A stretch of DNA of 64,000 bases from an uncultured Eubacteriales bacterium (lineage in GTDB: Bacteria; Bacillota; Clostridia; Oscillospirales; CAG-272), in NCBI GenBank assembly GCA_934481515.1, contig CAKSPO010000003.1, positions 4,250 to 68,249 of the forward strand. Reading direction: 5' to 3'. Numbering within the stretch: position 1 is the first letter of the stretch; each line of letters starts with the position of its first letter. The notes below the pieces were generated by a model. The model saw only the letters and a program-made list of their open reading frames with translations. It searched no databases and was not told the DNA's origin. Below are positions 1 through 64,000 of the stretch, one piece after another. The translations under genes were made by a program, and so were the position numbers.

Positions 1-60
1 CGCCGCGGCGCAGTGATTGTGTCCTTCTCCCGTGCTGCAGCTCAGAAGCAAAACCTTCAT
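1..60 (-). CDS. N-terminus (partial, runs off window) of an MGDG-synthase/UgtP-like glycosyltransferase
   Basis: The reverse complement of 1-60 reads MKVLLLSCSTGEGHNHCAAA. The ATG is at 60-58 and is preceded by AAGGAG. The xxGEGHN N-terminus is typical of GT28-type diacylglycerol glycosyltransferases. Only 20 codons are visible. Confidence 0.45.
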   Translation of the reverse strand, partial: MKVLLLSCSTGEGHNHCAAA

Positions 61-117
61 TCTTTGTTTCTCCTTTTCTCGGATTTTTGACGCTTTCCGG
101 ATCTGAAAACGAATGGG

Positions 118-891
118 TCAGAAGCGGATTCTCCGGACACTGCGGACGCGGGCGGAACGCTCGTCCACTTCAAAGACGGCACCCTCTGCGCAGACCGCAC
201 CGGAGGCTACCGGAAACTTGGTCGGCATCATTGTTCGGAAGCGGGAAATGACCGCGTCGGCATCCGTTCCGAGCACACCGTTTTGCGGAGCACACATTCC
301 AAGATCGGTAATATATCCGGAACCGTGGGGCAGAATGCGCTCGTCCGCCGTAGCAACATGGGTGTGTGTCCCGAAAAGAACCTGTATTTTTCCGTCAAAA
401 TACAGACCGAGCGCCAGCTTTTCGCTGGTTGCCTCGGCGTGAATATCCATCAGAGCAAGGTCATAATTACCGGACTCCCGGGCAAGAATCTGTTCCACCG
501 TCGCAAAGGGATCCGCCAGCGGATCCAGATAGACCCTTCCGCAAACATTGATGCAGAGCAAGCGCCATCCGTTTACCGGAACCACTGTGTAGCCGCAGCC
601 GGGAGCGGTTGCGGGATAGTTCGCAGGACGGATGATTCGGTTCGGAAAGTCGTCCAGGAACGGGTAAAGACTTTGTTTCCCGAAGGCATGGTTGCCGAGT
701 GTGATCAGATCGGCACCCGCATCCAGCAGTGCCTGCGCGTCACAGGCGGACAGCCCCCGGATTTCGGAGGCGTTTTCTCCGTTTACAACCGTGAAGTCAA
801 TAGACTCCCGACGGCAGACAGCTCCGAGCTGCTGTTTCAGATAAGCGACGGAACTCTCTCCCACCACGTCGCCAAGTGCCAGAATCCGCAT
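118..891 (-). CDS. ymdB: YmdB-like metallophosphoesterase (2',3'-cyclic-nucleotide phosphodiesterase family)
   Basis: The ORF track gives 118..927. I place the start at the internal MRILALGDVVG (ATG 891-889). Motifs GDVVG, NGEN, GNH and GTHTHV match the calcineurin-like YmdB family. Confidence 0.9.
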   Translation of the reverse strand: MRILALGDVVGESSVAYLKQQLGAVCRRESIDFTVVNGENASEIRGLSACDAQALLDAGADLITLGNHAFGKQSLYPFLDDFPNRIIRPANYPATAPGCGYTVVPVNGWRLLCINVCGRVYLDPLADPFATVEQILARESGNYDLALMDIHAEATSEKLALGLYFDGKIQVLFGTHTHVATADERILPHGSGYITDLGMCAPQNGVLGTDADAVISRFRTMMPTKFPVASGAVCAEGAVFEVDERSARVRSVRRIRF

Positions 892-959
892 ATACAGTCC
901 TTTCTTGCATTCATTTTCCGGGAGCACCGGACAGATTTTATGAAAAAATTGAGATCGTT

Positions 960-1320
960 TTTGCCGGAAAACAGTCTTTCTCCGAAAAACAGACCTTTGC
1001 GGGAGTACGCCATTTTCGGGAAAAAGCGTACCGCTTTCAATAAAACGGTTCCCGCATTTGGGAAAAGATTATCGCTTCCGGTCAAAAACTTCACCCGCAT
1101 TCGAAAAAAACATACCGCTTCCGATAAAATGCCCCCGGTTTTGGGAAAAGGAAGCTCACTTTCGGGAAGCGGCGAACCATTTCCGGTAAAAAAGGCTGCC
1201 GCTCCCGATGGAAGGTGCGCCACTTTCGGTAAGATGGAAAAAATGATGGGAAAACGGTTGTTCTGCGGCAGGGTTATTTTGCGGCAAAAAACTCCACCGC
1301 TTCCCCGGTCGGTCCCTCGC
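960..1320. repeat. Degenerate ~42-43-bp periodic repeat array (about 7 units) filling the ymdB/VOC intergenic gap; the last unit overlaps the VOC gene 3' end
   Basis: TACCGCTTTCAATAAAA (1029-1045) matches TACCGCTTCCGATAAAA (1113-1129). CCCGCATT occurs at 1051-1058 and 1094-1101. TTGGGAAAAG occurs at 1058-1067 and 1141-1150. The unit TTTTGCGGCAAAAAACTCCACCGCTTCC at 1277-1304 encodes the VOC C-terminus. Confidence 0.6.
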
Positions 1321-1672
1321 AGAAGGAAATGCGTGCCGGATAGGGAGGGACGGAAGAAAAGCAGATGTCCTTCGGTTCAATGGTGATGCGGTAGCCGTTC
1401 TTCTGCACCAGCTGTGCAAAAGCGTCCACATCGTTTACCGCGAAGGCGATATGGCGAAGCGCGCCTTCGCCGGGGGTATCCGTGGCGTTCGCCGTGATCT
1501 CCATGATCCCGGCACCGGTGTCCAGCATGATGCCCGGTGCTTCCGCCGTTCCCCATGTCCGAACCACCGAAAGCCCCAACAGATCGCGGTAGAAATGTAC
1601 GGTTCTTTCAAAATTTTCAATGCCGCGGCATTTCAGCGCGACGTGATGGATTCCTGTAATCTGTGGTTTCAT
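1274..1672 (-). CDS. VOC-family (glyoxalase/bleomycin-resistance/dioxygenase fold) protein
   Basis: 132 aa. The N-terminal ITGIHHVALKC and later LRHIAFAV are typical paired beta-alpha-beta-beta-beta VOC motifs. GGAGA RBS upstream. Confidence 0.8.
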   Translation of the reverse strand: MKPQITGIHHVALKCRGIENFERTVHFYRDLLGLSVVRTWGTAEAPGIMLDTGAGIMEITANATDTPGEGALRHIAFAVNDVDAFAQLVQKNGYRITIEPKDICFSSVPPYPARISFCEGPTGEAVEFFAAK

Positions 1673-1720
1673 TTCTTAGTCTCCGTTCTGTTCATTGTTT
1701 ATCATACATTTATTTTTATT

Positions 1721-2866
1721 TTATTCATCGACCGCCGACTTTTTTGCAGCAGAAATGTCGTCCAATACCTTTCGCATCAGTGGAAAAAGCGCTTCTGCCC
1801 ATTTTTTGCATCCGACTGCATTCGGGTGTCCCCCGAAGGCGGCAATGTGATCCTCTTCGGGCGACTTGCAGAGCACCGGAACCGTGTCGAAACAGGCATC
1901 CGTCTCTGCCGCCAGCTCTTCGCGAAGATAGCGGTTGACCCCATGCCAGATTTCTCTCAGCTCCGGATCGTAATCGAAGGGAGGAACGGTCTGCAAAACA
2001 ACACGCACGCCGGCGGCTTTCAGCTTCCGGACGGTCTCTGTGAGGTTCCGTTTCAACGCCTCTCCGTCCCGTGTCTGCAACAGGTCATTGATCCCAAGGC
2101 AGAGAACTACCAGGTCGTTCTGCCTGGCGCGGAAAAGCCAGGCGCCGTCGCTTGCCGCATCGGAGGCGCGGGCAAATCCGAGTCCGAGATTCCAGAAGGC
2201 AAAGTCCGTTCCGAGCATTCCGGAGAGGACGGCATTCCAGTGTGCATAAGAATTCTGTTCGGTTCCGATTCCCTGTGTGATGGAGTCTCCGAGGTATCCG
2301 ATGCGAAGCGCGACCGGGCGGTCGCAGCCGACCATGGAAGCCAGCGGCATCTGCCGGCAGGGAAACCATTGACCGTCCTCCGCACGCCGGAAGACCGGGA
2401 GGAGGGTTTCCTCGTGATAAGGGATCATTCTGCCGCAGAAGGAAATCTGAAGGCAGAGATACATTCCCGCCGCGGCATCCGCCTCCACCCGGTCGGAGAC
2501 GAAAAATCCGCCGGGAAAAACCGCCTTTTCGCGGCTCCCTCCAAAGGTCAGGGGAATGAGTGTTCCCGGTTCTTCTGCGGGTTCCGCCGTTTTCGTCACG
2601 CCCACCGAAGCGGAGAGAATCTGCCACTGGTCGCAGATGAGGTTGCAGTGTCCGCGGTCGCCGCGGTCATAGGTTGTATCGATTGTATTGGAAAAAAGGA
2701 AGGACCAGCCACAGCGTCCGCCTGCCTGCACCCGGTAGTAGACCCTGCCGGTCAGAATACGGGACGGATCCTCGGGACAGAAGAACATCTGGTTCCCGGA
2801 GCCTGCCACCGTGCCGGAGGAATAGGTATCAAAATACGGCATGCCAAAATGTTTTTCTGTCTTCAT
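1721..2866 (-). CDS. SGNH/GDSL-family hydrolase with ~170-aa N-terminal extra domain
   Basis: 381 aa. It has block I GYLGDSITQG, block III LGINDL and a C-terminal DxxH-like region (GGHPN). GGGAG RBS, no signal peptide. Confidence 0.8.
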   Translation of the reverse strand: MKTEKHFGMPYFDTYSSGTVAGSGNQMFFCPEDPSRILTGRVYYRVQAGGRCGWSFLFSNTIDTTYDRGDRGHCNLICDQWQILSASVGVTKTAEPAEEPGTLIPLTFGGSREKAVFPGGFFVSDRVEADAAAGMYLCLQISFCGRMIPYHEETLLPVFRRAEDGQWFPCRQMPLASMVGCDRPVALRIGYLGDSITQGIGTEQNSYAHWNAVLSGMLGTDFAFWNLGLGFARASDAASDGAWLFRARQNDLVVLCLGINDLLQTRDGEALKRNLTETVRKLKAAGVRVVLQTVPPFDYDPELREIWHGVNRYLREELAAETDACFDTVPVLCKSPEEDHIAAFGGHPNAVGCKKWAEALFPLMRKVLDDISAAKKSAVDE

Positions 2867-2900
2867 GAGAGAACTCCCTGATCAAATAAAAAATAAAATA

Positions 2901-2953
2901 CAAGAGGAGCACAAGAGAAGCACAAGAGAAGCACAAGAGAAGCACAAGAGAAA
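2901..2953. repeat. 11-bp tandem repeat GCACAAGAGAA x ~4.5
   Basis: Perfect copies at 2909-2919, 2920-2930, 2931-2941 and 2942-2952, with a partial copy before them. The array lies 35-87 nt upstream of the SGNH start codon. Confidence 0.95.
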
Positions 2954-3403
2954 CTGTGTGTTTCTGACGGCGAAGCGCGGAGCCGTCTTCACGAAGGCGG
3001 ATCTCGTCTTTCTTCTGCGGTATGCAGTCATTATAGCAGATAAAACGGAGCATGTCAACGCTCCCGCGGAAACAATAAAAACAATTTCCCGGCGCCGCAC
3101 AAGCATCCCGGCTTCCTTTCAGCTGGTAGGATGCAGGCAGACCCCGCGCGGGCAAAGCCGGTTTCCTACGGACATAGAAGAGTTTTTTGTTCAGCGGAAG
3201 CCGGAAGCGGAGTGGAAAGTTATCGTTTTGCAAAACAGCAAAAATTCCATGATACAGATCAAACCTCATCCGCCGCTGACGCGGTTCCCCTGTCTCGCTG
3301 CGGCTCGGGCACATTCGGGTTCTGATAGTCCCCGGACTGTCATTCATTACCCTCGTGCCGCTTCGCTACCCACTGGAGAAGGCTTTTGGGTAAATCCCCC
3401 TTG

Positions 3404-3439
3404 GATAAAAATCTATGCTGAGATAAAAATCTATGCTGA
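3404..3439. repeat. Perfect 18-bp tandem duplication GATAAAAATCTATGCTGA x2
   Basis: 3404-3421 and 3422-3439 are identical. Confidence 0.95.
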
Positions 3440-3561
3440 TTGCCGCGGGCATGTTCGGCTTTCATTCCTTTTCCGAAAAAATGTCAAACCAAAACGAAAA
3501 ATGCCGATATAAAAAACAATTTTTCCGGCGGTGCACAAGCGTTCCGGTTTTTTCTGATTCC

Positions 3562-3810
3562 GTAGGGGCGGGGTCTGCCCGCCCGTTTGTGCGGGTTTTG
3601 CGGCACATCGGGCATGGGGGGCACCAAGGATTGAATTCGATTTATTCAATTCACTGCGCCGCAAGAGAAAAACAAAATCCGGCGGGAGAAAACCGCCGGG
3701 ATGGTTGTGCAGGTTCCTTAGAAGCGGGCGGGTTGACCCCGCCCCTACGAGGGAGAGGGGATTCCGACGTTTGACGGGAGCCGGAAGCGGAATGTGCAGA
3801 TGGGATTTTT
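3562..3810. repeat. REP/MITE-like GC-hairpin repeat unit, copy 1
   Basis: The left arm is GTAGGGGCGGGGTCTGCCCGCCC (3562-3584). The right arm is GGGCGGGTTGACCCCGCCCCTAC (3726-3748). Each arm is itself a GGGCGGG/CCCGCCC hairpin. The 118-nt block at 3693-3810 recurs at 4122-4239. Confidence 0.8.
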
Positions 3811-3941
3811 GCCCAACAGGAGCCGGGGGCGGAGTGAAAAGCGGGATTTTTTCGTCCGGCGAAAGCCGATAAGAAAATGAAAAACGACCGCAATGAAAAA
3901 ATTTCCGGCTTCACATAAACATCAAATTTTCTATCAAGCCG

Positions 3942-4239
3942 GTAGGGGCGGGGTCAACCCGCCCGTTTGCACGGATTTTGCGGTACATCTGGTAGGGGCA
4001 CCAACAAGCGCCGCCCGTTTGTATGGGTTTCGTGGAATGTAGGAAAAGGGCATCAAGGATTGCCGTTCCGGTGGTTCGGATTCCGTATCACAGAGGGAAA
4101 CAAAAGCCAACGTCGGGAATCCCGCCGGGATGGTTGTGCGGATTCCTCAAAAGCGGGCGGGTAGACCCCGCCCCTACGAGGGAGAGGGGATTCCGACGTT
4201 TGACGGGAGCCGGAAGCGGAATGTGCAGATGGGATTTTT
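3942..4239. repeat. REP/MITE-like GC-hairpin repeat unit, copy 2
   Basis: The left arm at 3942-3964 is the exact reverse complement of 3726-3748. The right arm at 4155-4177 differs by 1 nt. The block 4122-4239 is near-identical to 3693-3810. Confidence 0.8.
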
Positions 4240-4346
4240 CGTCCGGCGGAGCCGGAAGCGTAAAGGAACTCCTTTTTTGCAATGCCGAAAAGATTGTCGA
4301 ACCGGAATCTGAAAATCGGCGTTTTGCGAAAAAAAGCGAAAAGGGC

Positions 4347-4375
4347 TTGCAAAACGAAGAAAAATGTGATATACT
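4347..4375 (+). promoter_or_regulatory. Sigma-A-type promoter of the metK leader
   Basis: TTGCAA (4347-4352), a 17-nt spacer, then TATACT (4370-4375). Confidence 0.6.
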
Positions 4376-4390
4376 GAATGCAATAGAATA

Positions 4391-4510
4391 TATCTTATCA
4401 AGAGTAACGTAGTGACAGGCACGATGATGTTACAGCAACCTGCAGGAACGTAAGGTGCTAAATCCTGTTAGATGAGAGCCGGATTGCTCCGTCGGAACGG
4501 AGCTTTTTTG
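4391..4510 (+). promoter_or_regulatory. SAM-I (S-box) riboswitch with intrinsic terminator
   Basis: P1 pairs CTTATC (4394-) with GATGAG (4471-4476). Conserved ATCAAGAG, GATGA, AGCAACC and GGTGCTAAATCC elements are present. The terminator is CTCCGTCGGAACGGAG plus a T-run (4487-4510). It sits directly upstream of metK. Confidence 0.85.
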
Positions 4511-4570
4511 TTGTCTGAAAAAAGGAAAGATATGTTTTAGAATCTAAAACGTACAGGAGTATCGGAAAAA

Positions 4571-5746
4571 ATGAGCAGAAAACTGTTTACCAGTGAGTCG
4601 GTGACGGAAGGGCATCCCGACAAGATCAGCGACAAGATCTCGGACGCAATTCTGGACGAGATGCTGCGGCAGGATCCCATGTCACGGGTTGCCTGTGAGA
4701 CCTTCTGCACCACGGGTCTGGTATGTGTGATGGGTGAGGTGACCACCAAGGCGCAGGTGGACATTCAGAAGATTGTGCGGGAGACCGTGCGGGAGATCGG
4801 CTATGACCGTGCCAAATACGGCTTCGACTGCGACAGTTGCGCGGTGATTACCTCGTTGCACGCGCAGTCTCCGGATATTGCCATGGGAGTGGATCGCTCC
4901 TATGAGGCGAAGAACGGTACCGAAAACGATGCATTCGAGATCGGAGCGGGGGATCAGGGGCTGATGTTCGGTTATGCCTGCAACGAGACCCCGGAACTGA
5001 TGCCGCTTCCCGTTTCGCTGGCGCACCGGCTTGCCAAGCGGCTGACCGAGGTGCGCAAGACGGGAGTTGTTCCGTATCTGCGTCCGGACGGAAAAACGCA
5101 GGTGACGGTAGAGTATAACGAAGAAGGAAAGCCTGTCCGTGTGGATACCATTGTCATTTCCTCTCAGCACAGTTCTGAGGTTGCGCTGGAAGAAATCCGC
5201 AAGGATCTGATCCGTGAGGTCATTGTTCCGGTCATTCCGGCGGACATGATGGATGCAGAGACCAAAATCTATGTCAATCCTACCGGGCGGTTTGTGATCG
5301 GCGGCCCCGCCGGCGACACGGGTTTGACCGGTCGCAAGATCATTGTGGACACCTACGGAGGCTATGCCCGTCACGGCGGCGGCGCCTTCTCCGGAAAAGA
5401 CCCGACCAAGGTGGATCGCTCTGCCTGCTATGCCGCGCGTTATGTGGCAAAGAACATTGTCAAGGCGGGACTGGCGGACAAATGTGAGGTGCAGGTGGCG
5501 TATGCCATCGGTGTCGCAAAGCCGGTTTCCGTGACCATTGACACCTTCGGAACGGCGAAAATTCCGGAGGAGGAGATCGAAAGAAGGGTTCTGAAGCTGG
5601 TGGATTTGCGCCCGGCGGCAATCATCAAGCGGTTTGATCTGCGCCGTCCCATTTACGCAGAGCTTGCGGCTTACGGGCATATGGGGAGAGAGGATCTCCA
5701 TGCGCCGTGGGAGGAATGCGATCTGGTTCCGGCACTTTTGAGGTAA
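4571..5746 (+). CDS. metK: S-adenosylmethionine synthetase
   Basis: 391 aa with the hallmark motifs [19 protein letters not shown] and [17 protein letters not shown]. Confidence 0.98.
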
Positions 5747-5773
5747 CACCGTACCATTCGCGACCTGCGTACT

Positions 5774-5918
5774 CGCTTGCATCTTTCTCATCGTACTTTA
5801 CAAAAATCTTTGTCTGCAGTTCGGCTATAGCCTGCGAATTTTTGTATCGTCTGACGAGAAACCCGACTTTCAAATTGCAGTTTGCACCATCGGAACTGCG
5901 CGGTATTGCCTTGAAGAA
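5774..5918 (+). repeat. Dispersed ~150-nt intergenic element, copy A (in the metK 3' UTR)
   Basis: It aligns over its full length with 12015-12165 in the same orientation, at roughly 70-75% identity by eye. Shared cores include TCGTCTGACG (5847-5856 vs 12092-12101) and GCACCAT (5883-5889 vs 12130-12136). Confidence 0.7.
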
Positions 5919-5929
5919 ATAAAAAATGC

Positions 5930-5966
5930 AACGCGGAACCGCCCACCGGGTGCTTCCGCGTTTTTT
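5930..5966 (+). terminator. Rho-independent terminator after metK and element A
   Basis: AACGCGGAA (5930-5938) pairs with TTCCGCGTT (5954-5962), followed by TTTT. Confidence 0.8.
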
Positions 5967-6009
5967 GAAGAAAATCCGCATCTTTGCGGAAAGAAAGGAG
6001 GGAAAGCCG

Positions 6010-8262
6010 ATGCCGGGGGAAGAGTCGGAGGCGAGGCGGCAGGAGGACGAATACGGGCTGTTGCGCATCAGCGGAACCATTGAGCATGTGATCTATGCCA
6101 ATGAGGAAAACGGGTTTGCCATCTGCGACCTCGGGACGGATCAGGACGATCTGATTACCGTAACGGGAACGCTGCCTTACATCGGGGAGGGCGATCTTGT
6201 CACGGTCTACGGCAAGTGGGTGCACAATCCGAAATACGGCAGGCAGTTTCGCGTGGAGCAATGCGAAAAACAGCTGCCCGCGGACAAGGCATCCATTCTC
6301 CGGTATCTTTCGGCGGGGAGTATCAAGGGCATCGGTCCAAAAACCGCACAGCGGATTGTGGATATGTACGGAGAGGAAAGCTTTGATGTGATCGAAAATC
6401 ACCCGGAGTGGCTTTCGGACATTCACGGAATCACGCCGAAGCGCGCCGCCGAGATTTCCGAGGAGTTCCGCAGGCAGGCGGGCATCCGGTCTGCGATGCT
6501 CTTCTTCCGGGAATATTTCGGTGCGGCAACCACGGTCCGAATCTACAAGAAGTGGGGCGGGAACGCGGTGGATGTGGCAAAGAAGAACCCGTATCTGCTT
6601 TGCGAAGAGATTGAAGGAATCGGTTTTGAGCGTGCCGACCGGATGGCGCTTCGTCTGGGGCTTCAGCCGGATGACCCGGAGCGGCTTTGCAGCGGAGCAC
6701 TGTATCTGCTTTCCTATCACGCGCGGCAAAACGGGCACGTCTGCCTTCCGCGGGAAAAGCTGACCGAGAGTGCCGCACGTCTGTTGGAATGCCGGCAGGA
6801 GCAGGCAGAGGCGGCGGTGGAGGAACTGCTCCGGCGAAAAAAGCTTTACAGCGTCCGGTTCGGGGAAACGGTCTATCTTTACGAGCGGCAGATGTACGAG
6901 GACGAGAAATACATTGCCAAAAAGCTGTTGCTTCTGAATCGGGTCTGTCCTGCCATGGATACGGCGAATATCTCCGCCTTCATCCGGAAAGAGGAGGGGC
7001 AAAGCGGGATGCGGTATGCTCAGCTCCAGCGGCAGGCGATTTCCGATGCGCTGGAGAATGGGGTCATGCTGCTCACCGGCGGGCCCGGAACCGGAAAAAC
7101 CACGGTGGTGCGTGCTCTGATGCATATTTTTACGGCGATGGATTGCAACATCGCGCTGTGCGCTCCGACGGGACGTGCGGCAAAACGACTCTCGGAGTCC
7201 ACTTCCTCCGAGACGAAAACCATTCACCGGCTTCTGGAATACAGCGGGGAGGAAACCGGGGGAATCCGGTTTCACCGGGACGAGAACAATCTTCTGGAGG
7301 AAAACGTCATCATCGTGGACGAGGCTTCCATGGTGGATAACCATCTGATGAGCGCCTTGCTCCGCGCCGTCAAGCCGGGAGCCAGGATGATTCTCATCGG
7401 CGACGCCGACCAGCTCCCTTCCGTAGGGGCGGGAAATGTTCTGCGGGATCTGCTTGCTTCCGACCGCTTTGCAACGGTTCGCCTGAATGAAATCTTCCGG
7501 CAGGCAAGGCAGAGTATGATTATCACCAATGCTCATGCGATCAACCGCGGAGAGATGCCGCAGCTGGATGTCAGAGACAATGACTTTTTCTTTCTCCCGC
7601 GAAGCACGGAAGCGGAAATTGCCGCGACCATAACGGAGCTGTACCGCACAAGGCTTCCGAAGGTGTACGGAGACATGGCGCGGAGCGGGACGCAGGTCAT
7701 TGCCGCGTCGCGGAAGGGAGAAACCGGGACGGAGCATCTTAATGTTTTGTTGCAGGCGGCGCTCAATCCTCCTGCCGCCGGAAAGCGGGAATACCGGTAC
7801 CGGGAACTGATTTATCGGGAGGGCGATCGTGTCATGCAGGTGCGGAACAATTATGACATTTGTTGGGAGCGGGAGGACGGAAGTGCCGGAAACGGCATTT
7901 TCAATGGAGACATCGGTATCATTCTGCGGATTTCGATTCCGGATGAGACCATGGAGATCCGGTTTGACGACCGCACGGTCAGCTACGATTTTCATGCTCT
8001 GGAGGATCTGGAGCCGGCGTATGCGGTCACGGTGCACAAGAGTCAGGGAAGCGAATATCCGATTGTGATTCTTCCGATGGGGAATGCGCCGGCGATGCTG
8101 CTCTCAAGAAATCTTTTATATACCGCAGTGACAAGGGCACAGTGCATGGTGATTCTGGTGGGCAGACGGGAGGTTGTATCCGCAATGGTGTCAAACAACC
8201 GTCAGTCCATGCGATATACGGGGCTGTTACAATGGCTGAACGAAAAAAGATCAGACAGATAA
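6010..8262 (+). CDS. recD2: RecD2-type SF1 DNA helicase (YrrC-like)
   Basis: The start is moved to MPGEESE (GGAGG at 5998), because the 5926 start overlaps the metK terminator. Supporting motifs are Walker A LTGGPGTGKTT, DEASMVD, the N-terminal OB/HhH region and the C-terminal VHKSQGSE. Confidence 0.9.
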   Translation: MPGEESEARRQEDEYGLLRISGTIEHVIYANEENGFAICDLGTDQDDLITVTGTLPYIGEGDLVTVYGKWVHNPKYGRQFRVEQCEKQLPADKASILRYLSAGSIKGIGPKTAQRIVDMYGEESFDVIENHPEWLSDIHGITPKRAAEISEEFRRQAGIRSAMLFFREYFGAATTVRIYKKWGGNAVDVAKKNPYLLCEEIEGIGFERADRMALRLGLQPDDPERLCSGALYLLSYHARQNGHVCLPREKLTESAARLLECRQEQAEAAVEELLRRKKLYSVRFGETVYLYERQMYEDEKYIAKKLLLLNRVCPAMDTANISAFIRKEEGQSGMRYAQLQRQAISDALENGVMLLTGGPGTGKTTVVRALMHIFTAMDCNIALCAPTGRAAKRLSESTSSETKTIHRLLEYSGEETGGIRFHRDENNLLEENVIIVDEASMVDNHLMSALLRAVKPGARMILIGDADQLPSVGAGNVLRDLLASDRFATVRLNEIFRQARQSMIITNAHAINRGEMPQLDVRDNDFFFLPRSTEAEIAATITELYRTRLPKVYGDMARSGTQVIAASRKGETGTEHLNVLLQAALNPPAAGKREYRYRELIYREGDRVMQVRNNYDICWEREDGSAGNGIFNGDIGIILRISIPDETMEIRFDDRTVSYDFHALEDLEPAYAVTVHKSQGSEYPIVILPMGNAPAMLLSRNLLYTAVTRAQCMVILVGRREVVSAMVSNNRQSMRYTGLLQWLNEKRSDR

Positions 8263-9026
8263 TTTATGACCTTCTGTTCCCGCCGCGGTGCGCTTCCTGC
8301 CGGACGCTTTTGGATTGGTACCGGGAGGATCCGGACACCGGCGAAACGCTTTGCCGGCGCTGTCAGGCAGAATGGGAAGAGGCAAAACGGACGACATGCG
8401 AAATTTGCGGGAAGCCGGTTCCGGAATGCCGCTGCATGCCGATTCTGATGCAGGAAGCGAGATGCAGAGGCTTTTGCCGGTTGGTGTTTTACAGTCCGCG
8501 ACAGGACGATGCCGTGCAGAACCGGATCATTTATCACATCAAGCGGCGGCAGGAAATCCGGGCGCCGGAGTTTCTCTGCCGGGAACTGCTTCCCGCACTG
8601 GAGCAGATTCTCGGAGACAAAATCGCCGCGAAACGGTTGCTTGTTACTTATATTCCGCGGCGGAGAAATGCGAAGACAAAGTACGGTGTGGATCAGGCGG
8701 AGCTGCTTGCCAAAGCCATGGCAAAGCTGACCGGAGGAGAATTCCGCCGACTGATCCGTCGGACGCGCGGCTCCACGCAGGCGCAGAAGTTCCTCTCCCC
8801 GGAAAAGCGGTTGGAAAATGCAAAACAGGCGTTTGTTGCCGGCAGGATGGGAAACTGCCGCGGGAGAACCGTGCTGTTGCTGGATGATCTGGTGACGACC
8901 GGAGCCAGCATGGAACGATGTGTGCGGATTCTGTATCAGATGGGAGCCGGGGCAGTCTATTGCGCCTCCGTTGCCACTGATATTCCCGACCCTGCCGAAA
9001 CGGTGCAGGACGGGGCGCTTTCGTGA
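8232..9026 (+). CDS. comFC: ComF-family protein (ComFC-like phosphoribosyltransferase-fold with N-terminal Cys4 finger)
   Basis: The start is MAERKKIRQ. It has CASC...CRRC and CEICG...CRC zinc-ribbon pairs and a PRTase motif LLLDDLVTTGAS. It overlaps the recD2 end by 31 nt. Confidence 0.85.
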   Translation: MAERKKIRQIIYDLLFPPRCASCRTLLDWYREDPDTGETLCRRCQAEWEEAKRTTCEICGKPVPECRCMPILMQEARCRGFCRLVFYSPRQDDAVQNRIIYHIKRRQEIRAPEFLCRELLPALEQILGDKIAAKRLLVTYIPRRRNAKTKYGVDQAELLAKAMAKLTGGEFRRLIRRTRGSTQAQKFLSPEKRLENAKQAFVAGRMGNCRGRTVLLLDDLVTTGASMERCVRILYQMGAGAVYCASVATDIPDPAETVQDGALS

Positions 9027-9155
9027 TTTTTTGCGGCTGTGGCGGAATTCTGCGGGGCTTTGAAAAACTTGCGGGAAATGATTGCATTTCCCGCCGGAAT
9101 CCTGTATAATAAAAGAAAAGTGTAAAAAACAGTTCCGGGAAGGAGGGGATGTCCG

Positions 9156-10307
9156 ATGCGGCAGACAGAGGAGAAGGACATGGCAACGAAAAAAAGAGAA
9201 CGGACACCGGCACCGAAGCGGCAGGAAGAAAAAAGACCGGGCTTTTTCCGGAGACTCTTTTCCGGAAAGGGAAAATTGCAGCTCAGCCGGAACATCGGAA
9301 TCGACCTCGGAACCGCCACGGTGCTGGTTTATGTGCAGGGAAAGGGCATTGTCTTGCAGGAGCCGTCGGTGGTCGCCATTGATGTCAACACCGACCGGAT
9401 TCTCAAAGTCGGAAAGGAAGCCCAGCAGATGCTCGGTCGGACGCCCGGAAACATCGTTGCGGTGCGCCCGTTGCGCGAGGGGGTCATCAGTCAGTATGAA
9501 GTGACGCTGAAGATGATACAATATTTCATCCGGCGTGCCTGCGGAAATCTGTTTTTTCCTCCGCAGGTCATGATCTGCATTCCCTCCGGAATTACGGAGG
9601 TGGAGGAGCGTGCCGTGCGGGATGCCGCGAGAGAAGCGGGCGCACATAAAACGTATCTGATTGAGGAGCCGGTGGCGGCGGCAATCGGAGCCGGGCTGAA
9701 TATTTATGCTCCGGTCGGAAACATGGTGGTTGACATCGGCGGCGGAACCACGGATATTGCGGTCCTGTCGCTCGGCGGTGTGGTCGTGTCCCGCTCCCTC
9801 AAAATCGCGGGGGACAAATTCGACGAAGCAATTATCCGTTATGTCCGGAAGAAATACAGCGTTCTGATCGGTGAGAGAACCGCCGAAGCGGTCAAAAAAC
9901 AGATCGGCGCCGTGTACGATCACAGCAACCCGAAAAGTGTGGAGGTCAAGGGACGGTGCATCAATCAGGGGCTTCCCAAGGTAATTTCCATCAGCTCCAA
10001 GGAAATGATTGAAGCGCTGGCAGAACCGGTCACGGCAATTCTGGACGGGGTCTGCTGGGTGATCGAAAATACGCCACCGGAGCTTCTGGGCGACATTCTG
10101 CGCAACGGAATCGTGATGACGGGCGGCGGCAGTCTTTTGTACGGCTTTGACCGGCTGTTGACCCGTGTTACGGGAATCCAGACCAGGGTTGCAAAAGACG
10201 CGGTTTCCTGCGTGGCGATCGGAACCGGAAAGTCGCTGGACAATCTGGATCTGTTGCAGGAGGGCGTTCTGAACATTTCCAGGAGCCGCAGAAACGGGGA
10301 ACCGTGA
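9156..10307 (+). CDS. mreB: MreB/Mbl actin-like rod-shape protein with ~45-aa basic N-terminal extension
   Basis: IGIDLGTA, DIGGGTTD and MTGGGS actin-fold motifs are present. GGAGGGG RBS. Confidence 0.92.
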   Translation: MRQTEEKDMATKKRERTPAPKRQEEKRPGFFRRLFSGKGKLQLSRNIGIDLGTATVLVYVQGKGIVLQEPSVVAIDVNTDRILKVGKEAQQMLGRTPGNIVAVRPLREGVISQYEVTLKMIQYFIRRACGNLFFPPQVMICIPSGITEVEERAVRDAAREAGAHKTYLIEEPVAAAIGAGLNIYAPVGNMVVDIGGGTTDIAVLSLGGVVVSRSLKIAGDKFDEAIIRYVRKKYSVLIGERTAEAVKKQIGAVYDHSNPKSVEVKGRCINQGLPKVISISSKEMIEALAEPVTAILDGVCWVIENTPPELLGDILRNGIVMTGGGSLLYGFDRLLTRVTGIQTRVAKDAVSCVAIGTGKSLDNLDLLQEGVLNISRSRRNGEP

Positions 10308-10423
10308 GAAGCTTTCCGGAGCATTGCTTTTTGACGGCTTTGCAGTCGGACAGAACGGATCAGGAACGGAAATATCCTCCGGGATAAGCTCCGGGGCGAA
10401 GATACAGAGGAGGAAGGTCAGGT

Positions 10424-11890
10424 ATGAAAACAGTGATCCAGGGGCGCAAGCCGGCATCGGTCTTTCGCTTTTTTGAAGAGATATGCGCCATCCCGCATCC
10501 GTCGCATCATGAGGAAAAGATTGCGGCGTATCTTGTGGATTTTGCCGAATCGCGCGGGCTGGAGTATTACACGGACGGGCTGCACAATGTTCTGATAAAA
10601 TCGCCGGCGACCGAAGGAAGAGAAGCGGAGGCACCGATCCTGTTCCAGGGGCACACCGACATGGTGTGCGAAAAGAACGGCGATGTGGTACATGATTTCT
10701 TCACGGATCCGCTCAAGCTCTTTACGGACGGCAATCTTCTGGGTGCCCGCGGCACGACGCTCGGCGGGGATGACGGCATTGCGGTCGCCATGATGCTTGC
10801 CCTGCTGGACGGAGAAATTCCGTCGCATCCCGCCATGGAATGCCTTTTCACCGTTGCGGAGGAAACCGGAATGAACGGGGCACAGGGCTTTGATTATTCC
10901 GGAATTTCCGCCCGCCGGATGGTGAACATGGACAGCGAGGAGCTGGGAGTCATCACTGCCGGATGTGCCGGAGGAATCCGGACCGACCTGACGCTGACGG
11001 CGCAAACCGAGCCGTTTGCGGGGGAAGCGCTCCGCATTTCGGTCACGGGGCTGATGGGAGGCCATTCGGGCGAGAACATCAACAGCGGACGCGCAAACGC
11101 GAACAAGCTGATGGGAAGAGTGCTTGCGGAGCTTCTTTCCGGGCTGCCGGAGGCACAGCTGCGCCTGGTCGGGCTTTGCGGCGGTTCCAAGGACAACGCC
11201 ATTCCGCGGGAATGCACGGCGGTTGTTTCCGTAAAGGATGCGGAAGCTGTAAAAGCCGTTATTACGATGCTGCAGAAAACGGAGAAAAATCTTCAGGCAG
11301 AGCTTTCGGAGGCAGATCATGCGTTCCGCCTCACCGTGGAGCGGGAACGCGCTTCGGATGCTCCTGCGCGGATGTTCACCGGAGCGGATACCAAAAATGC
11401 CGTTGCGGTGCTTGCCTGTGCGGCAAACGGGGTGCTGGAAATGAACCGGTTGGTTGAGGGACTTGTGGAATATTCCAGGAACCTCGGCGTGGTGGAAACG
11501 AGCGGAGAGACCGTCCGGTTTGTGTTTTCCGCCCGTTCCGCAAAGGAGAGCCGTTTGGATGCCTCCACGGCGGAACTGGATCTGCTTGCCGCTGTGACAG
11601 GATGCAAAACCCGTCACTACAGCAGATACCCCGGCTGGGATTTTGCAGAGAAGTCTCAGATCCGGTCGGCGTACCTCGCGGCGTACCGGGACGTGACGGG
11701 GCAGGATGCCACGGTCAATGTCATTCATGCCGGGCTGGAGTGCGGGCTGATTTCTTCCAGAATTCCCGATATGGATATCATCTCGGTAGGACCCACCATG
11801 CATGACATCCATTCTCCGAATGAGCGGCTGGATCTCGCTTCCACCGAAATTTTCTGGAAGACCATTGTGCGTCTGATGGAGCTTCTGTAA
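10424..11890 (+). CDS. pepD: Aminoacyl-histidine dipeptidase (M20 family, PepD)
   Basis: 488 aa. FEEICAIPHPSHHE, QGHTDMV and GGDDGIAVA are typical PepD motifs. Confidence 0.9.
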   Translation: MKTVIQGRKPASVFRFFEEICAIPHPSHHEEKIAAYLVDFAESRGLEYYTDGLHNVLIKSPATEGREAEAPILFQGHTDMVCEKNGDVVHDFFTDPLKLFTDGNLLGARGTTLGGDDGIAVAMMLALLDGEIPSHPAMECLFTVAEETGMNGAQGFDYSGISARRMVNMDSEELGVITAGCAGGIRTDLTLTAQTEPFAGEALRISVTGLMGGHSGENINSGRANANKLMGRVLAELLSGLPEAQLRLVGLCGGSKDNAIPRECTAVVSVKDAEAVKAVITMLQKTEKNLQAELSEADHAFRLTVERERASDAPARMFTGADTKNAVAVLACAANGVLEMNRLVEGLVEYSRNLGVVETSGETVRFVFSARSAKESRLDASTAELDLLAAVTGCKTRHYSRYPGWDFAEKSQIRSAYLAAYRDVTGQDATVNVIHAGLECGLISSRIPDMDIISVGPTMHDIHSPNERLDLASTEIFWKTIVRLMELL

Positions 11891-11947
11891 TCACGTTCGC
11901 ACAGAAAAGACGCGGGAATGTTCCGGAAACCGTTTCCCGGAAAAGAA

Positions 11948-11985
11948 AAACGCTCCGGAGCGGCAGAACGCTACGGAGCGTTTTT
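11948..11985 (+). terminator. Rho-independent terminator after pepD
   Basis: AAACGCTCCG (11948-11957) pairs with CGGAGCGTTT (11974-11983), followed by a T-run. Confidence 0.8.
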
Positions 11986-12014
11986 AAAGCACCGCACACC
12001 ATTTACGATTGGTG

Positions 12015-12165
12015 CGCTTGCTCACGCCTCTCCGCCATACTTCACAAAAATTCTTGCCGGTAGCCCGGCTGCAGCCTGCGGATTTTTTGTGTCGTCTGAC
12101 GGAACATTCGATTTTTCAGGTTGTGATTCGCACCATAGAAACTGCACGGTGCTGCCTTGAGAGAA
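12015..12165 (+). repeat. Dispersed ~150-nt intergenic element, copy B
   Basis: See copy A. It has the same orientation and lies just after the pepD terminator. Confidence 0.7.
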
Positions 12166-12273
12166 CGGAAAAGACCGGAACCGCTTTACCGGGAGCCGAA
12201 AGCACACCGGAGGTGCGGGGGTTTGGTTTTGATTCGGTGTCCTGCCGCCGTCCGGAGTGCCGGCGGTCGGGGT

Positions 12274-12939
12274 TCAGGTCAGGCTGTCCGGAAGAACATC
12301 GGAGAAGGCTTCCCAGGCTTCGCAAAGGGGCGGGAGCGAGGTGAAGCTCAGGAGCGCTCCGCTCTCCGGCTCCGGAAAGGACAGGTGTGCCGCATAAAGC
12401 GCGATCGGGCAACGCAGAGGAGAGCCGTATTTGCGGTCGCCGAGCAGGGGATGACGGCGGGAGGCAAACTGAACCCGGATCTGGTGGGTTCTTCCGGTTT
12501 GCAGTGAGATATGCAAAAGGGTTTTCGCACCTGCTCCTTCTTCCCGGACGGAAAGTGTTTTATAGCGGAGAACCGCTTCCTTCGCGCCCTTGCGCGCACG
12601 GTCTACCGCAAAGCTTTTGTTTTGCAAGCGGTCATGAAACAGCCAGTCGCGTAGCTCTCCCGCGTCGGGAGAGGGAGTGCCGTGCACGATTGCAAGATAC
12701 TCCTTCCGGAATTTTTGCGTGCGGATGGATTCCGAAAGTGACGCGGCGGCGGCAGGTGTTTTGGCGTAGACCATCACGCCGCCGACCCCGCGGTCCAGGC
12801 GGTGCACCACACCGACATAGGTACCGGTATATTCTTCTACAAGGTTGGCAAAGCCGGTGTGATCCGGCGTTTGCTCCGAGACGGCGCCCGGAGGCTTGAC
12901 GCAGACCAGAAGCGCATTGTTTTCATAAAGAATCTCCAT
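12274..12939 (-). CDS. RluA-family pseudouridine synthase
   Basis: The start is moved to MEILYENNALLVCVKP (ATG 12939, GGGAGG RBS). It has the catalytic HRLDRGVGG motif and a C-terminal THQIRVQ. Confidence 0.88.
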   Translation of the reverse strand: MEILYENNALLVCVKPPGAVSEQTPDHTGFANLVEEYTGTYVGVVHRLDRGVGGVMVYAKTPAAAASLSESIRTQKFRKEYLAIVHGTPSPDAGELRDWLFHDRLQNKSFAVDRARKGAKEAVLRYKTLSVREEGAGAKTLLHISLQTGRTHQIRVQFASRRHPLLGDRKYGSPLRCPIALYAAHLSFPEPESGALLSFTSLPPLCEAWEAFSDVLPDSLT

Positions 12940-12975
12940 AAGAAACCTCCCGGATGAGAAAGGATCGGACGCGAA

Positions 12976-13755
12976 ATGAACGAAAGAGGACAACGGGAAA
13001 ACATCGGAACAGAATTGCGGCGGCTGACGGAAGAGGAGCCGGGACTGCGGGTCTGTATGTTCGAAGAGATTGATTCCACCAACAGCGAAGCCAAGCGCCG
13101 CGCGGCGGGAGGAGACGGAGGTCCGTTGCTCCTTGTGGCGCGGATGCAGACTGCCGGACGCGGGCGGATGGGCAGAAGCTTTTCCTCTCCCGCGTCCTCC
13201 GGGGTTTATTTCAGCCTTCTTTATACGCCCCTGACGGGGATGCGGGACGCGGTGCACATTACGTCGGCGGCGGCAGTTGCTGTCCGGCGGTCAATTTTCC
13301 GCTGCACCGGAAAGAAGGTCGGCATCAAGTGGGTGAACGATCTGTACTATCAGGGGAAAAAGGTCTGCGGGATTCTCTGCGAATCCATGATGACGGACGG
13401 GGGACAGAGAATTGTTATCGGAATCGGGATCAATCTGGACGGCAAGGCACTTCCGAAGGAGCTGGCGGCAACCGCAGGCGGGCTTGGAGAAAGTCCCGTG
13501 GTCGCGGAAGCGCTTGCGGCGGAGTCCTGTCGGGAATTGCTGAAAATGATCCGTTCCCCGATGGATTTTTCATGGCTTTACGAATACCGGAGCGCATCGA
13601 TAGTGCTTGGAAAGGCGGTTCGGTGGAGCCGGGGAGAGAAAACCGGGGAGGGGATTGCCGCGGACATTGACGAGACCGGACGATTGAGCGTTCTGGGGGC
13701 GGATGGGACGGTCGTTCTGCTGGACAGCGGGGAAATCTCCCTTCGCCTTTGCTGA
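12976..13755 (+). CDS. birA: Biotin--protein ligase (group I BirA, no HTH domain)
   Basis: It has GRGRMGRSFSSPASSGVYFSLL (the GRGRxGRxWxS motif) and KWVNDL. Confidence 0.88.
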   Translation: MNERGQRENIGTELRRLTEEEPGLRVCMFEEIDSTNSEAKRRAAGGDGGPLLLVARMQTAGRGRMGRSFSSPASSGVYFSLLYTPLTGMRDAVHITSAAAVAVRRSIFRCTGKKVGIKWVNDLYYQGKKVCGILCESMMTDGGQRIVIGIGINLDGKALPKELAATAGGLGESPVVAEALAAESCRELLKMIRSPMDFSWLYEYRSASIVLGKAVRWSRGEKTGEGIAADIDETGRLSVLGADGTVVLLDSGEISLRLC

Positions 13756-13972
13756 GACTTCCGTGCCGGATTTTCAAAGGGCAATCCTTTGAAAAAATTT
13801 TATGGCGCTCCGGAAAAGAATCTTTCCGACTGTACCTTTCCGGAAACGCTCTCTTCGGAAGCCGTTCCTTTGAAGCTTTGAAGCTCTGAAGTTTTGAGAC
13901 GCTGAAAAAGAGATCGTTTCTTGAGATATATCCGTTTTTTAAAACTGTATCTGTTGTTTTTAAAAAGGGTGG

Positions 13973-13996
13973 AAAGGCTTCTTGAAAAGCCTTTTT
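13973..13996. terminator. Hairpin between convergent birA and the methyltransferase gene (possible bidirectional terminator)
   Basis: AAAGGCTT (13973-13980) pairs with AAGCCTTT (13987-13994). It is flanked by A and T runs. Confidence 0.5.
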
Positions 13997-14146
13997 ACCT
14001 TTTTTTACTCAAAATTCATCAATAAATTGTTGAATTTTATTCTATAAATTTAGAATAAAACTAAATTTTATTTTAATTTTCAGAGATGAAAGAGAAAAAA
14101 TGAATCATCAAAATAATTGCCGGAAAAAGGAAAAACGGGGGCGGGG

Positions 14147-15505
14147 TCAAACCACCTGAAAGATGAAAAACTTCAGGTAATCCGTTTCCGGCACGTTCCA
14201 GAGGATGGGGTGATCCGGCGCCTGTTGCCGCGCTTCCAGCTGCCGCAGACTCACTCCGGCGTCGGCTGCGGCATCGTGAAGCATCCGGCGGAAGTGATTT
14301 TCGTCCATGAAATGCGAGCAGGAGCAGGTGGCAAGGTAGCCGCCCCGGCGCAACAGGCGCATGGCTTTCAGGTTGATCTCCTTGTATCCGCGTGTTGCGT
14401 GCTCCAGCGTGTCCCGGCTTTTGGTGAAGGCGGGCGGATCCAGAATGATGAGGTCGTAATCGCATTTTCCGTGTTCTGCCATTTCCGTCAGGAGGTCGAA
14501 CACATCGGCGCGTACAAAGTCCATGCGATCGCACAATCCGTTGCGGAGTGCGTTCTCTTTTGCCAGCGCAAGTGCGTCCGCCGAGATGTCCACGGCGGTG
14601 ACATGGGAGGCTCCGGCGGCAGCCGCGTTGAGTGCAAAGGAGCCGGTGTGCGTGAAGCAGTCCAGCACACGCTTTCCTTCGGCAAGCGTCCGGATGGCGC
14701 GGCGGTTGTATTTCTGATCCAGAAAGAATCCGGTTTTCTGCCCGTGGATATAATCCACCTCGTAGCGGATGCCGTTCTCGACGATTTCGGTTTTTCCTGT
14801 GGGAGTTGTTACAGGTGCAGAAGCTGATACAGATGCGGCAGGCGTGTCGATGGCGGCAGTCACTATGGTGTTTGCTGCGGTATTTGCGGCATTGGCGGTA
14901 ACGTCTGTGATGTTTGCGGTCACTCCGCCTGCGGGATCGGAAAGTCCGTCGCCGTGCCAGAAGCCGGTGTACTGTTCCATTCCTTCCAGTTCCCGGATGG
15001 CAACGTCGTTCCGCTCGTAGAGCACCGAGATTTCCGTGCCGAATTCCTCCTGTAACAGGCGCAGGAGCATCGAATAGAGCCGGTCCTTGATCCGGTCGGT
15101 TCCGAGGCAGAGTACCTGTGAAACCAGCACATTCTCAAAGCGGTCTACGGTCAGTCCCGGAAATGCGTCCGCTTCGCCGAAAATCAGGCGGCAGCAGCGG
15201 AAGTCTGTTTCTCCCATCGCGTCTTTGCGGTACTGCAATGCCCAGCGGAGTTTGCGCTCCCAGAAAGCGTCATCCGGTCGGTCGTTTGCGTTTTTGGTAA
15301 AAATCCGGACGCGGATTTTGGAGCGGGAATTGAAAAAGCCGGTGCCGAGGTAGCGCCCTTTTTTGGAATAGACGTCCGCAATTGCGCCGTCCTCCGGGTC
15401 TCCGGCAACGGAGGTCACCTCGTCTGCGTAAACCCAGACATGTCCTCCCTTGAGAAACCGTTCTCCTTTTTCCGTGATTTGAACCGATGGATACTCGCGC
15501 GTCAT
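14147..15505 (-). CDS. RlmI/YwbD-like class I SAM-dependent rRNA methyltransferase (PUA + MTase) with Ala/Thr-rich insertion
   Basis: The start is MTREYPSVQITEKG. Motifs are VLDCFTHTGSFAL (SAM motif I) and LDPPAFTKS (motif IV). The insertion spans aa ~186-238. Confidence 0.85.
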   Translation of the reverse strand: MTREYPSVQITEKGERFLKGGHVWVYADEVTSVAGDPEDGAIADVYSKKGRYLGTGFFNSRSKIRVRIFTKNANDRPDDAFWERKLRWALQYRKDAMGETDFRCCRLIFGEADAFPGLTVDRFENVLVSQVLCLGTDRIKDRLYSMLLRLLQEEFGTEISVLYERNDVAIRELEGMEQYTGFWHGDGLSDPAGGVTANITDVTANAANTAANTIVTAAIDTPAASVSASAPVTTPTGKTEIVENGIRYEVDYIHGQKTGFFLDQKYNRRAIRTLAEGKRVLDCFTHTGSFALNAAAAGASHVTAVDISADALALAKENALRNGLCDRMDFVRADVFDLLTEMAEHGKCDYDLIILDPPAFTKSRDTLEHATRGYKEINLKAMRLLRRGGYLATCSCSHFMDENHFRRMLHDAAADAGVSLRQLEARQQAPDHPILWNVPETDYLKFFIFQVV

Positions 15506-15716
15506 AAAAGCTGCCTGTCCTTTCCGAAAAGTCGGCGGATGCGCAAGCGTTGCGGAATCCACCGGGTAGATGCACACCAGTATAGCATAAAAACCCGCTT
15601 TCTGTCGGCTTGTTCACAGAAAGTTAACACGAAAAGAAGAACGGATTATTGCAATCCGGGCGGAAAAAGGATAAAATATATAAGATAAAGACGAAAGACC
15701 GAGGAACTGCGAAATC

Positions 15717-16439
15717 ATGTTGGAATTCAGAAATGTATCGTATACAGCCGAGGACGGGAAGAAAATTCTTTCCGATGTCAGCCTGCAGATCAATGACCGT
15801 TTTGTTGCCATTACGGGTCCCAATGGCGGCGGAAAGTCCACCATGGCAAAGCTGATTGCGGGAATTTACCGTCCGAGCGCCGGAAGAATTTATCTGGACG
15901 GGCAGGACATTACCGATTTGTCGGTCACGGAGCATGCGAAGTGCGGAATCAGCTTTGCGTTTCAGCAACCGGTTCGCTTCAAGGGGATTACCGTAAAGGA
16001 TCTGATTTCCATTGCGTCCGGCAAAAAAATTTCCGTCAATGAGGCTTGCCAGTATCTGTCGGAGGTCGGGCTTTGCGCCAAGGATTATATCAACCGGGAG
16101 GTGGATGCGTCCCTTTCCGGCGGAGAGCTGAAACGGATTGAGATTGCCATGATTAACGTGCGGGGCACCAAGCTGTCGGTGTTTGATGAGCCGGAGGCGG
16201 GAATTGATCTGTGGAGCTTTCAGAATCTGATTCAGGTATTCCGCAATATGTACGAGCGGACCCGGGGAAGCATTCTGATTATTTCCCATCAGGAGAGAAT
16301 TCTTGACATTGCGGATAAGATTATTGTCATTTCCGGCGGGAAAGTGGTTTCCTACGGGAGCCGGGAGGAGATTCTGCCGGAACTGTTGAGCCGGAAAACC
16401 TGTTGCCGCATGACAAAGGAGGAGTGCCATCATGATTGA
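15717..16439 (+). CDS. sufC: SufC-like ABC ATPase
   Basis: Walker A GPNGGGKST, signature LSGGELKR and Walker B SVFDEPEAG are present. It overlaps the SufBD gene by 8 nt. Confidence 0.8.
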   Translation: MLEFRNVSYTAEDGKKILSDVSLQINDRFVAITGPNGGGKSTMAKLIAGIYRPSAGRIYLDGQDITDLSVTEHAKCGISFAFQQPVRFKGITVKDLISIASGKKISVNEACQYLSEVGLCAKDYINREVDASLSGGELKRIEIAMINVRGTKLSVFDEPEAGIDLWSFQNLIQVFRNMYERTRGSILIISHQERILDIADKIIVISGGKVVSYGSREEILPELLSRKTCCRMTKEECHHD

Positions 16440-17352
16440 CGCCATTCAGAAAAAGCTTCTGGAAGAGGTTGCGGGGATTCACGAGGTGCCGGAAGGGGCT
16501 TACTCCCTGCGCATCAACGGCGCTCTTTACGGAAAGAACGATTCCGCCAATATTCACATTGAGAAAAAGACGGACAAGTCCGGCATTGATATTTATATTC
16601 ATCCGGGAACCAAAAACGAGAGTGTACACATTCCGGTGCTCCTGTCGCAGACGGGGCTGAAGGAGCTGGTATACAACGATTTTCACATCGGTGAGGGTGC
16701 GGACGTGACCATTGTCGCAGGGTGCGGCATCCACAACTCCGGCACGTCGGAGAGTGAGCACAGCGGGATTCACACCTTTTGGCTGGAGAAGAATGCACGG
16801 GTGCGCTATATCGAAAAGCACTACGGCGAGGGAGACGGAAACGGAAAAAATGTGATGAACCCCACCACAATTGCGTTCCTCGGCGAAAACAGCTATATGG
16901 AGATGGAAACTGCGCAGATCAAGGGGGTGGATTCCACCCGGCGCGAGACGCGCGCGACGCTGGAGGACGGGGCTGTGCTGGTGATTCATGAGAAGATCAT
17001 GACGCACGGGAGCCAAACGGCGGAGACGCATTTTACGGTAGACCTGAACGGGGTAGATTGCGGGACGCATGTCGTTTCCCGCTCGGTTGCGAGGGATCGG
17101 AGCCGGCAGGCATTTCTTTCCCATGTCAACGGAAACAACAAATGCAACGGGCACACCGAATGCGATGCCATTATTATGGATTCCGCATCCGTGACCGCTC
17201 TGCCGCAGATTGAAGCGAATCATGTGGATGCTTCTTTGATTCACGAGGCTGCCATCGGAAAGATTGCGGGAGAGCAGCTGATAAAGCTGATGACGCTGGG
17301 GCTGACCGAGAAGGAAGCCGAAGAGCAGATCATCAACGGCTTTCTGAACTGA
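16432..17352 (+). CDS. SufB/SufD-family Fe-S assembly protein
   Basis: 306 aa with a beta-helix-like repeat core. The C-terminal motif HEAAIGKIAGEQLIKLMTLGLTEKEAEEQIINGF is typical of SufBD. Confidence 0.8.
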   Translation: MIDAIQKKLLEEVAGIHEVPEGAYSLRINGALYGKNDSANIHIEKKTDKSGIDIYIHPGTKNESVHIPVLLSQTGLKELVYNDFHIGEGADVTIVAGCGIHNSGTSESEHSGIHTFWLEKNARVRYIEKHYGEGDGNGKNVMNPTTIAFLGENSYMEMETAQIKGVDSTRRETRATLEDGAVLVIHEKIMTHGSQTAETHFTVDLNGVDCGTHVVSRSVARDRSRQAFLSHVNGNNKCNGHTECDAIIMDSASVTALPQIEANHVDASLIHEAAIGKIAGEQLIKLMTLGLTEKEAEEQIINGFLN

Positions 17353-17449
17353 CACGCTTCGGAAGGTTTTCCGGCGGTTGCAGAAGTGTTCCGGTTTCTA
17401 CCGAGGTAGAAGAGATTTTTTGTCCGGCAAAATCTTTTGATACAAGAAT

Positions 17450-17484
17450 GGGGCTGTGAAAAACGTGATGTTTTTCACAGCCCC
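17450..17484. terminator. Palindromic hairpin GGGGCTGTGAAAAACGTGATGTTTTTCACAGCCCC between convergent sufBD and LRR genes
   Basis: It has a 14-bp stem and is followed by TGTTTTG on the + strand. A near-identical copy lies at 48963-48997. Confidence 0.7.
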
Positions 17485-17513
17485 TGTTTTGTTATTCGGT
17501 GGATTCGGATGGA

Positions 17514-19691
17514 TCAGATTTGGATTGTGCCGTCGGTGCAGACAACCTTCAGGGAAGCAGAGGTGTTATTCTTCCATCCGGATTCTTTCGTAATGGCGTT
17601 CCATTGTGCCATTGTTCCGGTGAATGTAACGGTGGTCAAATTGTAGCAATTGCAGAAGGCACTTGCACCGATGGAGGTTACACTATCCGGAATGGTGATG
17701 TTGGTCAGGCTGGAACAACCGTAGAATGCATTGTCTTCGATGGATGTTACGCTATTTGGAATGGCGACTTCGGTAAGAGAGGAACAACCTTCGAAGGCAC
17801 AGTCTCCGATGGTTATCACGCTATTTGGAATGGTGACTCCAGCAAGAGAGGAACAACCTTCGAAGGCACGGTCTCCAATGGTTGCTACGCTATTTGGAAC
17901 GGTGACTCCGGTAAGAGAAGAGCAACCTTCGAAGGCACAGTCTCCGATGGTTATCACGCTATTTGGAATGGTGACTCCAGCAAGAGAGGAACAACCCCGG
18001 AAGGCATGATTTTTGATAGTCGTTATGCCGTCGGGGATAACCAGCTCCGTGATTTCTGTTCCATTCAGGTACAGGTGCCCGGCGTATTGCAATGGATTTG
18101 AGCTCCAAGATGCAAACTCGATGTTGCACCATCTTGCAAGGTCTGTGATGTATACCGCGGTCAGGTTGGTGCAAATGTTGAAAGCAAAGGATCCGATGAA
18201 GGTGACCCCATTTCCGATGGTGATACCGGTCAGGCTGGAGCAGTTGTAGAAAGCCATTTCTCCGATGGAGGTGACGCTGCCCGGAATGGAGATGTTGGTC
18301 AGGCTGGAGCAGTTGGAGAAGGCTTCTGCTCCGATGGAGGTGACGCTATTTGGAATGGTAATGTTGGTCAGGCTGGAACAGTTGTAGAAAGCTCTTTTTT
18401 CGATGGAGGTGACGCTATTTGGAATGGTGATACTTGCAAGACCTGTACAACCGGAGAAAGCATGGTCTCCGATGGAAGTGACGCTGTCCGGAATGGTGAC
18501 GCTCTTGAAAGCGGTACAGTTGTAGAAAGCGTAGCTTCCGACGTTTGTTACGCCGTCGGGAATGACCAGTTCCGTGATTTCCGTTCCGTTCAAGTACAGG
18601 TGTTTGGCATGGGACAACGGATTTGAGGACCAAAATGCAAACTCGATGTTGCACCATCTTGCAAGGTCTGTGATGTATACCGCGGTCAGGTTGGAGCATT
18701 TGTAGAAGGCTTCTGCTCCGATGGAGGTTACACTATCCGGGATGGTGACGCTGGTCAGGTTGGAGCAGTTGTAGAAAGCTCTTTCTCCGATGGTGGTCAC
18801 ACCTTCTTCCAGCCGGATGACAATCGGAGTGGTGATATTTGCAAAGGCGTAATCACCGATGGTAGTTACATTGCCGGGAACGGTGATGCTTTTCAGAGAG
18901 GTACAGCCTGCAAATACGTTACTACCGATCGTGGTGATGTTTTTCCCGATGGAGATCGATTTCAGGCTGGCGCAATCCTTGAATGCGTCCGGCAGAATCT
19001 GTGTCACGGGCTTCCCAAAGTGGGTGTCCGGGATGGTGATTTCGCTCATGTACTTCATTTTTCCGCAACTGATGCCGTAGGTGCCGTCCGGGAGCGGGTA
19101 GTAATCGAATCCGTCCTCGCTTTCCTGCAAAAGGTCCGCAAGCGAACTGACCTTGACCGGATGGTCGGGATCGTCTGTGTAGGTGATCACCAGCCAGCCG
19201 TCGATGATCTCTACCTTCAGAATTCCGCGCCCGTCCTTTCCGGTGTCACCCTTGTCGCCCTTTTCGCCCTGAGCGCCGGTGTCACCTTTGTCACCTTTTT
19301 CGCCTTGGGCACCGGTGTCACCCTTGTCGCCCTTCTCGCCCTGAGCGCCGGTGTCACCCTTTTCGCCCTTTTCGCCCTGAGCGCCGGTGTCACCCTTTTC
19401 GCCCTGAGCGCCGGTGTCACCTTTCTCGCCCTTCTCGCCTTGGGCTCCGGTGTCACCTTTCTCGCCCTTCTCGCCTTGGGCACCGGTGTCGCCCTTCAAA
19501 GAGAGGAGCCACTCCTCAAGGGTTCCCTCAAAGCCTGCTGCTACGGCAAGCTCATATGCCGTTTTTCCTGCTTCCGGCGGCTGTGTCTCCTGATTTGCAC
19601 AAGCCTGCAGTGCAGTTGCCGAGAGCAGAAGCGCTAAAGCAGTTGCTCCGATTTTGCGGAACGCGGTTCGGTTTTGCTTTTTCGCGTGCAT
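17514..19691 (-). CDS. Surface lipoprotein: collagen-like GXY repeat region + BspA-type leucine-rich repeats
   Basis: The start is MHAKKQNRT (AAGGAGG RBS). The lipobox is LQAC. It has 30 uninterrupted G-X-Y triplets ([12 protein letters not shown]..., nt 19224-19493). After these come more than 20 ~23-aa repeats of the form xxIPxSVTSIGxxAFxxCSSLT. Confidence 0.85.
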
Positions 19692-19963
19692 GGTGTTTTC
19701 CTCCTTGCAATAAAAAATGAAATAAAAAAAGTGCGCCAGCCGAAGCTCGCGCACGAAAAACACAAACTCCGGTTGTCGCCAAACAAACTGAATAACGCAT
19801 AGGTGCTTTGCTTATCGCGTCCCTGCCCACACAATTATTCGGAATTTGCGTTTTTACCAATTCCGGGGTATGGTTAGGGATTCCCGATTTTTGTGCGACA
19901 AAACAAGACTATACCCCCAAAGGGCATAGCGTACCGCTGCGCGAATGATTCAGTTTGTTTGGC
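19692..19963 (-). promoter_or_regulatory. ~270-nt structured 5' leader (candidate cis-regulatory RNA) of the collagen-LRR gene
   Basis: A perfect 16-nt inverted repeat (19963-19948 with 19793-19778) encloses 154 nt that contain several local hairpins. The terminator follows. The predicted TSS coincides with the first arm. Confidence 0.5.
19724..19754 (-). terminator. Intrinsic terminator/attenuator hairpin inside the LRR-gene leader
   Basis: The minus strand reads GUGCGCGAGC-UUCG-GCUGGCGCAC followed by U7. It sits about 32 nt upstream of the start codon, immediately before the RBS. Confidence 0.7.
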
Positions 19964-19970
19964 ATTTTCT

Positions 19971-19999
19971 ATGATACACTTTTTTTGGAAGCTTGTCAA
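19971..19999 (-). promoter_or_regulatory. Sigma-A-type promoter for the collagen-LRR gene leader
   Basis: On the minus strand: TTGACA (19999-19994), a 17-nt spacer, then TATCAT (19976-19971). Confidence 0.65.
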
Positions 20000-20289
20000 G
20001 ATTTTTCCTGAAAATATTGGGTGTTTTCAACGATGGGGTGTGGTTTTCTTCCTGCATCGGAAGAATTGGAAGGCGAACGTTCAGCAGAAAAGGGGAAGGG
20101 GGAGAGGGAAGAGAGAAGCGGATGATTGCGGCGGAAGCGTCTGTGGGACTGGTGGAAAAACCAATGGACTGGCAACGATATGGATACCGATGGGTTGGGG
20201 ATTGCTTCGCGGATGTATGCCTTTTAAGACGGGCGTAAAGGCAGAATAAACGTGGCGTGAGCATGATACGGCGGCGGAGAGAACAACGA

Positions 20290-20334
20290 CGAAAACAAGA
20301 CCGAAAACAAGACCGAAAACAAGACCGAAAACGA
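20290..20334. repeat. 12-bp tandem repeat CGAAAACAAGAC x ~3.7
   Basis: Perfect copies at 20290-20301, 20302-20313 and 20314-20325, with a partial copy at 20326-20334. Confidence 0.95.
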
Positions 20335-20805
20335 TGCTTCCGGATGGTGGCGGGCGGTTGGTCTGACACGTTCTTCTTTGTTGCGGCGGCAAAGGGATAC
20401 TTTGGCGAATGGTTTCGGAAAAGAGGTGCGAAAGTGAAAAACGAAACTCATTCAGAATGTAGAAATTTTTGTCCGGAAAATGTGCAACTTTCACAAATCC
20501 AAAAAACGGGTTTTCTGACCTGAATTTCTTTTTTTGATGTCCGATTTGAAGTAAATAATATTTACTTTTCGTAGATTCGTCAAAAATGTATCAGATTGCC
20601 GTGGGTAAAAATACACAAAAAACAGGCTTGTTGGAATAAAAAGCACATATTTTTGTTAAATTAAATTTACTATCCGGAAAAAGGGCTTTTGGAAGGTGAA
20701 AAAAAGGGCAGAAGATTGTAAATTTTTTTCACATTGGATTTGACGCCTGAATGAATTTTCGCGCCGGAAGGGCGCCCCGGAGGAAAACGGTTGAAATGTT
20801 TTTGC

Positions 20806-20834
20806 TTGACAGGGCGGAGGTTTTGTGATATGAT
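20806..20834 (+). promoter_or_regulatory. Sigma-A-type promoter of the 7-gene operon
   Basis: TTGACA (20806-20811), a 17-nt spacer, then TATGAT (20829-20834). It sits after an AT-rich tract. Confidence 0.65.
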
Positions 20835-21061
20835 ATTACTATCTTATTTGAGGAAAACTCTGTTTTGCTGAAACAGTCCGGGGGTTTTCCGAATAGAAAT
20901 CCACCCGCTATGCCGCAGAAAATCCGGCGTTCCGGAGGATCGGCAGCAGGGTGGGAGATACGACATTTTTCCGCTGAGAGAGTTTTTTACGACTCTTTTT
21001 GCGGAATTTTTGCCGAAAAAACGGACAGAAGCCCTTTAACGATTTGCAGGAGGAAACGCAA

Positions 21062-24000
21062 ATGAGAAAAACACGATTCACGAGATTCTTGTGCCTGACA
21101 CTGGCGCTTTTGTGTCTTGTGAGCAGCACTGTGCTTGCCGTCAGTGCCGACAGCGGATCGGGTCATTCGAATACGACGGATAAGTCGATCAATGACTATC
21201 AGCAGACGCTGGAGACCATCAGTTACGACGAGTATCAGGCACTGTACTTCAAGGGGGTCACGAAAGCAACGGAAGCCACCGTTCTGCCGATGACCGACAA
21301 CTGGGTTTTCCGGAACGGCGGAATCACCATCACGATGACCGACGGCGTATGGAAAATGACCGACTCCGACGGAACCGTTTATACCTCGGCGGATGCCGCG
21401 GCGGAGGCGGGGCATGAGAAGAGCGATCTTGCCTATGTGGATTCCTTTGACGGTGTGACTGCGGTCTATACGCCGAGCGTCGGAACCATGACATGGAAGG
21501 TCAGCCTGACCGAGAAGAACATCCGCTCGGCAATGCTGTTCAACCTTTCTCTGCAATATTATCCCATTGCCTCCAAACCGAGTGCGGTGGAGCGGGAATT
21601 CTACATCAACGGGGAAGCGCCTTTCTCCGAAGCGCGTTCGCTGTCGCTGTCCAAGATGTGGTCCTCCTATCAGCAGGGCGGAACCTCCTCCGACAAACGG
21701 GAGATGGTGGGAACCTACCGTCTCGGGAAGGATGATACGCTGGAGGCGGTTGTACGCGACGCAGAGGATGCGGGATTTGTTTCCGGAAAGACCTATACGG
21801 TTTCCGACGACCGTTCTTCCGTCAGCGTGATTTATCCGAAGGTCTTCACCGTGAAAATCAATGCGTTTCTTGAGAAATACGGAATCCGGTTCTTCGGGAC
21901 GGATGCGGACAACAATGAAATCCGTCCTTCCCAGTTGCAGACGCCGGAATGGATGGAGTATCTGTTCCACGACAGCGAAGGCTTTTCCCATACGTATGCC
22001 GCAAGTGCATCCGAAATTTATGCAAGTGAAAACTTCGGATTCCTCATCGGACCGGATGCAGACGGGAATCTGGAATTTTCGCTGAAGAGCGTCAACGAGC
22101 CTGCCGTATTCTCTTCTCTGACGCTTCTGCCGTATACTTCTGCTCCTTCCTACGAGGATTACCGGAAGGACATTGTTTCCAAAGTGGGCGACGCCCAGGG
22201 AAAAAGCATCCTGAAGCTGGAAGCAGAGTATACCAGACATACCTCTACCAATGTTGTCTATCCGGTGGAGGACAGAACCTCTGCAAACTCCTCTCCGGTG
22301 GATACCACCCGCACAGTGCTGAATACCATCGGTACGGAAAAGTGGGAGACTGCGGGACAGTGGGTGGAATACACCTTCTCGGTGGATTCCTCCGGATTTT
22401 ATGATGTGTATTCCCGTTTCCGCCAGAGCTACCTTGACGGTATGTATGTCAACCGTTCTCTGCAGCTCTTTACCGAAGGCGACCGCGCGGACTACGTGAG
22501 CCGGAACGGAAATGATGCCGGCTACTATGACGGCCTCCCCTTTGCCGAGGCGGCAAAGCTCCGCTACAATTACGGAACCGGCTGGCAGGTGACCAAACTT
22601 GCCTCCGAGGGCGGCGAAAATGTTCCTACCTATCAATTGTATCTGCGCGCAGGCGAGGTTTACACGCTTCGTCTGGAGGTGACGCTCGGTTCCATGAGTG
22701 AGCAGGTACAGAAGATCCGGGCGATCCTGAATGCACTCAATGACGATTACCTTGCAATCATCAAGCTGACCGGAACGTCTCCCGACGACTACCGCGACTA
22801 CAGCTTTACACGGCTTCTGCCGGATACCATGATCGATTTCTTTACCCAGAAGGCAGCGCTGAACGAGGTATCTGCGTTCCTGAAGAACACTGCCGGGGTT
22901 GCTTCCACCTATTCCGGTACCTGTGACAAACTCAGTGCTCTGCTGGACAGAATGGGACTGGACGAAAACGAAATTGCAAAGAACCTTGAAACCTTCAAGA
23001 GCTATGTCGGCTCGCTCGGTACGTTCCTGACCGATGCCATGACGCAGCCGCTTCAGTTGGATTATCTGATGATTCAGCCTGCGGACGCGGAAGCGCCCAA
23101 GGGAGCGGCGGGCTTCTTCCGGACGCTGTGGCATGAGCTGAAAAGCTTCATTCAGAGCTTCTTCCGCGATTACAACAGCATGGGTGCAATGGAAAGCGCG
23201 AACGGCGCCGGCGAAACCATCAATGTCTGGGTTCCTTACGGACGTGACCAGGCAAACGTGCTCCGGAACCTTTCCACCAACGGCTTTACCCAGCAGACCA
23301 ATATTGCCGTAGACCTGAAGCTGGTCAACGGCGGAACCCTGCTGCCTTCCATTCTGGCGGGCATGGGACCGGATGTTTACCTCGGACTCGGACATGAGAC
23401 GGTCATCAACTATGCAATCCGCGGTGCATTGCTGAACATTGAAACGATGGAACATGATTCCGTGAAAGACTTCGAGCGGGAGATGCTGAAGGATTTCAAT
23501 GCAGCGGCACTGAACGTGCTCGGAATCGCCGATGCCGACAACGAGATGCATTATTACGGCTTGCCGGAAACGCAGGGCTTTTCCATGATGTTTGTCCGTC
23601 TGGATGTTCTGTACAATCTGGGCATTGAGATTCCCAAGACATGGGAAGAAATCTATGTGGCACAGTCCAAGCTGGAGTCCAATAATATGAAGATCGGTGT
23701 TACCACCGACTATAAGATTTTCCTCTATCAGATGGGAGGAGACCTGTGGGCAGATAACGGTATGCGGATCAATCTGGATTCCACAATGGGACTTGCGGCA
23801 TTTGAAAAGATGTGCGGCATGTTTACGCAGTATTCCTTCCCGTACCAGTATGAGGCGGCAAACCGCTTCCGTACCGGAGAAATGCCGATCATCATTGCAA
23901 GCTATACGGCACTGTACAACCAGCTGAAGGTATTTGCAACCGAGCTTGACGGCAACTGGACCTTCGTTCCGATGCCCGGCTGGGAGACCGTCAATGAGGA

Positions 24001-24817
24001 CGGCACCACCACCATCAACAACAGCTCTATTTCCGCTGTTTCCGCAGTCGTCATGGTAGACGGAGTTAAGAAGCGGGATGCGGCATGGGAGTACATGAAG
24101 TGGTACACCGGAGCCGAAGCGCAGTCTTCCTACGCAAACGAGATGGTGGCAATCATCGGTGACTCTGCAAAGCACTCCACCGCAAACCGCGAGGCGCTCA
24201 AGAGCATGCCTTGGACGCACGACGAGTATGTGGAGGTTTCCAAGCAGTTCGAAAACCTTGCTTCCGTCAACAACTACCCCGGATATTACTACATTGACCG
24301 TTACACCAACTTCGCATTCCTCGCTGCTTACAACGATGATGCAAACCCGACCACAAAACTGCTCAGCTATATCAATACCATCAACAACGAAATTACCCGG
24401 AAGCGGGCAGAGTTTGGTCTGGAAACGCTGGAAATCGGTCAGACGCTGGCAAAGAAGAGAATGGATCAGGCAACCGCTGCATTGAAGCTGCTGGAGGATA
24501 ATCATAAGAAGGATGCATATACCGCTGCCATCGAGCTTGCCAAATACGGTATTGCAAACCAGAAGGTTGCGCAACTGCGGGAGGCTTCCGAGCAGTTCAT
24601 GACGCTTTTGAAGGGCGAGTGGGACGGCTCGACGCGCACCATTACCAAGGTCAGCGGAAAGACCGCTGAAATGCCTTCCTATTATGTAAATGTCAGCAAG
24701 CAGACCATGGAGACCAAATCCGGAGGCTACAGAATAGAAGACCTGAACCTTCAGGAACTGCTCTACTTCATTTCCGAGTGCCTCGGAGATGCGGCGGATG
24801 CACTGGCTTCTTACTGA
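21062..24817 (+). CDS. Giant (1251-aa) extracellular solute-binding protein: N-terminal ~700-aa extension with CBM-like beta-sandwich + C-terminal family-1 sugar SBP module
   Basis: The start is MRKTRFTRFLCLTLALLCLV (AGGAGG RBS). It has a signal peptide or anchor without a lipobox. WETAGQWVEYTFSVDSSGFYDVYSRF has a CBM-like signature (nt ~22220-22690). From ETINVWVPYG onward (nt ~23210-24430) it reads as a typical LplA/CUT1-type SBP. Confidence 0.75.
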   Translation: MRKTRFTRFLCLTLALLCLVSSTVLAVSADSGSGHSNTTDKSINDYQQTLETISYDEYQALYFKGVTKATEATVLPMTDNWVFRNGGITITMTDGVWKMTDSDGTVYTSADAAAEAGHEKSDLAYVDSFDGVTAVYTPSVGTMTWKVSLTEKNIRSAMLFNLSLQYYPIASKPSAVEREFYINGEAPFSEARSLSLSKMWSSYQQGGTSSDKREMVGTYRLGKDDTLEAVVRDAEDAGFVSGKTYTVSDDRSSVSVIYPKVFTVKINAFLEKYGIRFFGTDADNNEIRPSQLQTPEWMEYLFHDSEGFSHTYAASASEIYASENFGFLIGPDADGNLEFSLKSVNEPAVFSSLTLLPYTSAPSYEDYRKDIVSKVGDAQGKSILKLEAEYTRHTSTNVVYPVEDRTSANSSPVDTTRTVLNTIGTEKWETAGQWVEYTFSVDSSGFYDVYSRFRQSYLDGMYVNRSLQLFTEGDRADYVSRNGNDAGYYDGLPFAEAAKLRYNYGTGWQVTKLASEGGENVPTYQLYLRAGEVYTLRLEVTLGSMSEQVQKIRAILNALNDDYLAIIKLTGTSPDDYRDYSFTRLLPDTMIDFFTQKAALNEVSAFLKNTAGVASTYSGTCDKLSALLDRMGLDENEIAKNLETFKSYVGSLGTFLTDAMTQPLQLDYLMIQPADAEAPKGAAGFFRTLWHELKSFIQSFFRDYNSMGAMESANGAGETINVWVPYGRDQANVLRNLSTNGFTQQTNIAVDLKLVNGGTLLPSILAGMGPDVYLGLGHETVINYAIRGALLNIETMEHDSVKDFEREMLKDFNAAALNVLGIADADNEMHYYGLPETQGFSMMFVRLDVLYNLGIEIPKTWEEIYVAQSKLESNNMKIGVTTDYKIFLYQMGGDLWADNGMRINLDSTMGLAAFEKMCGMFTQYSFPYQYEAANRFRTGEMPIIIASYTALYNQLKVFATELDGNWTFVPMPGWETVNEDGTTTINNSSISAVSAVVMVDGVKKRDAAWEYMKWYTGAEAQSSYANEMVAIIGDSAKHSTANREALKSMPWTHDEYVEVSKQFENLASVNNYPGYYYIDRYTNFAFLAAYNDDANPTTKLLSYINTINNEITRKRAEFGLETLEIGQTLAKKRMDQATAALKLLEDNHKKDAYTAAIELAKYGIANQKVAQLREASEQFMTLLKGEWDGSTRTITKVSGKTAEMPSYYVNVSKQTMETKSGGYRIEDLNLQELLYFISECLGDAADALASY

Positions 24818-24851
24818 TCCGTGTCTGAAATCTATGTGAGGAGAAAAATCA

Positions 24852-25796
24852 ATGGCAAAAAAATCAGAATATAAAGCAGTTGCCAGAAAGGATATGACCT
24901 ACAGACAGTGGATCTGGAAGGAAATGAAGCGGAACCGGATTGCGTATCTGCTGATTGCACCGTATGTGCTGGTTTTCACCGTTTTCACCATCGTCCCGGT
25001 CATCCTTTCCATCGTCATCAGCTTTACGGATTTCAACATGCTGCAATGGCCGAATATGGTTTGGCTCGACAACTACATCAACCTGTTCTTCTCGGATGAC
25101 ATTTTCCTGATCGCCTGCAAAAACACCTTCGTTTTTGCCGTCATCGTCGGACCTGCATCCTACCTGATGTCGTTTTTGGTCGCGTGGTTTATCAACGAGC
25201 TTCCCCCGCGGATCCGTTCGGTGATTACGCTGATCTTCTATGCACCGTCCATTTCCGGTTCGGTGTATCTGATCTGGAGCACACTGTTCTCGTCGGACTC
25301 CTACGGCTGGGTCAACGCAATGCTGATGGAGACGGGCTTTATCACAGAACCGGTCAACTGGTTCAAGAATGAAAAGTATGTCATGCCGCTGTGTATCATG
25401 GTTGCTCTCTGGACTTCTCTGGGGCACGCGTTCCTGTCCTTTATTGCAGGCTTGCAGGGCGTGGATCGCGCCCAGTATGAGGCGGGTGCCGTGGACGGCG
25501 TCAAAAACCGCTGGCAGGAGCTGTGGTACATTACACTCCCCAACATGAAGCCGCAGCTGATGTTCGGTGCGGTCATGTCCATTACAAACTCCTTCGGCTT
25601 CGGAGGCGTGGTTACGGCACTTTGCGGTTTCCCCTCGGTCAACTACGCGGCGCATACCATCATGCACCACCTGGAGGACTACGGCGGATCCCGATATGAG
25701 ATCGGTTATTCTTCGGCAATCGCTGTGGTGCTGTTCGCAATCATGATCGGCGCGAACATGGTTGTCAAGAAAGTTCTTTCAAAGGTAGGTTCGTGA
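24852..25796 (+). CDS. ABC sugar-transporter permease (MalF/LplB-like), pair 1
   Basis: 314 aa with six predicted TM segments and the EAA-loop YEAGAVDGVKNRWQELWYITLP. Confidence 0.9.
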   Translation: MAKKSEYKAVARKDMTYRQWIWKEMKRNRIAYLLIAPYVLVFTVFTIVPVILSIVISFTDFNMLQWPNMVWLDNYINLFFSDDIFLIACKNTFVFAVIVGPASYLMSFLVAWFINELPPRIRSVITLIFYAPSISGSVYLIWSTLFSSDSYGWVNAMLMETGFITEPVNWFKNEKYVMPLCIMVALWTSLGHAFLSFIAGLQGVDRAQYEAGAVDGVKNRWQELWYITLPNMKPQLMFGAVMSITNSFGFGGVVTALCGFPSVNYAAHTIMHHLEDYGGSRYEIGYSSAIAVVLFAIMIGANMVVKKVLSKVGS

Positions 25797-25797
25797 T

Positions 25798-26670
25798 ATG
25801 GCAAAATTAAGAACAAGAAAGCACAGAGTTGTCCTTTCCCGTTCGGCGGGAGGAGATGCCGGTATCACAGTCATTCTGACCATTCTCGGACTTTTCATGT
25901 TTCTGCCGATGGTATATGTCGTTTCCCAGTCCCTGAAGCCTTTGGATGAGCTTTGGATGTATCCGCCGCGGTTTCTGGTAAAAAATCCGACGTTTTCCAA
26001 CTTCCGGGATCTGTTTACGCTGATGAATGACTCCTGGGTTCCGTTTTCCCGTTACATCTTCAACACCGTATTTATTACGGTCGCAGGAACGTTCGGACAC
26101 CTCTTTATTGCCTCCATGTGTGCTTATGCACTGGCAAAGATCAAGTTCCCGGGAGCAAACGGAATTTTCAAAACCATCCGTACATCCCTGATGTTCCACT
26201 CCACCGTGACGAGCATCACCAGCTTCATGCTGATGAGCGCCTTCCATATGATTGATACCTACTGGGCGATTATCGTTCCGGCATGGGGATACACATTGGG
26301 GCTTTACCTGATGAAGCAGTTTATGGACACGCACGTTGCAGACGCGGTGCTGGAAAGCGCACGGCTGGACGGTGCCAGCGAAATCCGCACCTACTGGACC
26401 ATTGCGATGCCGATGGTCAAGCCGGCATGGCTGACGCTGATTATCTATTCGTTCCAGAGCCTGTGGAACTCCGGTTCTTCCATTTATATTTATTCCGAGC
26501 AGCTGAAATCGTTCAACTACGCGATCGGACAGATTACAGCCGGCGGTATCAAGCGTGCCGGAGCTTCGGCGGCTTCCACTGTGCTGATGATGATGGTTCC
26601 GATTCTGGTCTTTGTGATTACGCAGTCCAACATCATTGAGACCATGGGTTCCAGCGGTATGAAAGACTAA
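25798..26670 (+). CDS. ABC sugar-transporter permease (MalG/LplC-like), pair 1
   Basis: 290 aa with the EAA-loop LESARLDGASEIRTYWTIAMP. It starts 1 nt after the previous stop. Confidence 0.9.
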   Translation: MAKLRTRKHRVVLSRSAGGDAGITVILTILGLFMFLPMVYVVSQSLKPLDELWMYPPRFLVKNPTFSNFRDLFTLMNDSWVPFSRYIFNTVFITVAGTFGHLFIASMCAYALAKIKFPGANGIFKTIRTSLMFHSTVTSITSFMLMSAFHMIDTYWAIIVPAWGYTLGLYLMKQFMDTHVADAVLESARLDGASEIRTYWTIAMPMVKPAWLTLIIYSFQSLWNSGSSIYIYSEQLKSFNYAIGQITAGGIKRAGASAASTVLMMMVPILVFVITQSNIIETMGSSGMKD

Positions 26671-26681
26671 AGGAGGTCAAT

Positions 26682-28835
26682 ATGAAAAAATTAAGATCCA
26701 TATTGCTTGTCGTATTGGCACTCGTTACGATCATTCCGCTTGCAGTAGTCAGTACCAGTGCTTCGTCGGCATACCAGACATACACCTACTCCATTTCCGG
26801 TACCGCATTGTATTCTCCGGATGCTTATACGGCAGAGCAGGCTCTCGGCTGGCGTGAGATGAAAATGGATAAGGACTTCAAAAACCCCAGCGATATCGTC
26901 ACCGATAAGCAGGAAAATGTCTACATTGCCGATACGGGAAACAACCGGATCGTGGTTTTCAACCGGTATCTGGAGTATTCGTTCTCCATTTCCGCGTTTG
27001 TCAACGATCAGGGAAACAATGACTCCCTGCAGGGACCCCGCGGCGTATTTGTCACGGACACCTCCATCTGGGCATGCGATACCGACAAGAACCGTCTGGT
27101 GGAATTTGATCTGGAAGGAAATTTTGTCCGCATCGTTTCCGCACCGGAAAGCCAGCTGTTTGATCAGAGCGCCATCTATAAGCCGATTGCCATGGCAATT
27201 GACCAGTACGGCAGAATTTACGTCGTGTCCTCCTCTACCTATCAGGGGGTCATCGTCATGGATTCCGAAGGCGACTTTGTCGGATTCATCGGGGCACAGG
27301 CGGTTACCATTTCCGCATGGGAAATCATCTGGAGACGGTTTCAGACCGATGAGCAGAAGCTGTATTCCTCCAGCAAAGTTTCCACTGAGTATAACAACCT
27401 GACCATCAATGACGAGGGCTTCATTTATGTGACGACCTCCAGTATTGATGAAAGTTCTGTCAGAGGCGCCATTACGGCCAAGTCCAAGGAAGGAAAGTAT
27501 ATGCCTGTCAAGCTGTTGAATCCCGCAGGAAGCGAGATCATGCGGCGGAACGGGTTCTGGCCGCCGGCAGGTGAAATCGACTTTTCCACGACCACCGACT
27601 CTAAGGTCAAGACAACGGGTGTTTCTACCGTAACAGACGTTGCTGCAGGTCCGGAAAAGACGTGGACCATCATTGATTCCAAGAGAAACAAGCTTTACAC
27701 CTACGATTTCGACGGAAATCTGCTCTTCGCCTTCGGTGACAGCGGATCCATGCTGGGAAGCATCTCCAACATCCGCGGTGTCACGTATCAGGGAGATACC
27801 ATGTTGGTATTGGATGCGGGAGCCGGAAACGGCGGTGTGGTGGTCTATGAGAGAACCGAATACGGTGACCTGTTGCTGGAAGCAATTGCCGCAGAGAACT
27901 CTCTGGACTTCAATTATGCGATTGAATGCTGGAACAAAGTGCTTCAGCGAAACTCCAACTTTGACGCGGCGTATGTCGGAATCGGAAATGCGCTTTACCG
28001 CAGCGGCGAGTACAAAGAGTCCCTGCACTACTATGAGGTTGCGTACGATACCGAAAACTGGTCCAACTCCTATAAGGAAGTCCGGAAGGAGTGGATGGCA
28101 AATTGGTTCTTGCTGTTGGTTGCAATCATCATCATTGTCATTGTCGCCGTGGTGAAATTCTTCACGTGGGCAGGCAAGGTCAACAAGCGGGTTGCCACGG
28201 ACGGGCGGACGCACAAAACCTTCGGACAGGAGCTTTTGTACGGATTCTATGTGATCTTCCATCCGTTTGACGGATTTTACGATCTGAAGCATGAGCATCG
28301 CGGATCGGTACGCGCGTCGCTTGTGTTCATTGTGCTGACTGTTCTGGCGTTCTTCTATCAGAGCATCGGTACCGGATATGTAATGAACCCGACCAGAGAA
28401 TTTGCATCCATCTGGATGCAGGTTATTTCCGTGCTGGTTCCGTTCTTCCTGTTTGTTTTGGCAAACTGGTGCCTGACGACCCTGTTTGAAGGAGAGGGAA
28501 GCTTCCGGGATATCTTCATCGCGTGCTCCTATTCACTGTTGCCGCTGGTGCTTCTGCTTATTCCTGCGACGCTGTGCTCCAACTGGGTGGTTGCCACGGA
28601 AGCGACGATCATCACGCTGCTTTCCACAGTTGCGTTCATCTGGGTCGGAATCCTTTTGTTCTTCGGCACGATGGTGACGCATGACTATTCGTTGTTCAAG
28701 AATCTGATCACGATTCTGGGAACCATTCTCGCAATGGCTTGTATTGTGTTTATCATTCTGTTGTTCGGTATGCTGCTGAGTAAGCTGGTTGGCTTGGTGA
28801 CCAATATCGTAACGGAAATTCAGTACCGTGTATAA
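26682..28835 (+). CDS. Signal peptide + NHL-repeat beta-propeller + TPR-like segment + C-terminal multi-pass Yip1-like membrane domain
   Basis: 717 aa. NHL-type blades include VYIADTGNNRIVVFN, IWACDTDKNRLVEFD and RIYVVSSSTYQGVIVMD. The TPR-like segment is AIECWNKVLQRNSNFDAAYVGIGNALYRSGEYKESLHYYEVAY. Five or six hydrophobic helices start at WFLLLVAIIIIVIVAVV (nt 28092-28832). Confidence 0.7.
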   Translation: MKKLRSILLVVLALVTIIPLAVVSTSASSAYQTYTYSISGTALYSPDAYTAEQALGWREMKMDKDFKNPSDIVTDKQENVYIADTGNNRIVVFNRYLEYSFSISAFVNDQGNNDSLQGPRGVFVTDTSIWACDTDKNRLVEFDLEGNFVRIVSAPESQLFDQSAIYKPIAMAIDQYGRIYVVSSSTYQGVIVMDSEGDFVGFIGAQAVTISAWEIIWRRFQTDEQKLYSSSKVSTEYNNLTINDEGFIYVTTSSIDESSVRGAITAKSKEGKYMPVKLLNPAGSEIMRRNGFWPPAGEIDFSTTTDSKVKTTGVSTVTDVAAGPEKTWTIIDSKRNKLYTYDFDGNLLFAFGDSGSMLGSISNIRGVTYQGDTMLVLDAGAGNGGVVVYERTEYGDLLLEAIAAENSLDFNYAIECWNKVLQRNSNFDAAYVGIGNALYRSGEYKESLHYYEVAYDTENWSNSYKEVRKEWMANWFLLLVAIIIIVIVAVVKFFTWAGKVNKRVATDGRTHKTFGQELLYGFYVIFHPFDGFYDLKHEHRGSVRASLVFIVLTVLAFFYQSIGTGYVMNPTREFASIWMQVISVLVPFFLFVLANWCLTTLFEGEGSFRDIFIACSYSLLPLVLLLIPATLCSNWVVATEATIITLLSTVAFIWVGILLFFGTMVTHDYSLFKNLITILGTILAMACIVFIILLFGMLLSKLVGLVTNIVTEIQYRV

Positions 28836-28858
28836 TGACCGGCAGAGGAGGTTGTAAA

Positions 28859-31800
28859 ATGAAATCCATGAAAAAAATAGTTGCGACACTCTTAGCCGTC
28901 ATTTTAACCGTCAGTGCTCTGAGCGGTCTGTTCGTTATTGAGATCAGCGCGGAGGACACGGTCGCGGAGCTTCCGAAGATTGCGGATTACCCGATCACCG
29001 TGTACAGAAACCCGCAGGAAAAGCTGGCGACCATGACAAAAATGCTTTCCCGTGACGGATATGAGCTTTGGATTGACAAACAAAGCGGCGAGGTTGCCAC
29101 GGTCGAGACGGCATCCGGAAACATCCTGTTCTCCAATCCGTATGATGTTGCAGGCTCTACCGGTTCTGTTTCCACCAAGGGTCAGCTCCTGTCGCAGATT
29201 ATTATCAACTATACCGACAACGGTATGAGCAAGCAGCTTTACAGCTATGCGGATGCTGCCTGTAACGATCAGATCAATGTACAGCGGATCAAGAACGGTG
29301 TCCGTGTCGAGTATACCATCGGGCGTGAGGACGGAAGAAAGCTGGTTCCGATCTGGATTTTCGGCGAGAGCTATTCCAAGTACATTGTTGAGCCGATGAC
29401 GGCTGCGCTGAACGAGGGAAGCGTATCTCAGTTCCAGTACGACCGTTTTATGAACTTCTGGCAGACCGTTGATATCAATAAGAAATCCTCTGCGTTTCAG
29501 GCGCAGAACATTCTGAAGTATCCGGCACTGGGCGAAGCGTATCTGTACGATGAAAACGGAATCGTTTACATCACCGAAGAGGACGGCAGTTTTTATCTGA
29601 ACAACCGGGGAGAAAAGGTTCCGCAACGCCGGATTCTGCACGCTTTCAAAACCGACCAGATCTCCATCAGCGATAAAAACTGGGCAGAGACCATGATCAA
29701 AACCTACTGCTCGGATTATTCCTACGAGCAGATGGATGCCGACCATGAAGAAACCGGCTATGTTGCAACGGATGAACAGTATCCGGTGTTCAAGATGGCT
29801 CTGGAGTATTCCATTGACAAAAACGGAATGAGCGTCCGTCTGCCCTGCAACGGATTGCGCTACGATATGACGGCATATACTCTGGAGAGTGTCAGTATTC
29901 TTCCTTACATGGGTGCCGGCAACAATAAGAACGCGGGCTTTGTTTACACGGCGAAGGATCTGGAAGGCAATGAGACGATTGAGGAAACGGTCGGATATAA
30001 CTTCTATCCGGACGGCTCCGGCTCATTGTTCGATTTCGACCAGTTGAACACCACCTCTACCACGGTGGTGCGCGGAAAGGTGTACGGACTGGACTATGCC
30101 TACCATGAAATCAGCGGTGTAACGTATCAGAAATCCATCCGGTATCCGGTTTACGGAACGGTGTCGAGCGAAGTGTATTACGAGTACTCCTATCTGGACA
30201 CGGTGGATAAGGATACCGTGCTGGTATCGGAGCGCGTTTCCCACACGGTCAAGACGCTGGAAGAGTTGAAGAAGGAGCTGGCTGACAAGACGCTGACCAC
30301 CGGAAAGCTGGAGAACAGCATCCGTGTGGAGCAGAAGGGGTTCCTTGCGATGATTGAATCCGGAGATTCCCTTGCGGAAATTTCCACCTATCATGCAGGC
30401 TCCCTCAGCAGCTACAGTATGATGATGAACTACTTCAACCCGAAGCCGAAGGACAGCTACGATATTTCCGAATCCATTTCCGTCACGTCCAGCAAGACCA
30501 TGACGGTGGTGTCCGACCGGAAATATACCGGAAGTCTTGCGTTGCGGTATATTATGCTGTGCGATAAGAACGTGGCGGCAAAGGCGAAGGAGACAGAGCC
30601 TTCCTATACGTACTACGATGCAAGCTGGCTCGGAATGGCGGAAGCCTACCGCGATTATCTCTGCGAGAGCGGCGCACTGTCGGCACTGACGGCAGACGAG
30701 GTAGAGAAGGATATTCCGCTTTACATTGAGTCGTTCGGTGCTCTGGAAACGGTTGAGACCATCGCCACGATGCCTGTCAACGTGATGACACCTTTGACGA
30801 CGTTTGAAGATTTGATGACCATGTACACCGAGCTTTCCGAGCGCGGAATCAAAAACATCAACTTCAAACTGACGGGCTTTGCCAACGGAGGAATGTATGC
30901 GACGGTTCCGTACCGCCTGAAGTGGGAAAAGAGCGTCGGCGGCAGTGACGGCTTCCGCGACCTCGTACAGAAGGCGGATGCCATCAATGCACGCGGGGAC
31001 GGTTCGCATCTGGGACTTTATCCCGACTTTGATTTCGCATACTTTACGAACACTTCTCTGTTTGACGGACTGAGTCTGAAAAAAGACGCGGTTCGTACCA
31101 TCGACAACCGGTATACTTCTTACCGGCAGTACAGCGCAACCCGGCAGAGCTACACCAGCTTCTATCAGCTGGCAATCTCTCCGTCGAGATACGACAAGTT
31201 CTACACGAAGTTGCTTTCCAATTATGAGGAGTACGGGTTGCGCACCATGTCGGTGGCATCTCTCGGAAACACACTGAACTCCGACTTTGATGAGGACGAT
31301 CCTTACAACCGCGAGGACAGCAAGGAAAACACCGTCGATGCGCTGAAGGAGATCACCGGAAAGGGATACCGCCTGATGGCAGACGGCGGCAATGCCTATA
31401 CGTGGGCATATATGGATCACCTTCTGAATGTGGATCTGGATTCCAGCCGGTATGTCAAATCCAGCGCGTCCATCCCGTTTGTCGGCGCGGTTCTGCACGG
31501 CTACATTCAGTTTGCGGGAACTCCGCTCAACAAGGAGGGCGACACCAACTATGCAATCCTCCGTGCTTTGGAGAACGGTTCCGGAATTTACTTTGTTCTT
31601 TCCTACCGCAACACGGATAAGCTGAAGGAGGATCTCTACCTCAGCCAGAACTATTCCGTGCGATATGATATCTGGCTGGAGGACGTGGTCAAATACTACT
31701 CCAAACTGAACGGACTTTTGCGGGATGTACAGACCAAAGCAATCATCGGTCATGAGTTCCTGGTCGGTGAGCGTGTCCTGGACCTGGATGAACTGGAAGC

Positions 31801-33091
31801 CGACATTGCGGAAAAGCTGAAGAATGCGATCCGCGAGGAGGATAAAAAGCAGCAGGCTCAGGAAACGGAGCAGCTGATTTCGGTTGCCGACGCATGGGGC
31901 GTGGCGTTCAATGCCGAGAAGACCATGAAAAACATTCTCAGCGCCATGCAGATTGCCAACAATGGTGAGACCGGTTCCCGCGACTATATCAACAGCTACA
32001 AGAACTTCTTCAATTCCAATAAGGATCTTTCTTCCGAGGTAACCGCATTGCTCGCCGCCATCAAGAGCGGATACGAGACCAGCACCTCCGGTGTTGAGCT
32101 TGCCAAAAAGATCGCGGAGCTGGATGCATTCCTGCTTGCCGGCGGTTCCAAGGCAGATACCGGAGAGGATTCCGGAAACACTCCTGAGGAAGGAACCGAC
32201 GCTCCGGCAACCACTGCCGGGGATGGAGTCGGGGACGGTTCTTCGACGGAAACGCCCGGCGTGGATCGGGAACTGACGGACGAGGAGCGGGAGGAGCTGA
32301 AGAAAGCGCTTTCCGAAGAGGATCTGAAGCTTGCGAACGAAATGGAAGCCGAGATTGCTGCGCTGCAGTCTGCGGTTCGGAATTCTTACCGCGATAACGT
32401 CAGCGCATTGACCACGAAAATGGCTTCTCTGCGGGAATACACCACAAAGCTGATGTCCTACTCCGCAAAGATGCAGGCATGGCTCAAGGAGGCGCAGGAT
32501 CTGTTGGTCAACCTGGACAAAGCCATTCAGCTGGTAGAGAATACACCGCTTTATGACGAGGATCCGGATACGCGTGCAAAGCTTTTGTCTGCAATGGAGG
32601 AGTACCGCGCACTTGCCGCAACGTACATGAGCAGTGTTCAGGCGCAATACAATCTGAACAAATCCTATCTGGAAGAGGGCGGAAGAAATTACGTTCTGAA
32701 GGTTGCCTGCGACGAGATCCGGAAGCACTTTGTGAACGGCTTTGCAGAAGGCGGAATTTATGCCGCAAACTACGGAGCTTATGAAGAGCTTTTCCTGTCG
32801 CTTTGCGAGAACTTCATTTTCGACGAAGAGGACATTCTGAATGCCATCAAGACGACGGACGATGACGACGGCAAGCAGGACGAAACCGTGACGGATACAA
32901 ACGACCGGTATGTTGTCAACAACAATCGGATCGTTGCGGTAACCTACGGAGACCGCAATGCTGCAACAGGCGAAAAAACGGCATACAAGACATTCGTCCT
33001 CAACTACAACACTTACGCCGTGCGTGTCACGTACAACAACATTACATATACAATTCCGAGCGGCGGATATGTAGTGGTTCTTTACGATTGA
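28859..33091 (+). CDS. 1410-aa secreted/N-terminally anchored protein of unknown function (resembles what I recall as DUF5696; possible TIM-barrel glycosidase-like core) with long coiled-coil/acidic C-terminal region
   Basis: The start is MKSMKKIVATLLAVILTVSAL (AGGAGG RBS). Core strings are ILPYMGAG, FYPDGSGSLFDF, IPLYIESFGA, NINFKLTGFANGG and LMADGGNAYTW. From aa ~985 onward it is heptad-like and Glu/Asp-rich. Confidence 0.6.
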   Translation: MKSMKKIVATLLAVILTVSALSGLFVIEISAEDTVAELPKIADYPITVYRNPQEKLATMTKMLSRDGYELWIDKQSGEVATVETASGNILFSNPYDVAGSTGSVSTKGQLLSQIIINYTDNGMSKQLYSYADAACNDQINVQRIKNGVRVEYTIGREDGRKLVPIWIFGESYSKYIVEPMTAALNEGSVSQFQYDRFMNFWQTVDINKKSSAFQAQNILKYPALGEAYLYDENGIVYITEEDGSFYLNNRGEKVPQRRILHAFKTDQISISDKNWAETMIKTYCSDYSYEQMDADHEETGYVATDEQYPVFKMALEYSIDKNGMSVRLPCNGLRYDMTAYTLESVSILPYMGAGNNKNAGFVYTAKDLEGNETIEETVGYNFYPDGSGSLFDFDQLNTTSTTVVRGKVYGLDYAYHEISGVTYQKSIRYPVYGTVSSEVYYEYSYLDTVDKDTVLVSERVSHTVKTLEELKKELADKTLTTGKLENSIRVEQKGFLAMIESGDSLAEISTYHAGSLSSYSMMMNYFNPKPKDSYDISESISVTSSKTMTVVSDRKYTGSLALRYIMLCDKNVAAKAKETEPSYTYYDASWLGMAEAYRDYLCESGALSALTADEVEKDIPLYIESFGALETVETIATMPVNVMTPLTTFEDLMTMYTELSERGIKNINFKLTGFANGGMYATVPYRLKWEKSVGGSDGFRDLVQKADAINARGDGSHLGLYPDFDFAYFTNTSLFDGLSLKKDAVRTIDNRYTSYRQYSATRQSYTSFYQLAISPSRYDKFYTKLLSNYEEYGLRTMSVASLGNTLNSDFDEDDPYNREDSKENTVDALKEITGKGYRLMADGGNAYTWAYMDHLLNVDLDSSRYVKSSASIPFVGAVLHGYIQFAGTPLNKEGDTNYAILRALENGSGIYFVLSYRNTDKLKEDLYLSQNYSVRYDIWLEDVVKYYSKLNGLLRDVQTKAIIGHEFLVGERVLDLDELEADIAEKLKNAIREEDKKQQAQETEQLISVADAWGVAFNAEKTMKNILSAMQIANNGETGSRDYINSYKNFFNSNKDLSSEVTALLAAIKSGYETSTSGVELAKKIAELDAFLLAGGSKADTGEDSGNTPEEGTDAPATTAGDGVGDGSSTETPGVDRELTDEEREELKKALSEEDLKLANEMEAEIAALQSAVRNSYRDNVSALTTKMASLREYTTKLMSYSAKMQAWLKEAQDLLVNLDKAIQLVENTPLYDEDPDTRAKLLSAMEEYRALAATYMSSVQAQYNLNKSYLEEGGRNYVLKVACDEIRKHFVNGFAEGGIYAANYGAYEELFLSLCENFIFDEEDILNAIKTTDDDDGKQDETVTDTNDRYVVNNNRIVAVTYGDRNAATGEKTAYKTFVLNYNTYAVRVTYNNITYTIPSGGYVVVLYD

Positions 33092-33110
33092 GAAAGGAGG
33101 CAATCTACTT

Positions 33111-34076
33111 ATGACAAACGAGATCAATGCCGGCATGCCGGCAGCAGCCAAAAAGAAGAAAAAGAAAATTGCCTCCCTTGACAGACGCAAGGCGCGGGCG
33201 GGATGGTTCTTTGTCCTTCCGTTCATCATTGGATTTGTCATTATTTATATTCCGATGATTTTCCAGTCCATTCAGCTGAGCTTCAGTGAGATCATTTACG
33301 AAGGCGGCGATTACTACCTGAATTTTGTCGGATTCAAAAACTATCAGGATGCACTGTTCGTTGACCCGGAGTTCGTACAGACCCTGGTCAGCGGACTCAA
33401 GCAGCTGGCATTCGACATTCCCGCCATTCTGATTTTCTCTCTGTTCATGGCGGTAATGCTGAATCAGAAGGCAGCAGGAAGAGCGTTCTTCCGTTCCGTT
33501 TTCTTCATTCCCGTCATTCTTTCCACCGGTATTATGGAGACCATTGCCAATGCCGATATTCTGAATGACTATATGGATGAGGGAAGTATAGATACGGGAG
33601 CCGGTACCAGCGCGGCGGATCAGTTGATTTCCACCATGGATATTGAGCGATTGTTTGCCAATATGAAGGTCGGAACCGAGATTGTCACCTACGTTACCAC
33701 CGCCATCAACAATATTTACGATATTGTCAACCGTTCCGGCGTGCAGATGCTGATTTTCCTTGCCGGTCTGCAGTCCATTTCTCCCGCGATTTACGAGTCG
33801 TGCAAGATTGACGGCGCAACCTCGTGGGAAACCTTCTGGAAGATTACCTTCCCGATGATCAGCCCGATGATTCTTGTCAACGGCGTTTATACCATCATTG
33901 ACTCCTTCACCACCGAGAGCAATCAGGTTATGGTCTACGTCAAAAAGGTGTACAGCGAATCCAGTGAGATGAGCACGGCAATGGCTTGGATCTATTTTCT
34001 GATCGTTATGCTGATTGTTGCGGCAATTGCGGGAATTCTCTCCGCGTTTGTCTTCTATCAGCGGAAGAATGACTAA
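33111..34076 (+). CDS. ABC sugar-transporter permease (MalF-like), pair 2
   Basis: 321 aa with the EAA-loop YESCKIDGATSWETFWKITFP. AAAGGAGG RBS. Confidence 0.88.
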   Translation: MTNEINAGMPAAAKKKKKKIASLDRRKARAGWFFVLPFIIGFVIIYIPMIFQSIQLSFSEIIYEGGDYYLNFVGFKNYQDALFVDPEFVQTLVSGLKQLAFDIPAILIFSLFMAVMLNQKAAGRAFFRSVFFIPVILSTGIMETIANADILNDYMDEGSIDTGAGTSAADQLISTMDIERLFANMKVGTEIVTYVTTAINNIYDIVNRSGVQMLIFLAGLQSISPAIYESCKIDGATSWETFWKITFPMISPMILVNGVYTIIDSFTTESNQVMVYVKKVYSESSEMSTAMAWIYFLIVMLIVAAIAGILSAFVFYQRKND

Positions 34077-34095
34077 GGAAGGAGGAATTTACCTG

Positions 34096-35355
34096 ATGAA
34101 TACACCGAATGTTGAAAAGACGCCGACGATTCGGCGCGAGACCAAAAACAAGATCCGTGTCAATTTCGACCGCACACCGCTGTCGGAACGTCTGAAGGCG
34201 AAGTTCCTTTCCTTCTACTTTCTGCAAAAAGTAGTTCTGTGGATTTTCCGCATGGTTCTGATGATCGGTATTTCCTATATCGTCATTTATCCCTTCCTGA
34301 CGAAGATCGCCGGTTCCGTCATGGCGCCGGAGGATTTCGTGGATGTCACGGTTCGCCTGATTCCGAAGCACCTGTCCCTGGATATTTACCGCGGAATTAT
34401 TACAGAGCTAGGATATTTTGAAGCCCTGCGGAATACCTTCCTGCTTTCTCTTTCCTGTGCCATCGTGCAAACTCTGATCTGCTCTCTGATCGGTTACGGA
34501 TTTGCAAAGTTCAAGTTCCGCGGACGCAATCTGATCTTCCTTCTGGTCATGCTGACCATGATTATTCCGCACCAGACGCTGCAGCTTTCCATGTATATGG
34601 AATTCCGCTTCTTTGATGTACTCGGTATTGTCCGGTTGCTCAAGGGCGGCGGAATCGAATTCTTCGGACATAATATCAAGAATATCGGCGCTGTTGCAGA
34701 GGTGACGGACGAATTCGGCAGAGTGATTACAGAAGCACAGCCGGGCGTTCTCGCGGGCTTCTTCGAGAAGCTGAACGTTTTGCCGGATGCCATCCGCTGG
34801 GGAGAGCACGTTACGGCAAGCGGCATCACCGAGTATTCGGTAAATATGGAGCTGACGCAGCGCGGAATCGACCTGACCAATACCTATTTCCCGATGCTTC
34901 TTCTGTCGCTTGGCGGTCTGGCGTTCAAGAACGGATTGTACATCTTCCTTCTGCGCCAGTTCTTCCGCGGGATTCCGGACGAATTGGAAGAGTCTGCTTA
35001 CATGGATGGCTGCGGAACCTTCCGTACCTTTGTGCAGATCATTCTCCCGCTGTCCATCCCGATGATGATTACGGTGTTCCTGTTCTCCTTCTGCTGGCAG
35101 TGGACGGATAACTTCTATACGCCTCTGCTGGTGAAGATCGGAAGCACAAGCAACACGAAATTCCTGATTGACCTGATAGACGCAACCAAGATCAGTGAGT
35201 TGACCAAGGCAATCAAGAATACGGATCAGACCCTCTATACCACTGCATTCCGGAACACGTGCGGTCTTTTGATTATCGCACCGCTGGTTGTTCTCTATGC
35301 CTTCTGCCAGAACTTCCTGGTACAGGGTATCGAGCACTCCGGTATTGCAAACTGA
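34096..35355 (+). CDS. ABC sugar-transporter permease (MalG-like), pair 2, with ~95-aa extra loop
   Basis: The start is MNTPNVEKT (GGAGG RBS). It has the EAA-loop EESAYMDGCGTFRTFVQIILP. A non-hydrophobic insertion runs from FFDVLGIVRLLKGGG to RGIDLTNTYF (nt ~34608-34890). Confidence 0.85.
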   Translation: MNTPNVEKTPTIRRETKNKIRVNFDRTPLSERLKAKFLSFYFLQKVVLWIFRMVLMIGISYIVIYPFLTKIAGSVMAPEDFVDVTVRLIPKHLSLDIYRGIITELGYFEALRNTFLLSLSCAIVQTLICSLIGYGFAKFKFRGRNLIFLLVMLTMIIPHQTLQLSMYMEFRFFDVLGIVRLLKGGGIEFFGHNIKNIGAVAEVTDEFGRVITEAQPGVLAGFFEKLNVLPDAIRWGEHVTASGITEYSVNMELTQRGIDLTNTYFPMLLLSLGGLAFKNGLYIFLLRQFFRGIPDELEESAYMDGCGTFRTFVQIILPLSIPMMITVFLFSFCWQWTDNFYTPLLVKIGSTSNTKFLIDLIDATKISELTKAIKNTDQTLYTTAFRNTCGLLIIAPLVVLYAFCQNFLVQGIEHSGIAN

Positions 35356-35397
35356 TGGGGAACGGATTTCAGATTTCATCGTTTTCCCAAAGATCCG

Positions 35398-35431
35398 AAA
35401 AGGGGCGCCGCAAAAGCGGCGCCCCTTTTTG
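35398..35431 (+). terminator. Strong rho-independent terminator ending the 7-gene operon
   Basis: AAAAGGGGCGCCGC-AAAA-GCGGCGCCCCTTTT followed by TT. Confidence 0.9.
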
Positions 35432-35535
35432 TGAAAGAATCTGTAAACGGAAAAACGATTGGCTCCCATCGGTTTTCGGCGAAAACGCAGCCCGCCTCCG
35501 CTTTCTCAGGGGATAACATGGTTCCGGATCAAGGA

Positions 35536-35575
35536 ATATGCACCGCTAAGGTCAGACGCCCTTAGCGGTGCATAT
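35536..35575 (-). terminator. 16-bp perfect palindromic hairpin 2 nt downstream of the obg stop
   Basis: ATATGCACCGCTAAGG pairs with CCTTAGCGGTGCATAT. The U-tract is weak. Confidence 0.4.
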
Positions 35576-35577
35576 AC

Positions 35578-36858
35578 TTATTTTACATAGTCAAATTCAA
35601 AGTCATAGATAGAAACCGTATGCCCATCCCGGCAGCCTTTTGCCTCCAATGCTTCAAAAACGCCGCTCTTTTGCAACACGCGCTGGAAGAAATTCAGGGA
35701 TTCATAGTCGTCAAAGTTGATCTGTCCCATCAGATTTTTCAGCCATTCGCCTTCCACATAGAAGGTATCGTTTTCCCGGCGAATGATTGTTTCCTTTCCG
35801 CTTCCGGCAAAGGTATCTTCCGGCACTGTTTCCGCTTCGTAAATCTTCATCGGCGGGAGCTGTTTCAGCTTTTCGTCCACCAGCCGGATCATAGCGTCCA
35901 CGCCCTCTCCGGTGGCGGCGGAAATATACAGGAGGTTCCACCCGTTTTTTCGCACAAAGGATTCAAAAGCGGGAATGTCTACGACCTCCCGATCCAGAGC
36001 ATCGCATTTGTTTGCAAGAATGATCTGCGGGCGGGAGGCAAGCTCCTCGCTGTAGCGCGCCAACTCCCGGTTAATCTTCTGAATGTCCTCTATCGGATTC
36101 CGCCCCTCAAAACAGGAGATGTCCACCACGTGCAAAAGCAATCGGCAACGGTCGATGTGGCGGAGAAATTCGTGACCGAGTCCGGCTCCGTCTGCCGCGC
36201 CTTCAATCAGCCCCGGAATGTCGGCGGCGACAAATCCGCTGCCCTCTCCCGTCCGGACGACGCCGAGGTTCGGAGAAAGCGTTGTAAAGTGGTAGTCGGC
36301 GATTTTGGGCTTTGCAGAAGAGATGCGGGCGAGCAGAGAGGATTTTCCGACACTCGGATATCCGATGATGCCGACATCCGCCAGCATTTTCAGTTCCAGA
36401 AGCACTTCCTTTTCCTCGCCCTCCGTGCCGTTTTTTGCGAACATCGGAACCTGTCGGGTCGGTGTGGCAAAATGACGGTTTCCGAAGCCGCCGCGACCGC
36501 CGCGGCAGGCGATATAGTCGGCTCCGTCGTTCTCGGACATATCGTGGAGAATCCGATTGGTTTCCGCATCTCGGATCAATGTTCCGGGGGGAACCGGAAT
36601 GACAAGGTCGGGCGCCGTTGCGCCGTGAAATTTTGCGCCGCTTCCGTCGCCGCCGCGTGCCGCCGCAAATTTGCGCTTGTAGCGGAAGGCGAGAAGGGTA
36701 TTGGAGCCGGGATCCACCCGGAATACAATATTTCCGCCGTGACCGCCGTCGCCGCCGTCGGGACCTCCTGCGGCAACGTACTTTTCCCGGCGGAAGGAGA
36801 CGGCACCGTTTCCGCCGTCTCCTGCTTTGATATGAATTTTTACGTGATCAATAAACAT
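35578..36858 (-). CDS. obg: GTPase Obg/CgtA
   Basis: It has the N-terminal glycine-rich fold MFIDHVKIHIKAGDGGNGAVSFRREKY, G1 GYPSVGKSS, and a C-terminal TGS-like/OCT domain. Confidence 0.97.
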   Translation of the reverse strand: MFIDHVKIHIKAGDGGNGAVSFRREKYVAAGGPDGGDGGHGGNIVFRVDPGSNTLLAFRYKRKFAAARGGDGSGAKFHGATAPDLVIPVPPGTLIRDAETNRILHDMSENDGADYIACRGGRGGFGNRHFATPTRQVPMFAKNGTEGEEKEVLLELKMLADVGIIGYPSVGKSSLLARISSAKPKIADYHFTTLSPNLGVVRTGEGSGFVAADIPGLIEGAADGAGLGHEFLRHIDRCRLLLHVVDISCFEGRNPIEDIQKINRELARYSEELASRPQIILANKCDALDREVVDIPAFESFVRKNGWNLLYISAATGEGVDAMIRLVDEKLKQLPPMKIYEAETVPEDTFAGSGKETIIRRENDTFYVEGEWLKNLMGQINFDDYESLNFFQRVLQKSGVFEALEAKGCRDGHTVSIYDFEFDYVK

Positions 36859-36914
36859 CCGAATACCTCCGATCCGACCGCCGGAATTTTGAGAAAAGCA
36901 ACGCCGTGATTGCG

Positions 36915-38249
36915 TTAAGGGGTTGCGTCGTCTCCCTTCATGCGGATAATCAGTTTGATGGGCGTTCCGGAAAACCCGAAGGTTTCCCGGAGACAGTTTT
37001 CAATAAATCTTTGATAAGAAAAATGGAACAGCTCCACGTTGTTGCAGAAAATCACAAATGTCGGAGGAGCCACTCCGATCTGTGTCATATAGTAAATTTT
37101 CAGACGGCGCCCCTTGTCGGACGGAGGCTGAACCCGGATCATCGCGTCGCCAAGCACATCATTCAGCATTCCGGTTGTTACCCGCATGACGGACTGCCCG
37201 TAGACGTAGGCAATGCGCTCAAACAGGGTGGAGACCCGCTGACCGGTCTTTGCCGAGAGATAGAGGATCGGAGCATAGGGCATGTAAGCCAGTGCGGTTC
37301 GGATCCTGTTGTTGAACTCATTGACCGTGGAATTGTCCTTTTCGATCAGATCCCACTTGTTGACCACGATAATCACCGCTTTTCCGGCGTCGTGCGCGAT
37401 GCCGGCGATTTTAGTATCCTGGTCGGTGATTCCGGTGGAAGCGTCGATCATCAAAAGACACACATCCGCGCGTTCCACTGCCATGTGCGCGCGGAGCACG
37501 CTGAAATGCTCAATCTTGTCGTCAATTTTCGACTGTCGGCGGATTCCGGCTGTATCAATGAAGGTGAACTTTCCGTATTCGTTTTCCAGTTGTGTGTCCA
37601 CGGCATCCCGCGTGGTTCCGGCGATGTCGGAAACGATCAGGCGATCCTCACCGATCAGGCGATTGATGATGGAGGATTTTCCGGCATTCGGCTTTCCGAT
37701 CACGGCGACATGAATGCTGTCGTCATCCTCATCTCCGTCCTGCCAGTCGGTAAGCTGTTCCATGCAGGCATCCAAAAGGTCGCCGGAGCCGCTTCCGTGA
37801 ATGCTGGAAACGCCGATAGGATCCTCGGAAAAACCAAGCTCATAAAATTCGTAAAATTCTGCCGGAGGTTCTCCGATGCGGTCACATTTGTTGACGCAGG
37901 GGATGACCGGTTTTCCGCTTTTTTTCAGCATGACGGCAATTTCCCGGTCGTCGGCGGTCAACCCAGTCCGGACATCGCACATGAAAATAATCACGTCGGC
38001 GGTGTCAATGGCAATCTGCGCCTGCAGGCGCATCTGACGCAGAATCACGTCATTCGTTTTCGGCTCAATGCCGCCGGTGTCAATCAGCACCAGCTTTTTG
38101 CCGCGCCATTCGGTTTCGCCGTAAATCCGGTCGCGGGTGACGCCCGGCGTGTCCTCCACAATGGAGCGGCGCTCTCCGATCAGTTTATTGAAAAGGGTGC
38201 TTTTGCCGACATTCGGGCGGCCGACAATGGCAATCACAGGTTTTGACAT
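36915..38249 (-). CDS. der: Ribosome-associated GTPase Der/EngA (tandem G domains + KH-like)
   Basis: The start is MSKPVIAIVGRPNVGKSTLFN. The second G domain has GKPNAGKSS. Confidence 0.97.
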   Translation of the reverse strand: MSKPVIAIVGRPNVGKSTLFNKLIGERRSIVEDTPGVTRDRIYGETEWRGKKLVLIDTGGIEPKTNDVILRQMRLQAQIAIDTADVIIFMCDVRTGLTADDREIAVMLKKSGKPVIPCVNKCDRIGEPPAEFYEFYELGFSEDPIGVSSIHGSGSGDLLDACMEQLTDWQDGDEDDDSIHVAVIGKPNAGKSSIINRLIGEDRLIVSDIAGTTRDAVDTQLENEYGKFTFIDTAGIRRQSKIDDKIEHFSVLRAHMAVERADVCLLMIDASTGITDQDTKIAGIAHDAGKAVIIVVNKWDLIEKDNSTVNEFNNRIRTALAYMPYAPILYLSAKTGQRVSTLFERIAYVYGQSVMRVTTGMLNDVLGDAMIRVQPPSDKGRRLKIYYMTQIGVAPPTFVIFCNNVELFHFSYQRFIENCLRETFGFSGTPIKLIIRMKGDDATP

Positions 38250-38274
38250 GGTACATCCTTTCTTTATGAAGCGC

Positions 38275-39585
38275 TCAGACCCCCAGAATGTTCCGGACCA
38301 GCTCGGCACCGTCATTGTGCGAGGGGCGAACCGGAACGCTGAGACGCTCGGAAAGCGTCTTTGGGGTCATATCGTCTAAGAAAACATCTCCGTCTGCCCG
38401 GAGCATGACCGCAGGGAAGAGAAGTTCGTCACCGAGCTCCTTTCCAAGGAGCTGTTCGGAAACGTCCTTTCCGGTCAGAAGCCCGGCGACGGTGATGGAC
38501 TCTCCGAAAAAGCGGTTGATGATCCGGTAAACGTGCACCGTCAGTCCGGGAACGCGGGCAGCAAGCGTTTTTGCGAGCTTGCAGATATGGTCGAATGCCG
38601 CGACGCCGGTTGCGATGGAAACGGTGCGGGGCGCGTGAAACTGCGGAAGCCAGTCGTCGAGAAACTCCAGCTCCGCGCAGAATTCGGATTCCAGAGAGGT
38701 CAGCATGCCGACCCCGTTTTCAATCTGGGAGTAGTCCTCGTAATATTCCTCCGGCGGCATCGGAAGCCCGGCGCGGAGATAGAACTCATCCGAGCAATAG
38801 AACAGTCGCGTTCCGTATTTTGCAAGACATTCCTCTCCGACCGCGTTGACCTGCCGGATGACGGCGGCGCAGTCCTCCGGGGTAAACGGTTCCAGCGGAA
38901 AGAGTTTTTCACGGTAGCGCGTCAGTCCGACCGGGACAATGGAGCAGGAGCGCAGTGCCGGATAGTACCCGACCAGATCCCGGAGCGATCTCTCCAGCTC
39001 CGCACCGTCGTTGAGATTCTTGCACAGGACAATCTGTGCACAAAGCGCGATTCCGGCGTCCGCCATCTGCCGCAGATAGGCAAGCACCTCACCCGCGTGC
39101 TTGTTTTTCATCATCCGCACACGAAGCTCCGGGTTTGTGGTATGAACGGAGACGTTCACGGGAGAGATGTGCATGGCGATGATGCGGTCGATGTCTGCCT
39201 GCTTCAGATTGGTGAGGGTCACATAGTTGCCGTGGAGGAACGAAAGCCGGTCGTCATCGTCCTTGAAGTAGAGACTTGCCCGCATTCCGGGAGGCAATTG
39301 GTCGATAAAGCAGAAGACGCAGTGGTTTTCGCAGGAGTGCTTCCGGTCCATCAGCGGCGTTTCAAATTCCAGCCCGATGTCGTCGGCTTCTCCTTTGGTA
39401 AAGCGGACGGAGTAGGGCGCTTCCCCGCAGGACAGCTCCAGAGCAATGCTCTTCTCGGCAAGATAGAACCGGTAGTCCAGGACGTCGTGAATCTCATGAC
39501 CGTTGATGGAGACCAACGTGTCGCCGCCGTGGATTCCGACGGATTCGCCGATGCTTCCCGGCAAAACCGCTAAAATGCGAACCAT
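38275..39585 (-). CDS. PDZ-domain / DUF512-type radical-SAM protein
   Basis: The start is MVRILAVLPGS. It has a CENHCVFC (CxxxCxxC) cluster. It sits directly upstream of der, as is common in Firmicutes. Confidence 0.8.
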   Translation of the reverse strand: MVRILAVLPGSIGESVGIHGGDTLVSINGHEIHDVLDYRFYLAEKSIALELSCGEAPYSVRFTKGEADDIGLEFETPLMDRKHSCENHCVFCFIDQLPPGMRASLYFKDDDDRLSFLHGNYVTLTNLKQADIDRIIAMHISPVNVSVHTTNPELRVRMMKNKHAGEVLAYLRQMADAGIALCAQIVLCKNLNDGAELERSLRDLVGYYPALRSCSIVPVGLTRYREKLFPLEPFTPEDCAAVIRQVNAVGEECLAKYGTRLFYCSDEFYLRAGLPMPPEEYYEDYSQIENGVGMLTSLESEFCAELEFLDDWLPQFHAPRTVSIATGVAAFDHICKLAKTLAARVPGLTVHVYRIINRFFGESITVAGLLTGKDVSEQLLGKELGDELLFPAVMLRADGDVFLDDMTPKTLSERLSVPVRPSHNDGAELVRNILGV

Positions 39586-39747
39586 CTCTCCGCCTCCTTC
39601 CTGCATTCAGAATTCCCTATAACACTTTATTGTACCATAATCAGAGAAAAAAGTCAACGACCGGGAAAAAAATATTCGCCGGGAAGCGAAAACAGAGGGC
39701 ACTTTTGAAGAAAACCCGGGAAAATTCCGGCAAAAGTCTTTTTCCTG

Positions 39748-39800
39748 TTGACATCTTTTGCATTTTATGCTATTATGAAGGTACCTTAATTTAAGGTGCC
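39748..39800 (+). promoter_or_regulatory. Promoter plus candidate MarR operator
   Basis: The promoter is TTGACA (39748-39753), a 17-nt spacer, then TATTAT (39771-39776). It is followed by a 10-1-10 near-perfect palindrome GGTACCTTAA-T-TTAAGGTGCC (39780-39800). Confidence 0.6.
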
Positions 39801-39880
39801 TTATTTTTTGCATATGGTTTCGGACAGTTTTTTCAGGCAATATGGGTTCGGTTTTTTATTGGTCGGGAAGGAGAACGGAT

Positions 39881-40327
39881 ATGACCGAGGAACAATTGAT
39901 GCGGCGTTTCTTGCGTACCGCGGCACACCTGCGGCGCAAACCGGAAAGCGTAGCCGGAGAAGGGGAGAAGCACCAATGCCGACGCGGATACGGATATTTG
40001 CTGGATGCGCTGACGCCGGGGGAAGGAATGAGTCAGCAGGCGCTTGCGGACCGGGTGGAAATCCGGGCACAGTCCGCCTCGGAAGCCGTCGCGGCGATGG
40101 AAGCCGAGGGCTGGGTGGAGAAGCGGCAGGACGAAAAAGACCGCCGGGTGACACTGATCTTCATTACTCCTGCAGGGGAGGAGCACCGCGACAGAATCCA
40201 GAAGGAGCGCCGCCGCCGTGCAAAGCGCTTCTTTGAACCGCTGGACGAGGCAGAGAAAGAGACACTCGGAGGCATTCTGGAAAAGCTGGAGCAAGCCCGC
40301 AGGGCGCGGGAGGAGGAAGAAGGATGA
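39881..40327 (+). CDS. MarR-family transcriptional regulator
   Basis: It has a winged-HTH region LSQQALADRVEIRAQSASEAVAAMEAEGWVEKRQDEKDRRV. Its stop overlaps the next ATG (ATGA). Confidence 0.85.
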   Translation: MTEEQLMRRFLRTAAHLRRKPESVAGEGEKHQCRRGYGYLLDALTPGEGMSQQALADRVEIRAQSASEAVAAMEAEGWVEKRQDEKDRRVTLIFITPAGEEHRDRIQKERRRRAKRFFEPLDEAEKETLGGILEKLEQARRAREEEEG

Positions 40328-42279
40328 ACGGAACGGGAAGGATGCCGCCTCCGCCGCCGGCAGGAAGAGGGTTTGATCCGCAGTATGTGCGTGTGGAGCC
40401 GCCGAAGAATTTCCGGGACATTTTCCGCTTTTTGCGGGAACTGCTCGGCGGTTTTTTCCATCGGTTTGTTTACATTCTGCGTCTGGTCTGGGATACGGGG
40501 CATTGGATTCTGTTTACCATGACGCTGATTGCTCTGTTTGAAGGGGTCACGCCGGTCATCGGCTCCCTGATTTCCAAGAGCATCTTGAACGAGCTGCAGC
40601 GGATGCTGGGAAGCGGAGCACCCTCCGCGACGGATTTTCTGCACTCCGAGGTCTTTTTTCTGCTGATCTTCCTGTTCGTATACCGGATTCTGAAGCGGGT
40701 GGTGCACACCGTCAGCAGCTCCGTCAACCGGATTGCGGGCGAGAAGGTGGTATGTGAGGTCAAACTGCGGATGATGCGCAAGTCCAAGGAGTTGGATCTT
40801 TCCTCCTTTGACCGTCCTGCCTTTTATGAGAAGCTGGAAAACGCCAACCGGGAAGCGGGAAACCGACCGATTCAGATTCTGTCTCAGCTGTTTTCCGTGG
40901 TCAGCAAGAGCATTGAGCTGATCAGCTACGTGGTAATCCTGACCGCGGCACCGTGGATGTGGTGGGCGATTCCGATTCTGATTGCTGTTTCCGTTCCTTC
41001 CGCCGTAATCAATTTCATCTACCGGAAAAAGAACTTTCAGTATGTCCGCCGCCGCTCCAAAGAAAGACGGCAGATGAATTACTACTCCGATCTGCTGGTC
41101 AACAAGGATATGGTCAAGGAGGTACGCGTCTTCGGGCTTGCAGACACCTTTATCGAGCGGTACCGGCAGGTTTTCGGCGGCTACTACAGCGGACTTCGGA
41201 GGCTGATCCGGAATGAGAGCATCTGGAATACGGTCATTGCCGTTGTCTCCAGTGTGGTCAACTGCGGGCTGTTTCTGCTGGTTGCACTTCAGGTGTTTGA
41301 AGGAAAAATTCTGATCGGAGATTATACGCTGTTCACGGGAGCGATTACGGGCATTGCCACCTGCGTGTCCTCCCTCATTTCCACCTCTGCGACGGTCTAC
41401 GAGGGGACGCTTTTCATCGATAATCTGATCTTCTTTATGAACGAAAAAGCGACGGTAACACCTTCCGTTACCCCGCCTGTTCCCGTTGCAAAGGGCGGGG
41501 AGCATACCATCGAGTTTGTGCATGTTTCCTTCCGGTATCCGGACGCGGATCATGATGTCATTCATGATGTCAGTCTGACCTTCCGTCCCGGGGAGACCGT
41601 TGTGCTGGTCGGTCTGAACGGCGCCGGAAAGACCACGCTCATCAAGCTGCTCACCCGTCTCTATGATCCGACAGAAGGGTATATCCTTCTGGACGGAAGG
41701 GATTTGCGGGAATACGATGTCGCACAGCTGTACCGGATTTTCGGAATCATTTTTCAGGATTTCGGAAAATATGCCTGCACGGTGGAGGACAATATCCGCT
41801 TCGGAAACATTGCAAAGAAGCCGGAGCCGGGCGAGATTCGTGCGGCGGCGGAGCAGAGCAATGCCGCAGACGATATCAGCCGGTTGCCGGAGGGCTACCG
41901 GACGCCGTTGATGCGGATCTTTGAACCGGACGGAACCGAGCTTTCCATCGGACAGTGGCAGAAGCTTGCCATCGCCCGCGCGTTTTATGCGGATTCGGAT
42001 ATTCTGATTCTGGATGAGCCGACGGCATCCCTGGATCCGATGGCGGAGCAGGAAATCTTCAACCAGTTTGACCGCCTGCGGAAGGACAAGACCACCATTT
42101 TTGTTTCCCATCGCCTTTCCAGCGCCACGGTGGCAAGCAAGATTGTGGTTCTGGAATACGGAAGCGTCCTGGAGTGCGGTACGCACGCGGAGCTGATGCG
42201 GAAAAAAGGGCGGTACTGTGAACTGTTTTCCACACAGGCGAAACGGTATCTGGAGGAGTCTCCTGTCAGCGAGGATTGA
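40324..42279 (+). CDS. Fused TMD-NBD ABC exporter (MsbA/multidrug type)
   Basis: 651 aa with six N-terminal TM helices. Walker A GLNGAGKTT, signature LSIGQWQK and Walker B ILILDEPT are present. Confidence 0.9.
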   Translation: MNGTGRMPPPPPAGRGFDPQYVRVEPPKNFRDIFRFLRELLGGFFHRFVYILRLVWDTGHWILFTMTLIALFEGVTPVIGSLISKSILNELQRMLGSGAPSATDFLHSEVFFLLIFLFVYRILKRVVHTVSSSVNRIAGEKVVCEVKLRMMRKSKELDLSSFDRPAFYEKLENANREAGNRPIQILSQLFSVVSKSIELISYVVILTAAPWMWWAIPILIAVSVPSAVINFIYRKKNFQYVRRRSKERRQMNYYSDLLVNKDMVKEVRVFGLADTFIERYRQVFGGYYSGLRRLIRNESIWNTVIAVVSSVVNCGLFLLVALQVFEGKILIGDYTLFTGAITGIATCVSSLISTSATVYEGTLFIDNLIFFMNEKATVTPSVTPPVPVAKGGEHTIEFVHVSFRYPDADHDVIHDVSLTFRPGETVVLVGLNGAGKTTLIKLLTRLYDPTEGYILLDGRDLREYDVAQLYRIFGIIFQDFGKYACTVEDNIRFGNIAKKPEPGEIRAAAEQSNAADDISRLPEGYRTPLMRIFEPDGTELSIGQWQKLAIARAFYADSDILILDEPTASLDPMAEQEIFNQFDRLRKDKTTIFVSHRLSSATVASKIVVLEYGSVLECGTHAELMRKKGRYCELFSTQAKRYLEESPVSED

Positions 42280-42291
42280 GCGGGCAGAAAA

Positions 42292-42332
42292 GGAGGTGTG
42301 AAAAAACGCAAAACGGTTTTTTCACACCTCTT
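42292..42332 (+). terminator. Rho-independent terminator after the ABC exporter
   Basis: GAGGTGTGAAAAAAC pairs with GTTTTTTCACACCTC. Confidence 0.75.
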
Positions 42333-42599
42333 CCGGCATCTGACCCGGTGGCAAAGCGTCCAGGCGCGCGTCACTTATGCCGAAAGCCCGGCGGCACTTT
42401 TTGAGGGGCTGAAAAAACGCGATGTTTCTCAGCCCCTCCGGCGACCTTGCCCGTTGCATCCGGCAGAGCGGGGGTTTTTATGCGGTTCTGCCTGTTGCTG
42501 CTTTCTGCGCAGAGCGCGTGCGCCCTTTTGCTCTCCGGGCTTTGGAGAATGCCTCCCGCTTTTGCGGTTTCCGCAACGCATCCGGAAGGCATGGAAAAA

Positions 42600-42944
42600 T
42601 CAGAAGTTTTCCCCGTTCCAGCCCCACACATCACAGCTTTCGTATTTGATATAGATGTGTTCGGGGGAAATTCCCAGTTCCTCTTCAAAAATTTTGCAGA
42701 TGACCTTTGTCATCTTCCCGGCGTTTTCTTCTTCCGCGTGTCCGTACAGCTTGACCTCTACCATTGCAATGGGGAAATTGCTGTAGCCGCGGAACCACAT
42801 CCGGCAGTTGTCGGTGAAGTTCAGCATCAGCCAGTATTCGCTTTTTCCGGGGAAAAGCGAAATGGCGTCCCCCAGGCGGCGTTTGAGTATCTCCTCTTTT
42901 TCCGCCGGGAGCGGACGGTTCAGTCTGGTATCAATGAAAGGCAT
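42600..42944 (-). CDS. Tautomerase-superfamily (MIF-like) protein
   Basis: The start is MPFIDT (Pro-1 after Met removal, GGAGGAA RBS). At 114 aa it has the length and pattern of MIF/phenylpyruvate tautomerase-like proteins. Confidence 0.7.
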   Translation of the reverse strand: MPFIDTRLNRPLPAEKEEILKRRLGDAISLFPGKSEYWLMLNFTDNCRMWFRGYSNFPIAMVEVKLYGHAEEENAGKMTKVICKIFEEELGISPEHIYIKYESCDVWGWNGENF

Positions 42945-43060
42945 GGCGGTTCCTCCGTTTGTAATGAATTTTCCGGATTTGATTGTACCACCTTTTTGCG
43001 GCAAAGTCAACTTTGAACGAAAAAAAACGATAAAAATTTGAAAAAAATCGAAGAGGGATG

Positions 43061-43089
43061 TTGACAATTTTTGATTTTCATGATATGAT
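43061..43089 (+). promoter_or_regulatory. Sigma-A-type promoter
   Basis: TTGACA, a 17-nt spacer, then TATGAT. Confidence 0.6.
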
Positions 43090-43123
43090 TTAGATAAGTA
43101 AAATAATTGCGGAGGAATGAACT

Positions 43124-43690
43124 ATGAAATCCAAGAGAATTCGTCTGACAGCAAAGCTGATTCTTGGAATCGGCGTTGTGGTCGGCTTGCTTGCGTGCGT
43201 TATCGCCCTGCTGCTTTCCATGAACAATCCGTTCGGATTCCCCACAAACTACGTACCCACCACCATGGACTTTGTATGGATCGGTGTGGAGCTTGCCACG
43301 GTGATTCTGGTTTCGATTATTCTTTTCGTGATTGCCAACAGTTGCGAAAAACGGGAAGCTATCCGCGCCTGCTGGAATGCGGCGGAGGAAACCCCGGTTG
43401 ACGAGGAAGAGACCGAGGAAGAGCCTGAAGAGGAGGCTTCCGAGGCAGAGAAAACCGAGGAAGGTGTTGTGGCAGCAGAAGAGGCTCCCAAGACCCGGAT
43501 GCAGATTGTCCGTGAGAAGATCATGGAAAAGACCGGTCTTGATGAGGAGAAGCTGGAGAAGGCAACTAAGATCGGCAAGGTGGCAATTCCCGTTGGCGCG
43601 GCAGTTGCACTGATCGCGATGGGCGCGACCATCAGCTCTTACCGCAAGAAGGCAAGATACCGCCAAAGCTTTTTCCGTTTTCTTGGTTGA
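43124..43690 (+). CDS. Hypothetical membrane protein with acidic linker
   Basis: 188 aa. It has two N-terminal TM helices, a Glu-rich stretch (DEEETEEEPEEEASEAEKTEE) and a C-terminal TM helix. GGAGGA RBS. I recognise no family. Confidence 0.6.
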   Translation: MKSKRIRLTAKLILGIGVVVGLLACVIALLLSMNNPFGFPTNYVPTTMDFVWIGVELATVILVSIILFVIANSCEKREAIRACWNAAEETPVDEEETEEEPEEEASEAEKTEEGVVAAEEAPKTRMQIVREKIMEKTGLDEEKLEKATKIGKVAIPVGAAVALIAMGATISSYRKKARYRQSFFRFLG

Positions 43691-43698
43691 TGACAAAT

Positions 43699-43738
43699 AA
43701 AAGAAAGAGGAGAACCTTGCGGTTCTCCTCTTTCTTTT
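43699..43738. terminator. Bidirectional terminator hairpin
   Basis: AAAAGAAAGAGGAGAACC-TTGC-GGTTCTCCTCTTTCTTTT between convergent genes. Confidence 0.8.
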
Positions 43739-43765
43739 CAAAGGAAATCCGATCGGAATTCCCAT

Positions 43766-44140
43766 TCAGTGCCGCGGCATGCCGCGGCGGCAGTCGGGGC
43801 AGATGTAGTGAACGGTCAGTTCATAGTCAACAATTTCCGATTGCAGAGCTTCCTCCAACTGTGCGGGAAGAGAAGGCAGACGAAAATCTGCGATTTTTCC
43901 GCAACGGTCACACAGCGCATGACTGTGCGGCTCCGTATTTTTGTCGAAGCAGTCCGCAGAGCCGTCAATGTGAATCCGTTTGATGAGTCCCGCATCGTTC
44001 ATTGCGTTCAGATTATTATATACGGTCGCCATTGCGATGGATGGCATTTTCAGCTTTGCAAGGAAGAAAATTTCGTCCGCAGTCAGGTGACGGTCGGATT
44101 GCTTCAGAATATTCATAATCAGTTCCCGTTGCTTTGTCAT
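43766..44140 (-). CDS. Fur-family metalloregulator (Fur/Zur/PerR type not resolvable)
   Basis: 124 aa with an N-terminal wHTH (HLTADEIF...ATVYNNL), HSHALCDRCG and CPDC metal-site motifs. Confidence 0.88.
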   Translation of the reverse strand: MTKQRELIMNILKQSDRHLTADEIFFLAKLKMPSIAMATVYNNLNAMNDAGLIKRIHIDGSADCFDKNTEPHSHALCDRCGKIADFRLPSLPAQLEEALQSEIVDYELTVHYICPDCRRGMPRH

Positions 44141-44183
44141 AAGAACCTCCTGTGCCCGGCAGAATTGCGGATTTTTGAATATA

Positions 44184-44196
44184 TAGAATCATTCTA
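44184..44196. promoter_or_regulatory. Fur-box-like palindrome TAGAAT-C-ATTCTA in the fur/PPTase divergent promoter region
   Basis: It is a perfect 6-1-6 AT-rich inverted repeat 44 nt upstream of the fur-family start. Confidence 0.45.
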
Positions 44197-44309
44197 ATTT
44201 TATTATATAGCAAGAGAAGCGCTTTGTCAACCGCTTCTTGCTCTTTTCCGACTTTTTTTGCGGAAAAGGGGGGAATCTTCGGACAAATTGTGAAAAGGGA
44301 GGATGCGCC

Positions 44310-44963
44310 ATGATTGTTCTCTACGGAATCCGGACGGAAGCTTTGCCGGAGGCGGAATATTTGAAGGCTTGGATCGGACCGGAATGGTTGTCGGTGTGGC
44401 AGGAAAGGCATCCGAAACTGCAGCGGGAAGCATCCGTAAAGCAAAGCCTTGGAGCGCTGTCCCTTTTGCGCTGTTTTGGCAGAGGGGGTGCTTTGTCTTA
44501 TGAGCGGAGCGGTCGCCCGTGTCTTGACGGTTCTCCCGGGGGGTTCAGTCTTGCTCATACCGACAGCCACTGCTTTTGTGCGGTTTCCGGGGACGATCTC
44601 TGCGTCGGCGTGGATGCCGAAGATGTTTGCGGGCGGGAACCGGACAGGCTGAATGCGATCGGCAACCGCTGGTTTGCGGCAGGAGAAAAGGGGCTTTTTG
44701 CGGAAAAACCGGTGGAGGAGCGCTTTTTGGAAATCTGGACGCGCAAGGAGGCGCTTTCCAAGTATCTCGGAACCGGAATTGCCGCGGCATACCGCGAAGA
44801 CACTGTCCGGCTGGCAGCAGAGAAGCGGTTGTATTTTCAGACCATCCGAAAAGATCAAACCGTGATTTCGGTCTGTACGTCGGAACCGTCGGAAGCCGGA
44901 GATGTCCTTGTGCGTGAGCTTTCGGTTTTTTCGGAGCTACGGCTTCCGGAATGCATAGACTGA
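44310..44963 (+). CDS. Sfp-type 4'-phosphopantetheinyl transferase
   Basis: The start is MIVLYGIRTE (GGGAGG RBS). It has the GVDAEDV and WTRKEALSKYLG motifs. Confidence 0.8.
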   Translation: MIVLYGIRTEALPEAEYLKAWIGPEWLSVWQERHPKLQREASVKQSLGALSLLRCFGRGGALSYERSGRPCLDGSPGGFSLAHTDSHCFCAVSGDDLCVGVDAEDVCGREPDRLNAIGNRWFAAGEKGLFAEKPVEERFLEIWTRKEALSKYLGTGIAAAYREDTVRLAAEKRLYFQTIRKDQTVISVCTSEPSEAGDVLVRELSVFSELRLPECID

Positions 44964-45190
44964 ATGCAGAGGAGGAGCGGGGGTGCCCGCGTTCCCTTTC
45001 TGTAGTGGGAGCGGGTTCCGTTGTCCCGGCAGTGACGGGGAGCGCAGGGGGATCGGTTTTGTGTGGATTTCGGTGGGTAAGGTGCTGGAAAAGGCGGAAT
45101 TTTACGGAAAAACAGGTAGAATTGTGTTACAAAATTGCAGATAAATCTTGTCGGATTTGTGAGGCATGTGTGAATTTCCGCTTCCTTGGG

Positions 45191-45219
45191 TTGACTTTGA
45201 AAGGGAAGTATGGTAAGAT
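45191..45219 (+). promoter_or_regulatory. Sigma-A-type promoter of the large surface-protein gene
   Basis: TTGACT, a 17-nt spacer, then TAAGAT. Confidence 0.55.
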
Positions 45220-45337
45220 AACGAAAAAGGATTTTTGAATTTTCGGAGCCGGTATGGGCTTTCTGACGTTGCCGCTCCGAGAGGAAATTTTGGAAAATCC
45301 GGAGCGAATCCGGGAATAAAAAAACGGAGGGATTGGC

Positions 45338-48300
45338 ATGCAAGCGAATTTTCGGATACGGAAGATCAGAGCCATAGCCCTCTTTTTGTGTCTTGCGGCA
45401 TTGTGCGGCGCTCTTTTGGCGGTTGGCGCCAATGCGGTCGGAACGGTTGCGGAATCGACGGATTTCGGGCTTCCCGGCGCGGGCAACAACCGACTTCTTT
45501 CCGGTGCGGCGCTCTATCGCGCGCTGTTCGGGACGGAGCCGACCGCCGCGGAGGCGGAATATCTCGCGCGTGGGAGTTATACGCTGACCTACCATGATGC
45601 AATCCCGGATCGTCTGGTCAATACCGAATATAACAGCGAAGCAGGCACGCTCACCGTGACGGCGGCTCCCTATATTTATACGGCGGCAAACGGGAAAACC
45701 GTGATGTGGGTTCCGGAAACCGCTTCTGCAGGCGGAAAGACGGTTTCTTTACAGGCAGACGGGACGCAGTACCGCGGGATATTTTCGGATCTGTTCCGCT
45801 CGGAGGATTTGCGTCTGGAGCTTTCCTATCGGTTGACACTGGAGATTCCGGCTTCTTTTGCGGATGCTTTGCGGAATGATGCGTTTGCCGCCGGAAAAGC
45901 GGCGTGGGAGCGTTGGTCGGCTTACCTGGAAGAGGCGGATGCTTATCAGAAAAAGATGGATGCCTACGAGGCTTACCGGGACTATTTGCAATGGGTTCGC
46001 GATTATGAGGTCTATTGCGAACGGATTGCCGTATACCGGGAACAGAAGGCGGCATATGACGCTTATATGGTTCTGTACCGCGCCTACCTGGAGGAATACG
46101 CGATCTATGAGCAATGGCAGGCATATTATGCCTATGAGGATTTCCGGCTCAACCATCTGGAAGAATACAACGCCTATGTCGTTTACCAAAAGAAGATGGA
46201 GGCGTTCCGGGCAAGGCTCAATATTCTGGAATCGGTTTACACCCGGGACAGTCACGGGTGGCAGTTATACGCTTCCGTGATGGGCTCTTTGGTGACACAG
46301 GTTCTGGAACGGCGGAATGAATTACTGATTTCCGGCTGTTCTCCGGCGGATCTGGATCTTGCCGCAAAAGCGACGGAGAAATTGCGGGTTCTGCTTAAGG
46401 CATATGACGATGTACGGAAGGCGACATATGCTTCCGAGCATCAAAGCATTGCGGCGCGCTTCTCCTTTTACACCGGGCATTACGAAGAATTAAAAACTGC
46501 CTTTACCGATCTTTACCGTGCTCTTTACGCACTCTACGACAACACCATTCTGGTGGAGGAAATGAAAAAGCAGGGTAAGGTGGAGCATTACCAGCAGTTT
46601 GTGGGACAGCTTTATGTAGTGGCAACCTGTCTGGATGACGCAGGAAACCGAAAAAGCAACTGGAACATCAGTAAAAAGCCGCTGTCTGCCGTGGTGGAAG
46701 CGGCTCAGCTCCTCCCGGATACCAACGAAGCAAGCCCATACGGTCTGACACTTCCGGGGGAGGTTGCAAAGGTGGAGGCTGTTCCGAAGGCGGAAAAGCC
46801 GACCTCTCCGCAGCCCGCAGAAGAACCGGAGGCTCCGGACGTTGTTCCGGAACCGATGGAGGAGCCGGTGAAGGTGGAAAAACCGCGGGAGGAGGATCGT
46901 CCTCCGGAAGCGGAAAAGCCGGAGGGTGATGCGCCGCAGGCTCCTGTGCTCGACGATACGGCAGTGAAGCTGATGGAAGAGGTTTCCGCCGGGACGCTTT
47001 CCGGAAAGGCGGCGGTGACGGAGCCGGTTGCCCTGACGCTGTCTGCGGTTGCGGTTTGCAAGGTTTCCATCCGGAACCTTAAAACCGTGACGTTTTACGG
47101 TGCGGACGGAAACGTATTGCAGGAGACCATGCTGAATTATGGGGAATCGGTTTCGGCTCCGCCGGTGCCGGAACGGGCGGAGACCGCGCAGTATTCCTAC
47201 CGTGCACTCGGATGGGTGACCTCCGACGGGCAGGAAGCGGATCTTATGGAGGTCAGAACCAATCTTTCCCTGTACCCGCTGTATGACATTACGGTCAAAA
47301 CCTATCGGATTGTCTGGCGGGTGGATGGGACTGATTATGCGCAGACCTATCCCTATGGCTCTTTGCCGACCCCTCCGTTTGCTTTGACGAAGCCGGAGGA
47401 GACGCATTACATCTACCGGTTTTCCGGGTGGGATAAGGATGTTCTTCCCGTGACGGAGGACGTGGTTTACACGGGAAGTTTTGAAAAGGTTCCGAAGCGT
47501 TACACAGTCACGTGGATTTTGGAAAACGGAAAGCGGCGGGTGACGGAGGAGGTTCCGTACGGAACGGTTCCTTCTTTTGCGGGGGATACAACCGCTCCGA
47601 CCGACAGCTATCTGTATTCTTTTACCGGCTGGGATCGGGTTCTGCGTCCTGTAGACGGGGACACGGAATATACCGCGGTCTATCGCCGCACGCCACTGAT
47701 TCCGGCGGATACCGGAGGTGCGGTACCGGTGGAAGTGACCGATACGGAGATGCTTGTGTACAGCGGGCAGTCCTCGCTCTTTGTGGAGCGTGCACTTCTT
47801 CTTTCCGCAGAAAGCGGTCGGACGCTGGTTTTGCAATGGGGGGCGGAAGAGCTTTTGAAAATCACCTCCGAAAATGCGGAACGGCTGTTGACGGCAGGGT
47901 GCCGGCAGATTTCACTTTTCCGCGGAACGGTCGGATCGGATGCCTTCTATCGTCTGTCCCTTTCCGATACCGATGGAGAAGCGGTTTTGGCAGAACAATT
48001 TTCCGCAACTCTGACGCTCCCTTCCGGAGACAATGTGAAAAAGAAGCTGGCATACCGCCAAAACGGAAAAGAGCTGATTCCGCTTTCTGCCGGGGAGCTG
48101 GCGGCGGTTTCGGAGGGAATGGAGATTGTTCTGCGGAATGCGTACCGACTGACGGTGGTTCCGAACGCCTTGTGTAATACGGCTGCTCTTGGAAAATATG
48201 TTTCGGTCGGAGATACAGTCAGCCTGCGGCTGAGCTGTCAGTTCGGTTATGAGGTCACCGGTGCGGCGGTCCGGACGGCGGACGGGAAAACGGTTCCGCT

Positions 48301-48892
48301 GGACGACCTTTCCTTTGTAATGCCGGAGCAGGCGGCGGAGATTTCGCTGACCGTGACGCAGATTTTTTACCGGGTCTCGTTCCTTGTGAACGGAAATCTT
48401 TGGCATCAGGAAACGGTTCCGCTCGGTGAAGAAATCCCTCTGCCGGAGGATCCGTCGCTTCCGGAGGAGAACGGTATCCGTTACCGCTTTTCCGGTTGGG
48501 ATCCGATTCCTGCCTTTGCAAGCGGAAAGGATCGGGAGATGACCTTCTGTGCGGTCTTTACGGAAATTCCGCCGGAGGCGGAATATACGACCGGGAACAA
48601 CAACAATCGCTTTCTGCAGATTTTCCTTCCGATTGCGTGCGGAGTTCTTCTGTCCGTTGCCGGAATCTTCCTGCTTCGGAAAAAGAAAAAAGCCCGGCAG
48701 AAGGGCATTTCCGAGACGCTGGCTGGGGCGGAGGAAACGGGTGCAATGACGGCGCTGACCCCGGAGGAACCGCCGGAATCGGCGGCGATACCGAAGGCTC
48801 CGGAAGGCACAGCAGAGGCGGAAACCGGGGATGGCTCCAACCCTTTGGAACAATCGGATTCCGATACGGCAGAGCCGTCTGACGGGGATTGA
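45338..48892 (+). CDS. 1184-aa surface protein with five regions: signal peptide, Tyr-periodic helical region, Pro/Glu linker, four Listeria-Bacteroides (InlB B-type) repeats, and a C-terminal TM anchor with acidic tail
   Basis: The signal peptide is MQANFRIRKIRAIALFLCLAALCGALLAVGANA. Repeats with YxFxGWD cores (YRFSGWD, YSFTGWD, YRFSGWD) lie at nt ~47087-47695 and 48366-48572. The TM helix is FLQIFLPIACGVLLSVAGIFLL followed by RKKKKARQ. Confidence 0.8.
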   Translation: MQANFRIRKIRAIALFLCLAALCGALLAVGANAVGTVAESTDFGLPGAGNNRLLSGAALYRALFGTEPTAAEAEYLARGSYTLTYHDAIPDRLVNTEYNSEAGTLTVTAAPYIYTAANGKTVMWVPETASAGGKTVSLQADGTQYRGIFSDLFRSEDLRLELSYRLTLEIPASFADALRNDAFAAGKAAWERWSAYLEEADAYQKKMDAYEAYRDYLQWVRDYEVYCERIAVYREQKAAYDAYMVLYRAYLEEYAIYEQWQAYYAYEDFRLNHLEEYNAYVVYQKKMEAFRARLNILESVYTRDSHGWQLYASVMGSLVTQVLERRNELLISGCSPADLDLAAKATEKLRVLLKAYDDVRKATYASEHQSIAARFSFYTGHYEELKTAFTDLYRALYALYDNTILVEEMKKQGKVEHYQQFVGQLYVVATCLDDAGNRKSNWNISKKPLSAVVEAAQLLPDTNEASPYGLTLPGEVAKVEAVPKAEKPTSPQPAEEPEAPDVVPEPMEEPVKVEKPREEDRPPEAEKPEGDAPQAPVLDDTAVKLMEEVSAGTLSGKAAVTEPVALTLSAVAVCKVSIRNLKTVTFYGADGNVLQETMLNYGESVSAPPVPERAETAQYSYRALGWVTSDGQEADLMEVRTNLSLYPLYDITVKTYRIVWRVDGTDYAQTYPYGSLPTPPFALTKPEETHYIYRFSGWDKDVLPVTEDVVYTGSFEKVPKRYTVTWILENGKRRVTEEVPYGTVPSFAGDTTAPTDSYLYSFTGWDRVLRPVDGDTEYTAVYRRTPLIPADTGGAVPVEVTDTEMLVYSGQSSLFVERALLLSAESGRTLVLQWGAEELLKITSENAERLLTAGCRQISLFRGTVGSDAFYRLSLSDTDGEAVLAEQFSATLTLPSGDNVKKKLAYRQNGKELIPLSAGELAAVSEGMEIVLRNAYRLTVVPNALCNTAALGKYVSVGDTVSLRLSCQFGYEVTGAAVRTADGKTVPLDDLSFVMPEQAAEISLTVTQIFYRVSFLVNGNLWHQETVPLGEEIPLPEDPSLPEENGIRYRFSGWDPIPAFASGKDREMTFCAVFTEIPPEAEYTTGNNNNRFLQIFLPIACGVLLSVAGIFLLRKKKKARQKGISETLAGAEETGAMTALTPEEPPESAAIPKAPEGTAEAETGDGSNPLEQSDSDTAEPSDGD

Positions 48893-48962
48893 CGGGTTTT
48901 GCCTGTCTGCAAAACAGAAGATTCCGTTACGGCGGCATGGAAGAGATATCTGACAAAATGAC

Positions 48963-48997
48963 GGGGCTGTGAAAAGCGTGATGTTTTTCACAGCCCC
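48963..48997. terminator. Palindromic hairpin GGGGCTGTGAAAAGCGTGATGTTTTTCACAGCCCC (second copy)
   Basis: It differs by 1 nt from 17450-17484. It lies between convergent genes. Confidence 0.65.
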
Positions 48998-49160
48998 TCA
49001 AAAATACCGGTCGGGATTTTGGTATCAAGGATGCGGTCTTGGGTGCTTTACCGTTGAGCCAGATGGCAAAGGCGATGTGAAAAAACTCTAATGCGTTTTT
49101 GCACATCGCCTTTTGTATTCGTGTTTTGCCGAAGAAGCGGGTATTTGAAGGTTTTTTGGG

Positions 49161-50840
49161 TCAGGTGTTCTTTCCGTCCGGAGGATTGTTCTCCGCAATC
49201 GGAGATTCTGCTGTAGCCCCGGAAGTGTCTTTTTCTGCTTCTGCTTCCGCTTCCAGTTGCGTCTGTTTTGCCTCTGCGATTGCCACCTCGGTGACGCGGG
49301 TCAGGTTCTCCAACAGGGTTGCCGTTGCATAGCGGCGGTTCCGCTTCCGGATCTTCTCCAGCGCCCGGCGGATTTCCGGCCGCAATTCCGCCCTCCGCTC
49401 CTCCGGCGTTTCCGGGTCATTCAGCTCCACAAAGGAGAGCACCAGATGCAATTCGCTGTGCTGAATGATCTGCACCTGTTCGCCGATGCCGAGCCTGGTG
49501 CGGCGACGTCCGGAAAGCGGCTGATAATCCGATGCCACCACGACCTCCAGTGCAGAGCATCCTGTGAACAGACCTCTGCCGAACGAAATCCGGGTATTCG
49601 GGAAAATCACCGTCTGCAAGGCGCTGCAATCCGCAAACACACCGTCTCCTGCTTTGCGCAGATGCACCGGGAGACTGACAGAGTGCAGGCTGGAACAGCC
49701 CGCAAAAGCGCGGTCGCCAAGTACGGCAAGCTCCCGCGGCATCCGGACGGAGGTCAGGGAAGAACAACCGGAAAAAGCGTTCTCTTCCACCTCCAGCACG
49801 GTTTGCGGCAGAACAATGGATTGCAGGGAAATGCATTCGGTAAAAGTGGATGCCTCAATCAACGTCAGAGATGCTTCTATTTTTACCTCCCGGAGGGCTG
49901 TGCAGTAAGCGAAAGCCATACGGGAAACGTCCTGCACGGTTTCCGGGATTGTCAACTCCTCCAGTGCGGCACAATGGAGAAATGCCGAGTTTCCGATCCG
50001 GGTAAGCCCCTGCGGCAGGTGGAAATCCTTCAGTTTCTTGCAGGCGCAAAGCGCCGCGTTCCCGATATAGGATAGCTCCGTCGGAACCTCTAAAGACACC
50101 AGGGAATCGCAGCAGGAGAAGGTATAGTCCCCGATAAAGCGGATTTTTCCGGGCAGCCGCATCTGCTGCAAGGAGCGGCATTCGCTGAATGTACCGCTTC
50201 CGAGATAGGTCAGTCCTTCCGGAAGTTCCAACGATTCCAGGGAAGTGCACCGGGCAAAGGCGTATCTGCCGACGGACTGCACTTTCTCCGGAATGACCAG
50301 ATGCCGGAGGGAACGGCAATTGAAAAAAGTTGCCCGGTGAATGGCGTCCAGCCCTTCCGGCAGTTGAAGTTCCTCCAACGCTACGCAGTCGGAAAATGCC
50401 ATTCTTCCCAAGCGTTTGAGCGACGCGGAAAGCAGAACGTAGTGCAGCTCCGAGCAGCCCCGGAAGCAGGCATCCCCGACATATTGCAGTGTGCGCGGTA
50501 AAAGTGCCGCGGCAAGCATCCGGCATCCGTCAAACGCTCCCATGCCAAGCTCCGTCAGCCCTGTCGGAAACACTACCTGGCGCAGGGCGGTACAGTCACG
50601 GAAGGCGTTGGTGCCGACCGTATGCACGTTTTCCCCCAAAACCACGCGGGTCAGGTTCCGGTTCCCGCGGAAGGCATCCTCCGCAATCACGGTGACAGAC
50701 GCAGGAATGACGACCTCCGGACTTTTTCCGTAATAGCGGATGAATTCTCCGTCACGTACCTCACTGCATCGCAGAAGCTCCGCCTCTGCCGCTGATACTT
50801 CCTTTTTTGTTGTCTGTTCGTTCTGCTTATTCTCTTCCAT
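49161..50840 (-). CDS. BspA-type leucine-rich-repeat protein without signal peptide, charged coiled C-terminus
   Basis: The start is MEENKQNEQ (AGGAG RBS). It has about 19 repeats of the form xAFxxCxxLxxVxLPxxLxxIG. The C-terminal 110 aa are Arg/Glu-rich. Confidence 0.8.
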   Translation of the reverse strand: MEENKQNEQTTKKEVSAAEAELLRCSEVRDGEFIRYYGKSPEVVIPASVTVIAEDAFRGNRNLTRVVLGENVHTVGTNAFRDCTALRQVVFPTGLTELGMGAFDGCRMLAAALLPRTLQYVGDACFRGCSELHYVLLSASLKRLGRMAFSDCVALEELQLPEGLDAIHRATFFNCRSLRHLVIPEKVQSVGRYAFARCTSLESLELPEGLTYLGSGTFSECRSLQQMRLPGKIRFIGDYTFSCCDSLVSLEVPTELSYIGNAALCACKKLKDFHLPQGLTRIGNSAFLHCAALEELTIPETVQDVSRMAFAYCTALREVKIEASLTLIEASTFTECISLQSIVLPQTVLEVEENAFSGCSSLTSVRMPRELAVLGDRAFAGCSSLHSVSLPVHLRKAGDGVFADCSALQTVIFPNTRISFGRGLFTGCSALEVVVASDYQPLSGRRRTRLGIGEQVQIIQHSELHLVLSFVELNDPETPEERRAELRPEIRRALEKIRKRNRRYATATLLENLTRVTEVAIAEAKQTQLEAEAEAEKDTSGATAESPIAENNPPDGKNT

Positions 50841-50927
50841 TATGACTCCTGTTGTATGCCGGGATTTCAAAGAGAGGAAGCAGGATGCTTCCCCCTCTTT
50901 CTTTCAAAAAAGCCTGAAAAACGGATT

Positions 50928-52334
50928 TTACCGGTTGTTTTCGGTCTTTTCCTTATCTTCGTTCCGCTCTGCCAGCTTTCCGCCGGCATATCCCGCCAGA
51001 AGTGCGGCGAGATCGATTCCCGTGGATTCCTTCATGCCCTCCACGATCTGGCTTGCACTGCCCATGACATCCTTGATGAGCTTTGTGGAGTTTCCGTCTC
51101 CGTACATCACAATCCGGTCGGTCTGGGACAGAGGGGCGGCGGCATTCTTGACGACCTCAGGCAACGCATTGAGGTACATCTCCAGGACGGATGCCTCACC
51201 CATCTTGCGCTGTGCTTCCGCCTTTTTCTCGATTGCCATTGCTTCCGCTTCGCCCTTGGCACGGATACCGGCGGCTTCCTGCTCCATTGCGTAACGGGTT
51301 GCTTCCGCTTCCGCTTTTCTCGCTTCCGCCTCCTGCATGACGCGGTATTTTTCCGCTTCTGCTTCCCGCTGCTGCTTGATGAGCTCCGCCTCTGCTTCCT
51401 TTTCCATGCGGTATTTCAGGGCGTCCGCCTGCTTGCGTACCTCTGCATCCAGCTGCCGTTCCTTGAGGGCGATCGCCTTCTCTGCAAGCTCTGCTTCCTT
51501 TTCCATGCGGGCAATATCCGCGTTTGCCTTGGTGATTTCAATGGTTTTCCGCTGGCTTTCCTGCTGAATGGAATAGGCGGCATCGGCTTCCGCACGCTTG
51601 GTTTCGGAGCGAACCTTCATGTCTGCCTGCTGTACCGCCAGCTCGGCATCCTGCTCTGCAATCTTCTTTTCCGCCTCTACCTTGACTGCGTTTGCTTCCT
51701 GCTGTGCGTTTGCCGTCGCAATGGAGATGTCTCTCTGCGCATTTGCCTTGGCGATCTGCGCGTTCTTGCGGATCTGCTCCACGTTGTCGATACCCATATT
51801 CTCGATGGTGCCTGCGGCATCCTTGAAATTCTGGATGTTGAAGTTTACCACTTCAATTCCCAGCTTTTCCATATCGGGAACCACGTTCTCGGTGATTTTT
51901 TTGGCAACGCCCTGCCGGTCCTGCACCATTTCCTTCAGTCCGACCGAGCCGACGATTTCCCGCATGTTGCCTTCCAGAACCTGCGTTACAAGGTTGACAA
52001 GATCTATCTGGCGCAGGTTCAGGAGCGCTTCCGAAGCGCGCTTCAAAAGCTCCGGGTTGGACGAAATTTTGATGTTTGCCACGCCGTCTACCGTGACGTT
52101 GATAAACTCGTTTGTCGGTACCGCTTCGCTGGTCTTGACATCTACCTGCATGACCCGAAGCGACAAGCGGTCCACGCGGGTGAAGAACGGAACCCGCCAC
52201 CCGGCTTTTCCGATCAGAATCCGCTTTTTTCCGAGACCCGTGATGATGTAAGCGGTATCCGGGGGCGCCTTGATGTAGCCGATGACCAGAAGCAATACTG
52301 CCAGTGCCACCACGCAGAGCAATGCATAAATCAT
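50928..52334 (-). CDS. Flotillin-like SPFH/band-7 protein
   Basis: The start is moved to MIYALLCVVALAVLLLV (AAAGGAGAA RBS 7 nt upstream). It has an SPFH core and a long EA-rich flotillin repeat (EAEAEKYRVMQEAEARKAEAEA). Confidence 0.88.
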   Translation of the reverse strand: MIYALLCVVALAVLLLVIGYIKAPPDTAYIITGLGKKRILIGKAGWRVPFFTRVDRLSLRVMQVDVKTSEAVPTNEFINVTVDGVANIKISSNPELLKRASEALLNLRQIDLVNLVTQVLEGNMREIVGSVGLKEMVQDRQGVAKKITENVVPDMEKLGIEVVNFNIQNFKDAAGTIENMGIDNVEQIRKNAQIAKANAQRDISIATANAQQEANAVKVEAEKKIAEQDAELAVQQADMKVRSETKRAEADAAYSIQQESQRKTIEITKANADIARMEKEAELAEKAIALKERQLDAEVRKQADALKYRMEKEAEAELIKQQREAEAEKYRVMQEAEARKAEAEATRYAMEQEAAGIRAKGEAEAMAIEKKAEAQRKMGEASVLEMYLNALPEVVKNAAAPLSQTDRIVMYGDGNSTKLIKDVMGSASQIVEGMKESTGIDLAALLAGYAGGKLAERNEDKEKTENNR

Positions 52335-52466
52335 AACAAATTCTCCTTTACGGAATGTATTCGGCATGTCGCCGTAATATGATTATATAATACAGTCATA
52401 TGATTGTCAATAGAATATTTATATTTTTTAAGAAATTTTGCGAAAAAGGAAACGCCGGAAAACGTC

Positions 52467-53408
52467 TCAGCGATCTTCGCCAAGCTGGTTCATCATCCGC
52501 TTGTTGAATTCCTCCGCCGTATTGTATCCCATCCGCTTTTGGCGGTTGTTCATCGCCGCAATCTCGACGATGATTGCAAGATTTCTGCCGGGGCGTACCG
52601 GAACCGTGATGGAGGGAAGCTCGATACCGAGAATGTTGATGTGTTCTTCGTCCATGCCGAGGCGGTCGTACATTTTTCCTTCCACCCAGTTTTCCAGCTG
52701 GATGACAAGGTCAATCCGTTCCGTCTCCTTCACGGCTCCCATACCGAACAGACGGCGGACGTCCACGATTCCGATACCGCGCAGCTCCACATAATGGCGG
52801 ATCAGCTCCGGCGCGGAACCGACCAGTGTCCGGTCGGAGACCCGCTTGATCTCTACTGCGTCGTCCGCGATCAGCCGGTGCCCGCGCTTGATCAACTCGA
52901 TTGCTGTTTCGCTCTTTCCGACACCGCTGTCTCCAAGTAAAAGAATTCCTTCGCCGTAGACCTCCACAAGCCCGCCGTGCCGGGTGATCCGGGGGGCAAG
53001 ATGGGTATTCAGGGAAGCAATCAGGCTTGCCATGATCGGGCTGGTCTTGATGTCCGTCCGGAGCACCGGAACGCCGCGCAGGGTTGCACGTTCCATCACC
53101 ACATCGTCCACCGGGAGTCCCGTTGTGTAAAGAATGGCGACCGGTGCGGCATCTACCAGCTTCTGAAGCATCACGCGCTTTGTGCTCGGCTCCAGGGATT
53201 GCAGATAATGCGTTTCCGCTTTTCCCATCAGCTGGATCCGTTCCGGCTCAAAAATCTCATAAAAGCCCGCAAGAGCAAGACCCGGACGGTTGACCTCCGG
53301 TGTTACAATCTGAATCTCTTCAAAATTTTCCGGTCGGACAATCACCTCGAAATGAAAATCTTTTACGATTTTGGAAAGCGGAATTTTGTATTTTGCCTTG
53401 GAATGCAT
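52467..53408 (-). CDS. hprK: HPr kinase/phosphorylase
   Basis: The start is MHSKAKYKIP (AAGGAG RBS). It has the Walker A GDSGVGKSE and the signature LIADDAVEI. Confidence 0.95.
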   Translation of the reverse strand: MHSKAKYKIPLSKIVKDFHFEVIVRPENFEEIQIVTPEVNRPGLALAGFYEIFEPERIQLMGKAETHYLQSLEPSTKRVMLQKLVDAAPVAILYTTGLPVDDVVMERATLRGVPVLRTDIKTSPIMASLIASLNTHLAPRITRHGGLVEVYGEGILLLGDSGVGKSETAIELIKRGHRLIADDAVEIKRVSDRTLVGSAPELIRHYVELRGIGIVDVRRLFGMGAVKETERIDLVIQLENWVEGKMYDRLGMDEEHINILGIELPSITVPVRPGRNLAIIVEIAAMNNRQKRMGYNTAEEFNKRMMNQLGEDR

Positions 53409-53685
53409 ATTGCAACGCTCCTTTTTTGCCTGTACAGCAGGGTTATCCGGCGCTTTGGATCTCCGGTATCCGGTGACAAACCCAATCCGACGCAGAAATG
53501 GTTCCGCCGCCGAAAGCAACGCCTCTTTACCGTATTGTACCACAAAAACGGCTTTATGGGAAGGCTTTTTTGTGAATTTTCATGCTGTTTTTTCGGGGTA
53601 TTCATAAAAAATCCATAAGTATTTAGTATAATAAGAAACAGTATCGGACAGCGGTACGATTTTTGGTCAGAGGACGGTACCGGGA

Positions 53686-54702
53686 ATGAAACGGAAACAA
53701 ACAGTTTTTACGCTCATGCTTCTCCTGTTTTTGCTTTTGCAGGGTGCTTTTGCGGTGTCCTGCACCTCCGCAGAGGAGAAACAGATGCAGACAGCCATCG
53801 GTACCTGTGCAGGCTATGAGGTGCTCTATGAGGAGTTGCGGTTTGTTACGCTGACCTGCAAGGATCAGATGAAAGCGACCTACGGAGACGACATCTGGGA
53901 CGATGCGGAAAGCACGGAAAAATATCTTCCCGAGCTGGAAGAGAAGGTATGGAAGATCATGCGCTCCAATTATGCGGCGCTGACTGCCTGCGCGGCGTAT
54001 CAGCTGACCGCCGATAAAATGCAGGATAAAAGCATTGTCGAGGCTGTGGATCGGCGCGTGGAAACCGCAAAGTCCCAATTTGACAGCGAAAAGGAATACC
54101 GCCGGTATCTTACCGATTCTTATCTGACCGAGCATTTGCTCCGGTTCCTGCTCTCCGCGGAAATGATGAAGAACGAGCTTCTGTATGTTCTGACAGAGGA
54201 TCTCGGACAGATTGAAAAGGATGAGGAAAAATTTTACGACTGGCTGAAAGAGGGGAACTATGTCCCGGTTCAGCACATTTATATCAGGAACGATTCGGGA
54301 GACGACCCGGAGAAAAACCGGGCGCTTGCCGAGGAGGTTCGAGACTGCCTGCGGGACGGAAGCAAAACGCTGAAGGATTATATCAACAGCAGCGTCAACG
54401 AGGATATTTACAATGTTGCTCCCTATTATATCGTGCGGGGAGCGTATGTGCAGGAAGTGGAGGATGTTGTCTTCGATTTGCAAAAGGAAGGCGACGTCAG
54501 CGAGGTTGCCGAGGTGGAGGGCGGTTATTATGTGTTTGTCCGTACCGAGGACAAACCTGAAAAGCTGCTTTCCAATCTTCCCACTCTGCTGGAGGATTAT
54601 CAGTGGGCAATGGTTTCCAACCTCGTGAAAGAATATGAGAACCGGGTCGTGATTGACCTGAACGAGTACGGAAAAAGCATCCGCCTCACCGATATTCGCT
54701 GA
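53686..54702 (+). CDS. PrsA/SurA-like lipoprotein with parvulin-type PPIase domain
   Basis: The lipobox is FAVSC. It has an N-terminal chaperone-like helical region. The parvulin-like segment runs from VQHIYIRN to GGYYVFVRTE. Confidence 0.7.
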   Translation: MKRKQTVFTLMLLLFLLLQGAFAVSCTSAEEKQMQTAIGTCAGYEVLYEELRFVTLTCKDQMKATYGDDIWDDAESTEKYLPELEEKVWKIMRSNYAALTACAAYQLTADKMQDKSIVEAVDRRVETAKSQFDSEKEYRRYLTDSYLTEHLLRFLLSAEMMKNELLYVLTEDLGQIEKDEEKFYDWLKEGNYVPVQHIYIRNDSGDDPEKNRALAEEVRDCLRDGSKTLKDYINSSVNEDIYNVAPYYIVRGAYVQEVEDVVFDLQKEGDVSEVAEVEGGYYVFVRTEDKPEKLLSNLPTLLEDYQWAMVSNLVKEYENRVVIDLNEYGKSIRLTDIR

Positions 54703-54734
54703 GCGGAACCGAACGGGAAAGGAGGGATTCCTGC

Positions 54735-55667
54735 ATGTTCCGGACACGGCGGCGGCGGTATGACCGGTCAAACGGTCGTCCTGCGCCATGGCTGATTCTT
54801 CTGCTTTGCGCCGTCGGCGCGGCAATTCTTGCGGTTATTATCGGAAATCTGCTCCGGCTCTGGCTGGATGATGAGACCTACCGGAAGCTGACCGGCGAAG
54901 AGGAAACGACAGAGGAGGAAACGACGCAGTACAGCTCCTATCTGCGGGACATTTCCGCCATTCCGTTCCGCTTCGGGGACAGCTATGACTCCGTATGGGA
55001 AAACCCGGAGGTTGCCGTTTCTCTCAATACGCCGGACGGAAGGCTGAACTATGCCTCTCCGGTTGCTGCGTTTTTCGGGTTAACCCCGGAATCGGAGCTG
55101 TCTCTTCCCGCGCAAATGGCAGAACTGAGCCATGCCGCGTCCTACATCAGCGGAATTTTTTATCCGCAGGCGTTGCGGGAGGAGTCGGAGGATCTGCAAC
55201 GGGCGGTCAGCGGGCAGGAATGCGCCCTGATCGGTGAATTTTTGCGGGCAGGGGGAAGCGAAATCCTTTTGTGCGGGCTGGAGCCGGAGAAGGTGCCGCC
55301 GGAAGATCTGGAGCAATATCTCCGCGCCGTCCGGGATGCCGCGGGAAACGCTCCCGTCGGTGTTGCCGTGACTCTTTCCGCCGCGACTGCGGGAAATGCA
55401 TGGGAGTTGCTTGGGCGGATTCTGAAAATCTGCGATTTCTGTGCGTTGGATCTGACCGATGCTTCTGACACGGATGCTGCCGGATTGCTCCGCAATTGTG
55501 ATTACCTTTTGAAAGCATATGATATGCGCCTGCTGATTCTTTCCACGCAGACAGAGCTTCTGGCAGAGGCGGAAGGGCGGTTTCTTTCCGATGTGGAGCG
55601 GATTCTCCCGCCGCCGGCGCGGACAGACGATCCGGATCCTGCTCCGGAACCGGAACCGGAATCGTAA
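54735..55667 (+). CDS. Hypothetical N-terminally anchored protein
   Basis: 310 aa. GGAGGG RBS, a basic N-terminus plus one TM helix (WLILLLCAVGAAILAVIIGNLL), and a Pro/Glu-rich C-terminus. I recognise no family. Confidence 0.6.
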   Translation: MFRTRRRRYDRSNGRPAPWLILLLCAVGAAILAVIIGNLLRLWLDDETYRKLTGEEETTEEETTQYSSYLRDISAIPFRFGDSYDSVWENPEVAVSLNTPDGRLNYASPVAAFFGLTPESELSLPAQMAELSHAASYISGIFYPQALREESEDLQRAVSGQECALIGEFLRAGGSEILLCGLEPEKVPPEDLEQYLRAVRDAAGNAPVGVAVTLSAATAGNAWELLGRILKICDFCALDLTDASDTDAAGLLRNCDYLLKAYDMRLLILSTQTELLAEAEGRFLSDVERILPPPARTDDPDPAPEPEPES

Positions 55668-55945
55668 ACATCAATCCCGGCGACGAGAAAACGACGGGCG
55701 GCGGTGCAATTCCGTAGTGCGGAGGACTCTGCGCGGGTGGTGTCCATCTCTGATGATGGAACAGGAAAGGAAGGCGTGAGGTTCCGGAATTTTTCCTGTC
55801 AACAAAAAAGCTGCCGCAGGCATCAGCCTGCGGCAACCTTTTTTGCCTTATGAAAGGAAAACCGCTTTTTCCTATACAATTTTTATGAGGGAGGAGGAAA
55901 AACGGAAAAGGTTTTTTCGTTCCTTCGGTTCTCCTCAGATGCGAC

Positions 55946-56713
55946 TTATTGTGCCGCGTCCACGATTGCCTTGAACTTTTCGGCAACCAGAGAAGCGCCG
56001 CCGATCAGTCCGCCGTCCACGTCCGGCTTCGCCAGAAGCTCTGCCGCGTTCTTTTCGTTCATGGAGCCGCCGTACTGGATGGTGGTGGATTCCGCGACTT
56101 TCTCGCCGTACATTCCGGCAAGGGTCTTGCGGATGACGGCGCAGGTCTCTTCCGCCTGTTCGGGGGTGGCGGTCAGTCCGGTTCCGATTGCCCATACCGG
56201 TTCGTAAGCGATGATAACGTTCTTCATCTGCTCTGCCGTGACATCCTTCAGATCCAGTTTGGTCTGCATGGCGACCACTTCGTCGGTGATGCCGGACAGG
56301 CGCTGTTCCTTGACCTCACCCAGGCAGAGAATGACTTTCATTCCGGCGGCAAGTGCCGCTTTGGTTCGCAGGTTGACGGTCTCGTCCGTTTCGCCGAAAT
56401 ACTGACGGCGCTCGGAGTGACCGATGATGACGTATTCCACACCGCAGGAGGTCAGCATTTTTGCGGAAACCTCTCCTGTGTAAGCGCCTTTCTCGGCAAA
56501 GTGAACATTTTCGGCACCGATTTTGATGTCGGATCCCTTTGCCGCTTCCTGTGCGGCGGCGATGGTGACGTAGGGAGCGCAGAAAATAATATCACAACCG
56601 TTCTTCCCGGCAACCAGCGGCTTTACCTCGTTGATGAAAGCGGTTGCTTCCGCGGGGGTGAAATTCATCTTCCAGTTGCCCGCAATAACGGTTCTTCTTT
56701 TGTTCGGATTCAT
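55946..56713 (-). CDS. tpiA: Triosephosphate isomerase
   Basis: AGNWKMN, IIGHSERR, AYEPVWAIGTG and YGGS motifs are present. Confidence 0.97.
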   Translation of the reverse strand: MNPNKRRTVIAGNWKMNFTPAEATAFINEVKPLVAGKNGCDIIFCAPYVTIAAAQEAAKGSDIKIGAENVHFAEKGAYTGEVSAKMLTSCGVEYVIIGHSERRQYFGETDETVNLRTKAALAAGMKVILCLGEVKEQRLSGITDEVVAMQTKLDLKDVTAEQMKNVIIAYEPVWAIGTGLTATPEQAEETCAVIRKTLAGMYGEKVAESTTIQYGGSMNEKNAAELLAKPDVDGGLIGGASLVAEKFKAIVDAAQ

Positions 56714-56749
56714 AATTGTTATTCCTTTCCGTTTTTCAGATTTCAGAAC

Positions 56750-56822
56750 GGCGGTGTTAAAAAACTCCTGTTGAGTTCACTCGGTCTGAGTTTCAACTCG
56801 GTTTGAGTTTTTTAACACCGCC
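56750..56822 (-). promoter_or_regulatory. Intercistronic stem-loop between pgk and tpiA
   Basis: Perfect 18-bp arms GGCGGTGTTAAAAAACTC (56750-56767) and GAGTTTTTTAACACCGCC (56805-56822) enclose a 37-nt loop. Confidence 0.6.
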
Positions 56823-56837
56823 TTTTCATAAGGATGC

Positions 56838-58148
56838 TTATTTATCCATCAGGCAGGCAATGCCGGGAAGCTCCAGACCCTCCAGGAATTCCAGAGATGC
56901 GCCGCCTCCGGTGGAGATGTGGGTCATCTTGGGACCGAAGCCGAGCCGTTCCACCGCCTCTGCGGAATCGCCGCCGCCGATGATGGAGATGGCTCCGGAA
57001 TCGGCAACCGCTTCTGCGACCGCCTCGGTTCCGCCTGCGAAGTTCTTCCATTCGGAAACGCCCATCGGTCCGTTCCAGACAACGGTTCCGGCACCCTTGA
57101 TGGCATCCGCATAGAGCTTACGGGTCTTTTCGCCGATGTCAAGTCCCATCCAGCCCTCGGGAATGTTGTCGGAGTCCACCGGCTTGAACTCGGTGTTCTC
57201 GTCATACTCCTTGCCGATGATATTGTCTACCGGGAGGAGGAAGTTGATGCCCTTCTTCTTCGCCTTTTCCATCAGCTCCTTGGCAAGGTCGATCTTATCG
57301 GTCTCGCAGATGGAAGTGCCGACGCTGTAGCCCAGTGCCGCGAAAAAGGTATATGCCATACCACCGCCGATGATGAGAGTGTCGCATTTTTCAATGAGGT
57401 TGTTGATAACGCCGATCTTGTCGGAAACCTTGGCGCCGCCGAGGATAGCAACGAAGGGGCGGGCGGGATCTGCCAGTGCCTTGCCCATGACGCCGATTTC
57501 CTTCTGGATCAGGTAGCCGCAGACAGCGGGCAGGTAATCCGCAACGCCTGCCGTGGAGGCATGTGCACGGTGTGCGGTTCCGAAGGCATCGTTGACAAAC
57601 AGACCGTCCTTGCCGGCAAGGTCTGCCAGTGCCTTTGCGAAGGCGGGATCGTTCTTGGTTTCGCGTGCGTCAAAGCGGACGTTCTCAAGAAGAACGCAGG
57701 TACCGTTCTGCATTGCCGCGATTTTTGCTTTGGCATCCTCGCCGATGATGTCGGAAGCGAATGCGACCTTACCGTCGAGATCCTTGTTCAGCCGGTCGGC
57801 AACGGGACGCAGAGAGAACTTCTTCACGTCGTCCTTCAGTGCCTTTTCCTTCAGAGCGGCAGCTGCTGCCTCGCGCTCGTTTTCGGGAAGTGCGTCGATC
57901 TTTGCCTGCTCCTTCTTATCCAGCTTGAAGTTGGGGGTGAAGATTGCGTGCGGCTTTCCCATATGGGAGGAGAGGATGACCTTTGCACCCTTGTCCATCA
58001 GGTACTTGATGGTGGGGAGAGCGCCGACGATTCTCTTGTCGGAGGTAATGACGCCATCCTTCATCGGAACGTTGAAATCGCAACGGACGAATACCTTTTC
58101 GCCTGCCTTGATTTCGACATCTTCAATAGATTTCTTGTTGTAGGTCAT
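56838..58148 (-). CDS. pgk: Phosphoglycerate kinase
   Basis: The start is [25 protein letters not shown] and GGGDS motifs are present. Confidence 0.97.
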
Positions 58149-58275
58149 AATTTCAGATCCTTTCCGTAAAAAATTCGAAATTCCCAAACGATTATATCAT
58201 ATCACATTTTTGCCTGTTTATCAATAGGTTTTTGTGAAATTTTTGGCATTCTGCGTGCGAGGCGTTGTTTCTTTG

Positions 58276-59592
58276 TTATTTGATGTCGTCCTCATCCATT
58301 TCGTCCGCAAAGGCTTCCGCAACGGTCATTTTGGTTGTGGTCTTTTTCGGCGTGATGTCGCCTGCCTTTGTCAGGGCAATCTTGGTTGCCATGGGTCCGA
58401 TCAGCTCATAGATCATGACGGCAAAGAGGGCAATGCTCCGCACAACGCCGCCGGTCGGCAGGAGTGCCGCCGCAGTGATGGACATACCGATGGAAACGCC
58501 CGCCTGCGGGAGCAGGGTAAATCCCAGATATTTGACAATATTGCGGTTGCATTTGGTTGCCTTGGCACTCAGGTACGAGCCGACGTATTTTCCGACGGCG
58601 CGGAACAGAATGTAAATGACACCAACCAGAATGACGGTCACGTCCTTGAAGACCGCAAAGTCCAGCTCCGCTCCGCTGATAACGAAGAAGAGCACCAGCA
58701 CGGGCATGGTCCATTTGTCGGTCTTTTCCATCAGTTCATCGGCGCTCTTGCAGATGTTGCAGAAGATGGTGCCGAGCATCATGCAGACCAGAAGGGAGGA
58801 GAAGGTGATTTTGACGCCGCTGTTGAAGGTATATTCCATTTTGGAAAGCGCGATGGTGAGGAGGACAAAGGTGATGGAAAGGCAAAGGCGCTTGCTGTTG
58901 GATTTGAAGAGGCTTTCCACGGCGGTAAAGATGATTCCGGCGACGGAGCCGAGCAAAAGGGAGAGCACGACCTCCAGAATCGGATTGAGCAGAATGGAAA
59001 TGACGCTGACGCTTCCGCCCTCCAGTGCCTGTGCGATACCGATGGAAACGGAGAAGCAGATCAGTCCCACGGCATCATCCAGTGCGACGATCGGGAGCAG
59101 GATACCGGTCAGTGCGCCTTTTGCCTTGTACTGCTTGACGACCATGATGGTGGCGGCGGGAGCGGTTGCTGTTGCGATGGCACCGAGGGTGACGGCGACC
59201 GACAGGGGCAGGCGTTCCTCACCGACGATGAAGTGAAGCCCGATGAGCGCCGCGTCCACGAGGAGCATGGCGGTCAGCGATTGTACGCAACCGATGATGG
59301 TTGCCTGTTTTCCGGTCTGTTTCAGTGCGGAAAGTTTGAATTCGGTACCGATGGCAAAGGCAATGAAGCCGAGCGCAATGTCCTGCACCAGATCCGCGAC
59401 CGAGAGCAGAGACTCCATACCGGAGAAGAAGCCGGTAATTCCGAGTGCTCCGAGGCAATAGGGTCCGATGACGATGCCTGCCAGCAGGTATCCGGTGACT
59501 GCAGGAAGCTTGAGCGGCTTTACCAGCCGGGAGAAAAACAGCCCGGCGAACAATCCGATGGCAAGTCCGAAAAGAATCTGAAATTCGTCCAT
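58276..59592 (-). CDS. Cation:proton antiporter (Na+/H+ exchanger family, CPA2-like)
   Basis: The start is MDEFQILFGLAIG. It has 11-12 TM helices, a GYLLAGIVIGP motif and an acidic C-terminal tail. Confidence 0.85.
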   Translation of the reverse strand: MDEFQILFGLAIGLFAGLFFSRLVKPLKLPAVTGYLLAGIVIGPYCLGALGITGFFSGMESLLSVADLVQDIALGFIAFAIGTEFKLSALKQTGKQATIIGCVQSLTAMLLVDAALIGLHFIVGEERLPLSVAVTLGAIATATAPAATIMVVKQYKAKGALTGILLPIVALDDAVGLICFSVSIGIAQALEGGSVSVISILLNPILEVVLSLLLGSVAGIIFTAVESLFKSNSKRLCLSITFVLLTIALSKMEYTFNSGVKITFSSLLVCMMLGTIFCNICKSADELMEKTDKWTMPVLVLFFVISGAELDFAVFKDVTVILVGVIYILFRAVGKYVGSYLSAKATKCNRNIVKYLGFTLLPQAGVSIGMSITAAALLPTGGVVRSIALFAVMIYELIGPMATKIALTKAGDITPKKTTTKMTVAEAFADEMDEDDIK

Positions 59593-59895
59593 AAAAACAC
59601 TACCTCTTAAATATACTGCTGTATTTTTTGAAACCGCACCAATTATACACTTTTTCGGTATGGAAGTCAAGAAAGCTTTTTCACAAAGAAAAGGGGAGAG
59701 GAAAGGGAAAAACTATCGTTTATTATCAATTCCGGGAATTTTCCGGGGGAGAAGAACAAATGCCGTTCACTCAGCACACGGTTTGCTACAATGAATGGAA
59801 TGCGGAACGGAAGAATGCGGGCGGCTGTGTTTTATCCATGTGTCCGGCATTCAAAAAAAGACTGCAGTTTTTTTCTGCAGTCTCTTTTGGGTGGT

Positions 59896-60972
59896 TCAGA
59901 AGCCGACTTCCTGTGACATCCGGTACAGATTGCGGATTTCTTCGCGACGCTTTTCGCAAAGCGCTTTCATTTCTTCCACCTGCTCGGAGGTGAAATGATC
60001 GAGGTCTCCGGGCTTTAATTTGTTCTTATACATCCGGTCGGAGATCAGGGCAAAATTGATGTCTACGGGGACGACCTTGCCGTCCAGCTCACACATGACA
60101 ACGTTGCTCTTTCCTTCCACCAGAAGTTCTACTGCCTTGACCGCCATTTCCGCCGCGATGGAGCGATCCTTGATGGTCGGCTTTCCGCCGCGTACCACGT
60201 GGGCAAGGCGTGCGAATTTGGTCTCTACGCCGGTCTTTTCCCGGATCCGCTGCGCCAGCGTTTCGGAGTAGGCGCTTCCGTCCGGGTTGCGCATTCCCTC
60301 GGAGACGATGGCAACCATGCTTCGCTTTCCGGCATTCCGCAGAGTCTTGATTTTTTCCATTGCCGCGTCCTCATCAAACGGAACCTCCGGAATGGCGACC
60401 GCAACGGCACCAGACGAGATGGCGGCGTACAGTGCGATCTGTCCGCAGTCTCGTCCCATAACCTCCACCACATTCAGGCGGGCATGGGATTCGCAGGTGT
60501 CACGCAGGTTGTCGATCATGGAAACGGTGGTGTTGATGGAGGTATCCAATCCGATGGTGTAATCGGTTGCGGTAATATCATTGTCGATGGTTCCGGGAAT
60601 ACCGATGGAGGGGAAGCCCCGGTTGGTCATATCCGTTGCGCCCCGGAAGGTTCCGTCGCCGCCGATGCAGATGAGTGCGTCGATTTGATTTTTGCGGCAG
60701 GTCGCTACGGCGGTAGCCATGCCTTCCTCGGTCTTGAAGGCAGGGCAACGGCTGGAATAGATAATGGTGCCGCCTTGCCCGACAATATTTGCAACGGACT
60801 GCTGGGTCAGGGAAACAAGGTCTCCCTCAATCAGTCCGGTATAGCCGCCGCTGATGCCGATGACTTCAATTCCCATTTCCGCTGCGCGGTTGACCACTGC
60901 CTTGATGCAGGGATTCATGCCGGGGGCATCGCCGCCGGAGGTCAGAACGCCGATTTTTCTGAATTTTGCCAT
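59896..60972 (-). CDS. pfkA: ATP-dependent 6-phosphofructokinase
   Basis: The start is MAKFRKIGVLTSGGDAPGMN. GGDGT and PGTIDND motifs are present. Confidence 0.96.
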   Translation of the reverse strand: MAKFRKIGVLTSGGDAPGMNPCIKAVVNRAAEMGIEVIGISGGYTGLIEGDLVSLTQQSVANIVGQGGTIIYSSRCPAFKTEEGMATAVATCRKNQIDALICIGGDGTFRGATDMTNRGFPSIGIPGTIDNDITATDYTIGLDTSINTTVSMIDNLRDTCESHARLNVVEVMGRDCGQIALYAAISSGAVAVAIPEVPFDEDAAMEKIKTLRNAGKRSMVAIVSEGMRNPDGSAYSETLAQRIREKTGVETKFARLAHVVRGGKPTIKDRSIAAEMAVKAVELLVEGKSNVVMCELDGKVVPVDINFALISDRMYKNKLKPGDLDHFTSEQVEEMKALCEKRREEIRNLYRMSQEVGF

Positions 60973-61044
60973 GGTATGACCTTTCCTCTTGCTTTGCCGG
61001 ATCCACGCCGGCAAAAAGATAACAAAAATAATATTCTGCATCCT

Positions 61045-61073
61045 ATTGTAATATATTCTTTTCCAAAAATCAA
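61045..61073 (-). promoter_or_regulatory. Sigma-A-type promoter of pfkA
   Basis: On the minus strand: TTGATT, a 17-nt spacer, then TACAAT. Confidence 0.55.
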
Positions 61074-61297
61074 GACATAAACCGAAATTTCTTTTCCTTT
61101 TTTGTTAAATTTTTGACTAATAAAGAAAGTGATTCGGAAATTGTCGGAAGGTTTCGGTTTTTGTCGTTTCCGGACGGCAATCAATCCTGCTTCGGATACA
61201 GAACGTTCCCCCGCGGGTTTCCGAAATCAGGAAATGCACGGGGGAAACGGGAGATATCGGTTTGGTATGAAAATCTGTTGGTTCCGTGCCCGGAAAA

Positions 61298-62482
61298 TCA
61301 GATTTCCGGAATGCGGACCTCCACTTCCTTGCCCTCTTTGCTGGAACGGACGATTCCGTCGATGATCGCCTGATTGATGACGATCTGGCTGGTTGGGACA
61401 GGGGAGGAGGTCCCGTTCTCGATGGCGCTGAGGAAAGAACCGATCTTGCGCTTCCAGAGCGTTGCCCACAGGTTGCCACCCTCGGTTTCCGGATCGCGGA
61501 CGAGCGGAATCTTTTCCTCGACGGGAGCTCCTGCCACCTGCCGGTACAGGGTCATTTCTCCGCCCGTAGAGCCGTTCCAGCAATCGGTGGAAGGAATGCG
61601 GAGTCCGGCGCGGGTACCGAGAAGAATGGTATCTCCGGGGGTATTGACATTCATTGCCCAAGCGATCCGGAAGTCCAGATAAACGCCGCCTTCCAGTCGG
61701 ATGAAAGCTCCCGCAAAGTCGTCCACGCCGAACATGTCGGCAAGGCGCTGCGGGTCTTTGTTGCCCGCATAGGTGACGGGATCTTTTCCGAAATAGTCGG
61801 TCTTGAAGCCGGAAACGGTCAGCGGTTTCGGATAACCGATGGCGTTGAGGCACATATCCAGAGAGTAGCAGCCGATGTCGGCAAGGGCACCGATGCCGGC
61901 GGTCTCCTCCTGAATGAAGGAGGTGCGTTCATCTCCTGCAGGAATTCCGCGGCGGCGTCCTCCGCCGGTCTGGATGTAATACACATGACCGAGTTCTCCG
62001 GATTCGACAATCTTTTTGATCATCTGCATGTTTTTGTCAAACCTTGGCTGGAAGCCGACGGTGAGAATCTTTCCGCTCTTCTTTTCTGCACGCATCATGG
62101 CTTCTGCTTCGTCCATTGTGACACACATGGGCTTTTCCACAAGGACGTTGACCCCTTTTTCCAGCGCATACACGGTCGGTCCCGCGTGCTGGCGGTTATA
62201 GGTGCAGATGCTGACGCCGTCCAGCTCCTCGTTGTCCAAAAGGGATTTGTGGTCGTGATAAATATGCGCATTGGGAAGATTGTGGCGCTGTGCAAACGCT
62301 TCCGCTTTTCCGGGAATGAGGTCGGCGAGTGCAACGACCTCTACGTTGGAAAAGCTCTGGTATGCCTGGATATGCGAGTTTGCGATTCCGCCGGTGCCGA
62401 TGATACCGATGCGAAGGCGTTTTCCGGTCTTTTTTTCTTCTTTTTTCTCCTGCTGATTGGGATCCAGATTGGTTGAAAGCAT
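61298..62482 (-). CDS. Gfo/Idh/MocA-family NAD(P)-dependent oxidoreductase
   Basis: The start is MLSTNLDPNQ. It has a Rossmann GIIGTGGIANSH motif and an EKPM motif. Confidence 0.88.
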   Translation of the reverse strand: MLSTNLDPNQQEKKEEKKTGKRLRIGIIGTGGIANSHIQAYQSFSNVEVVALADLIPGKAEAFAQRHNLPNAHIYHDHKSLLDNEELDGVSICTYNRQHAGPTVYALEKGVNVLVEKPMCVTMDEAEAMMRAEKKSGKILTVGFQPRFDKNMQMIKKIVESGELGHVYYIQTGGGRRRGIPAGDERTSFIQEETAGIGALADIGCYSLDMCLNAIGYPKPLTVSGFKTDYFGKDPVTYAGNKDPQRLADMFGVDDFAGAFIRLEGGVYLDFRIAWAMNVNTPGDTILLGTRAGLRIPSTDCWNGSTGGEMTLYRQVAGAPVEEKIPLVRDPETEGGNLWATLWKRKIGSFLSAIENGTSSPVPTSQIVINQAIIDGIVRSSKEGKEVEVRIPEI

Positions 62483-62601
62483 GGAAGGAGGCTCCTTTTT
62501 TCTTTCCTGAATTTTTTGTTTCCGGGCGGGGAAAAGATTGCTTATGCCCGTCTGTATTATCCCATATCCGCCGGGAAATGTCAATAGCTTTTTCCGCTTT
62601 T

Positions 62602-64000
62602 TCAGGGAAAAGCAAGCAAAGAAATCCGGTAGGTCAGAAAAGCGAGCAGATAGGAAAGAAGCGGGAGAAGCAGAAGGGGGCGGAGCGGCTTATTTTCACC
62701 GCGCAGGACGGCAACGGTTGCGGTGCAGGGAAAGTACAGCGTATAGAAAACAAGGAGGGAAAGTGCTCCGGGACGGGTCAGGAGTCCGGATGCCGTCAGC
62801 GTTGCGAGGAGCGGCTGCCGGCTGCTTCCCAACAGGATGCTCAGGGTAGAGAGCGCGGATTCCTTGGCTCCGATTCCTGCAATCAGTGCGGCGGCAATCT
62901 GCCAGGAGCCGAAACCGAGCGGAATCAGGACGGTGGAAAAGATTTGCCCGAGGGATGCAAGCAGGCTGTTTTCTGCCTGCGACATGCCGATGTATTTCAG
63001 CTGTGGGGAAACGGAGGCGAGCAACCAGATCAGGAGCGAGGTCAGAAGGATGATTCCGCCGGCGCGTCCGAGAAAATGCAGCAGATGTTCCCGGACGGCA
63101 CAGCCGATTTCCCGCGCGGAGGGGAGCTGCCAGCGTGGCAGGGGATCTCTGTGACATTGTGCCGCTCTGTCCGGATCGGTAAGGCGGTGCAGAACCGCGC
63201 AGAGAAGAAGAAAGCAGAGGGCGCTTGCGCACCAGATGACACAACAGACCCACCATCCTCCACCCGGAAAACAAATGCCGGACAGCACCTGACAGAGCGG
63301 GAGCCGGGCGGAGCAGGCGACCGCCGGAAGGAAGCACGCGCATCGGTCTGCCGCTTTGCGGTCCTTCATTCCGCGGGTACAATAGATGGCGGGAATGCTG
63401 CACCCAAAGCCGAGCAGGAGCGGGGTCATGGCATCCCCTCTCAGTCCGAAGCGGGACATGGGACGGTCCCAGAGGCGGGCAAAGCGGGAGAGAAGTCCGG
63501 TTTGTTCGGCGATGGACTGAAAGAGAAAAAGCAGGGTCAGGCGCGGAAAGAACTCCAGAATCGCTCCCACGCCCCGCAAAAGCGCACATTCCAGAAAATC
63601 CGGCATCCAGACCGGGAGCGGGGTATGTTTTGTCAGCCGTTCGGTCAGGGTGAAAAGCGGAGTCAGCAGCAGGCTGCAGAAGCCTTCGGTCAAAAGGTTT
63701 CCGACGGGGCCGAAAACCAAAAACAGAAGGCTCAGCAAAATTGCAAAGAACAGAAAAAAACCGGTGCTTGGAGAGCAAAGCAGGCGGTCTGCCGTGCGGG
63801 CGGCGGCACTTTCCGGGCGCGCGGAGAGGCGGAGACATGCGTTTGCTTCGGCGGCGGACGGAAGATTTGAAAGCTGTGCGGTATTCCGGCAGCCGGCTTT
63901 GCAGAAAGCCTTGCAACAGTCAGGGACAGGAGCGGGTAAAAACTGACGGAGAAACCGTTTCAGCTCCTGTTCCCCGAGGCGGGTTCTGGCAGAGACGCAC
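62602..64000 (-). CDS. feoB: Ferrous iron transporter FeoB, membrane domain (5' part of the gene lies beyond the window)
   Basis: The frame stays open upstream of the listed TTG start all the way to position 64000. LLLGFGCSIPAI and GAKE gate motifs are present. Confidence 0.85.
   Translation of the reverse strand, partial: CVSARTRLGEQELKRFLRQFLPAPVPDCCKAFCKAGCRNTAQLSNLPSAAEANACLRLSARPESAAARTADRLLCSPSTGFFLFFAILLSLLFLVFGPVGNLLTEGFCSLLLTPLFTLTERLTKHTPLPVWMPDFLECALLRGVGAILEFFPRLTLLFLFQSIAEQTGLLSRFARLWDRPMSRFGLRGDAMTPLLLGFGCSIPAIYCTRGMKDRKAADRCACFLPAVACSARLPLCQVLSGICFPGGGWWVCCVIWCASALCFLLLCAVLHRLTDPDRAAQCHRDPLPRWQLPSAREIGCAVREHLLHFLGRAGGIILLTSLLIWLLASVSPQLKYIGMSQAENSLLASLGQIFSTVLIPLGFGSWQIAAALIAGIGAKESALSTLSILLGSSRQPLLATLTASGLLTRPGALSLLVFYTLYFPCTATVAVLRGENKPLRPLLLLPLLSYLLAFLTYRISLLAFP

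Follow-up and report, generated by a model that had tools for sequence, protein, structure and literature searches.

The region upstream of a surface lipoprotein gene in an uncultured Eubacteriales bacterium raises the question of whether the structured element that separates promoter and start codon acts as RNA, by stopping transcription early, or as DNA, by inverting. In gut Clostridia, lipoproteins that combine BspA-type LRRs with a collagen-like stalk are candidates for binding to host or mucus. The stretch of DNA that we analyzed, hereafter the window, has 64,000 nucleotides. Its minus strand encodes, at 17514-19691, a lipoprotein of 725 aa in which profile matches and the translation reveal the lipobox LQAC, collagen-like repeats (Collagen, E=6.5e-15), and BspA-type LRR_5 repeats (LRR_5, E=1e-131). 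The gene is flanked by sufCD (15717-17352, plus strand) and by a divergent gene for a solute-binding protein (SBP) of 1251 aa (21062-24817).

The leader of the lipoprotein gene lies on the minus strand and starts with a sigma-70-type promoter, TTGACA-17-TATCAT (19999-19971), which matches the consensus at 11 of 12 positions and places the predicted +1 at ~19964/19963. Within 1-2 nt of this position begins the 5' arm of a 16-nt inverted repeat, GCCAAACAAACTGAAT (= GCCAAACAAACUGAAU; 19963-19948), identified in a repeat search. The 3' arm, AUUCAGUUUGUUUGGC (19793-19778), is its perfect complement. The repeat stops abruptly and could be extended by a single possible U-G pair. The enclosed segment of 154 nt (19794-19947) has a moderate, sense-biased structure with three local hairpins (CGGAAUU/AAUUCCG, GGGGUAU/AUACCCC, and UUUUGU/ACAAAA), and a promoter scan found no promoter in it in either orientation. 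An internal hairpin with three G-U pairs, GCUAUGCCCU-UUG-GGGGUAUAGU, is followed by the U-rich tail CUUGUUUUGU (19898-19930) and was called as a terminator-like site at 19930-19908; the three G-U pairs of this main interior hairpin would become A-C mismatches on the opposite strand. Past the 3' arm come a U/G-rich linker of 23 nt (19755-19777), which contains the stretch AGUUUGUGUUU resembling the 3' arm, and an intrinsic terminator outside the inverted repeat, GUGCGCGAGC-UUCG-GCUGGCGCAC plus U7 (19724-19754). The GC-rich stem of this terminator has nine pairs and one G/G mismatch, with a dG of -16.7 kcal/mol by folding. From the end of the U-tract it is 17 nt to the Shine-Dalgarno sequence AAGGAGG (19700-19706; 8 nt before the start codon) and 33 nt to the ATG at 19691. 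The initial annotation had described this anatomy, including the helix that starts next to +1, the three hairpins, and the 23-nt spacing before the terminator, and each of these parts was recovered in our analysis. Their order, from promoter through structured leader and intrinsic terminator to ribosome-binding site (RBS), is the standard one of attenuators.

The element is real and non-random. When the 1.37-kb intergenic region was dinucleotide-shuffled 3000 times and gaps of 30-450 nt were allowed, a perfect inverted repeat with arms of 16 nt or more was present in only two shuffles (p ~7e-4), and the window as a whole has very few other perfect repeats of long range. The arm-arm helix has 16 bp, no wobble pair, and a dG of -22.9 kcal/mol. 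The whole leader folds with a z of -5.7, and the 154-nt interior alone with a z of -2.96 in sense and -1.98 in antisense.

Between the terminator and the RBS, the promoter scan found no sigma-70-like site with at least 9 of 12 matches, as had been claimed before. Hence, the lipoprotein is expected to be expressed only via read-through of the terminator, and this proposal of the initial annotation is supported. Since the terminator is not enclosed by the repeat and is predicted to fold irrespective of how the segment is oriented (its stem has a pair probability of ~0.8 in both cases, in an equilibrium fold), control of read-through is needed under any model.

We tentatively favor, among the explanations considered, an orphan 5' leader that acts as RNA, through premature transcription termination. 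Transcription from the strong promoter would begin at ~19964/19963. The first 16 nt would form a helix with nt 172-187, closing off a compact domain of 186 nt at the very 5' end, where the terminal helix would shield the 5' end from 5'-dependent RNases. After 23 nt more, the intrinsic terminator would halt most polymerases and yield a transcript of ~240 nt, and the collagen/LRR lipoprotein would be produced solely from the read-through fraction. This fraction may be constitutive and low, or may be raised by a factor that blocks the 5' arm of the terminator. The best candidate that we can infer for such a block is the putative antiterminator strand UUCGCGCA (19945-19938), whose complement UGCGCGAG (19753-19746) is part of the 5' arm of the terminator. 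The predicted pairing of 8 bp (-13.0 kcal/mol) would be pseudoknotted with respect to the closing helix; it is not significant and could be due to chance, with a probability that we roughly estimate to be near 0.1.

Relatives of the element were sought at several levels. Look-ups via SufC, SufD, the SBP protein, and an antisense ORF retrieved other assemblies, and the leader is present in only three of them (the gut metagenome assemblies ERZ27287398, ERZ28613922, and ERZ28614047), where it is 100% identical. The segment has the same orientation in the window and in these three, i.e., in 4/4 consensus assemblies, and there is no contig break at the repeat. This amounts to one distinct leader sequence, without any covariation to be read. 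Conservation in relatives, on which the initial annotation had staked its proposal, was not found. The gene, the leader, and a non-coding CT-rich stretch of 450 nt form a species-specific block (17354-20454). This block is absent from the sister species (L073; ~87% nucleotide identity in the flanking genes), which has ~880 nt of unrelated non-coding DNA instead. In ~15 further GTDB genomes (L008-L035; SufD ~80% amino acid identity), sufD and the SBP gene are separated by 700-900 nt that contain no LRR gene. By these comparisons of sequence, the cassette of gene, leader, and CT-rich stretch is confined to one species.

The lipoprotein family itself, which we recognized by the N-terminal domain ILKxEIIDG...GKPVTQILP, also has members elsewhere. 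We collected ~18 homologous loci, five by exact-protein look-up (L052, L053, L054-56, L057, and L058/59) and 13 from metagenomes (L060-L072), and none has a leader composed of promoter, repeat, and terminator. Instead, the homologous genes have a plain promoter 40-70 nt from the ATG and a short UTR, or lie directly behind the preceding gene. A conserved leader of the lipoprotein gene family is ruled out by these loci. Two consecutive long hairpins are found ~150-300 nt upstream of the lipoprotein ATG in some of them (L061, L062, L063, L069, and L070), with perfect arms of 13-23 nt whose sequence varies between loci while the pairing is kept. Both hairpins are located before the promoter of the lipoprotein gene and resemble a tandem of terminators for the gene that precedes it.

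Searches with the leader sequence gave no match among 64 fetched loci (573 kb; nhmmer and blastn) or, using BLAST, in phage and plasmid collections. Scans for the exact pair of inverted repeats resulted in 0 matches in 185,579 species genomes, JGI metagenomes, and IMG/VR viral contigs. The leader has no match in Rfam 15 at gathering thresholds, the sole match of the window being a SAM riboswitch (4392-4478), and even at E<=10 with permissive filters the region 19600-20100 gave just three chance-level matches of 14-16 bits. A known RNA family is thus ruled out, in agreement with the initial annotation, which had recognized in the fold no known riboswitch, T-box, or leader class. We also rejected a leader peptide or type I toxin (the sole ORF has 17 aa and lacks a Shine-Dalgarno sequence), a retron msr/msd (no RT gene), an integron attC site (the core sites do not fit), and 6S RNA and T-box (no covariance model match). 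Taken as a whole, the earlier proposal of a novel cis-regulatory leader RNA stands as far as the anatomy is concerned, but the claim that it represents a new cis-regulatory RNA class is unsupported, there being no comparative support for it.

The strongest competitor of the RNA leader is an inverton with an outside promoter, of the type of cwpV and flgB in C. difficile, which we consider possible if somewhat doubtful. In such a switch, a site-specific recombinase encoded elsewhere would flip the 154-bp segment between the 16-bp repeats. The present orientation would place an extra hairpin and U-tract ~35-67 nt after the transcription start and leave the gene off or at a lower level; in the flipped one the internal hairpin would be lost, and the outcome would be phase variation of the surface lipoprotein. 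The junctions of the segment are AAACAAACTGAATCATTCGCGCAGCGG and GCACCTATGCGTTATTCAGTTTGTTTGG as it stands and would be AAACAAACTGAATAACGCATAGGTGCT and CCGCTGCGCGAATGATTCAGTTTGTTTGG after flipping. The repeat has the looks of a recombination site, being perfectly Watson-Crick paired with abrupt ends and hardly due to chance (p ~7e-4), and it lies between the promoter and the start codon of a surface-exposed repeat protein. The internal hairpin with CUUGUUUUGU is terminator-like in the present orientation only, with a dG of -12.8 kcal/mol, against -6.3 kcal/mol and no U-tract when flipped. Furthermore, the segment lacks an internal promoter, as do those of cwpV and flgB, and restriction to one species, as seen for the element, is usual for invertons.

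However, only one orientation was seen in the four consensus assemblies, which are alike and lack a contig break, and there is no recombinase in the window: none of its ~50 ORFs matched the Phage_integrase or Resolvase domains. In C. difficile, RecV acts at a distance. Most invertons of Clostridia group 139 have a recombinase nearby, and Clostridia-like gut genomes have a median of 3 invertons, with inverted repeats of 14-26 bp and interiors of ~200 bp (PMC11892184). The strong terminator outside the repeat is also predicted in both orientations, so that flipping alone would not switch the gene on. Finally, inversion leaves unexplained why the first nucleotide of the repeat falls right at the predicted +1. 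A stem that closes the 5' end of an RNA is expected to start there, whereas a recombination site would do so by coincidence only, and this is one reason why we infer that the repeat acts in RNA rather than in DNA. The same preference is drawn from the interior, which is more structured in sense and has a main hairpin that uses G-U pairs; from the combination of attenuator layout, whole-leader z, and lack of a promoter before the RBS; and from the shared orientation of the 4/4 assemblies together with the lack of recombinase domains in the window.

Other observations weaken the case for an RNA leader. It has no homologue in the collections searched, and the genes related to ours combine a plain promoter with a short UTR. 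The closing helix is too stable (~-23 kcal/mol) and neither overlaps nor competes with the terminator, so that it is unlike a ligand-switchable P1: a perfect helix of 16 bp is not switchable in this manner, and it can coexist with the terminator. The initial annotation had suggested the linker as an alternative partner of the 5' arm. The resemblance of the linker to the 3' arm is indeed present, but the duplex with the 5' arm is weak, at merely -7.6 kcal/mol compared with -22.9 kcal/mol for the arm-arm helix. The candidate antiterminator, in turn, has only 8 bp. Surface proteins, moreover, are typical targets of DNA inversion and rare targets of attenuators, which we also counted against an RNA leader. 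All in all, the choice between an RNA-level leader and a DNA inversion switch is roughly even, with the RNA leader slightly ahead. A more specific version, in which the 186-nt domain would be the sensor of an as yet undescribed, lineage-restricted antitermination system, seems very unlikely. In this version a ligand, protein, or small RNA would bind the domain or its CA-rich 5' arm and free UUCGCGCA, which would then pair with the terminator 5' arm and let the polymerase enter the collagen/LRR adhesin gene.

Known systems resemble the element in part. The cwpV switch of C. difficile (Cdi1; Emerson et al. 2009, PMC2784873) also has its promoter upstream of the left repeat, short inverted repeats that enclose a promoter-less segment of ~150-200 bp within the 5' UTR for a repeat protein of the cell surface, and one orientation that gives a hairpin and U-tract a few tens of nucleotides after the transcription start. 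Its segment has 195 bp and an upstream promoter, and the terminator of the OFF state lies 60-70 nt after the transcription start (PMC2784873). In contrast to the perfect 16-bp repeats found here, those of cwpV have 21 bp and are imperfect; our element has a second, strong terminator outside the repeats, shows no inversion in four assemblies, lacks a RecV-like recombinase in the window, and has no sequence similarity to cwpV. The C. difficile flagellar switch (Cdi4; Anjuwon-Foster & Tamayo 2017, PMC5386303) has 21-bp repeats around a segment of 154 bp, lies in the long 5' UTR of flgB, and acts after initiation, by a mechanism that is Rho-dependent (PMC7446863). The identical length of the segment, 154 bp, is probably a coincidence. 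The UTR of flgB also contains a terminator-based element, in that case the Cd1 c-di-GMP riboswitch, whose terminator is upstream of the switch whereas ours is downstream, and both orientations are documented there as opposed to one here.

On the RNA side, attenuating leaders and riboswitches of surface-protein genes in Clostridia (e.g., c-di-GMP-I/II) share with our leader a promoter, a domain closed by a helix between its 5' and 3' ends, a terminator, an RBS, and an adhesin-like target. The closing helix found here is nevertheless far too stable for a leader of this kind, it does not overlap an antiterminator, and no Rfam match was obtained even at E<=10. Riboswitch classes are defined by conservation across genomes, whereas for this leader no conservation was found in any other genome searched.

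An insertion without an evolved regulatory role is unlikely. It would be a foldback or MITE-like element, or a local inverted duplication, that separates an ordinary promoter from a short UTR; the long hairpin would be co-transcribed and at most affect mRNA processing, like Correia elements. Since the promoters of the homologues are 40-70 nt from the ATG, the extra ~270 nt do look added, the 186 bp have terminal inverted repeats, and other small repeat units flanked by inverted repeats are present in the same genome (3561-4178). The Correia elements of Neisseria, too, are units of 100-200 bp with terminal inverted repeats that can lie between promoter and gene and give a long-hairpin transcript. 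Unlike them, our element is a single copy, without target-site duplication (the flanks are AAAAT and GACAA) and without family members in the collections scanned: no second copy was found in the 64 kb at up to 3 mismatches, and none in the genome, metagenome, and viral scans. An insertion would also leave the following terminator unexplained. We thus consider it less likely than an RNA leader or an inverton. The repeat units at 3561-4178 are intergenic, upstream of the SAM riboswitch and metK, where four copies of GTAGGGGCGGGGTCnnCCCGCCC(GTTTG) in alternating orientation build two tandem units of ~190-240 nt, each within imperfect inverted repeats of 27-34 nt. They look MITE- or REP-like by their sequence, and did not occur in 74 fetched loci.

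A free-standing small RNA gene, i.e., a promoter, a structured RNA of ~240 nt, and a terminator, with a role in trans or otherwise and only leak-through for the lipoprotein, is rather improbable: a near-consensus promoter and a strong terminator do bracket a compact fold with paired 5' and 3' parts that has no visible coupling to the terminator, but the U-tract ends 17 nt before the RBS of a gene without its own promoter, which is the layout of a cis-leader, no small RNA family matched, no conservation was found, and element and gene are parts of one and the same species-specific block.

What the locus means depends on the explanation. An inverton would extend to an uncultured commensal lineage the rare type of C. 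difficile switch in which the promoter is outside and control is terminator-based. An RNA attenuator would be an orphan element, and only if the sensor version were true would it be a new attenuator class for a host-interaction surface protein, in an uncultured species of gut Clostridia. With inverton and attenuator alike, little expression of the lipoprotein gene is predicted for the state that was sequenced, a point to bear in mind in metagenome-based inference of function. The practical value is limited, as the element is found in one species only and comparative validation is impossible.

A few minor observations concern the leader and its surroundings. An outer perfect inverted repeat of 10 nt brackets the whole leader, with AAAAAAAGTG in the promoter spacer (19986-19977) and CACTTTTTTT at the end of the terminator stem and in the U-tract (19733-19724); it is of low complexity and probably due to chance. 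The first codons of the lipoprotein, GCACGCGAAAAAGCAAAAC (19671-19689), are 74% complementary to the linker and the terminator 5' arm (19749-19767), and the RBS spacer GGAAAACAC is able to pair with GUGUUUUUC of the linker over 9 bp. The linker could thereby mask the translation start in read-through transcripts, although these sequences are of low complexity. A second BspA-type LRR paralogue of ~30% identity (49161-50838, minus strand) is located directly after a flotillin-like gene; it has no leader but a short intergenic region with a terminator.

On the other side of the intergenic region, the SBP gene is preceded by a promoter of its own (TTGACA-17-TG-TATGAT, 20806-20834), and its 5' UTR has ~225 nt. 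Parts of the sequence upstream of this gene (20455-21061) are kept in relatives at 55-66% protein identity, so this gene may have a conserved leader or regulatory region that is separate from the element described here. A 12-nt tandem repeat, GAAAACAAGACC (plus strand; 20279-20338), lies ~290-340 nt upstream of the leader promoter, and its copy number differs between strains, with three copies in the window and two in assembly L001. The 10-mer GTCTTGTTTT occurs four times in the 64 kb, compared with 0.14 expected. Three of these copies are in the 12-nt tandem repeat (20291-20326) and one is at 19909-19900 (minus strand), directly after the internal hairpin of the leader. This recurrence could reflect a shared protein-binding site or be the trace of a common origin.

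Follow-up and report, generated by a model that had tools for sequence, protein, structure and literature searches.

A conserved seven-gene operon of gut Clostridia encoding two CUT1-type permease pairs, a giant solute-binding protein, a Yip1 membrane protein and a GH129-like DUF5696 protein

Organisation of the operon and domain architecture of its products

The operon consists of seven tightly packed open reading frames on the plus strand, in the order SBP-P1-P2-NHL-TPR-Yip1-DUF5696-P3-P4 (SBP, solute-binding protein; P1 to P4, permeases), at positions 21062-35355 of the window, that is, of the whole stretch of 64,000 nt that was analysed (Table 1). The successive intergenic gaps are 34, 1, 11, 23, 19 and 19 nt, and every gene is preceded by a ribosome-binding site of the AGGAGG type, that of P2 being weaker (AAGGTAGG). 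The promoter, a strong one, is the sole 11/12 match within 20300-35700 and is kept as a block in more than 30 orthologous loci. Within the leader (alignment A3), only the ~25 nt at its 5' end and the 22 nt directly before the ATG (TTTGCAGGAGGAAACGCAA) are conserved; a search of the leader against Rfam matched no family and only a weak 5' hairpin of 4-5 bp was predicted. The terminator was missing from the list of the consensus scan, presumably because the A/U pairs of its stem consume the T run. Promoter, leader, seven same-strand genes and terminator had all been described in a first-pass annotation of this DNA and were borne out on re-examination, and each of its domain calls was upheld by Pfam.

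Table 1. Features of the operon, with positions in the window.
Feature	Position	Strand	Evidence
Sigma-70-type promoter, TTGACA-17-TATGAT, TG extended -10	20806..20834	+	best match in region, 11/12 plus TG
5' leader, 227 nt, -10 box to SBP ATG	20835..21061	+	alignment A3
Giant SBP, 1251 aa	21062..24817	+	Pfam, hydropathy, AlphaFold model
CBM6/CBM35-like beta-sandwich in SBP extension, about aa 384-545	22211..22696	+	AlphaFold and Foldseek
SBP_bac_1 domain, aa 741-1021	23282..24124	+	Pfam E 4e-19
P1, MalF/UgpA-like, 314 aa, EAA loop EAGAVDG	24852..25796	+	Pfam, EAA loop
P2, MalG/UgpE-like, 290 aa, EAA loop ESARLDG	25798..26670	+	Pfam, EAA loop
NHL-TPR-Yip1 membrane protein, 717 aa	26682..28835	+	Pfam, hydropathy
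DUF5696 protein, 1410 aa, one N-terminal hydrophobic segment	28859..33091	+	Pfam DUF5696 E 4e-125
N-terminal beta-sandwich of DUF5696 protein, about aa 50-570	29006..30568	+	model, alignment
(beta/alpha)8 barrel of DUF5696 protein, about aa 590-960	30626..31738	+	model, alignment
Coiled-coil and low-complexity insertion of DUF5696 protein, about aa 975-1330	31781..32848	+	model helices; coiled-coil-only PDB matches
C-terminal beta domain of DUF5696 protein, about aa 1345-1410	32891..33088	+	conserved columns in A1, A4
P3, MalF/UgpA-like, 321 aa, EAA loop ESCKIDG	33111..34076	+	Pfam, hydropathy, EAA loop
P4, MalG/UgpE-like, 419 aa, EAA loop ESAYMDG	34096..35355	+	Pfam, hydropathy, EAA loop
Intrinsic terminator, GC-rich hairpin then U run	35394..35434	+	-33.8 kcal/mol, z = -7.4

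The giant SBP is composed of an N-terminal signal/anchor segment (in which no lipobox was found), beta-rich modules, a helical bundle, a CUT1-type SBP domain and a helical C-terminal tail; P0121, from public metagenomes, is 100% identical to it. Pfam finds SBP_bac_1 only at residues 741-1021, and the nearest PDB sequence is the maltodextrin-binding protein 1elj. With the AlphaFold model of the extension (mbb10ca73f64c, pLDDT 80.6), Foldseek matched the beta-sandwich to CBM35 2vzp and to CBM6 2cdp and 5fui (probability 0.99-1.0, target TM-scores 0.50-0.57). Judged by this modelled fold, the SBP extension bears CBM6/CBM35-like modules.

BPD_transp_1 was found by Pfam in all four permeases. The TM3-TM4 loop of P3 is enlarged and that of P4 carries an insertion of about 100 aa, both predicted to be extracellular; the P4 orthologues of Butyrivibrio and Paenibacillus are 314-337 aa long, versus 419 aa here. 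The four EAA loops have the sequences quoted in the first-pass annotation, and each is kept in 74-78 orthologues and in both of these distant lineages. On sequence grounds, the permeases make up two complete CUT1-type heterodimers, each of one MalF-like and one MalG-like subunit, with their ATPase-docking EAA loops intact. As had been stated, the operon encodes no ABC ATPase, regulator or sensor; moreover, no UgpC/MsmX-type ATPase is encoded in the 64,000-nt window or in any of 84 related loci, where the only ABC ATPases present are SufC and an exporter NBD, 28-29% identical to UgpC.

The membrane protein encoded between the SBP-P1-P2 genes and the DUF5696 gene has a signal peptide, then an NHL beta-propeller on the extracellular side (about aa 30-400; Pfam NHL E 5e-9) and TPR (about aa 399-456); next come a TM helix (476-494) and a Yip1 domain with five TM segments (523-692, E 4e-16). 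Butyrivibrio has two proteins instead, a separate NHL protein and a Yip1 protein. In Bacillus, the Yip1-family membrane protein YknW modulates how the ABC transporter YknYZ assembles with YknX (PMC4887032). The operon resembles YknWXYZ in that genes for an ABC transporter are accompanied by one for a bacterial Yip1-domain membrane protein, YknW being needed for assembly of the transporter complex (PMC4887032). However, YknYZ is a MacB-type exporter, unlike the type I importer permeases of the operon, and YknW has no NHL or TPR ectodomain. A functional parallel between the two Yip1 proteins is one that we only infer.

Conservation of the module and of its surroundings

The full order SBP-P1-P2-Yip-DUF-P3-P4 was found in 68 of the 84 related loci, the other 16 all being cut by contig ends, and, among uncultured gut Clostridia, relatives turned up in 314 species-level genomes. 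The module is also present, in the same gene order and at 22-58% identity, on plasmid pNP243 of Butyrivibrio fibrisolvens and on a 509-kb secondary replicon of the soil bacterium Paenibacillus cellulosilyticus. Orthology holds position by position (Butyrivibrio and Paenibacillus, respectively: P1-P1 56% and 42%, P2-P2 58% and 36%, P3-P3 43% and 33%, P4-P4 43% and 35%), and P1 versus P3 identity is only about 25%. The synteny that the first-pass annotation had mentioned, and on whose presence in other genomes it had made its reading depend, is real and extends across two Bacillota classes. On the evidence of these sequences, the seven genes keep one fixed order in at least three distant Bacillota lineages and constitute an ancient module.

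Across the orthologous loci, P1 is 72-86% and P2, the most conserved gene of the module, 73-92% identical, where the SBP and the DUF5696 protein reach 36-64%. The first gene of the Paenibacillus module encodes an ATPase of the UgpC/MsmX type. These data bear on the second option of the first-pass annotation, that the importer-type transmembrane domains no longer transport and merely anchor a large exoprotein complex. The lack of an ATPase gene in the operon and the very large extracellular partners would suit such anchors, but we consider them highly improbable because the ATPase-docking loops of all four permeases are conserved and the Paenibacillus module starts with an ATPase gene; the permeases are, in addition, the slowest-evolving parts of the module.

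The surroundings of the module differ between lineages. In Butyrivibrio, its neighbours are genes for a histidine kinase, a response regulator, a GH43 protein and two extra lipoprotein SBPs, a neighbourhood typical of sugar-utilisation loci; the two lipoprotein SBP genes lie 3' of P4 and are kept in a 74%-identical relative. In the gut Clostridia, the flanks consist of housekeeping genes (suf, obg, der, alaS, dxs, rRNA methyltransferase) with no regulator and no consistent CAZyme neighbour, and no extra SBP gene lies within the operon or next to it.

Sharing of components such as MsmX is common among the CUT1 systems of Firmicutes. The operon might be a Gram-positive PUL in which two ordinary, independent CUT1 importers are co-transcribed with an unrelated membrane protein and an enzyme that acts outside the cell, with no physical supercomplex. 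The second importer would then draw on SBPs encoded elsewhere, for which the lipoprotein SBP genes conserved after Butyrivibrio P4 are candidates. We find this unlikely: the fixed seven-gene order and position-by-position orthology over very large distances far exceed the usual loose membership of a PUL, the permeases are unusually constrained relative to the SBP and the enzyme, and the gut Clostridia have no such extra SBP within the operon or next to it.

The module could also be a housekeeping system that remodels or recycles an envelope glycopolymer of the cell itself instead of foraging for nutrients. Its setting amid core genes in the gut Clostridia, the lack of a regulator there, the strongly conserved near-consensus extended -10 promoter and the presence in 314 species genomes are all in keeping with such a role. 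The Butyrivibrio copy, however, is carried by a plasmid, where it adjoins genes for a two-component system, a GH43 protein and additional SBPs, and the Paenibacillus copy by a secondary replicon, both typical settings of accessory carbohydrate utilisation; CBM6/35-like modules are, besides, typical of enzymes that attack exogenous polysaccharides. Envelope recycling thus appears quite unlikely.

Relationship of the DUF5696 protein to GH129 and GH101

Like GH129 (NagBb, 5wzn; DagB/ZGAL_3152, 5opq) and GH101 proteins, the DUF5696 protein is built, according to model and alignment, of an N-terminal beta-sandwich, a (beta/alpha)8 barrel and a C-terminal beta domain. Searches by Foldseek with its AlphaFold model, which is weak in the barrel (pLDDT <50 at residues 727-777, 802-821 and 863-909), retrieved GH129 5opq (E 1e-14), NagBb 5wzn (1e-10) and GH101 3ecq (1e-6), at only 8-11% sequence identity in the alignments. 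At the profile level, homology to GH129 spans the entire barrel: NagBb is the top PDB match of the profile from alignment A4 (E 0.003), and hhalign of the family profile against a NagBb-type GH129 sequence gave 94.9% probability (E 4e-8, 311 columns). Conversely, a 66-aa fragment of NagBb matches Pfam DUF5696 over the gathering score (E 9e-9), and DUF5696 is the best Pfam family of a reconstructed NagBb-type protein (E 1.6e-22). By fold and profile, we class the DUF5696 protein as a distant member of the GH129/GH101 superfamily. The first-pass annotation had seen no recognisable glycoside hydrolase; this holds for simple sequence motifs and fails at the level of fold and profile. It had also named a hit to a characterised CAZy family, at a locus matching a described utilisation system, as evidence against its reading; a CAZy relationship exists at superfamily level only, and no described utilisation system was matched.

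The DUF5696 protein departs from NagBb and DagB in its extracellular location, its length, which is more than double theirs, and a coiled-coil insertion of about 350 aa. This insertion, which follows the barrel and precedes the C-terminal beta domain, is specific to the window lineage and absent from the 757-839-aa proteins of Butyrivibrio and Paenibacillus, which keep the C-terminal beta domain. NagBb is an alpha-N-acetylgalactosaminidase of Bifidobacterium bifidum, DagB/ZGAL_3152 a 3,6-anhydro-D-galactosidase and GH101 comprises endo-alpha-GalNAcases; the targets cleaved by these fold relatives are alpha-linked GalNAc or 3,6-anhydro-galactose. NagBb and DagB are stand-alone enzymes, and no transporter cassette of this kind is described for them (PMC5698469, PMC8106489).

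A deep alignment of 32 DUF5696 sequences shows nine invariant polar residues, those of the barrel being D809, R818, N845, H880, N891 and E905; E316, D385 and D412 are the family-invariant residues of the beta-sandwich. Among 270 members, R818, N845, H880, N891 and E905 are invariant bar one exception and a few gaps, and at position 809 there are 253 with Asp and 12 with Asn. The acid/base Glu478 of NagBb aligns with Asp842 and its nucleophile Asp435 with Ser798 (Ser in 263/270), although hhalign itself pairs Asp435 with Thr805; an Asp at the position of Ser798 occurs only in the Butyrivibrio and Paenibacillus proteins. Since the nucleophile position is an almost invariant Ser in the window clade, hydrolytic activity is not assured. 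We infer that the catalytic carboxylate may have moved in this clade, with Asp723, at the beta3 end, taking over from the beta4-end Asp of the other members, a proposal that rests on a reciprocal pattern in two outgroup sequences only and on a low-confidence alignment segment.

The same Ser could instead mean that the window-clade protein, though descended from a glycosidase, is no longer catalytic, binds a glycan or glycoconjugate and serves P3-P4 as extracellular delivery partner, as the SBP would serve P1-P2; the operon would then be two tandem units of binder, MalF-like and MalG-like proteins linked by NHL-Yip1. The gene order [SBP-P1-P2]-Yip-[DUF5696-P3-P4] fits this proposal, as do the enlarged, predicted-extracellular loops found in P3 and P4 and not in P1 and P2, and the single SBP of the window lineage for two permease pairs. 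We nevertheless hold it to be improbable. The orthologues of Butyrivibrio and Paenibacillus keep the Asp within the same module, the invariant barrel carboxylates (including D723, D809, D853 and E905) resemble an active site, even if a binding site would also be conserved, and we know of no ABC importer in which a glycosidase-fold partner takes the place of the SBP.

A possible glycan capture, cleavage and import system

The operon shares with CUT1 importers (MalEFGK2, UgpBAEC and MsmEFGK-type systems with a shared MsmX) its SBP_bac_1 domain, MalF/UgpA- and MalG/UgpE-like pairs and EAA loops, and, as in MsmX-dependent systems, its ATPase would be encoded elsewhere, a UgpC-type gene lying within the module in Paenibacillus. 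It differs from them in having two permease pairs per SBP and in the SBP itself, which is 1251 aa long, has an extension of about 740 aa (CBM-like and helical) and lacks a lipobox. It differs, too, in that the Yip1 and GH129-like proteins have a fixed place between P1-P2 and P3-P4 and in that the entire set is conserved as a single cassette. Gram-positive PULs and the Sus-like 'utilisome' complexes of Bacteroidota encode glycan-binding modules, a glycosidase and a transporter together. The operon does so too, the glycosidase being represented by a glycosidase-like protein, and its products might assemble stably at the surface. Its transporter, however, is an ABC importer, unlike SusCD, its composition is fixed, unlike that of mosaic PULs, and the window lineage has no regulator or catabolic genes. 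Our literature search found no paper on DUF5696 or PF18952, and the role of the operon is undescribed there.

We propose, with a probability of roughly one half, that the operon encodes a self-contained surface and membrane machine for binding a glycan outside the cell, trimming it and taking up the products with a shared ATPase. The capture, processing and import envisaged in the first-pass annotation is strengthened by the synteny, the CBM6/35-like modules and the UgpC-type ATPase of Paenibacillus; its premise that no hydrolase-like protein is encoded is wrong. Briefly, a polymeric glycan would be held at the cell surface by the CBM modules and possibly also by the NHL propeller; the GH129-like DUF5696 protein, with a rearranged catalytic centre including Asp723 in the window clade, would free mono- or oligosaccharides, and the SBP domain would hand these products to the permeases. 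One MsmX/UgpC-type ATPase, encoded elsewhere in the window genome and inside the operon in Paenibacillus, would power both permease pairs, and the Yip1 domain may act as a membrane scaffold that keeps the parts together, as YknW does for YknXYZ. In the gut Clostridia, the housekeeping flanks, the lack of a regulator and the lack of a consistent CAZyme neighbour suit a constitutive cellular role as well as they suit foraging.

Organisation and conservation of the seven-gene cassette

The operon encodes, in this order, a solute-binding protein (SBP), two permeases (P1 and P2), an NHL-TPR-Yip1 protein, a DUF5696 protein and two further permeases (P3 and P4). Re-analysis upheld the layout described in the first-pass annotation, namely a promoter and a leader followed by seven packed same-strand ORFs and a terminator. 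The promoter is the single best match in the region and is separated from the SBP ORF by a leader of 227 nt; the successive gaps between ORFs are of 34, 1, 11, 23, 19 and 19 nt, and an AGGAGG-type ribosome-binding site, weaker at P2 only, precedes every ORF. The promoter block is near-invariant across species whose proteins are only ~55-60% identical, as are the 22 nt immediately ahead of the SBP start codon (TTTGCAGGAGGAAACGCAAATG) in the same species set. Among orthologous loci the leader measures ~190-255 nt, its middle varying freely and its ends being conserved. A CUCUGC at its 5' end and the GCAG(G)AG of the Shine-Dalgarno site, both invariant, might form base pairs. The leader has no match in Rfam, and we rejected a riboswitch or known RNA as a demonstrable structured element because of this result, of the conservation of the ends alone and of the weakness of the 5' hairpin.

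Coordinates of the features discussed (the window and related contigs)
Feature	Contig	Positions	Strand	Details
Operon, promoter to terminator	window	20806-35434	+	seven ORFs
Promoter	window	20806-20834	+	TTGACA-17 nt-TATGAT, 11/12, TG extended -10
Region of promoter and leader conservation	window	20795-21061
SBP ORF	window	21062-24817	+	1251 aa
SBP N-terminal region, lipobox search	window	21062-21150
SBP N-terminal region, lipobox search	L088	5005-5100
SBP N-terminal region, lipobox search	L089	4303-4400
DUF5696 ORF	window	28859-33091	+	1410 aa
Region with codons 723 and 798	window	30257-31252
DUF5696 insertion	window	31781-32848		~350 aa, coiled coil/low complexity
Strong hairpin terminator	window	35394-35434	+	-33.8 kcal/mol, z = -7.4
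sufC and sufBD	window	15717-17352
Repeat-protein gene	window	17514-19763	-	749 aa
SAM riboswitch	window	4392-4478		RF00162, 64.7 bits, E 9e-13
ORF downstream of SAM riboswitch	window	4571-5746
GH31 downstream of P4	L006	18916-21447
NagBb-type GH129 gene	L093	3075-4970		two frameshifts; ORFs of 309, 41 and 276 aa

In a scan of one genome per species, 314 genomes had a relative of the DUF5696 protein. All but one of the 80 loci listed come from MAGs of uncultured Clostridia, Eubacteriales and Oscillospiraceae, the exception being of cultured type (Clostridium sp. CAG:448), and their named sources are ruminant hindgut or rumen and human gut. The first-pass annotation had made its interpretation depend on the recurrence of the seven-gene order in other genomes: this order is present in 68 of the 84 related loci fetched, the other 16 all being cut off by contig ends with no counter-example, and also in Butyrivibrio and Paenibacillus (see below). 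The slowest-evolving genes are P2 (73-92% identity) and P1 (72-86%), P3, Yip1 and P4 have intermediate rates, and the extracellular SBP (36-64%) and the DUF5696 protein (39-59%) evolve fastest.

The flanks vary among loci and consist mostly of housekeeping genes. SufBD is found upstream in 22 related loci, as in the window, which indicates that the cassette has partly kept its place on the chromosome within the gut Clostridia lineage. A mobile element or recent transfer was rejected, as composition is unremarkable and the suf genes recur upstream in these 22 loci. GH31 genes follow P4 in five of the 68 complete loci, sometimes two in tandem (L006 and four others), and one locus (L001) has a GH78 rhamnosidase and oxidoreductases in their place. 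These are the sole CAZyme neighbours seen in the 68 complete loci of the gut Clostridia lineage, and neighbour genes were discarded as a guide to the substrate for want of a consistent signal. Neither the window nor the loci of this lineage showed a transcriptional regulator. Housekeeping turnover of the cell's own envelope glycans, which would agree with three features of the gut lineage (housekeeping genes around the operon, no regulator and a strong promoter), is in our view a distinctly unlikely explanation of the operon.

Two other features of the window were recorded. The gene next upstream of the operon, divergent from it, encodes a 749-aa protein that combines BspA-type leucine-rich repeats with collagen triplet repeats; on otherwise near-identical metagenome contigs this gene encodes 725 aa (L085) or is represented by small broken ORFs (L086), indicating that it is variable between strains. 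A SAM riboswitch was identified with Rfam upstream of another ORF.

The same arrangement was found by tblastn against annotated plasmids in two replicons, at 22-24% DUF5696 identity. In Butyrivibrio fibrisolvens pNP243, a histidine kinase and a response regulator lie upstream of a module that comprises a GH43, a 977-aa SBP, two permeases, NHL, YIP1, DUF5696, two permeases and two further SBPs. The module on the 509-kb replicon of Paenibacillus cellulosilyticus comprises UgpC, a 986-aa SBP, two permeases, a 719-aa YIP1 protein, DUF5696 and two permeases. Both modules bear out the synteny of Yip1, DUF5696 and sugar-permease genes that the first-pass annotation had mentioned for other Firmicutes. 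A 74%-identical Butyrivibrio relative keeps the extended module, including the GH43 and the two extra SBPs, and a metagenome scan with the Butyrivibrio DUF5696 protein as sole query returned three close relatives only. Compared position by position with Butyrivibrio and Paenibacillus, respectively, identities are 56% and 42% for P1, 58% and 36% for P2, 43% and 33% for P3 and 43% and 35% for P4, P1 and P3 being only ~25% identical to each other. This position-by-position orthology indicates that the duplication of the permease pair is older than the split between Clostridia and Bacilli. The operon might hold two independent importers that are co-transcribed only, a reading that we consider rather unlikely.

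Putative capture and transport components

All the domain calls of the first-pass annotation were confirmed with Pfam and NCBIfam, and the operon indeed lacks an ABC ATPase, a regulator and a sensor. The CUT1 permease signature is found twice, P1 and P3 being UgpA/MalF-like and P2 and P4 UgpE/MalG-like (Pfam and NCBIfam). BPD_transp_1 was assigned to all four permeases, although P2, with 23.7 bits, falls slightly below the Pfam cut-off of 26.4. Their EAA loops agree with those initially quoted, and each is kept in 74-78 orthologues. No MalK/MsmX/UgpC-type ATPase was found in the operon, the window or the 84 related loci, the only NBDs within the window being those of SufC and of a fused exporter; the ATPase would be shared from elsewhere in the genome. 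That the system would be an ATP-driven importer, with a borrowed ATPase in the other lineages, is best supported by the UgpC gene heading the Paenibacillus module. That the importer TMDs serve as mere anchors is most improbable, given the conservation of the EAA loops and the presence of this UgpC gene, both of which argue against it. The TM3-TM4 loop is enlarged in P3 and above all in P4, and by MalF/MalG topology these two loops would face outward.

The SBP_bac_1 domain covers only residues 741-1021 of the SBP (Pfam, E 4e-19), whose closest PDB sequence is a maltodextrin-binding protein. In the model of the extension (residues 1-750, pLDDT 80.6), beta-rich modules accompany a helical bundle; structure comparison of this model relates a module at ~384-545 to CBM35 and CBM6 structures (probability 0.99-1.0), and no catalytic fold was found in it. 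This giant SBP (140-kDa) has one N-terminal hydrophobic segment, signal-peptidase-I-like or anchor-like, and a lipobox is absent in all three lineages (window, L088 and L089). The two ordinary extra SBPs downstream in Butyrivibrio have classical lipoboxes.

The 717-aa protein contains NHL, TPR and Yip1 domains (Pfam). The Yip1 profile (PF04893) matches residues 523-692 (E 3.6e-16), and the Yip1 bundle shows five hydrophobic segments at 545-699 preceded by an extra TM at 476-494. The protein is laid out as a signal peptide, ~450 extracellular residues (NHL propeller and TPR), a TM helix and a 5-TM Yip1 domain, and its Butyrivibrio counterpart is split exactly ahead of the latter, into an NHL protein and a Yip1 protein. 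YknW, a member of the Yip1 family, modulates the assembly of the YknXYZ ABC transporter (PMC4887032). No other bacterial Yip1 protein beside an ABC system is known to offer a functional precedent. However, YknXYZ is an exporter, whereas the permeases described here are importer-type.

The DUF5696 protein and its kinship with GH129 and GH101

The 1410-aa protein matches DUF5696 (Pfam, E 4e-125). A phmmer search against the PDB found nothing, a Pfam scan with E up to 10 returned DUF5696 and noise alone without any GH family, and the profile of a first alignment (A1) retrieved C-terminal coiled-coil artefacts only from the PDB. A second alignment (A4) was trimmed of the coiled coil and deepened to 32 sequences, including the Butyrivibrio and Paenibacillus proteins. 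The AlphaFold model of residues 1-1050 has a mean pLDDT of 70, its N-terminal domain being well predicted and its barrel partly poor. Foldseek against the PDB matched this model to 5opq (DagB, E 1e-14), 5wzn (NagBb, the GH129 of Bifidobacterium bifidum, E 1e-10) and 3ecq (GH101, E 1e-6) with probability 1.0; target TM-scores are 0.50-0.54 for the GH129 entries, from a model whose barrel is partly of low confidence, and GH97 and GH13 barrels come after GH129/GH101. The predicted three-domain fold (N-terminal beta-sandwich, (beta/alpha)8 barrel and C-terminal beta domain), together with the conservation of the C-terminal beta domain, agrees with the published architecture of DagB (PMC5698469), in which a TIM barrel lies between an N-terminal beta-sandwich and a C-terminal Ig-like domain.

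Against PDB sequences, the A4 profile placed NagBb at the top (E 0.003), and the aligned 66-aa NagBb segment matches Pfam DUF5696 above the gathering score (E 9e-9), with Glyco_hydro_101 second. Searches for full-length NagBb with this segment gave three short fragments only, and tblastn against plasmids gave nothing. A NagBb-type protein reconstructed from a frameshifted gene on contig L093, which reproduces the NagBb numbering (Trp398, Asp435 and Glu478), stands in for it here. Its best Pfam family is DUF5696 (E 1.6e-22, over the barrel and the C-terminus), Glyco_hydro_101 and Glyco_hydro_129 ranking below, and hhalign with A4 gave a probability of 94.9% (E 4e-8, 311 columns). The L093 gene, which may be a pseudogene or result from sequencing errors, adjoins a divergent AraC-type regulator that is itself in two ORFs. 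The sequence similarity between DUF5696 and characterised GH129 is at profile level only; fold and profile matches together indicate that DUF5696 (3,767 clusters at 50% identity, E up to 1e-3) constitutes a wider superfamily around GH129. This relationship overturns the premise of the first-pass annotation that the operon encodes no hydrolase. A lineage-specific insertion, partly acidic and Gly/Thr-rich, separates the barrel of the window protein from its C-terminal beta domain and is absent from the 757-839-aa orthologues; the SBP and P4 of the gut Clostridia lineage are also longer than their Butyrivibrio and Paenibacillus counterparts.

Nine polar residues are invariant in the 32-sequence alignment (numbering of the window protein): E316, D385 and D412 in the N-terminal domain and D809, R818, N845, H880, N891 and E905 in the barrel. 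Among 270 members, the last five are invariant bar one exception and a few gaps, and position 809 is Asp in 253 and Asn in 12; the predicted pocket is strongly constrained. The acid/base Glu478 of NagBb lies opposite Asp842 in all three MAFFT modes, position 842 being Asp or Glu in 220/270 members. The nucleophile Asp435 lies opposite Ser798 in two of the three modes and opposite Thr805 in a low-confidence segment of hhalign; residue spacing is consistent with the Ser798 mapping. At position 798, 263/270 members have Ser, and Asp is confined to the proteins of Butyrivibrio and Paenibacillus. At position 723, where the adjacent strand beta3 ends, 266/270 have Asp or Glu and the same two proteins have Thr, so that the reciprocal pattern rests on two outgroup sequences. 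On one reading of these sequences, the catalytic carboxylate would have moved from beta4 to beta3; on the other, the clade of the window protein would no longer be a hydrolase. This protein might even be a non-catalytic delivery partner of P3/P4, which seems to us fairly improbable. A literature search found no paper on DUF5696 or PF18952, nothing on Yip1 with NHL and permease and nothing relevant on GH129 with ABC transporters or Firmicutes; within the literature searched, the GH129-DUF5696 link and the Ser798/Asp723 pattern appear to be new.

Proposed function and significance of the cassette

We propose, with a probability of about 0.5, that the operon is a self-contained module for glycan capture, cleavage and import. 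The CBM-like modules, and perhaps the NHL propeller too, would hold the polymer, the GH129-like protein would trim it, the SBP domain would supply the permeases, one MsmX/UgpC-type ATPase would drive both permease pairs and Yip1 would be the scaffold of the assembly. The analysis demonstrates the domain identities, the conserved cassette, the EAA loops, an ATPase gene within one orthologous module and the relationship to GH129; catalysis, the substrate, the partner of each permease pair and any physical complex are what we infer here. The first-pass idea of glycan capture, processing and import is strengthened by the analysis, its premise concerning hydrolases having fallen. The substrates of the fold relatives are alpha-GalNAc and 3,6-anhydro-galactose, and the gut habitat of the carriers would fit mucin; a GH43 gene is added in Butyrivibrio and GH31 or GH78 in single loci, and Paenibacillus lives in soil.

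The textbook importer has one SBP, one TMD pair and one ATPase. In its workings the operon would resemble a CUT1 ABC importer joined to a surface CAZyme, i.e. a Gram-positive PUL, of which the transporter and a CAZyme-like protein are present. The regulator is absent from the window and from the gut Clostridia loci; the Butyrivibrio module has a histidine kinase, a response regulator and a GH43. The operon differs from every described case found by its two TMD pairs, its CBM-fused SBP without lipid anchor, its NHL-Yip1 protein and its GH129-superfamily protein without canonical nucleophile, and all four departures appear fixed in one cassette across Bacillota.

A bolder arrangement, which we regard as unlikely, would unite all seven proteins in a single stable supercomplex, the Gram-positive equivalent of the 'utilisome' of Bacteroidota. 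Two ABC-importer TMD dimers would then be linked by the NHL-TPR-Yip1 protein, the first dimer being served by the CBM-bearing giant SBP. The GH129-derived protein, its nucleophile relocated or lost, would dock directly on P3/P4 via their enlarged outer loops and pass product or ligand to them without a classical SBP. If true, the cassette would provide the first example of an ABC importer supplied by an enzyme-fold protein, and the first with two different TMD dimers per assembly.

The tie to GH129/GH101 glycosidases provides the first biochemical hypothesis for the DUF5696 family, whose best-sampled clade is the one without the canonical nucleophile. Ancient and unusual, the cassette abounds in uncultured Clostridia of the ruminant and human gut; two carriers are culturable (Butyrivibrio fibrisolvens D1 and Paenibacillus cellulosilyticus KACC 14175). 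Solving this operon would reveal which glycan these poorly known gut bacteria import, what role bacterial Yip1 proteins play for ABC transporters and whether importers assemble into larger enzyme-coupled machines.

Follow-up and report, generated by a model that had tools for sequence, protein, structure and literature searches.

The gene at 26682-28835 (+) of the window, that is, of the whole 64,000-nt stretch of DNA analysed, encodes a real membrane protein of 717 aa in which an NHL propeller faces outward on a Yip1 membrane bundle. In the databases this protein is labelled 'YIP1 family protein' and nothing more. On balance, we lean towards seeing this NHL-TPR-Yip1 protein as an accessory or scaffold subunit with a fixed place in a twin CUT1 ABC sugar importer of seven genes, a reading that we hold to be somewhat better than an even bet. 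Roughly one in five gut Clostridia genomes carries a cassette with NHL-TPR-Yip1, and the significance of the finding lies in the family.

At the gene level, the open reading frame is intact, with an RBS (AAGGAGG) 5 nt upstream of the ATG at 26682 and a TAA stop codon at 28833-28835. From the N-terminus, the protein consists of a signal peptide, the six-bladed NHL propeller, two putative TPR repeats, a first membrane helix (TM1), a cytoplasmic loop of 47 residues and a Yip1 domain of five helices; its AF2 model reaches a mean pLDDT of 76. The hydropathy plot places the signal peptide at residues 1-27, TM1 at 474-497 and the loop at 498-544, followed by five hydrophobic helices. A signal peptide had already been proposed in the first-pass annotation and is borne out (26682-26762, +): N-terminal K/R residues accompany a hydropathy peak at residues 7-25, with a likely cleavage at STSA/SS. 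The 'five or six hydrophobic helices' of the same annotation are also present, in an arrangement of one plus five. The propeller and the two TPR repeats lie outside the cell, atop TM1, and the short cytoplasmic loop links TM1 to the Yip1 bundle, a predicted sidedness that rests on the positive-inside rule together with the signal peptide.

The extracellular propeller comprises residues ~28-391 (26763-27854, +) and is supported by Pfam, PDB profile, AF2, Foldseek and conservation. Pfam NHL (PF01436) matches residues 66-93 with E=4.8e-9 and 36.2 bits (cut-off 20), and AF2 builds six four-stranded blades over residues ~34-391, with a confidence of only 50-70 in blade 4 and its inserts. When the family profile was compared with PDB sequences, NHL propellers were matched, including the Pizza designs, TRIM71 and the PknD sensor (1rwi, E=1e-22), in a range of E-values from 1e-22 to 1e-53 that is inflated by the repeats. 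Foldseek returned TRIM71 (8j72, E=3e-15, TM 0.79) and PknD (1rwl, TM 0.77), and TM values of 0.77-0.80 were obtained for six-bladed NHL domains (TRIM71, TRIM2, PknD) over about 330-350 columns. The NHL-type blades noticed at first pass are hence those of a six-bladed propeller, and the ectodomain combines a closed six-bladed fold with a match to the NHL HMM. Conserved features include an N-terminal YxxYxY strand (Y34, Y36, P46) and, within the helical inserts of blade 4 (residues ~206-316), Q225, P234, D243, F247, G283 and G297. The TPR segment (residues 392-456; 27855-28049, +) sits directly on the membrane helix. AF2 gives four antiparallel helices in all, at 393-406, 410-423, 428-440 and 444-455; Pfam TPR_2 and TPR_1 score 24.1 and 23.6 bits at 430-454, just under their cut-offs of 27 and 27.8, TPR_16 is also matched over the segment, and the family profile matches consensus TPR proteins in the PDB over 397-453. 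The first-pass annotation saw 'one clear TPR-like pair'; by the AF2 model and the PDB profile there are probably two repeats.

The propeller could in principle be the working part of the protein, either glycan-binding (lectin-like) or catalytic, so that polysaccharide would be bound or altered prior to uptake and TM1 plus Yip1 would do no more than anchor the propeller. NHL and related six- and seven-bladed propellers do include enzymes, Foldseek also gives virginiamycin B lyase (E~3e-10), and a weak Pfam match to SGL/gluconolactonase is obtained (E=0.0012). We nevertheless consider this unlikely, as the best structural matches are non-enzymatic (TRIM71, Brat and PknD, TM 0.77-0.80, against 0.62 for the lyase), and conservation in the propeller falls mainly on residues that are structural in NHL repeats (D-x-x-N-x-R, G and P), among which we recognised neither a metal site nor a catalytic centre.

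The ectodomain continues into a juxtamembrane stalk and TM1 (residues 474-497 for the latter; 28050-28172, +), defined by a hydropathy peak at 476-494, the AF2 model and motif conservation. A single unbroken helix, residues 457-505, runs through the membrane in the AF2 model, and the stalk motif Y460-S461-x-A463...R468 is conserved at 0.92 or above. The cytoplasmic loop (residues 498-544; 28173-28313, +) carries 8 K/R in 47 residues and the conserved motif H527-P528-x-x-G531 (HPxDG), in which P528 reaches 0.99. The Yip1 domain proper, with its five membrane helices (residues 545-717; 28314-28835, +), is defined by Pfam, AF2 and conservation. The Yip1-like nature of the C-terminal domain, as suggested at first pass, is confirmed by Pfam Yip1 (PF04893), which matches residues 523-692 with E=3.6e-16 and 59.9 bits, over a gathering threshold of 28.6 bits, and covers model positions 2-171 of 173. 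The same HMM was matched by all 20 fused and split modules that were compared (best E=4.4e-21). AF2 models the module as five long helices with a pLDDT of 86 and, in the predicted sidedness, five TM helices come after a cytoplasmic N-terminal segment, which is the arrangement of the Yip1 family. Conserved positions within the module are N595-W596-x-x-T599-x-L601-x-x-G604-x-G606, P621, E640, H667 and E712. A plain anchor would need no such five-helix bundle, conserved like the ectodomain and equipped with conserved cytoplasmic motifs, and this also speaks against the propeller being the only working part. In the PDB profile search no solved relative of the Yip1 module was found (best E=0.1, irrelevant), and Foldseek with the pLDDT-86 model gave nothing better than E=0.6 and TM 0.3; consequently, no mechanism can be transferred to the module from a structure.

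The strong conservation of the cytoplasmic HPxDG and NWxxTxLxxGxG motifs would also suit a transmembrane sensor or regulator, in which the propeller detects a ligand, as has been proposed for the NHL sensor domain of PknD, and TM1 plus Yip1 gate the importer or its ATPase. An extracellular NHL propeller followed by a single TM helix and a cytoplasmic segment is the arrangement of PknD, and the cassette itself has no regulator gene. On the other side, no output domain (kinase, HTH, GGDEF etc.) is recognised in the 47-residue loop or elsewhere, and a strict, stoichiometric-looking synteny within an operon whose genes are translationally coupled would more usually point to a structural subunit. 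We regard a sensory role as quite improbable.

The family to which the protein belongs is large. Clustered at 90% identity, its homologues fall into more than 4063 groups, the best 120 of which are all full length; clustering at 50% identity leaves 1469 groups with E<=1e-30. Among the best 150 representatives at 50% identity, 137 are fused proteins of 650-830 aa, the same length as the query; the nearest relatives, at 60-93% identity, are likewise full-length fused proteins, and the linker can be aligned gap-free with that of fused homologues. With the reading frame intact as well, a frameshift or assembly artefact is rejected, and the fusion, which the first-pass annotation proposed to look for in other genomes, is a real one. 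In an alignment of 138 sequences, conservation reaches 85% or more at 75 positions, which occur in every domain. All regions are similarly conserved, with 23-34% identity to distant homologues and a mean column conservation of 0.37-0.51; a hypervariable specificity ectodomain on a constant Yip1 domain was considered and rejected, as conservation is alike across regions. Spread was taken from whole-genome searches, a single-protein search of genome contigs having given only 4 close relatives. By this measure, 67 of 300 sampled Clostridia genomes (about 22%) have NHL-TPR-Yip1, some of them in 4-6 copies. Such paralogues would be expected if each cassette served a different glycan, and count in favour of a glycan-acting propeller. 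Full-length DUF5696 is present in 65 of the 67 positive genomes of this class sample; in the other two, NHL-TPR-Yip1 lies on short contigs.

The first-pass annotation had named, as a possible refutation, that the fusion might be an artefact of two genes in related genomes. Two-gene relatives do exist, in 9 of the 24 loci of the synteny set, where an NHL-TPR-TM gene is followed by an adjacent Yip1 gene. The split falls in the cytoplasmic loop, the stop and start often overlap between the two genes, and the pairs are natural and intact, at the same cassette position as the fused gene. On the tree, fused and split states are intermixed, and at least three state changes are forced by well-supported branches. 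Thus, the NHL-TPR-TM and Yip1 halves switch repeatedly between one polypeptide and two adjacent genes. Since the split pairs are intact, identically placed and interleaved with fused forms, they provide no evidence for a fusion artefact; rather, the interleaving indicates that the halves work as one unit, and the split pairs strengthen the case for their functional coupling. A mere anchor would not persist as a separate gene in split forms, a further point against a propeller acting on its own.

The gene lies in a seven-gene cassette, between two permease pairs, as the first-pass annotation stated. A promoter-like site (20806-20834, +; TTGACA-17-TATGAT with TG, 11/12 consensus) precedes the seven-gene unit, and a strong terminator-like hairpin with a 16-bp stem (35536-35575, +) follows the last permease, both being pattern matches only. 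The first gene (21062-24817, +) encodes a giant SBP with a signal peptide, an N-terminal extension of ~700 aa and an SBP_bac_1 domain (Pfam E=4.2e-19, residues 762-1042), and without a lipobox. Then come permease pair 1 (24852-26670, +; genes 24852-25796 and 25798-26670), NHL-TPR-Yip1, an exported DUF5696 protein (28859-33091, +; Pfam DUF5696 E=4e-125; RBS GAGGAGG before the ATG at 28859) and permease pair 2 (33111-35355, +; genes 33111-34076 and 34015-35355). Both pairs are CUT1-type, with Pfam BPD_transp_1 matches and, in NCBIfam, UgpA/UgpE-like and MalG-like ones. The C-terminal tail of the DUF5696 protein, ~430 aa, is lineage-specific and was matched in no other locus except one (L003). 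The order SBP-permease-permease-[NHL-TPR-TM(+)Yip1]-DUF5696-permease-permease is kept in 23 of the 24 loci, from many families, the 24th being a decayed copy of the cassette. No ATPase or regulator gene and no MFP or FtsX/MacB permease was found in the cassette, the flanking genes are housekeeping genes, and no glycoside hydrolases lie next to it in this genome. One orphan MalK/MsmK-type ATPase bearing OB_MalK is encoded in the genome (G000:C1:29400-30539), and no CUT1 permeases other than those of the cassette occur in its 1.95 Mb. The parts of a CUT1 importer are accordingly all available, namely an SBP_bac_1 protein, four MalF/MalG-type permeases and a MalK/MsmK-type ATPase. None of 23 orthologues of the giant SBP has a lipobox at the N-terminus, and the genome's only other SBP_bac_1 protein does carry one (GFSAC/GS). 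In some lineages the partners have an N-terminal anchor or lipobox of their own, as in the SBPs of three loci (L041-L043) and the DUF5696 protein of another (L034). At the level of divergence, the propeller retains 24-37% identity to distant orthologues, against 31-41% for the SBP domain. That the ectodomain diverges about as fast as the SBP domain speaks for a propeller acting on glycan and, judged from these identities, is equally compatible with substrate binding; per-component divergence, tried as a test, does not separate scaffold from substrate-binding readings.

The surroundings of the cassette might instead suggest a machine for surface assembly or envelope maintenance, for example one recycling or remodelling the cell's own surface glycans, in which Yip1 handles a lipid-linked or membrane-associated substrate. 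The housekeeping genes around it, the lack of neighbouring glycoside hydrolases in this genome and an uncharacterised DUF5696 partner are in agreement with this idea. We see only a slim chance for it, given that four permeases and an SBP are ordinary components of a CUT1 importer and that this gut Clostridia genome, which is of the saccharolytic type, has no other CUT1 system.

Returning to the accessory or scaffold subunit that we favour, genomic observations fit the first-pass idea of a membrane-embedded receptor or scaffold serving the giant proteins nearby: gene order is fixed, DUF5696 co-occurs, and the giant SBP lacks a lipobox. Energy for the twin importer would presumably come from the one orphan MsmK/MsmX-type ATPase encoded in the genome. 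The Yip1 bundle might pack against the permease membrane domains to organise or modulate the transporter, as YknW does for the YknXYZ exporter, and the propeller/TPR ectodomain would form a docking platform over the two translocation pores. This platform could hold the giant SBP, devoid of a lipid anchor, and/or the DUF5696 protein, or else an incoming glycan chain. The cytoplasmic HPxDG and NWxxTxLxxGxG motifs, in turn, may touch the cytoplasmic face of the permeases or the ATPase. Because the SBPs of L041-L043 and the DUF5696 protein of L034 are self-anchored, retention of these partners cannot be the universal role of NHL-TPR-Yip1. A bolder possibility, to which we give only tentative credence, is that a multi-subunit glycan importer of monoderms, not recognised before, is organised around NHL-TPR-Yip1 as its core. 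The Yip1 bundle would then bridge the two CUT1 permease dimers in the membrane, with the propeller/TPR part keeping the unanchored giant SBP and the GH129-shaped DUF5696 protein in place above them, and capture of a polysaccharide would be physically coupled to its processing and import. If true, this would constitute a Gram-positive functional counterpart of the SusCD apparatus of Bacteroidota, and a prokaryotic Yip1 domain would for the first time be given a defined molecular function next to an importer.

We found no paper on the cassette, the NHL-TPR-Yip1 protein, its DUF5696 partner or the layout with two permease pairs. Should the protein prove to be a structural subunit, the textbook scheme by which Gram-positives take up sugar through ABC systems (a lipoprotein SBP, two permeases and a shared ATPase) would be incomplete for a considerable proportion of the fibre and mucin degraders of the gut. 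A second, independent tie between bacterial Yip1 domains and ABC transporters would be established, and the function of the ancient Yip1 domain would become testable.

Several known systems share parts of this architecture. Eukaryotic Yip1/YIPF proteins of the Golgi have five membrane helices after a cytoplasmic N-terminal segment (PMC6682643). They share the Pfam Yip1 domain with the protein described here but act in ER-Golgi vesicle traffic, a process without bacterial counterpart, and have neither an NHL/TPR ectodomain nor a link to ABC transporters. PknD of Mycobacterium tuberculosis (1rwi/1rwl) likewise exposes a six-bladed extracellular NHL propeller on a single membrane helix. Its propeller is joined to a cytoplasmic Ser/Thr kinase, which NHL-TPR-Yip1 lacks, whereas the propeller here has helical inserts in blade 4 and is followed by two TPR repeats and the Yip1 bundle; we know of no ligand of the PknD sensor domain. 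The cassette as a whole resembles the MsmX/MsmK-sharing CUT1 importers of Firmicutes (MalEFGK2-like; Gram-positive polysaccharide utilisation loci), with which it shares SBP_bac_1, MalF/MalG-like permeases and an operon without an ATPase gene, one orphan MalK-type ATPase being encoded elsewhere. A canonical CUT1 system has one permease pair and a lipoprotein SBP of ~420 aa, with no further membrane subunits. The cassette differs from it in its two permease pairs, in an SBP of 970-1390 aa without lipobox and in NHL-TPR-Yip1 and DUF5696 as invariant extra parts.

The first-pass annotation had called bacterial Yip1-domain proteins essentially uncharacterised, which is only roughly true, since YknW is a studied accessory subunit. 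According to PMC4887032, which cites Yamada et al. 2012 (PMC3416220), this Yip1-family protein influences how the YknXYZ ABC transporter assembles, and five-TM Yip1 proteins of the BawG type recur next to HlyD/ABC genes in bacteriocin clusters (PMC10707071). The partners of YknW and BawG are MacB-type exporters with HlyD/MFP, in contrast to the type I CUT1 importers and SBP that accompany NHL-TPR-Yip1, and YknW has no ectodomain, whereas Yip1 here comes with an NHL-TPR-TM part, in one polypeptide or as a separate partner. YknW is a non-catalytic accessory that modulates complex assembly; NHL-TPR-Yip1 may be comparable, and shares with it the genomic association with a transporter and Pfam Yip1 membership. 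YknW (Bacillus subtilis/B. amyloliquefaciens) and BawG are five-TM Yip1 proteins of about 200-230 aa, the size of the split-form Yip1 here, and, like NHL-TPR-Yip1, they are encoded within an ABC-transporter operon of Firmicutes.

The NHL-TPR-Yip1 gene (26682-28835, + strand; stop codon TAA at 28833-28835) encodes 717 residues and carries an RBS, AAGGAGG, 5 nt before its ATG; the DUF5696 gene downstream starts at ATG 28859 with its own RBS, GAGGAGG. The domain layout read in the first-pass annotation, a signal peptide followed by an NHL propeller, TPR and a Yip1 domain, is upheld by Pfam, PDB profile searches, hydropathy, AlphaFold2 and Foldseek. Hydropathy and charge place the signal peptide at residues 1-27, the ectodomain at 28-473 and TM1 at 474-497, followed by a 47-residue loop (498-544) with 8 K/R and by five more hydrophobic helices, so that the five or six C-terminal helices originally counted become one plus five. 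Pfam detects NHL (PF01436, residues 66-93, E=4.8e-9) and Yip1 (PF04893, residues 523-692, 59.9 bits, E=3.6e-16, model positions 2-171 of 173), and NCBIfam returns only a distant NHL-type similarity (ScyF, far under its cut-off). Against PDB sequences, a profile of 22 family members retrieves the propellers of Pizza designs, TRIM71, TRIM2/3, SOQ1 and teneurin, as well as the PknD sensor (1rwi, E=1e-22). The AlphaFold2 model of the full protein (22-sequence alignment; mean pLDDT 76, pTM 0.57) has six four-stranded blades, with helical inserts at 212-230 and 257-265 in blade 4, and its top Foldseek matches in the PDB are six-bladed NHL domains: TRIM71 (8j72, E=3e-15, TM 0.79), Thin, Brat and TRIM2/3. 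PknD (1rwl) is also matched, at TM 0.77; a PknD-like sensor role is very unlikely, as no output domain is present. The protein is thus a member of the Pfam Yip1 family and has the NHL propeller fold. The TPR assignment is borderline by HMM (TPR_2/TPR_1 at residues 430-454, slightly below their cut-offs) and is supported by the profile, in which residues 397-453 match consensus TPR proteins, and by the model, which has four TPR helices over 393-455; the segment is best read as two probable repeats rather than the single pair first described. An unbroken helix (457-505) runs in the model from the last TPR helix across the membrane.

The fused protein belongs to a large family. At least 4063 homologue clusters were found among 8000 candidates scored in a word-indexed search, the best 120 being all full length with 68-93% identity, and an exhaustive search of 50%-identity representatives yielded 18073 proteins at E<=1e-3, of which 1469 reach E<=1e-30. 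With thousands of homologues, and 137 of the 150 best representatives measuring 650-830 aa, an artefact of the ORF was rejected. Close homologues, where named, carry the label 'YIP1 family protein [Clostridia bacterium]', and the closest named relatives are uncultured Oscillospiraceae/Eubacteriales MAGs. Matches occur in 67 of 300 genomes and 42 of 178 genera in an even sample of the same class; in the phylum sample, 24 of 251 genomes pass E<=1e-10, roughly eight of them through NHL-only similarity. Five genomes of the latter (G353, G343, G468, G530 and G386; 2-3 Mb) hold four to six full-length paralogues each, which suggests that each glycan class has its own cassette there. An 807-aa orthologue (L033:9037-11460, - strand, G117:C28) has an insertion of about 57 residues in its first NHL blade, made of low-complexity T/D/V-rich repeats (TDVTTD...).

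When the window protein was aligned with the 137 representatives of 650-830 aa, conservation of at least 85% was reached at 75 positions, which are spread over every domain: Y34, Y36 and P46 in the N-terminal strand; D84, D133, P168, G189, G204, Y341, D378 and others in the propeller; Y394 and W417 in the TPR; Y460, S461, A463 and R468 in the juxtamembrane stalk; H527, P528 and G531 in the cytoplasmic loop; and N595, W596, T599, L601, G604, G606, P621, E640, W654, H667 and E712 in the Yip1 bundle. Right after the signal peptide, residues 28-50 (26763-26830) carry a near-invariant Y-x-x-Y-x-Y ... P46 ... Y49 pattern despite a pLDDT below 50 in the monomer model, and may form a strand ordered only on partner binding. 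Modelled alone (residues 466-717, 20 sequences; pLDDT 86, pTM 0.75), the Yip1 module consists of TM1, two short cytoplasmic helices on either side of HPxDG and five long helices. On the predicted sidedness, its most conserved residues group at the cytoplasmic face, in HPxDG before TM2 and NWxxTxLxxGxG at the inner end of TM3, and two isolated polar residues close to the outer helix ends, E640 and E712, are also conserved. Neither profile search nor Foldseek (best E=0.6, TM<=0.3) found a PDB relative of this module, and hence no mechanism can be transferred from structure.

In the lineage of the window the fusion is stable across relatives whose identity ranges between 93% and about 26%. In 9 of 24 loci the same cassette position is occupied by two adjacent genes whose stop and start codons often overlap, encoding first an NHL-TPR-TM protein (490-575 aa) and then a Yip1 protein (207-241 aa); the split point lies within the cytoplasmic loop, after TM1 and ahead of the conserved HPxDG motif. 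Pfam Yip1 is matched by all 20 modules tested, fused and split. The first-pass annotation had named a frameshift artefact of two genes in related genomes as grounds for dropping its reading; two-gene versions do exist, as intact natural variants. When the 24 proteins, with split pairs concatenated, are placed on a maximum-likelihood tree, the two states interleave, well-supported branches forcing at least three changes (seven by parsimony), and G271 and G257 hold both forms in paralogous cassettes. Such interchange is a gene-fusion ('Rosetta stone') signal of the classic kind, indicating that the propeller-TPR-TM portion works together with the Yip1 portion, covalently joined or not.

The surrounding cassette keeps a fixed gene order. 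When 20 kb around each of the 24 homologues, from many families, was fetched and its ORFs labelled by the window's own proteins, 23 loci showed the identical order of giant SBP (970-1388 aa), two permeases, NHL-TPR-Yip1, DUF5696 and two permeases. The 24th (L049, G257:C1:733001-753000, about 6949-14680) is a decayed copy in the same order, with the SBP cut to 309 aa, perm2 absent, the NHL-Yip1 gene down to 494 aa, and DUF5696 and perm3 each split into two ORFs; its genome also has intact cassettes, fused and split. DUF5696 accompanies the gene in 65 of 67 positive genomes, the other two having it on contigs too short to reach the DUF5696 position, and the 23 DUF5696-only genomes contain just short core-only paralogues with weak matches (E~1e-40). 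The coiled-coil/acidic C-terminal tail of the window's DUF5696 protein (31829-33091, residues ~991-1410, ~430 aa) is unmatched in 18 of 19 orthologous loci, L003 giving the sole, partial match, and is thus a lineage-specific addition to a conserved core. Consensus scans place the best promoter-like site of the cassette at 20806-20834 (+) and, at 35536-35575 (+), the strongest terminator-like hairpin, both as pattern matches only. Housekeeping genes (SufBD, Obg, Der, a radical-SAM protein) flank the unit.

The window's seven-gene unit contains neither an ATPase gene nor a regulator gene. In Firmicutes, one shared ATPase (MsmX/MsmK) commonly serves CUT1 importers, and the 1.95-Mb genome matches this habit: its single MalK/MsmK-type ABC ATPase (G000:C1:29400-30539, outside the window; 379 aa, OB_MalK domain) is a solitary gene between unrelated housekeeping genes. 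Since the four cassette permeases are the only CUT1 permeases of the genome, this ATPase presumably powers both pairs. A non-nutritional envelope role of the cassette fits these ordinary CUT1 parts poorly and is regarded as improbable.

With modest confidence, the NHL-TPR-Yip1 protein can be seen as an accessory or scaffold subunit of the importer. Its Yip1 bundle would associate with the membrane domains of the permeases, and above the pores the propeller/TPR platform would offer a docking site to the SBP and/or DUF5696, or to the glycan chain. The propeller could instead bind glycans directly or act as an enzyme; its divergence rate, about that of the SBP domain, leaves room for such a role, which we consider unlikely. 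For the scaffold reading, membrane anchoring is pertinent. The giant SBP has a signal peptide, and none of 23 orthologues has a lipobox; the genome's sole other SBP_bac_1 protein (G000:C17:31424-32683, outside the window; 419 aa, PotD-like N-terminus) has a normal one, GFSAC|GS. Pfam found no sortase motif or wall-binding domain in the giant SBP or DUF5696, and the NHL-TPR-Yip1 protein is the sole non-permease component with a large ectodomain and a firm membrane anchor. DUF5696 has a plain signal peptide or anchor in the window and most other loci, and in L034 (6408-8951, - strand, G080:C3) it starts with a lipobox, FVAGC|STS. Lineages differ in how the exported proteins of the cassette are attached to the surface, and the anchors that the SBP itself (L041-L043) or DUF5696 (L034) possesses count against a pure retention role of NHL-TPR-Yip1.

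Bacterial Yip1 proteins have already been tied to ABC transporters as non-catalytic accessories by two cases. According to PMC4887032, citing Yamada et al. 2012, the YknWXYZ transporter has as its fourth component the Bacillus Yip1-family membrane protein YknW, which modulates how the YknXYZ complex assembles; in bacteriocin clusters, five-TM Yip1 proteins of ~220 aa recurrently adjoin HlyD/ABC-ATPase/ABC-permease genes (PMC10707071). The same kind of module is found here inside an ABC importer cassette, and the literature search found no paper mentioning DUF5696 or the seven-gene cassette. The partner set of YknW (a MacB-type permease and an MFP) is absent, so it would be wrong to class NHL-TPR-Yip1 as a YknW orthologue, and it could work like YknW by analogy only. 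Yip1 accessories of ABC transporters are known as such; what appears to be new is their pairing with an NHL-TPR ectodomain and attachment to a twin importer, in a widespread and ecologically relevant family whose putative accessory role raises a testable question.

Follow-up and report, generated by a model that had tools for sequence, protein, structure and literature searches.

DagB (ZgGH129) is the exo-alpha-1,3-(3,6-anhydro)-D-galactosidase of Zobellia galactanivorans (PDB 5opq, 8rzg-8rzk; Ficko-Blean et al. 2017, PMC5698469). It is periplasmic and is encoded in a Bacteroidota carrageenan PUL alongside sulfatases and GH127 enzymes; of the two catalytic residues of NagBb, DagB retains only the Asp (PMC5698469). 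NagBb (PDB 5wzn) is the GH129 alpha-N-acetylgalactosaminidase of Bifidobacterium bifidum, and was related to DagB by sequence with an E value of 8e-10.

Gram-positive carbohydrate ABC importers of the CUT1 family can use a shared ATPase of the MsmK/MsmX type, and shared, unlinked ATPases are usual among importers of this kind. The locus described here was found in a window (the whole stretch of DNA that was analysed) of 64,000 nucleotides from an uncultured Eubacteriales bacterium (GCA_934481515.1 CAKSPO010000003.1:4250-68249). It encodes a 1410-aa protein which, at a probability of roughly 55%, is an extracellular glycan-processing enzyme of DagB fold belonging to a seven-gene, CUT1-type ABC uptake cassette.

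Gene, family and distribution

The gene occupies positions 28859-33091 of the + strand, stop codon included. The reading frame spans 28835-33091, and the ATG at 28859 is preceded by a good RBS (AGAGGAGG, 28845-28852). An identical 1410-aa protein has been called in public metagenome assemblies, in agreement with the reading frame given in a preliminary description of this DNA. The translation contained every peptide quoted there (IPLYIESFGA, TFEDLMTMYTELSERGIKNINFKLTGFANGG, GLYPDFDFAYF, LMADGGNAYTW and GEDSGNTPEEGTDAPATTAGDGVGDGSSTETPG), and the hydrophobic ones were strands alternating with helices in the AF2 model.

The protein matched Pfam DUF5696 (PF18952) from about residue 292 with 419.2 bits (E 3.9e-125; curated gathering threshold 25.6 bits), so it had been wrongly labelled as unannotated. 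In the intact protein the match reached only position 576 of the 612 profile positions. No match to Pfam Glyco_hydro_129 (PF11308) was obtained at E<=1; DagB was also under the threshold of that model (19.7 versus 25.6 bits). DUF5696 is not an orphan family, as the crystallised DagB scores above its threshold: DagB (ZGAL_3152), which NCBI names 'DUF5696 domain-containing protein', gave 41 bits (E 1.2e-10) on the DUF5696 model and its Dyadobacter orthologue gave 47.6 bits. A literature search returned no paper that names DUF5696. Homologues of the 1410-aa protein numbered more than 1000, there were 3606 clusters at 50% identity, and relatives were carried by at least 372 species genomes, all of them uncultured gut Clostridia. 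This occurrence is far beyond chance.

A single hydrophobic segment was present in the protein (residues 3-32), at the N-terminus where the preliminary description had noted one. Residues 1-31 (28859-28951, + strand) comprise MKSMKK, a 21-residue hydrophobic stretch and ISA before ED; the consensus of the homologue family ends here in VSA before A. This putative signal peptide or N-terminal membrane anchor suggests that the protein is exported or anchored by its N-terminus, and judging from the sequence the signal may be cleaved. Neither a lipobox Cys nor a C-terminal anchor was found in the 1410-aa sequence, and no LPXTG, SLH, choline-binding or other wall-anchoring motif or Pfam domain was present in it.

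The seven-gene cassette

The DUF5696 gene lies between two permease pairs, where it had been placed originally, as the fifth gene of a cassette on the + strand. Gene 1 (21062-24817; Pfam and synteny) encodes a 1251-aa solute-binding protein with SBP_bac_1 at residues ~760-1045 (E 4e-19) and a ~740-aa N-terminal extension in which no Pfam match was found. It kept its place in the gene order in every locus that extended far enough. The remaining genes were assigned from domains and synteny. Genes 2-3 (24852-26670) encode the first permease pair, UgpA/MalF-like and then UgpE/MalG-like. The product of gene 4 (26682-28835), a membrane protein of 717 aa, begins with a signal peptide and ends in a multi-pass Yip1 domain; it also carries an NHL-type beta-propeller and TPR repeats. 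Genes 6-7 (33111-35355) encode the second pair, a 321-aa UgpA-like permease and a 419-aa MalG-like permease in which TM3 and TM4 are separated by a loop of ~100 aa.

The cassette was surveyed in 80 species loci, and gene order was scored where the locus was long enough. The order SBP-perm-perm-Yip1-DUF5696-perm-perm was identical in every sufficiently long locus, and was also found around the insert-poor homologues P0249 and P0221. From this fixed synteny, the role of 'functional heart' of the operon that had been proposed for the DUF5696 protein is plausible.

The four BPD_transp_1 permeases had their best NCBIfam similarities to UgpA/UgpE/MalG/GlcTU, and the cassette thus holds the components by which CUT1 importers are recognised, an extracellular SBP and two permeases of the MalF/MalG type. 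As in CUT1 importers, an SBP_bac_1 binding protein and MalFG/UgpAE-like permeases are encoded without an ATPase in the locus. No importer ATPase was detected in the 64-kb window: by motif scan, the only ORF with paired Walker A and LSGGQ motifs was the one next to sufBD, and Pfam identified an exporter-type ABC protein at 40324-42279. The cassette departs from CUT1 importers in three ways: its single binding protein is matched with two permease pairs, that protein is about three times the usual size, and the beta-propeller/TPR/Yip1 and DUF5696 proteins are fixed between the permease pairs. We know of no characterised system of such a make-up, and a literature search also yielded none.

Unlike the DagB locus, this Clostridia ABC cassette has neither a sulfatase nor another GH. 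Around the cassette, no GH or regulator recurred from locus to locus, and genes for sulfatases, GH127 enzymes and D-AnG catabolism were absent from cassette and flanks; the neighbouring genes give no clue to the substrate. The surroundings are housekeeping genes: in ~20 loci the cassette is preceded by suf and a PUA methyltransferase, and in this window it is followed by obg/der. A nutrient-specific locus would not usually have such neighbours.

Three-part architecture shared with DagB

When the AF2 model was compared with the PDB using Foldseek, the best matches were GH129 enzymes, namely 5opq and 8rzk at E ~1e-13 (5opq, 1.2e-13), although TM-scores were only 0.30 (normalised to query length) and 0.41 (target length). 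NagBb (5wzn) was second-best (E 1.5e-9); it likewise comes from a gut Gram-positive bacterium, and the match was structural only, with none at sequence level by single sequence or profile. After GH129 came the GH31 enzyme YicI (PDB 8t7z; E 2.5e-4, TM-scores ~0.2). The GH31 alpha-glucosidases/xylosidases thus match the beta-sandwich and TIM barrel more weakly, and no sequence relationship between them and the target was detected.

Direct BLASTP of the target against DagB gave no significant similarity. Global hhalign of the insert-removed target family against DagB 260-690 gave Prob 84-87% and E 5e-7 to 9e-7 over 379 columns, with E 0.28-0.6 for reversed controls; local alignments gave modest probabilities (19-39%). 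The profile-profile alignment was collinear from N-terminus to C-terminus, and target residues 59-100 aligned to DagB 34-75 (E 0.0037). Motifs common to target and DagB were GMAxAYR/DMAKVYR, W849/W523, PF..H880/PLF..H556, GHEFL/SHEYL and IPSGGY/IPGYGY. In both proteins an N-terminal beta-sandwich comes first, then a (beta/alpha)8 barrel (with pLDDT partly <50 in the target), then a C-terminal Ig-like domain; the target shares the DagB/ZgGH129 architecture at the level of fold homology. The earlier guess of a TIM-barrel glycosidase is supported at the level of fold and homology, because DagB is a DUF5696 member, was the top Foldseek hit and aligned end to end by profile. The target is twice as long as DagB, with ~300 extra residues in the N-domain and a 375-aa helical insertion in the C-domain.

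The N-terminal beta-rich region (residues 32-585; 28952-30613, + strand; AF2, hhalign and Pfam) is collinear with the DagB beta-sandwich and about twice as long. It was modelled by AF2 as beta strands with pLDDT mostly 80-94, and its D385, D412 and D532 were 99-100% conserved in homologues. The first strand of the C-terminal Ig-like domain was placed at residues 961-975 (IIGHEFLVGERVL; 31739-31783, + strand) by AF2 (pLDDT ~88) and conservation. H965, R972 and E978 were 97-99% conserved, and target GHEFLV aligned to DagB SHEYLS.

The alpha-helical, net-acidic insertion follows at residues 976-1352 (~375 aa; 31784-32914, + strand), delimited by AF2, homologue lengths and splicing. Its start agrees with the position of ~31780 given earlier. 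It was modelled as long helices with pLDDT >90, and a structure search gave no match at E<0.05. Identity to homologues was 21-34%, and its length ranged from 8 to 1459 aa across 265 homologues while the flanking beta elements were conserved. When residues 976-1345 were spliced out, the DUF5696 match extended from position 576 to 603 of 612, taking in the C-terminal end of the profile, and end-to-end alignment to DagB was restored. The nearly insert-free homologue P0221 covered profile positions 6-612 in a single piece.

The last 58 residues (1353-1410; 32915-33088, + strand), defined by conservation, hhalign and Pfam, form a beta module with a mean identity of 66%, located at the extreme C-terminus in 265 of the 266 homologues. 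It corresponds to DUF5696 profile positions ~577-603, and target YTIPSGGYVVV aligned to DagB ISIPGYGYRIQ. This module comprises the remaining strands of the Ig-like domain and is core rather than appendage; the helical region is a variable insertion inside that conserved domain. The preliminary description had seen a ~420-aa coiled-coil, acidic tail ending in a small beta-rich module: the helical, acidic region and the module are there, the tail topology is not. It had also named homology to an adhesin as the finding that would speak against an enzyme. No homology to known adhesins was found by sequence or structure searches, and in place of an anchor with a fibrillar coiled coil as conserved core, the protein has a helical insertion, which in some homologues is reduced to as little as 8 aa.

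Catalytic residues and interpretation

The predicted (beta/alpha)8 barrel (residues ~586-960; 30614-31738, + strand; conservation, DagB alignment and Foldseek) was the most conserved part of the protein, with 70% mean identity and a constant 345-352 aa in homologues. It aligned to the DagB TIM barrel by hhalign. AF2 confidence was low at residues 725-780, 800-825 and 842-892 and poor in ~40% of the barrel. Conserved carboxylates at predicted strand ends were E624, D723 (D/E in ~100%), D725, D809 and D811, and polar residues there included N845 (100%), H880 (100%) and N918 (99%).

A conserved acidic loop (SLGNTLNSDFDEDDPYNREDS, residues 800-820; 31256-31318, + strand; conservation and hhalign) directly follows predicted strand beta4 and has no counterpart in DagB. 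Conservation was 99% for L806, 97% for N807 and S808, 93% for D809, 99% for F810, 90% for D811, 100% for R818 and 92% for E819. The hhalign output showed the loop as an insertion adjoining the DagB D486 position. Its AF2 pLDDT was <50.

Invariant residues in 111 DagB homologues were D201/D202, D486, E517, D528 and E531. The catalytic Asp with which barrel strand 4 ends (D486 in DagB, D435 in NagBb) fell opposite M797 in one hhalign run and T796 in another; members of the target family carry G/S/T and I/M/L at 796/797, adjoining S798 (99% conserved). The failure to match D486 is not absolute, because the beta4 alignment may be off by ~10 residues: if the register were set instead by matching YLG to SLG, D809 or D811 would come to stand opposite it. 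E517 aligned to G843, next to D842 (D/E in 82% of homologues), E531 to N857 and D528 to about D853 (91%), and the counterpart of D202 may be D336, going by low-stringency hhalign, or D385-D412, going by Pfam coordinates. The invariant set D201/D202, E517, D528 and E531 is thus not reproduced in the target, and as aligned, the DagB catalytic residues D486, E517 and E531 appear to have no strictly conserved acidic counterpart. Because they are not conserved position for position, the enzymatic activity proposed here is one that we infer.

That the protein has lost catalysis and become a glycan receptor is rather unlikely; it would then have kept the DagB fold, given up the nucleophile and served as a surface lectin or scaffold handing glycans to the binding protein and permeases. 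Such a receptor would fit the absence of an acid at T796/M797 and of invariant acidic counterparts of E517 and E531, and the presence of N or S instead of D809, D811 and D842 in 7-18% of homologues; the cassette already holds an unusually large binding protein, and so binding functions may dominate its extracellular parts. However, the barrel is the region under strongest conservation, many carboxylates are conserved at predicted strand ends, the acidic loop lies at the expected nucleophile site in an uncertain stretch of alignment, and catalytic residues shift within the superfamily, as between NagBb and DagB (PMC5698469). An active carbohydrate enzyme with chemistry unlike that of DagB, effectively a new GH (sub)family, is unlikely. 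In it, D809/D811/E812 of the acidic loop could replace the beta4 Asp, or substrate-assisted catalysis or transglycosylation could operate. On the same fold the target presents another polar set (D723/D725, the LNSDFDEDDPYNRE loop, N845, H880 and N918) than the D201/D202/D486/E517/D528/E531 of DagB. Only H880=H556, W849=W523 and possibly D853=D528 are common to both, and Glyco_hydro_129 is not matched. Yet this proposal is purely inferential, the loop was modelled at low confidence, and the neighbouring genes do not point to a substrate.

Quite improbable is a role in the cell envelope, with the cassette maintaining or recycling the cell's own surface polymer and the insertion acting as a structural surface fibre or adhesin-like element. 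The housekeeping surroundings and the presence in 372 species of one lineage, like a core function, would suit it, as would an insertion that is long, acidic and fast-evolving in the manner of an exposed surface element. However, the permeases are of the MalFG/UgpAE importer type and accompany a solute-binding protein, wall anchors such as LPXTG or SLH and similarity to known adhesins were not found, and a fibre cannot be the conserved function because the insertion can shrink to 8 aa with the cassette retained. A more speculative reading, for which the odds are low, is that the seven genes form one physical surface machine of monoderm gut Clostridia, functionally analogous to the Bacteroidota Sus 'utilisome', with a DagB-fold enzyme whose catalytic centre has been relocated to the acidic beta4 loop. 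The enzyme would dock by its variable helical hairpin or C-domain onto the beta-propeller/TPR/Yip1 protein, or alternatively onto the second MalG-like permease at its extracellular loop of 100 aa, and products would pass straight to a dedicated second translocator. Were this so, the protein would represent a new GH family or specificity.

The preferred reading remains that of an extracellular glycan-processing enzyme, for which the protein is a good but unproven candidate because it combines the DagB/GH129 fold with a sugar-uptake cassette of rigidly conserved order. Working extracellularly, the DUF5696 protein would trim an oligo- or polysaccharide. The trimmed products would be captured by the giant binding protein and taken up through the two MalFG-like permease pairs, with energy from an ATPase whose gene lies elsewhere. 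Hydrolysis and coupling to the transporter are both presumed here. The acidic loop would lie at that end of barrel strand 4 which faces the active site. The helical insertion, which separates strands one and two of the C-domain, may form a hairpin or bundle. It would serve as a spacer or docking element, exposed at the surface and variable between lineages, and would not belong to the catalytic machinery. Within it, residues 1094-1140 (32138-32278, + strand; AF2 pLDDT <50) form a disordered acidic linker of Gly/Thr/Pro/Asp/Glu. The corresponding segment has a median length of 2 aa in homologues, and the linker is peculiar to the target and its closest relatives.

Gene, predicted export and relationship to DagB

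The open reading frame of the DUF5696 gene spans 28835 to 33091 on the forward strand, and an in-frame ATG at 28859, 7 nt downstream of AGAGGAGG, gives the 1410-aa product of the preliminary description, whose quoted peptides were all found in the translation. The gene is real, and the identical 1410-aa protein is predicted on 8 contigs of public metagenome assemblies. Residues 3-32 form the sole hydrophobic segment, with its end between ISA and ED. From sequence, this segment would be a signal peptide or signal anchor and the remainder of the protein would be extracytoplasmic.

Residues ~292-968 matched DUF5696 (PF18952; E 3.9e-125). In the literature searched, no mention was found of DUF5696 by name or accession number, or of a link between DUF5696 and DagB. 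PDB sequence searches with the single protein and with the family profile returned no relative for the core; the designed helical bundles returned for the acidic helical region after residue 975 (the insert) were rejected as compositional noise. Residues 32-1040 were modelled with AF2 from an alignment of 44 sequences (mean pLDDT 69.5; beta-rich N-terminal half confident, parts of the barrel <50). Foldseek against the PDB gave as best match DagB (ZgGH129, ZGAL_3152), a "GH129-like" 3,6-anhydro-D-galactosidase (5opq, 8rzk; E ~1e-13), followed by the GH129 alpha-GalNAc-ase NagBb (5wzn; E 1.5e-9) and then GH31 YicI (E 2.5e-4). The low TM-scores (0.30 normalised to query length, 0.41 to target length) are expected because the model is longer, multidomain and of low confidence in part. 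Foldseek and family membership agree on the DagB fold, which bears out the glycosidase-like barrel proposed earlier; homology to an adhesin was not encountered.

The starting query for DagB comprised ~260 error-ridden residues from the OCR supplement of PMC5698469, which led to true homologues and then to ZGAL_3152. NCBI labels it a "DUF5696 domain-containing protein", and it scores 41 bits on DUF5696 (E 1.2e-10; threshold 25.6) and only 19.7 bits on Glyco_hydro_129. The DagB clade itself lies within DUF5696, a Dyadobacter orthologue that matches 5opq at E 4e-227 scoring 47.6 bits on PF18952. In two records the DagB orthologue occupies two adjacent or overlapping ORFs (Dyadobacter jejuensis, L084, 4001-6099, 221 + 478 aa; L086, 126-2205, 372 + 326 aa), which suggests frameshifts, pseudogenes or sequencing errors.

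Direct BLASTP of the 1410-aa protein against DagB gave no significant match and a narrow-clade HMM gave only sub-threshold fragments against DagB sequences, so that Pfam, Foldseek and hhalign were needed to detect the homology. The family profile without the helical region (residues 560-975 plus 1346-1410) was aligned globally to DagB 260-690 with Prob 84-87% and E 5e-7 to 9e-7 over 379 columns; reversed-template controls gave E 0.28-0.6. A separate run with the tool's own hhalign gave E 6e-4 over 255 columns. The mature N-terminus (residues 59-100) aligned with the start of DagB (34-75; E 0.0037). Together, the profile-profile and N-terminal alignments indicate that the two proteins are collinear end to end, with the N-domain of the 1410-aa protein expanded by insertions. 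As judged from these profiles, the link to DagB is homology and more than similarity of shape. Some homologues (P0258, P0264 and P0256) carry 500-800 additional residues ahead of DUF5696, with no Pfam match in them, so large lineage-specific expansions affect the N-terminal region as well.

Helical insertion and candidate active site

An AF2 model of residues 960-1410 (pLDDT 85.8) began with a strand (961-972) and ended in a beta module of five strands (1353-1410); between them lay two sets of long helices (976-1093 and 1141-1331), separated by a disordered acidic linker (1094-1140). In the strand region H965, R972 and E978 are kept in 97-99% of homologues. Mean identity to homologues is 66% in the beta module versus 21-34% in the helices, and the linker is essentially unique to this protein. 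Both flanking elements have counterparts in DagB: SHEYLS corresponds to the strand, and ISIPGYGYRIQ to YTIPSGGYVVV of the module. Deletion of residues 976-1345 in silico carried the Pfam match, which otherwise stops at profile position 576, on to position 603 of 612. A natural equivalent is P0221, a homologue of 934 aa with an 8-aa insert, which matches the full DUF5696 profile in one stretch that stops 4 residues short of its C-terminus. The module is the extreme C-terminus in all 265 homologues compared, among which the insert measures 8 to 1459 aa (median 293; 374 here). The conservation of module and strand, the insert-free Pfam match and the range of insert lengths point to a hypervariable hairpin or bundle of helices that protrudes from a loop in the Ig-like C-domain. 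The region had been described as a coiled-coil, acidic tail ending in a small beta module; its acidic and helical character and the terminal module stand, but it is an insertion and not a tail. The check on tail conservation proposed at that stage thus returned a variable insert between conserved beta elements. Family membership, fold and insertion topology can all be assigned with high confidence.

The insert contains 49% helix-forming residues and 5% Pro+Gly, and is net acidic (D+E 20% versus K+R 9%). Foldseek of the tail model gave no match with E<0.05 and nothing in the PDB beyond designed bundles. A weak Pfam match to the sensor domain 4HB_MCP_1 (E 1.4e-4 to 8e-4) was below threshold and was rejected. 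Co-variation of insert length with that of the solute-binding or Yip1 protein of the same locus, as for matched stalks, was also rejected (Spearman rho -0.30 and -0.17 over 65 loci, phylogeny uncorrected). The insert is a striking case of a hypervariable insertion tolerated at a single loop of an Ig-like domain, and may serve as a variable, exposed spacer or docking element.

The barrel is the best-conserved region (70% mean identity) and has a constant length of 345-352 aa. Over 267 homologues, conserved polar residues lie at or just past predicted strand ends: E624 (95%), D723 (D/E ~100%), D725, S798 (99%), D809 (93%), D811 (90%), R818 (100%), N845 (100%), D853 (91%), H880 (100%) and N918 (99%). 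E905 and K923 are invariant. Among DagB homologues (n=111), D201, D202, D486, E517, D528, E531 and H556 are fully or almost fully conserved; mutation of D202, D486, E517 or E531 inactivates DagB (PMC5698469), and D486 is the residue mutated in the Michaelis complex 8rzk. By hhalign, D486 falls on T796/M797, E517 on G843, E531 on N857, W523 on W849 and H556 on H880. G843 adjoins D842, a position that is D/E in 82% of homologues. The conserved loop SLGNTLNSDFDEDDPYNRE (also given as LNSDFDEDDPYNRE) is an insertion directly after the D486 position. Rough interpolation through Pfam profile coordinates places D486 at ~residue 795, in agreement with hhalign. If the register were anchored on YLG/SLG instead, which is possible because this part of the AF2 model is unreliable, D486 would face D809 or D811. 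For D202, hhalign and Pfam coordinates give two different candidate positions.

The site resembles a carboxylate-rich one maintained for sugar binding or catalysis, but on these alignments the catalytic residues of DagB appear not to be kept position for position. Shifts of this kind have a precedent in the superfamily, since of the NagBb catalytic pair the Asp alone is retained in DagB (PMC5698469). The protein would most likely be a glycosidase with a re-modelled catalytic centre; rival readings are a catalytically dead glycan receptor and an enzyme whose chemistry differs from that of DagB. If the protein is active, the non-canonical centre would represent a new GH subfamily or family with a new substrate specificity.

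The seven-gene cassette and its distribution

Seven closely spaced genes run in the same direction on the forward strand, and the DUF5696 gene is the fifth of them. Gene 1 (21062-24817) encodes a solute-binding protein of 1251 aa, approximately three times the normal size, in which SBP_bac_1 follows ~740 residues without Pfam match and precedes a helical C-terminal extension of ~200 aa; a signal peptide is present and a lipobox absent. Genes 2-3 (24852-26670) encode UgpA/MalF-like and UgpE/MalG-like permeases. Gene 4 (26682-28835; 717 aa), whose product combines a signal peptide, an NHL-type beta-propeller outside the cell, TPR repeats and a multi-pass Yip1 domain at the C-terminus, lies in all loci after the first permease pair and ahead of the DUF5696 gene (28859-33091). 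We know of no characterised bacterial counterpart of this protein in a sugar ABC locus. Genes 6-7 (33111-35355) encode a second permease pair, so that two MalF/MalG-type pairs stand against one binding protein. In the second MalG-like permease (419 aa), TM3 and TM4 are joined by a hydrophilic, presumably extracellular loop of ~100 aa (residues ~165-267), reminiscent of the MalF P2 loop, which contacts the binding protein. No importer ATPase was found in the window; CUT1 systems commonly lack a linked ATPase.

Synteny was assessed by tblastn of seven window proteins against 80 species loci. Gene order was identical in every sufficiently long locus, with identities of 58-92% for the permeases, 54-78% for the Yip1 protein and 42-65% for the solute-binding protein over its full length, extension included. 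P0249 and P0221, distant homologues with little insert, are embedded in this cassette as well. One search returned >1000 homologues of 1250-1400 aa, and an exhaustive search (E<=1e-3) gave 3606 DUF5696-matching clusters at 50% identity. Relatives occur in the genomes of at least 372 GTDB species; every one of these is a MAG assigned to uncultured Clostridia, Eubacteriales or Oscillospiraceae and recovered from a ruminant or human gut.

DUF5696, a large family, is already catalogued and has a solved and characterised member in DagB, so the protein is not categorically new. Its clade differs from DagB in size, in the giant variable insertion, in catalytic residues apparently relocated or lost, and in a fixed seven-gene context of which no published description was found in the literature searched. 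In the best-supported reading it would be an extracellular DagB-fold carbohydrate-active protein serving a dedicated ABC uptake cassette; hydrolytic activity and coupling to transport are given a probability of about 0.5. A role in cell-envelope maintenance is a rival to uptake. The flanks are mostly housekeeping (SufBD-like, PUA methyltransferase, NifU; obg/der downstream in the window), and the recurrent neighbours were accordingly rejected as a clue to substrate. No recurrent glycosidase or regulator was found in them; isolated neighbours include a GH78 rhamnosidase (L087), PGA_cap genes (L088) and, in 3 loci, an AraC-type regulator (label read from sequence, not from Pfam). Hundreds of uncultured Clostridia species of the rumen and human gut carry members of the clade, in each case within this same unusual cassette; such wide presence and constancy probably mark a major, as yet uncharacterised means by which organisms that cannot yet be grown acquire glycans. 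If the DUF5696 protein is active, the cassette would amount to a new type of arrangement for glycan uptake in Gram-positive bacteria.

Neighbouring and opposite-strand reading frames

Small ORFs upstream of the cassette (19893-20494) gave no Pfam match and no regulator was identified among them. On the opposite strand just upstream, 17514-19763 (-) encodes 749 aa with BspA-type leucine-rich repeats (E 2e-131) and collagen triple-helix repeats, likely a surface protein. The sole Pfam match of a 1184-aa ORF at 45338-48892 (+) is the Listeria-Bacteroides repeat (Flg_new); its product is probably surface-exposed.

Forward-strand ORFs at 35620-36909 and 36906-38246, considered as the last operon genes, were rejected as antisense shadows of odd composition without Pfam match; the strand opposite carries the real genes, obg (35578-36858, -) and der/engA (36915-38315, -), both convergent with the cassette. 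Almost all genes have such a full-length stop-free frame opposite: that of the DUF5696 gene is 1072 aa long (30023-33241, -), and others lie at 20987-24574 (-), 35620-38246 (+) and 8202-10634 (-). These are shadows and not genes, and are open because TTA, CTA and TCA codons are avoided near-totally: 3 of the 1410 codons of the DUF5696 gene, 0 of 1251 in the solute-binding protein gene and, over 16 genes, CTA 0.1%, TTA 2% and TCA 2%. GC3 reaches only 0.66, and other A-ending codons are common (GCA 30%, GGA 40%). The bias in codon use is strikingly specific.
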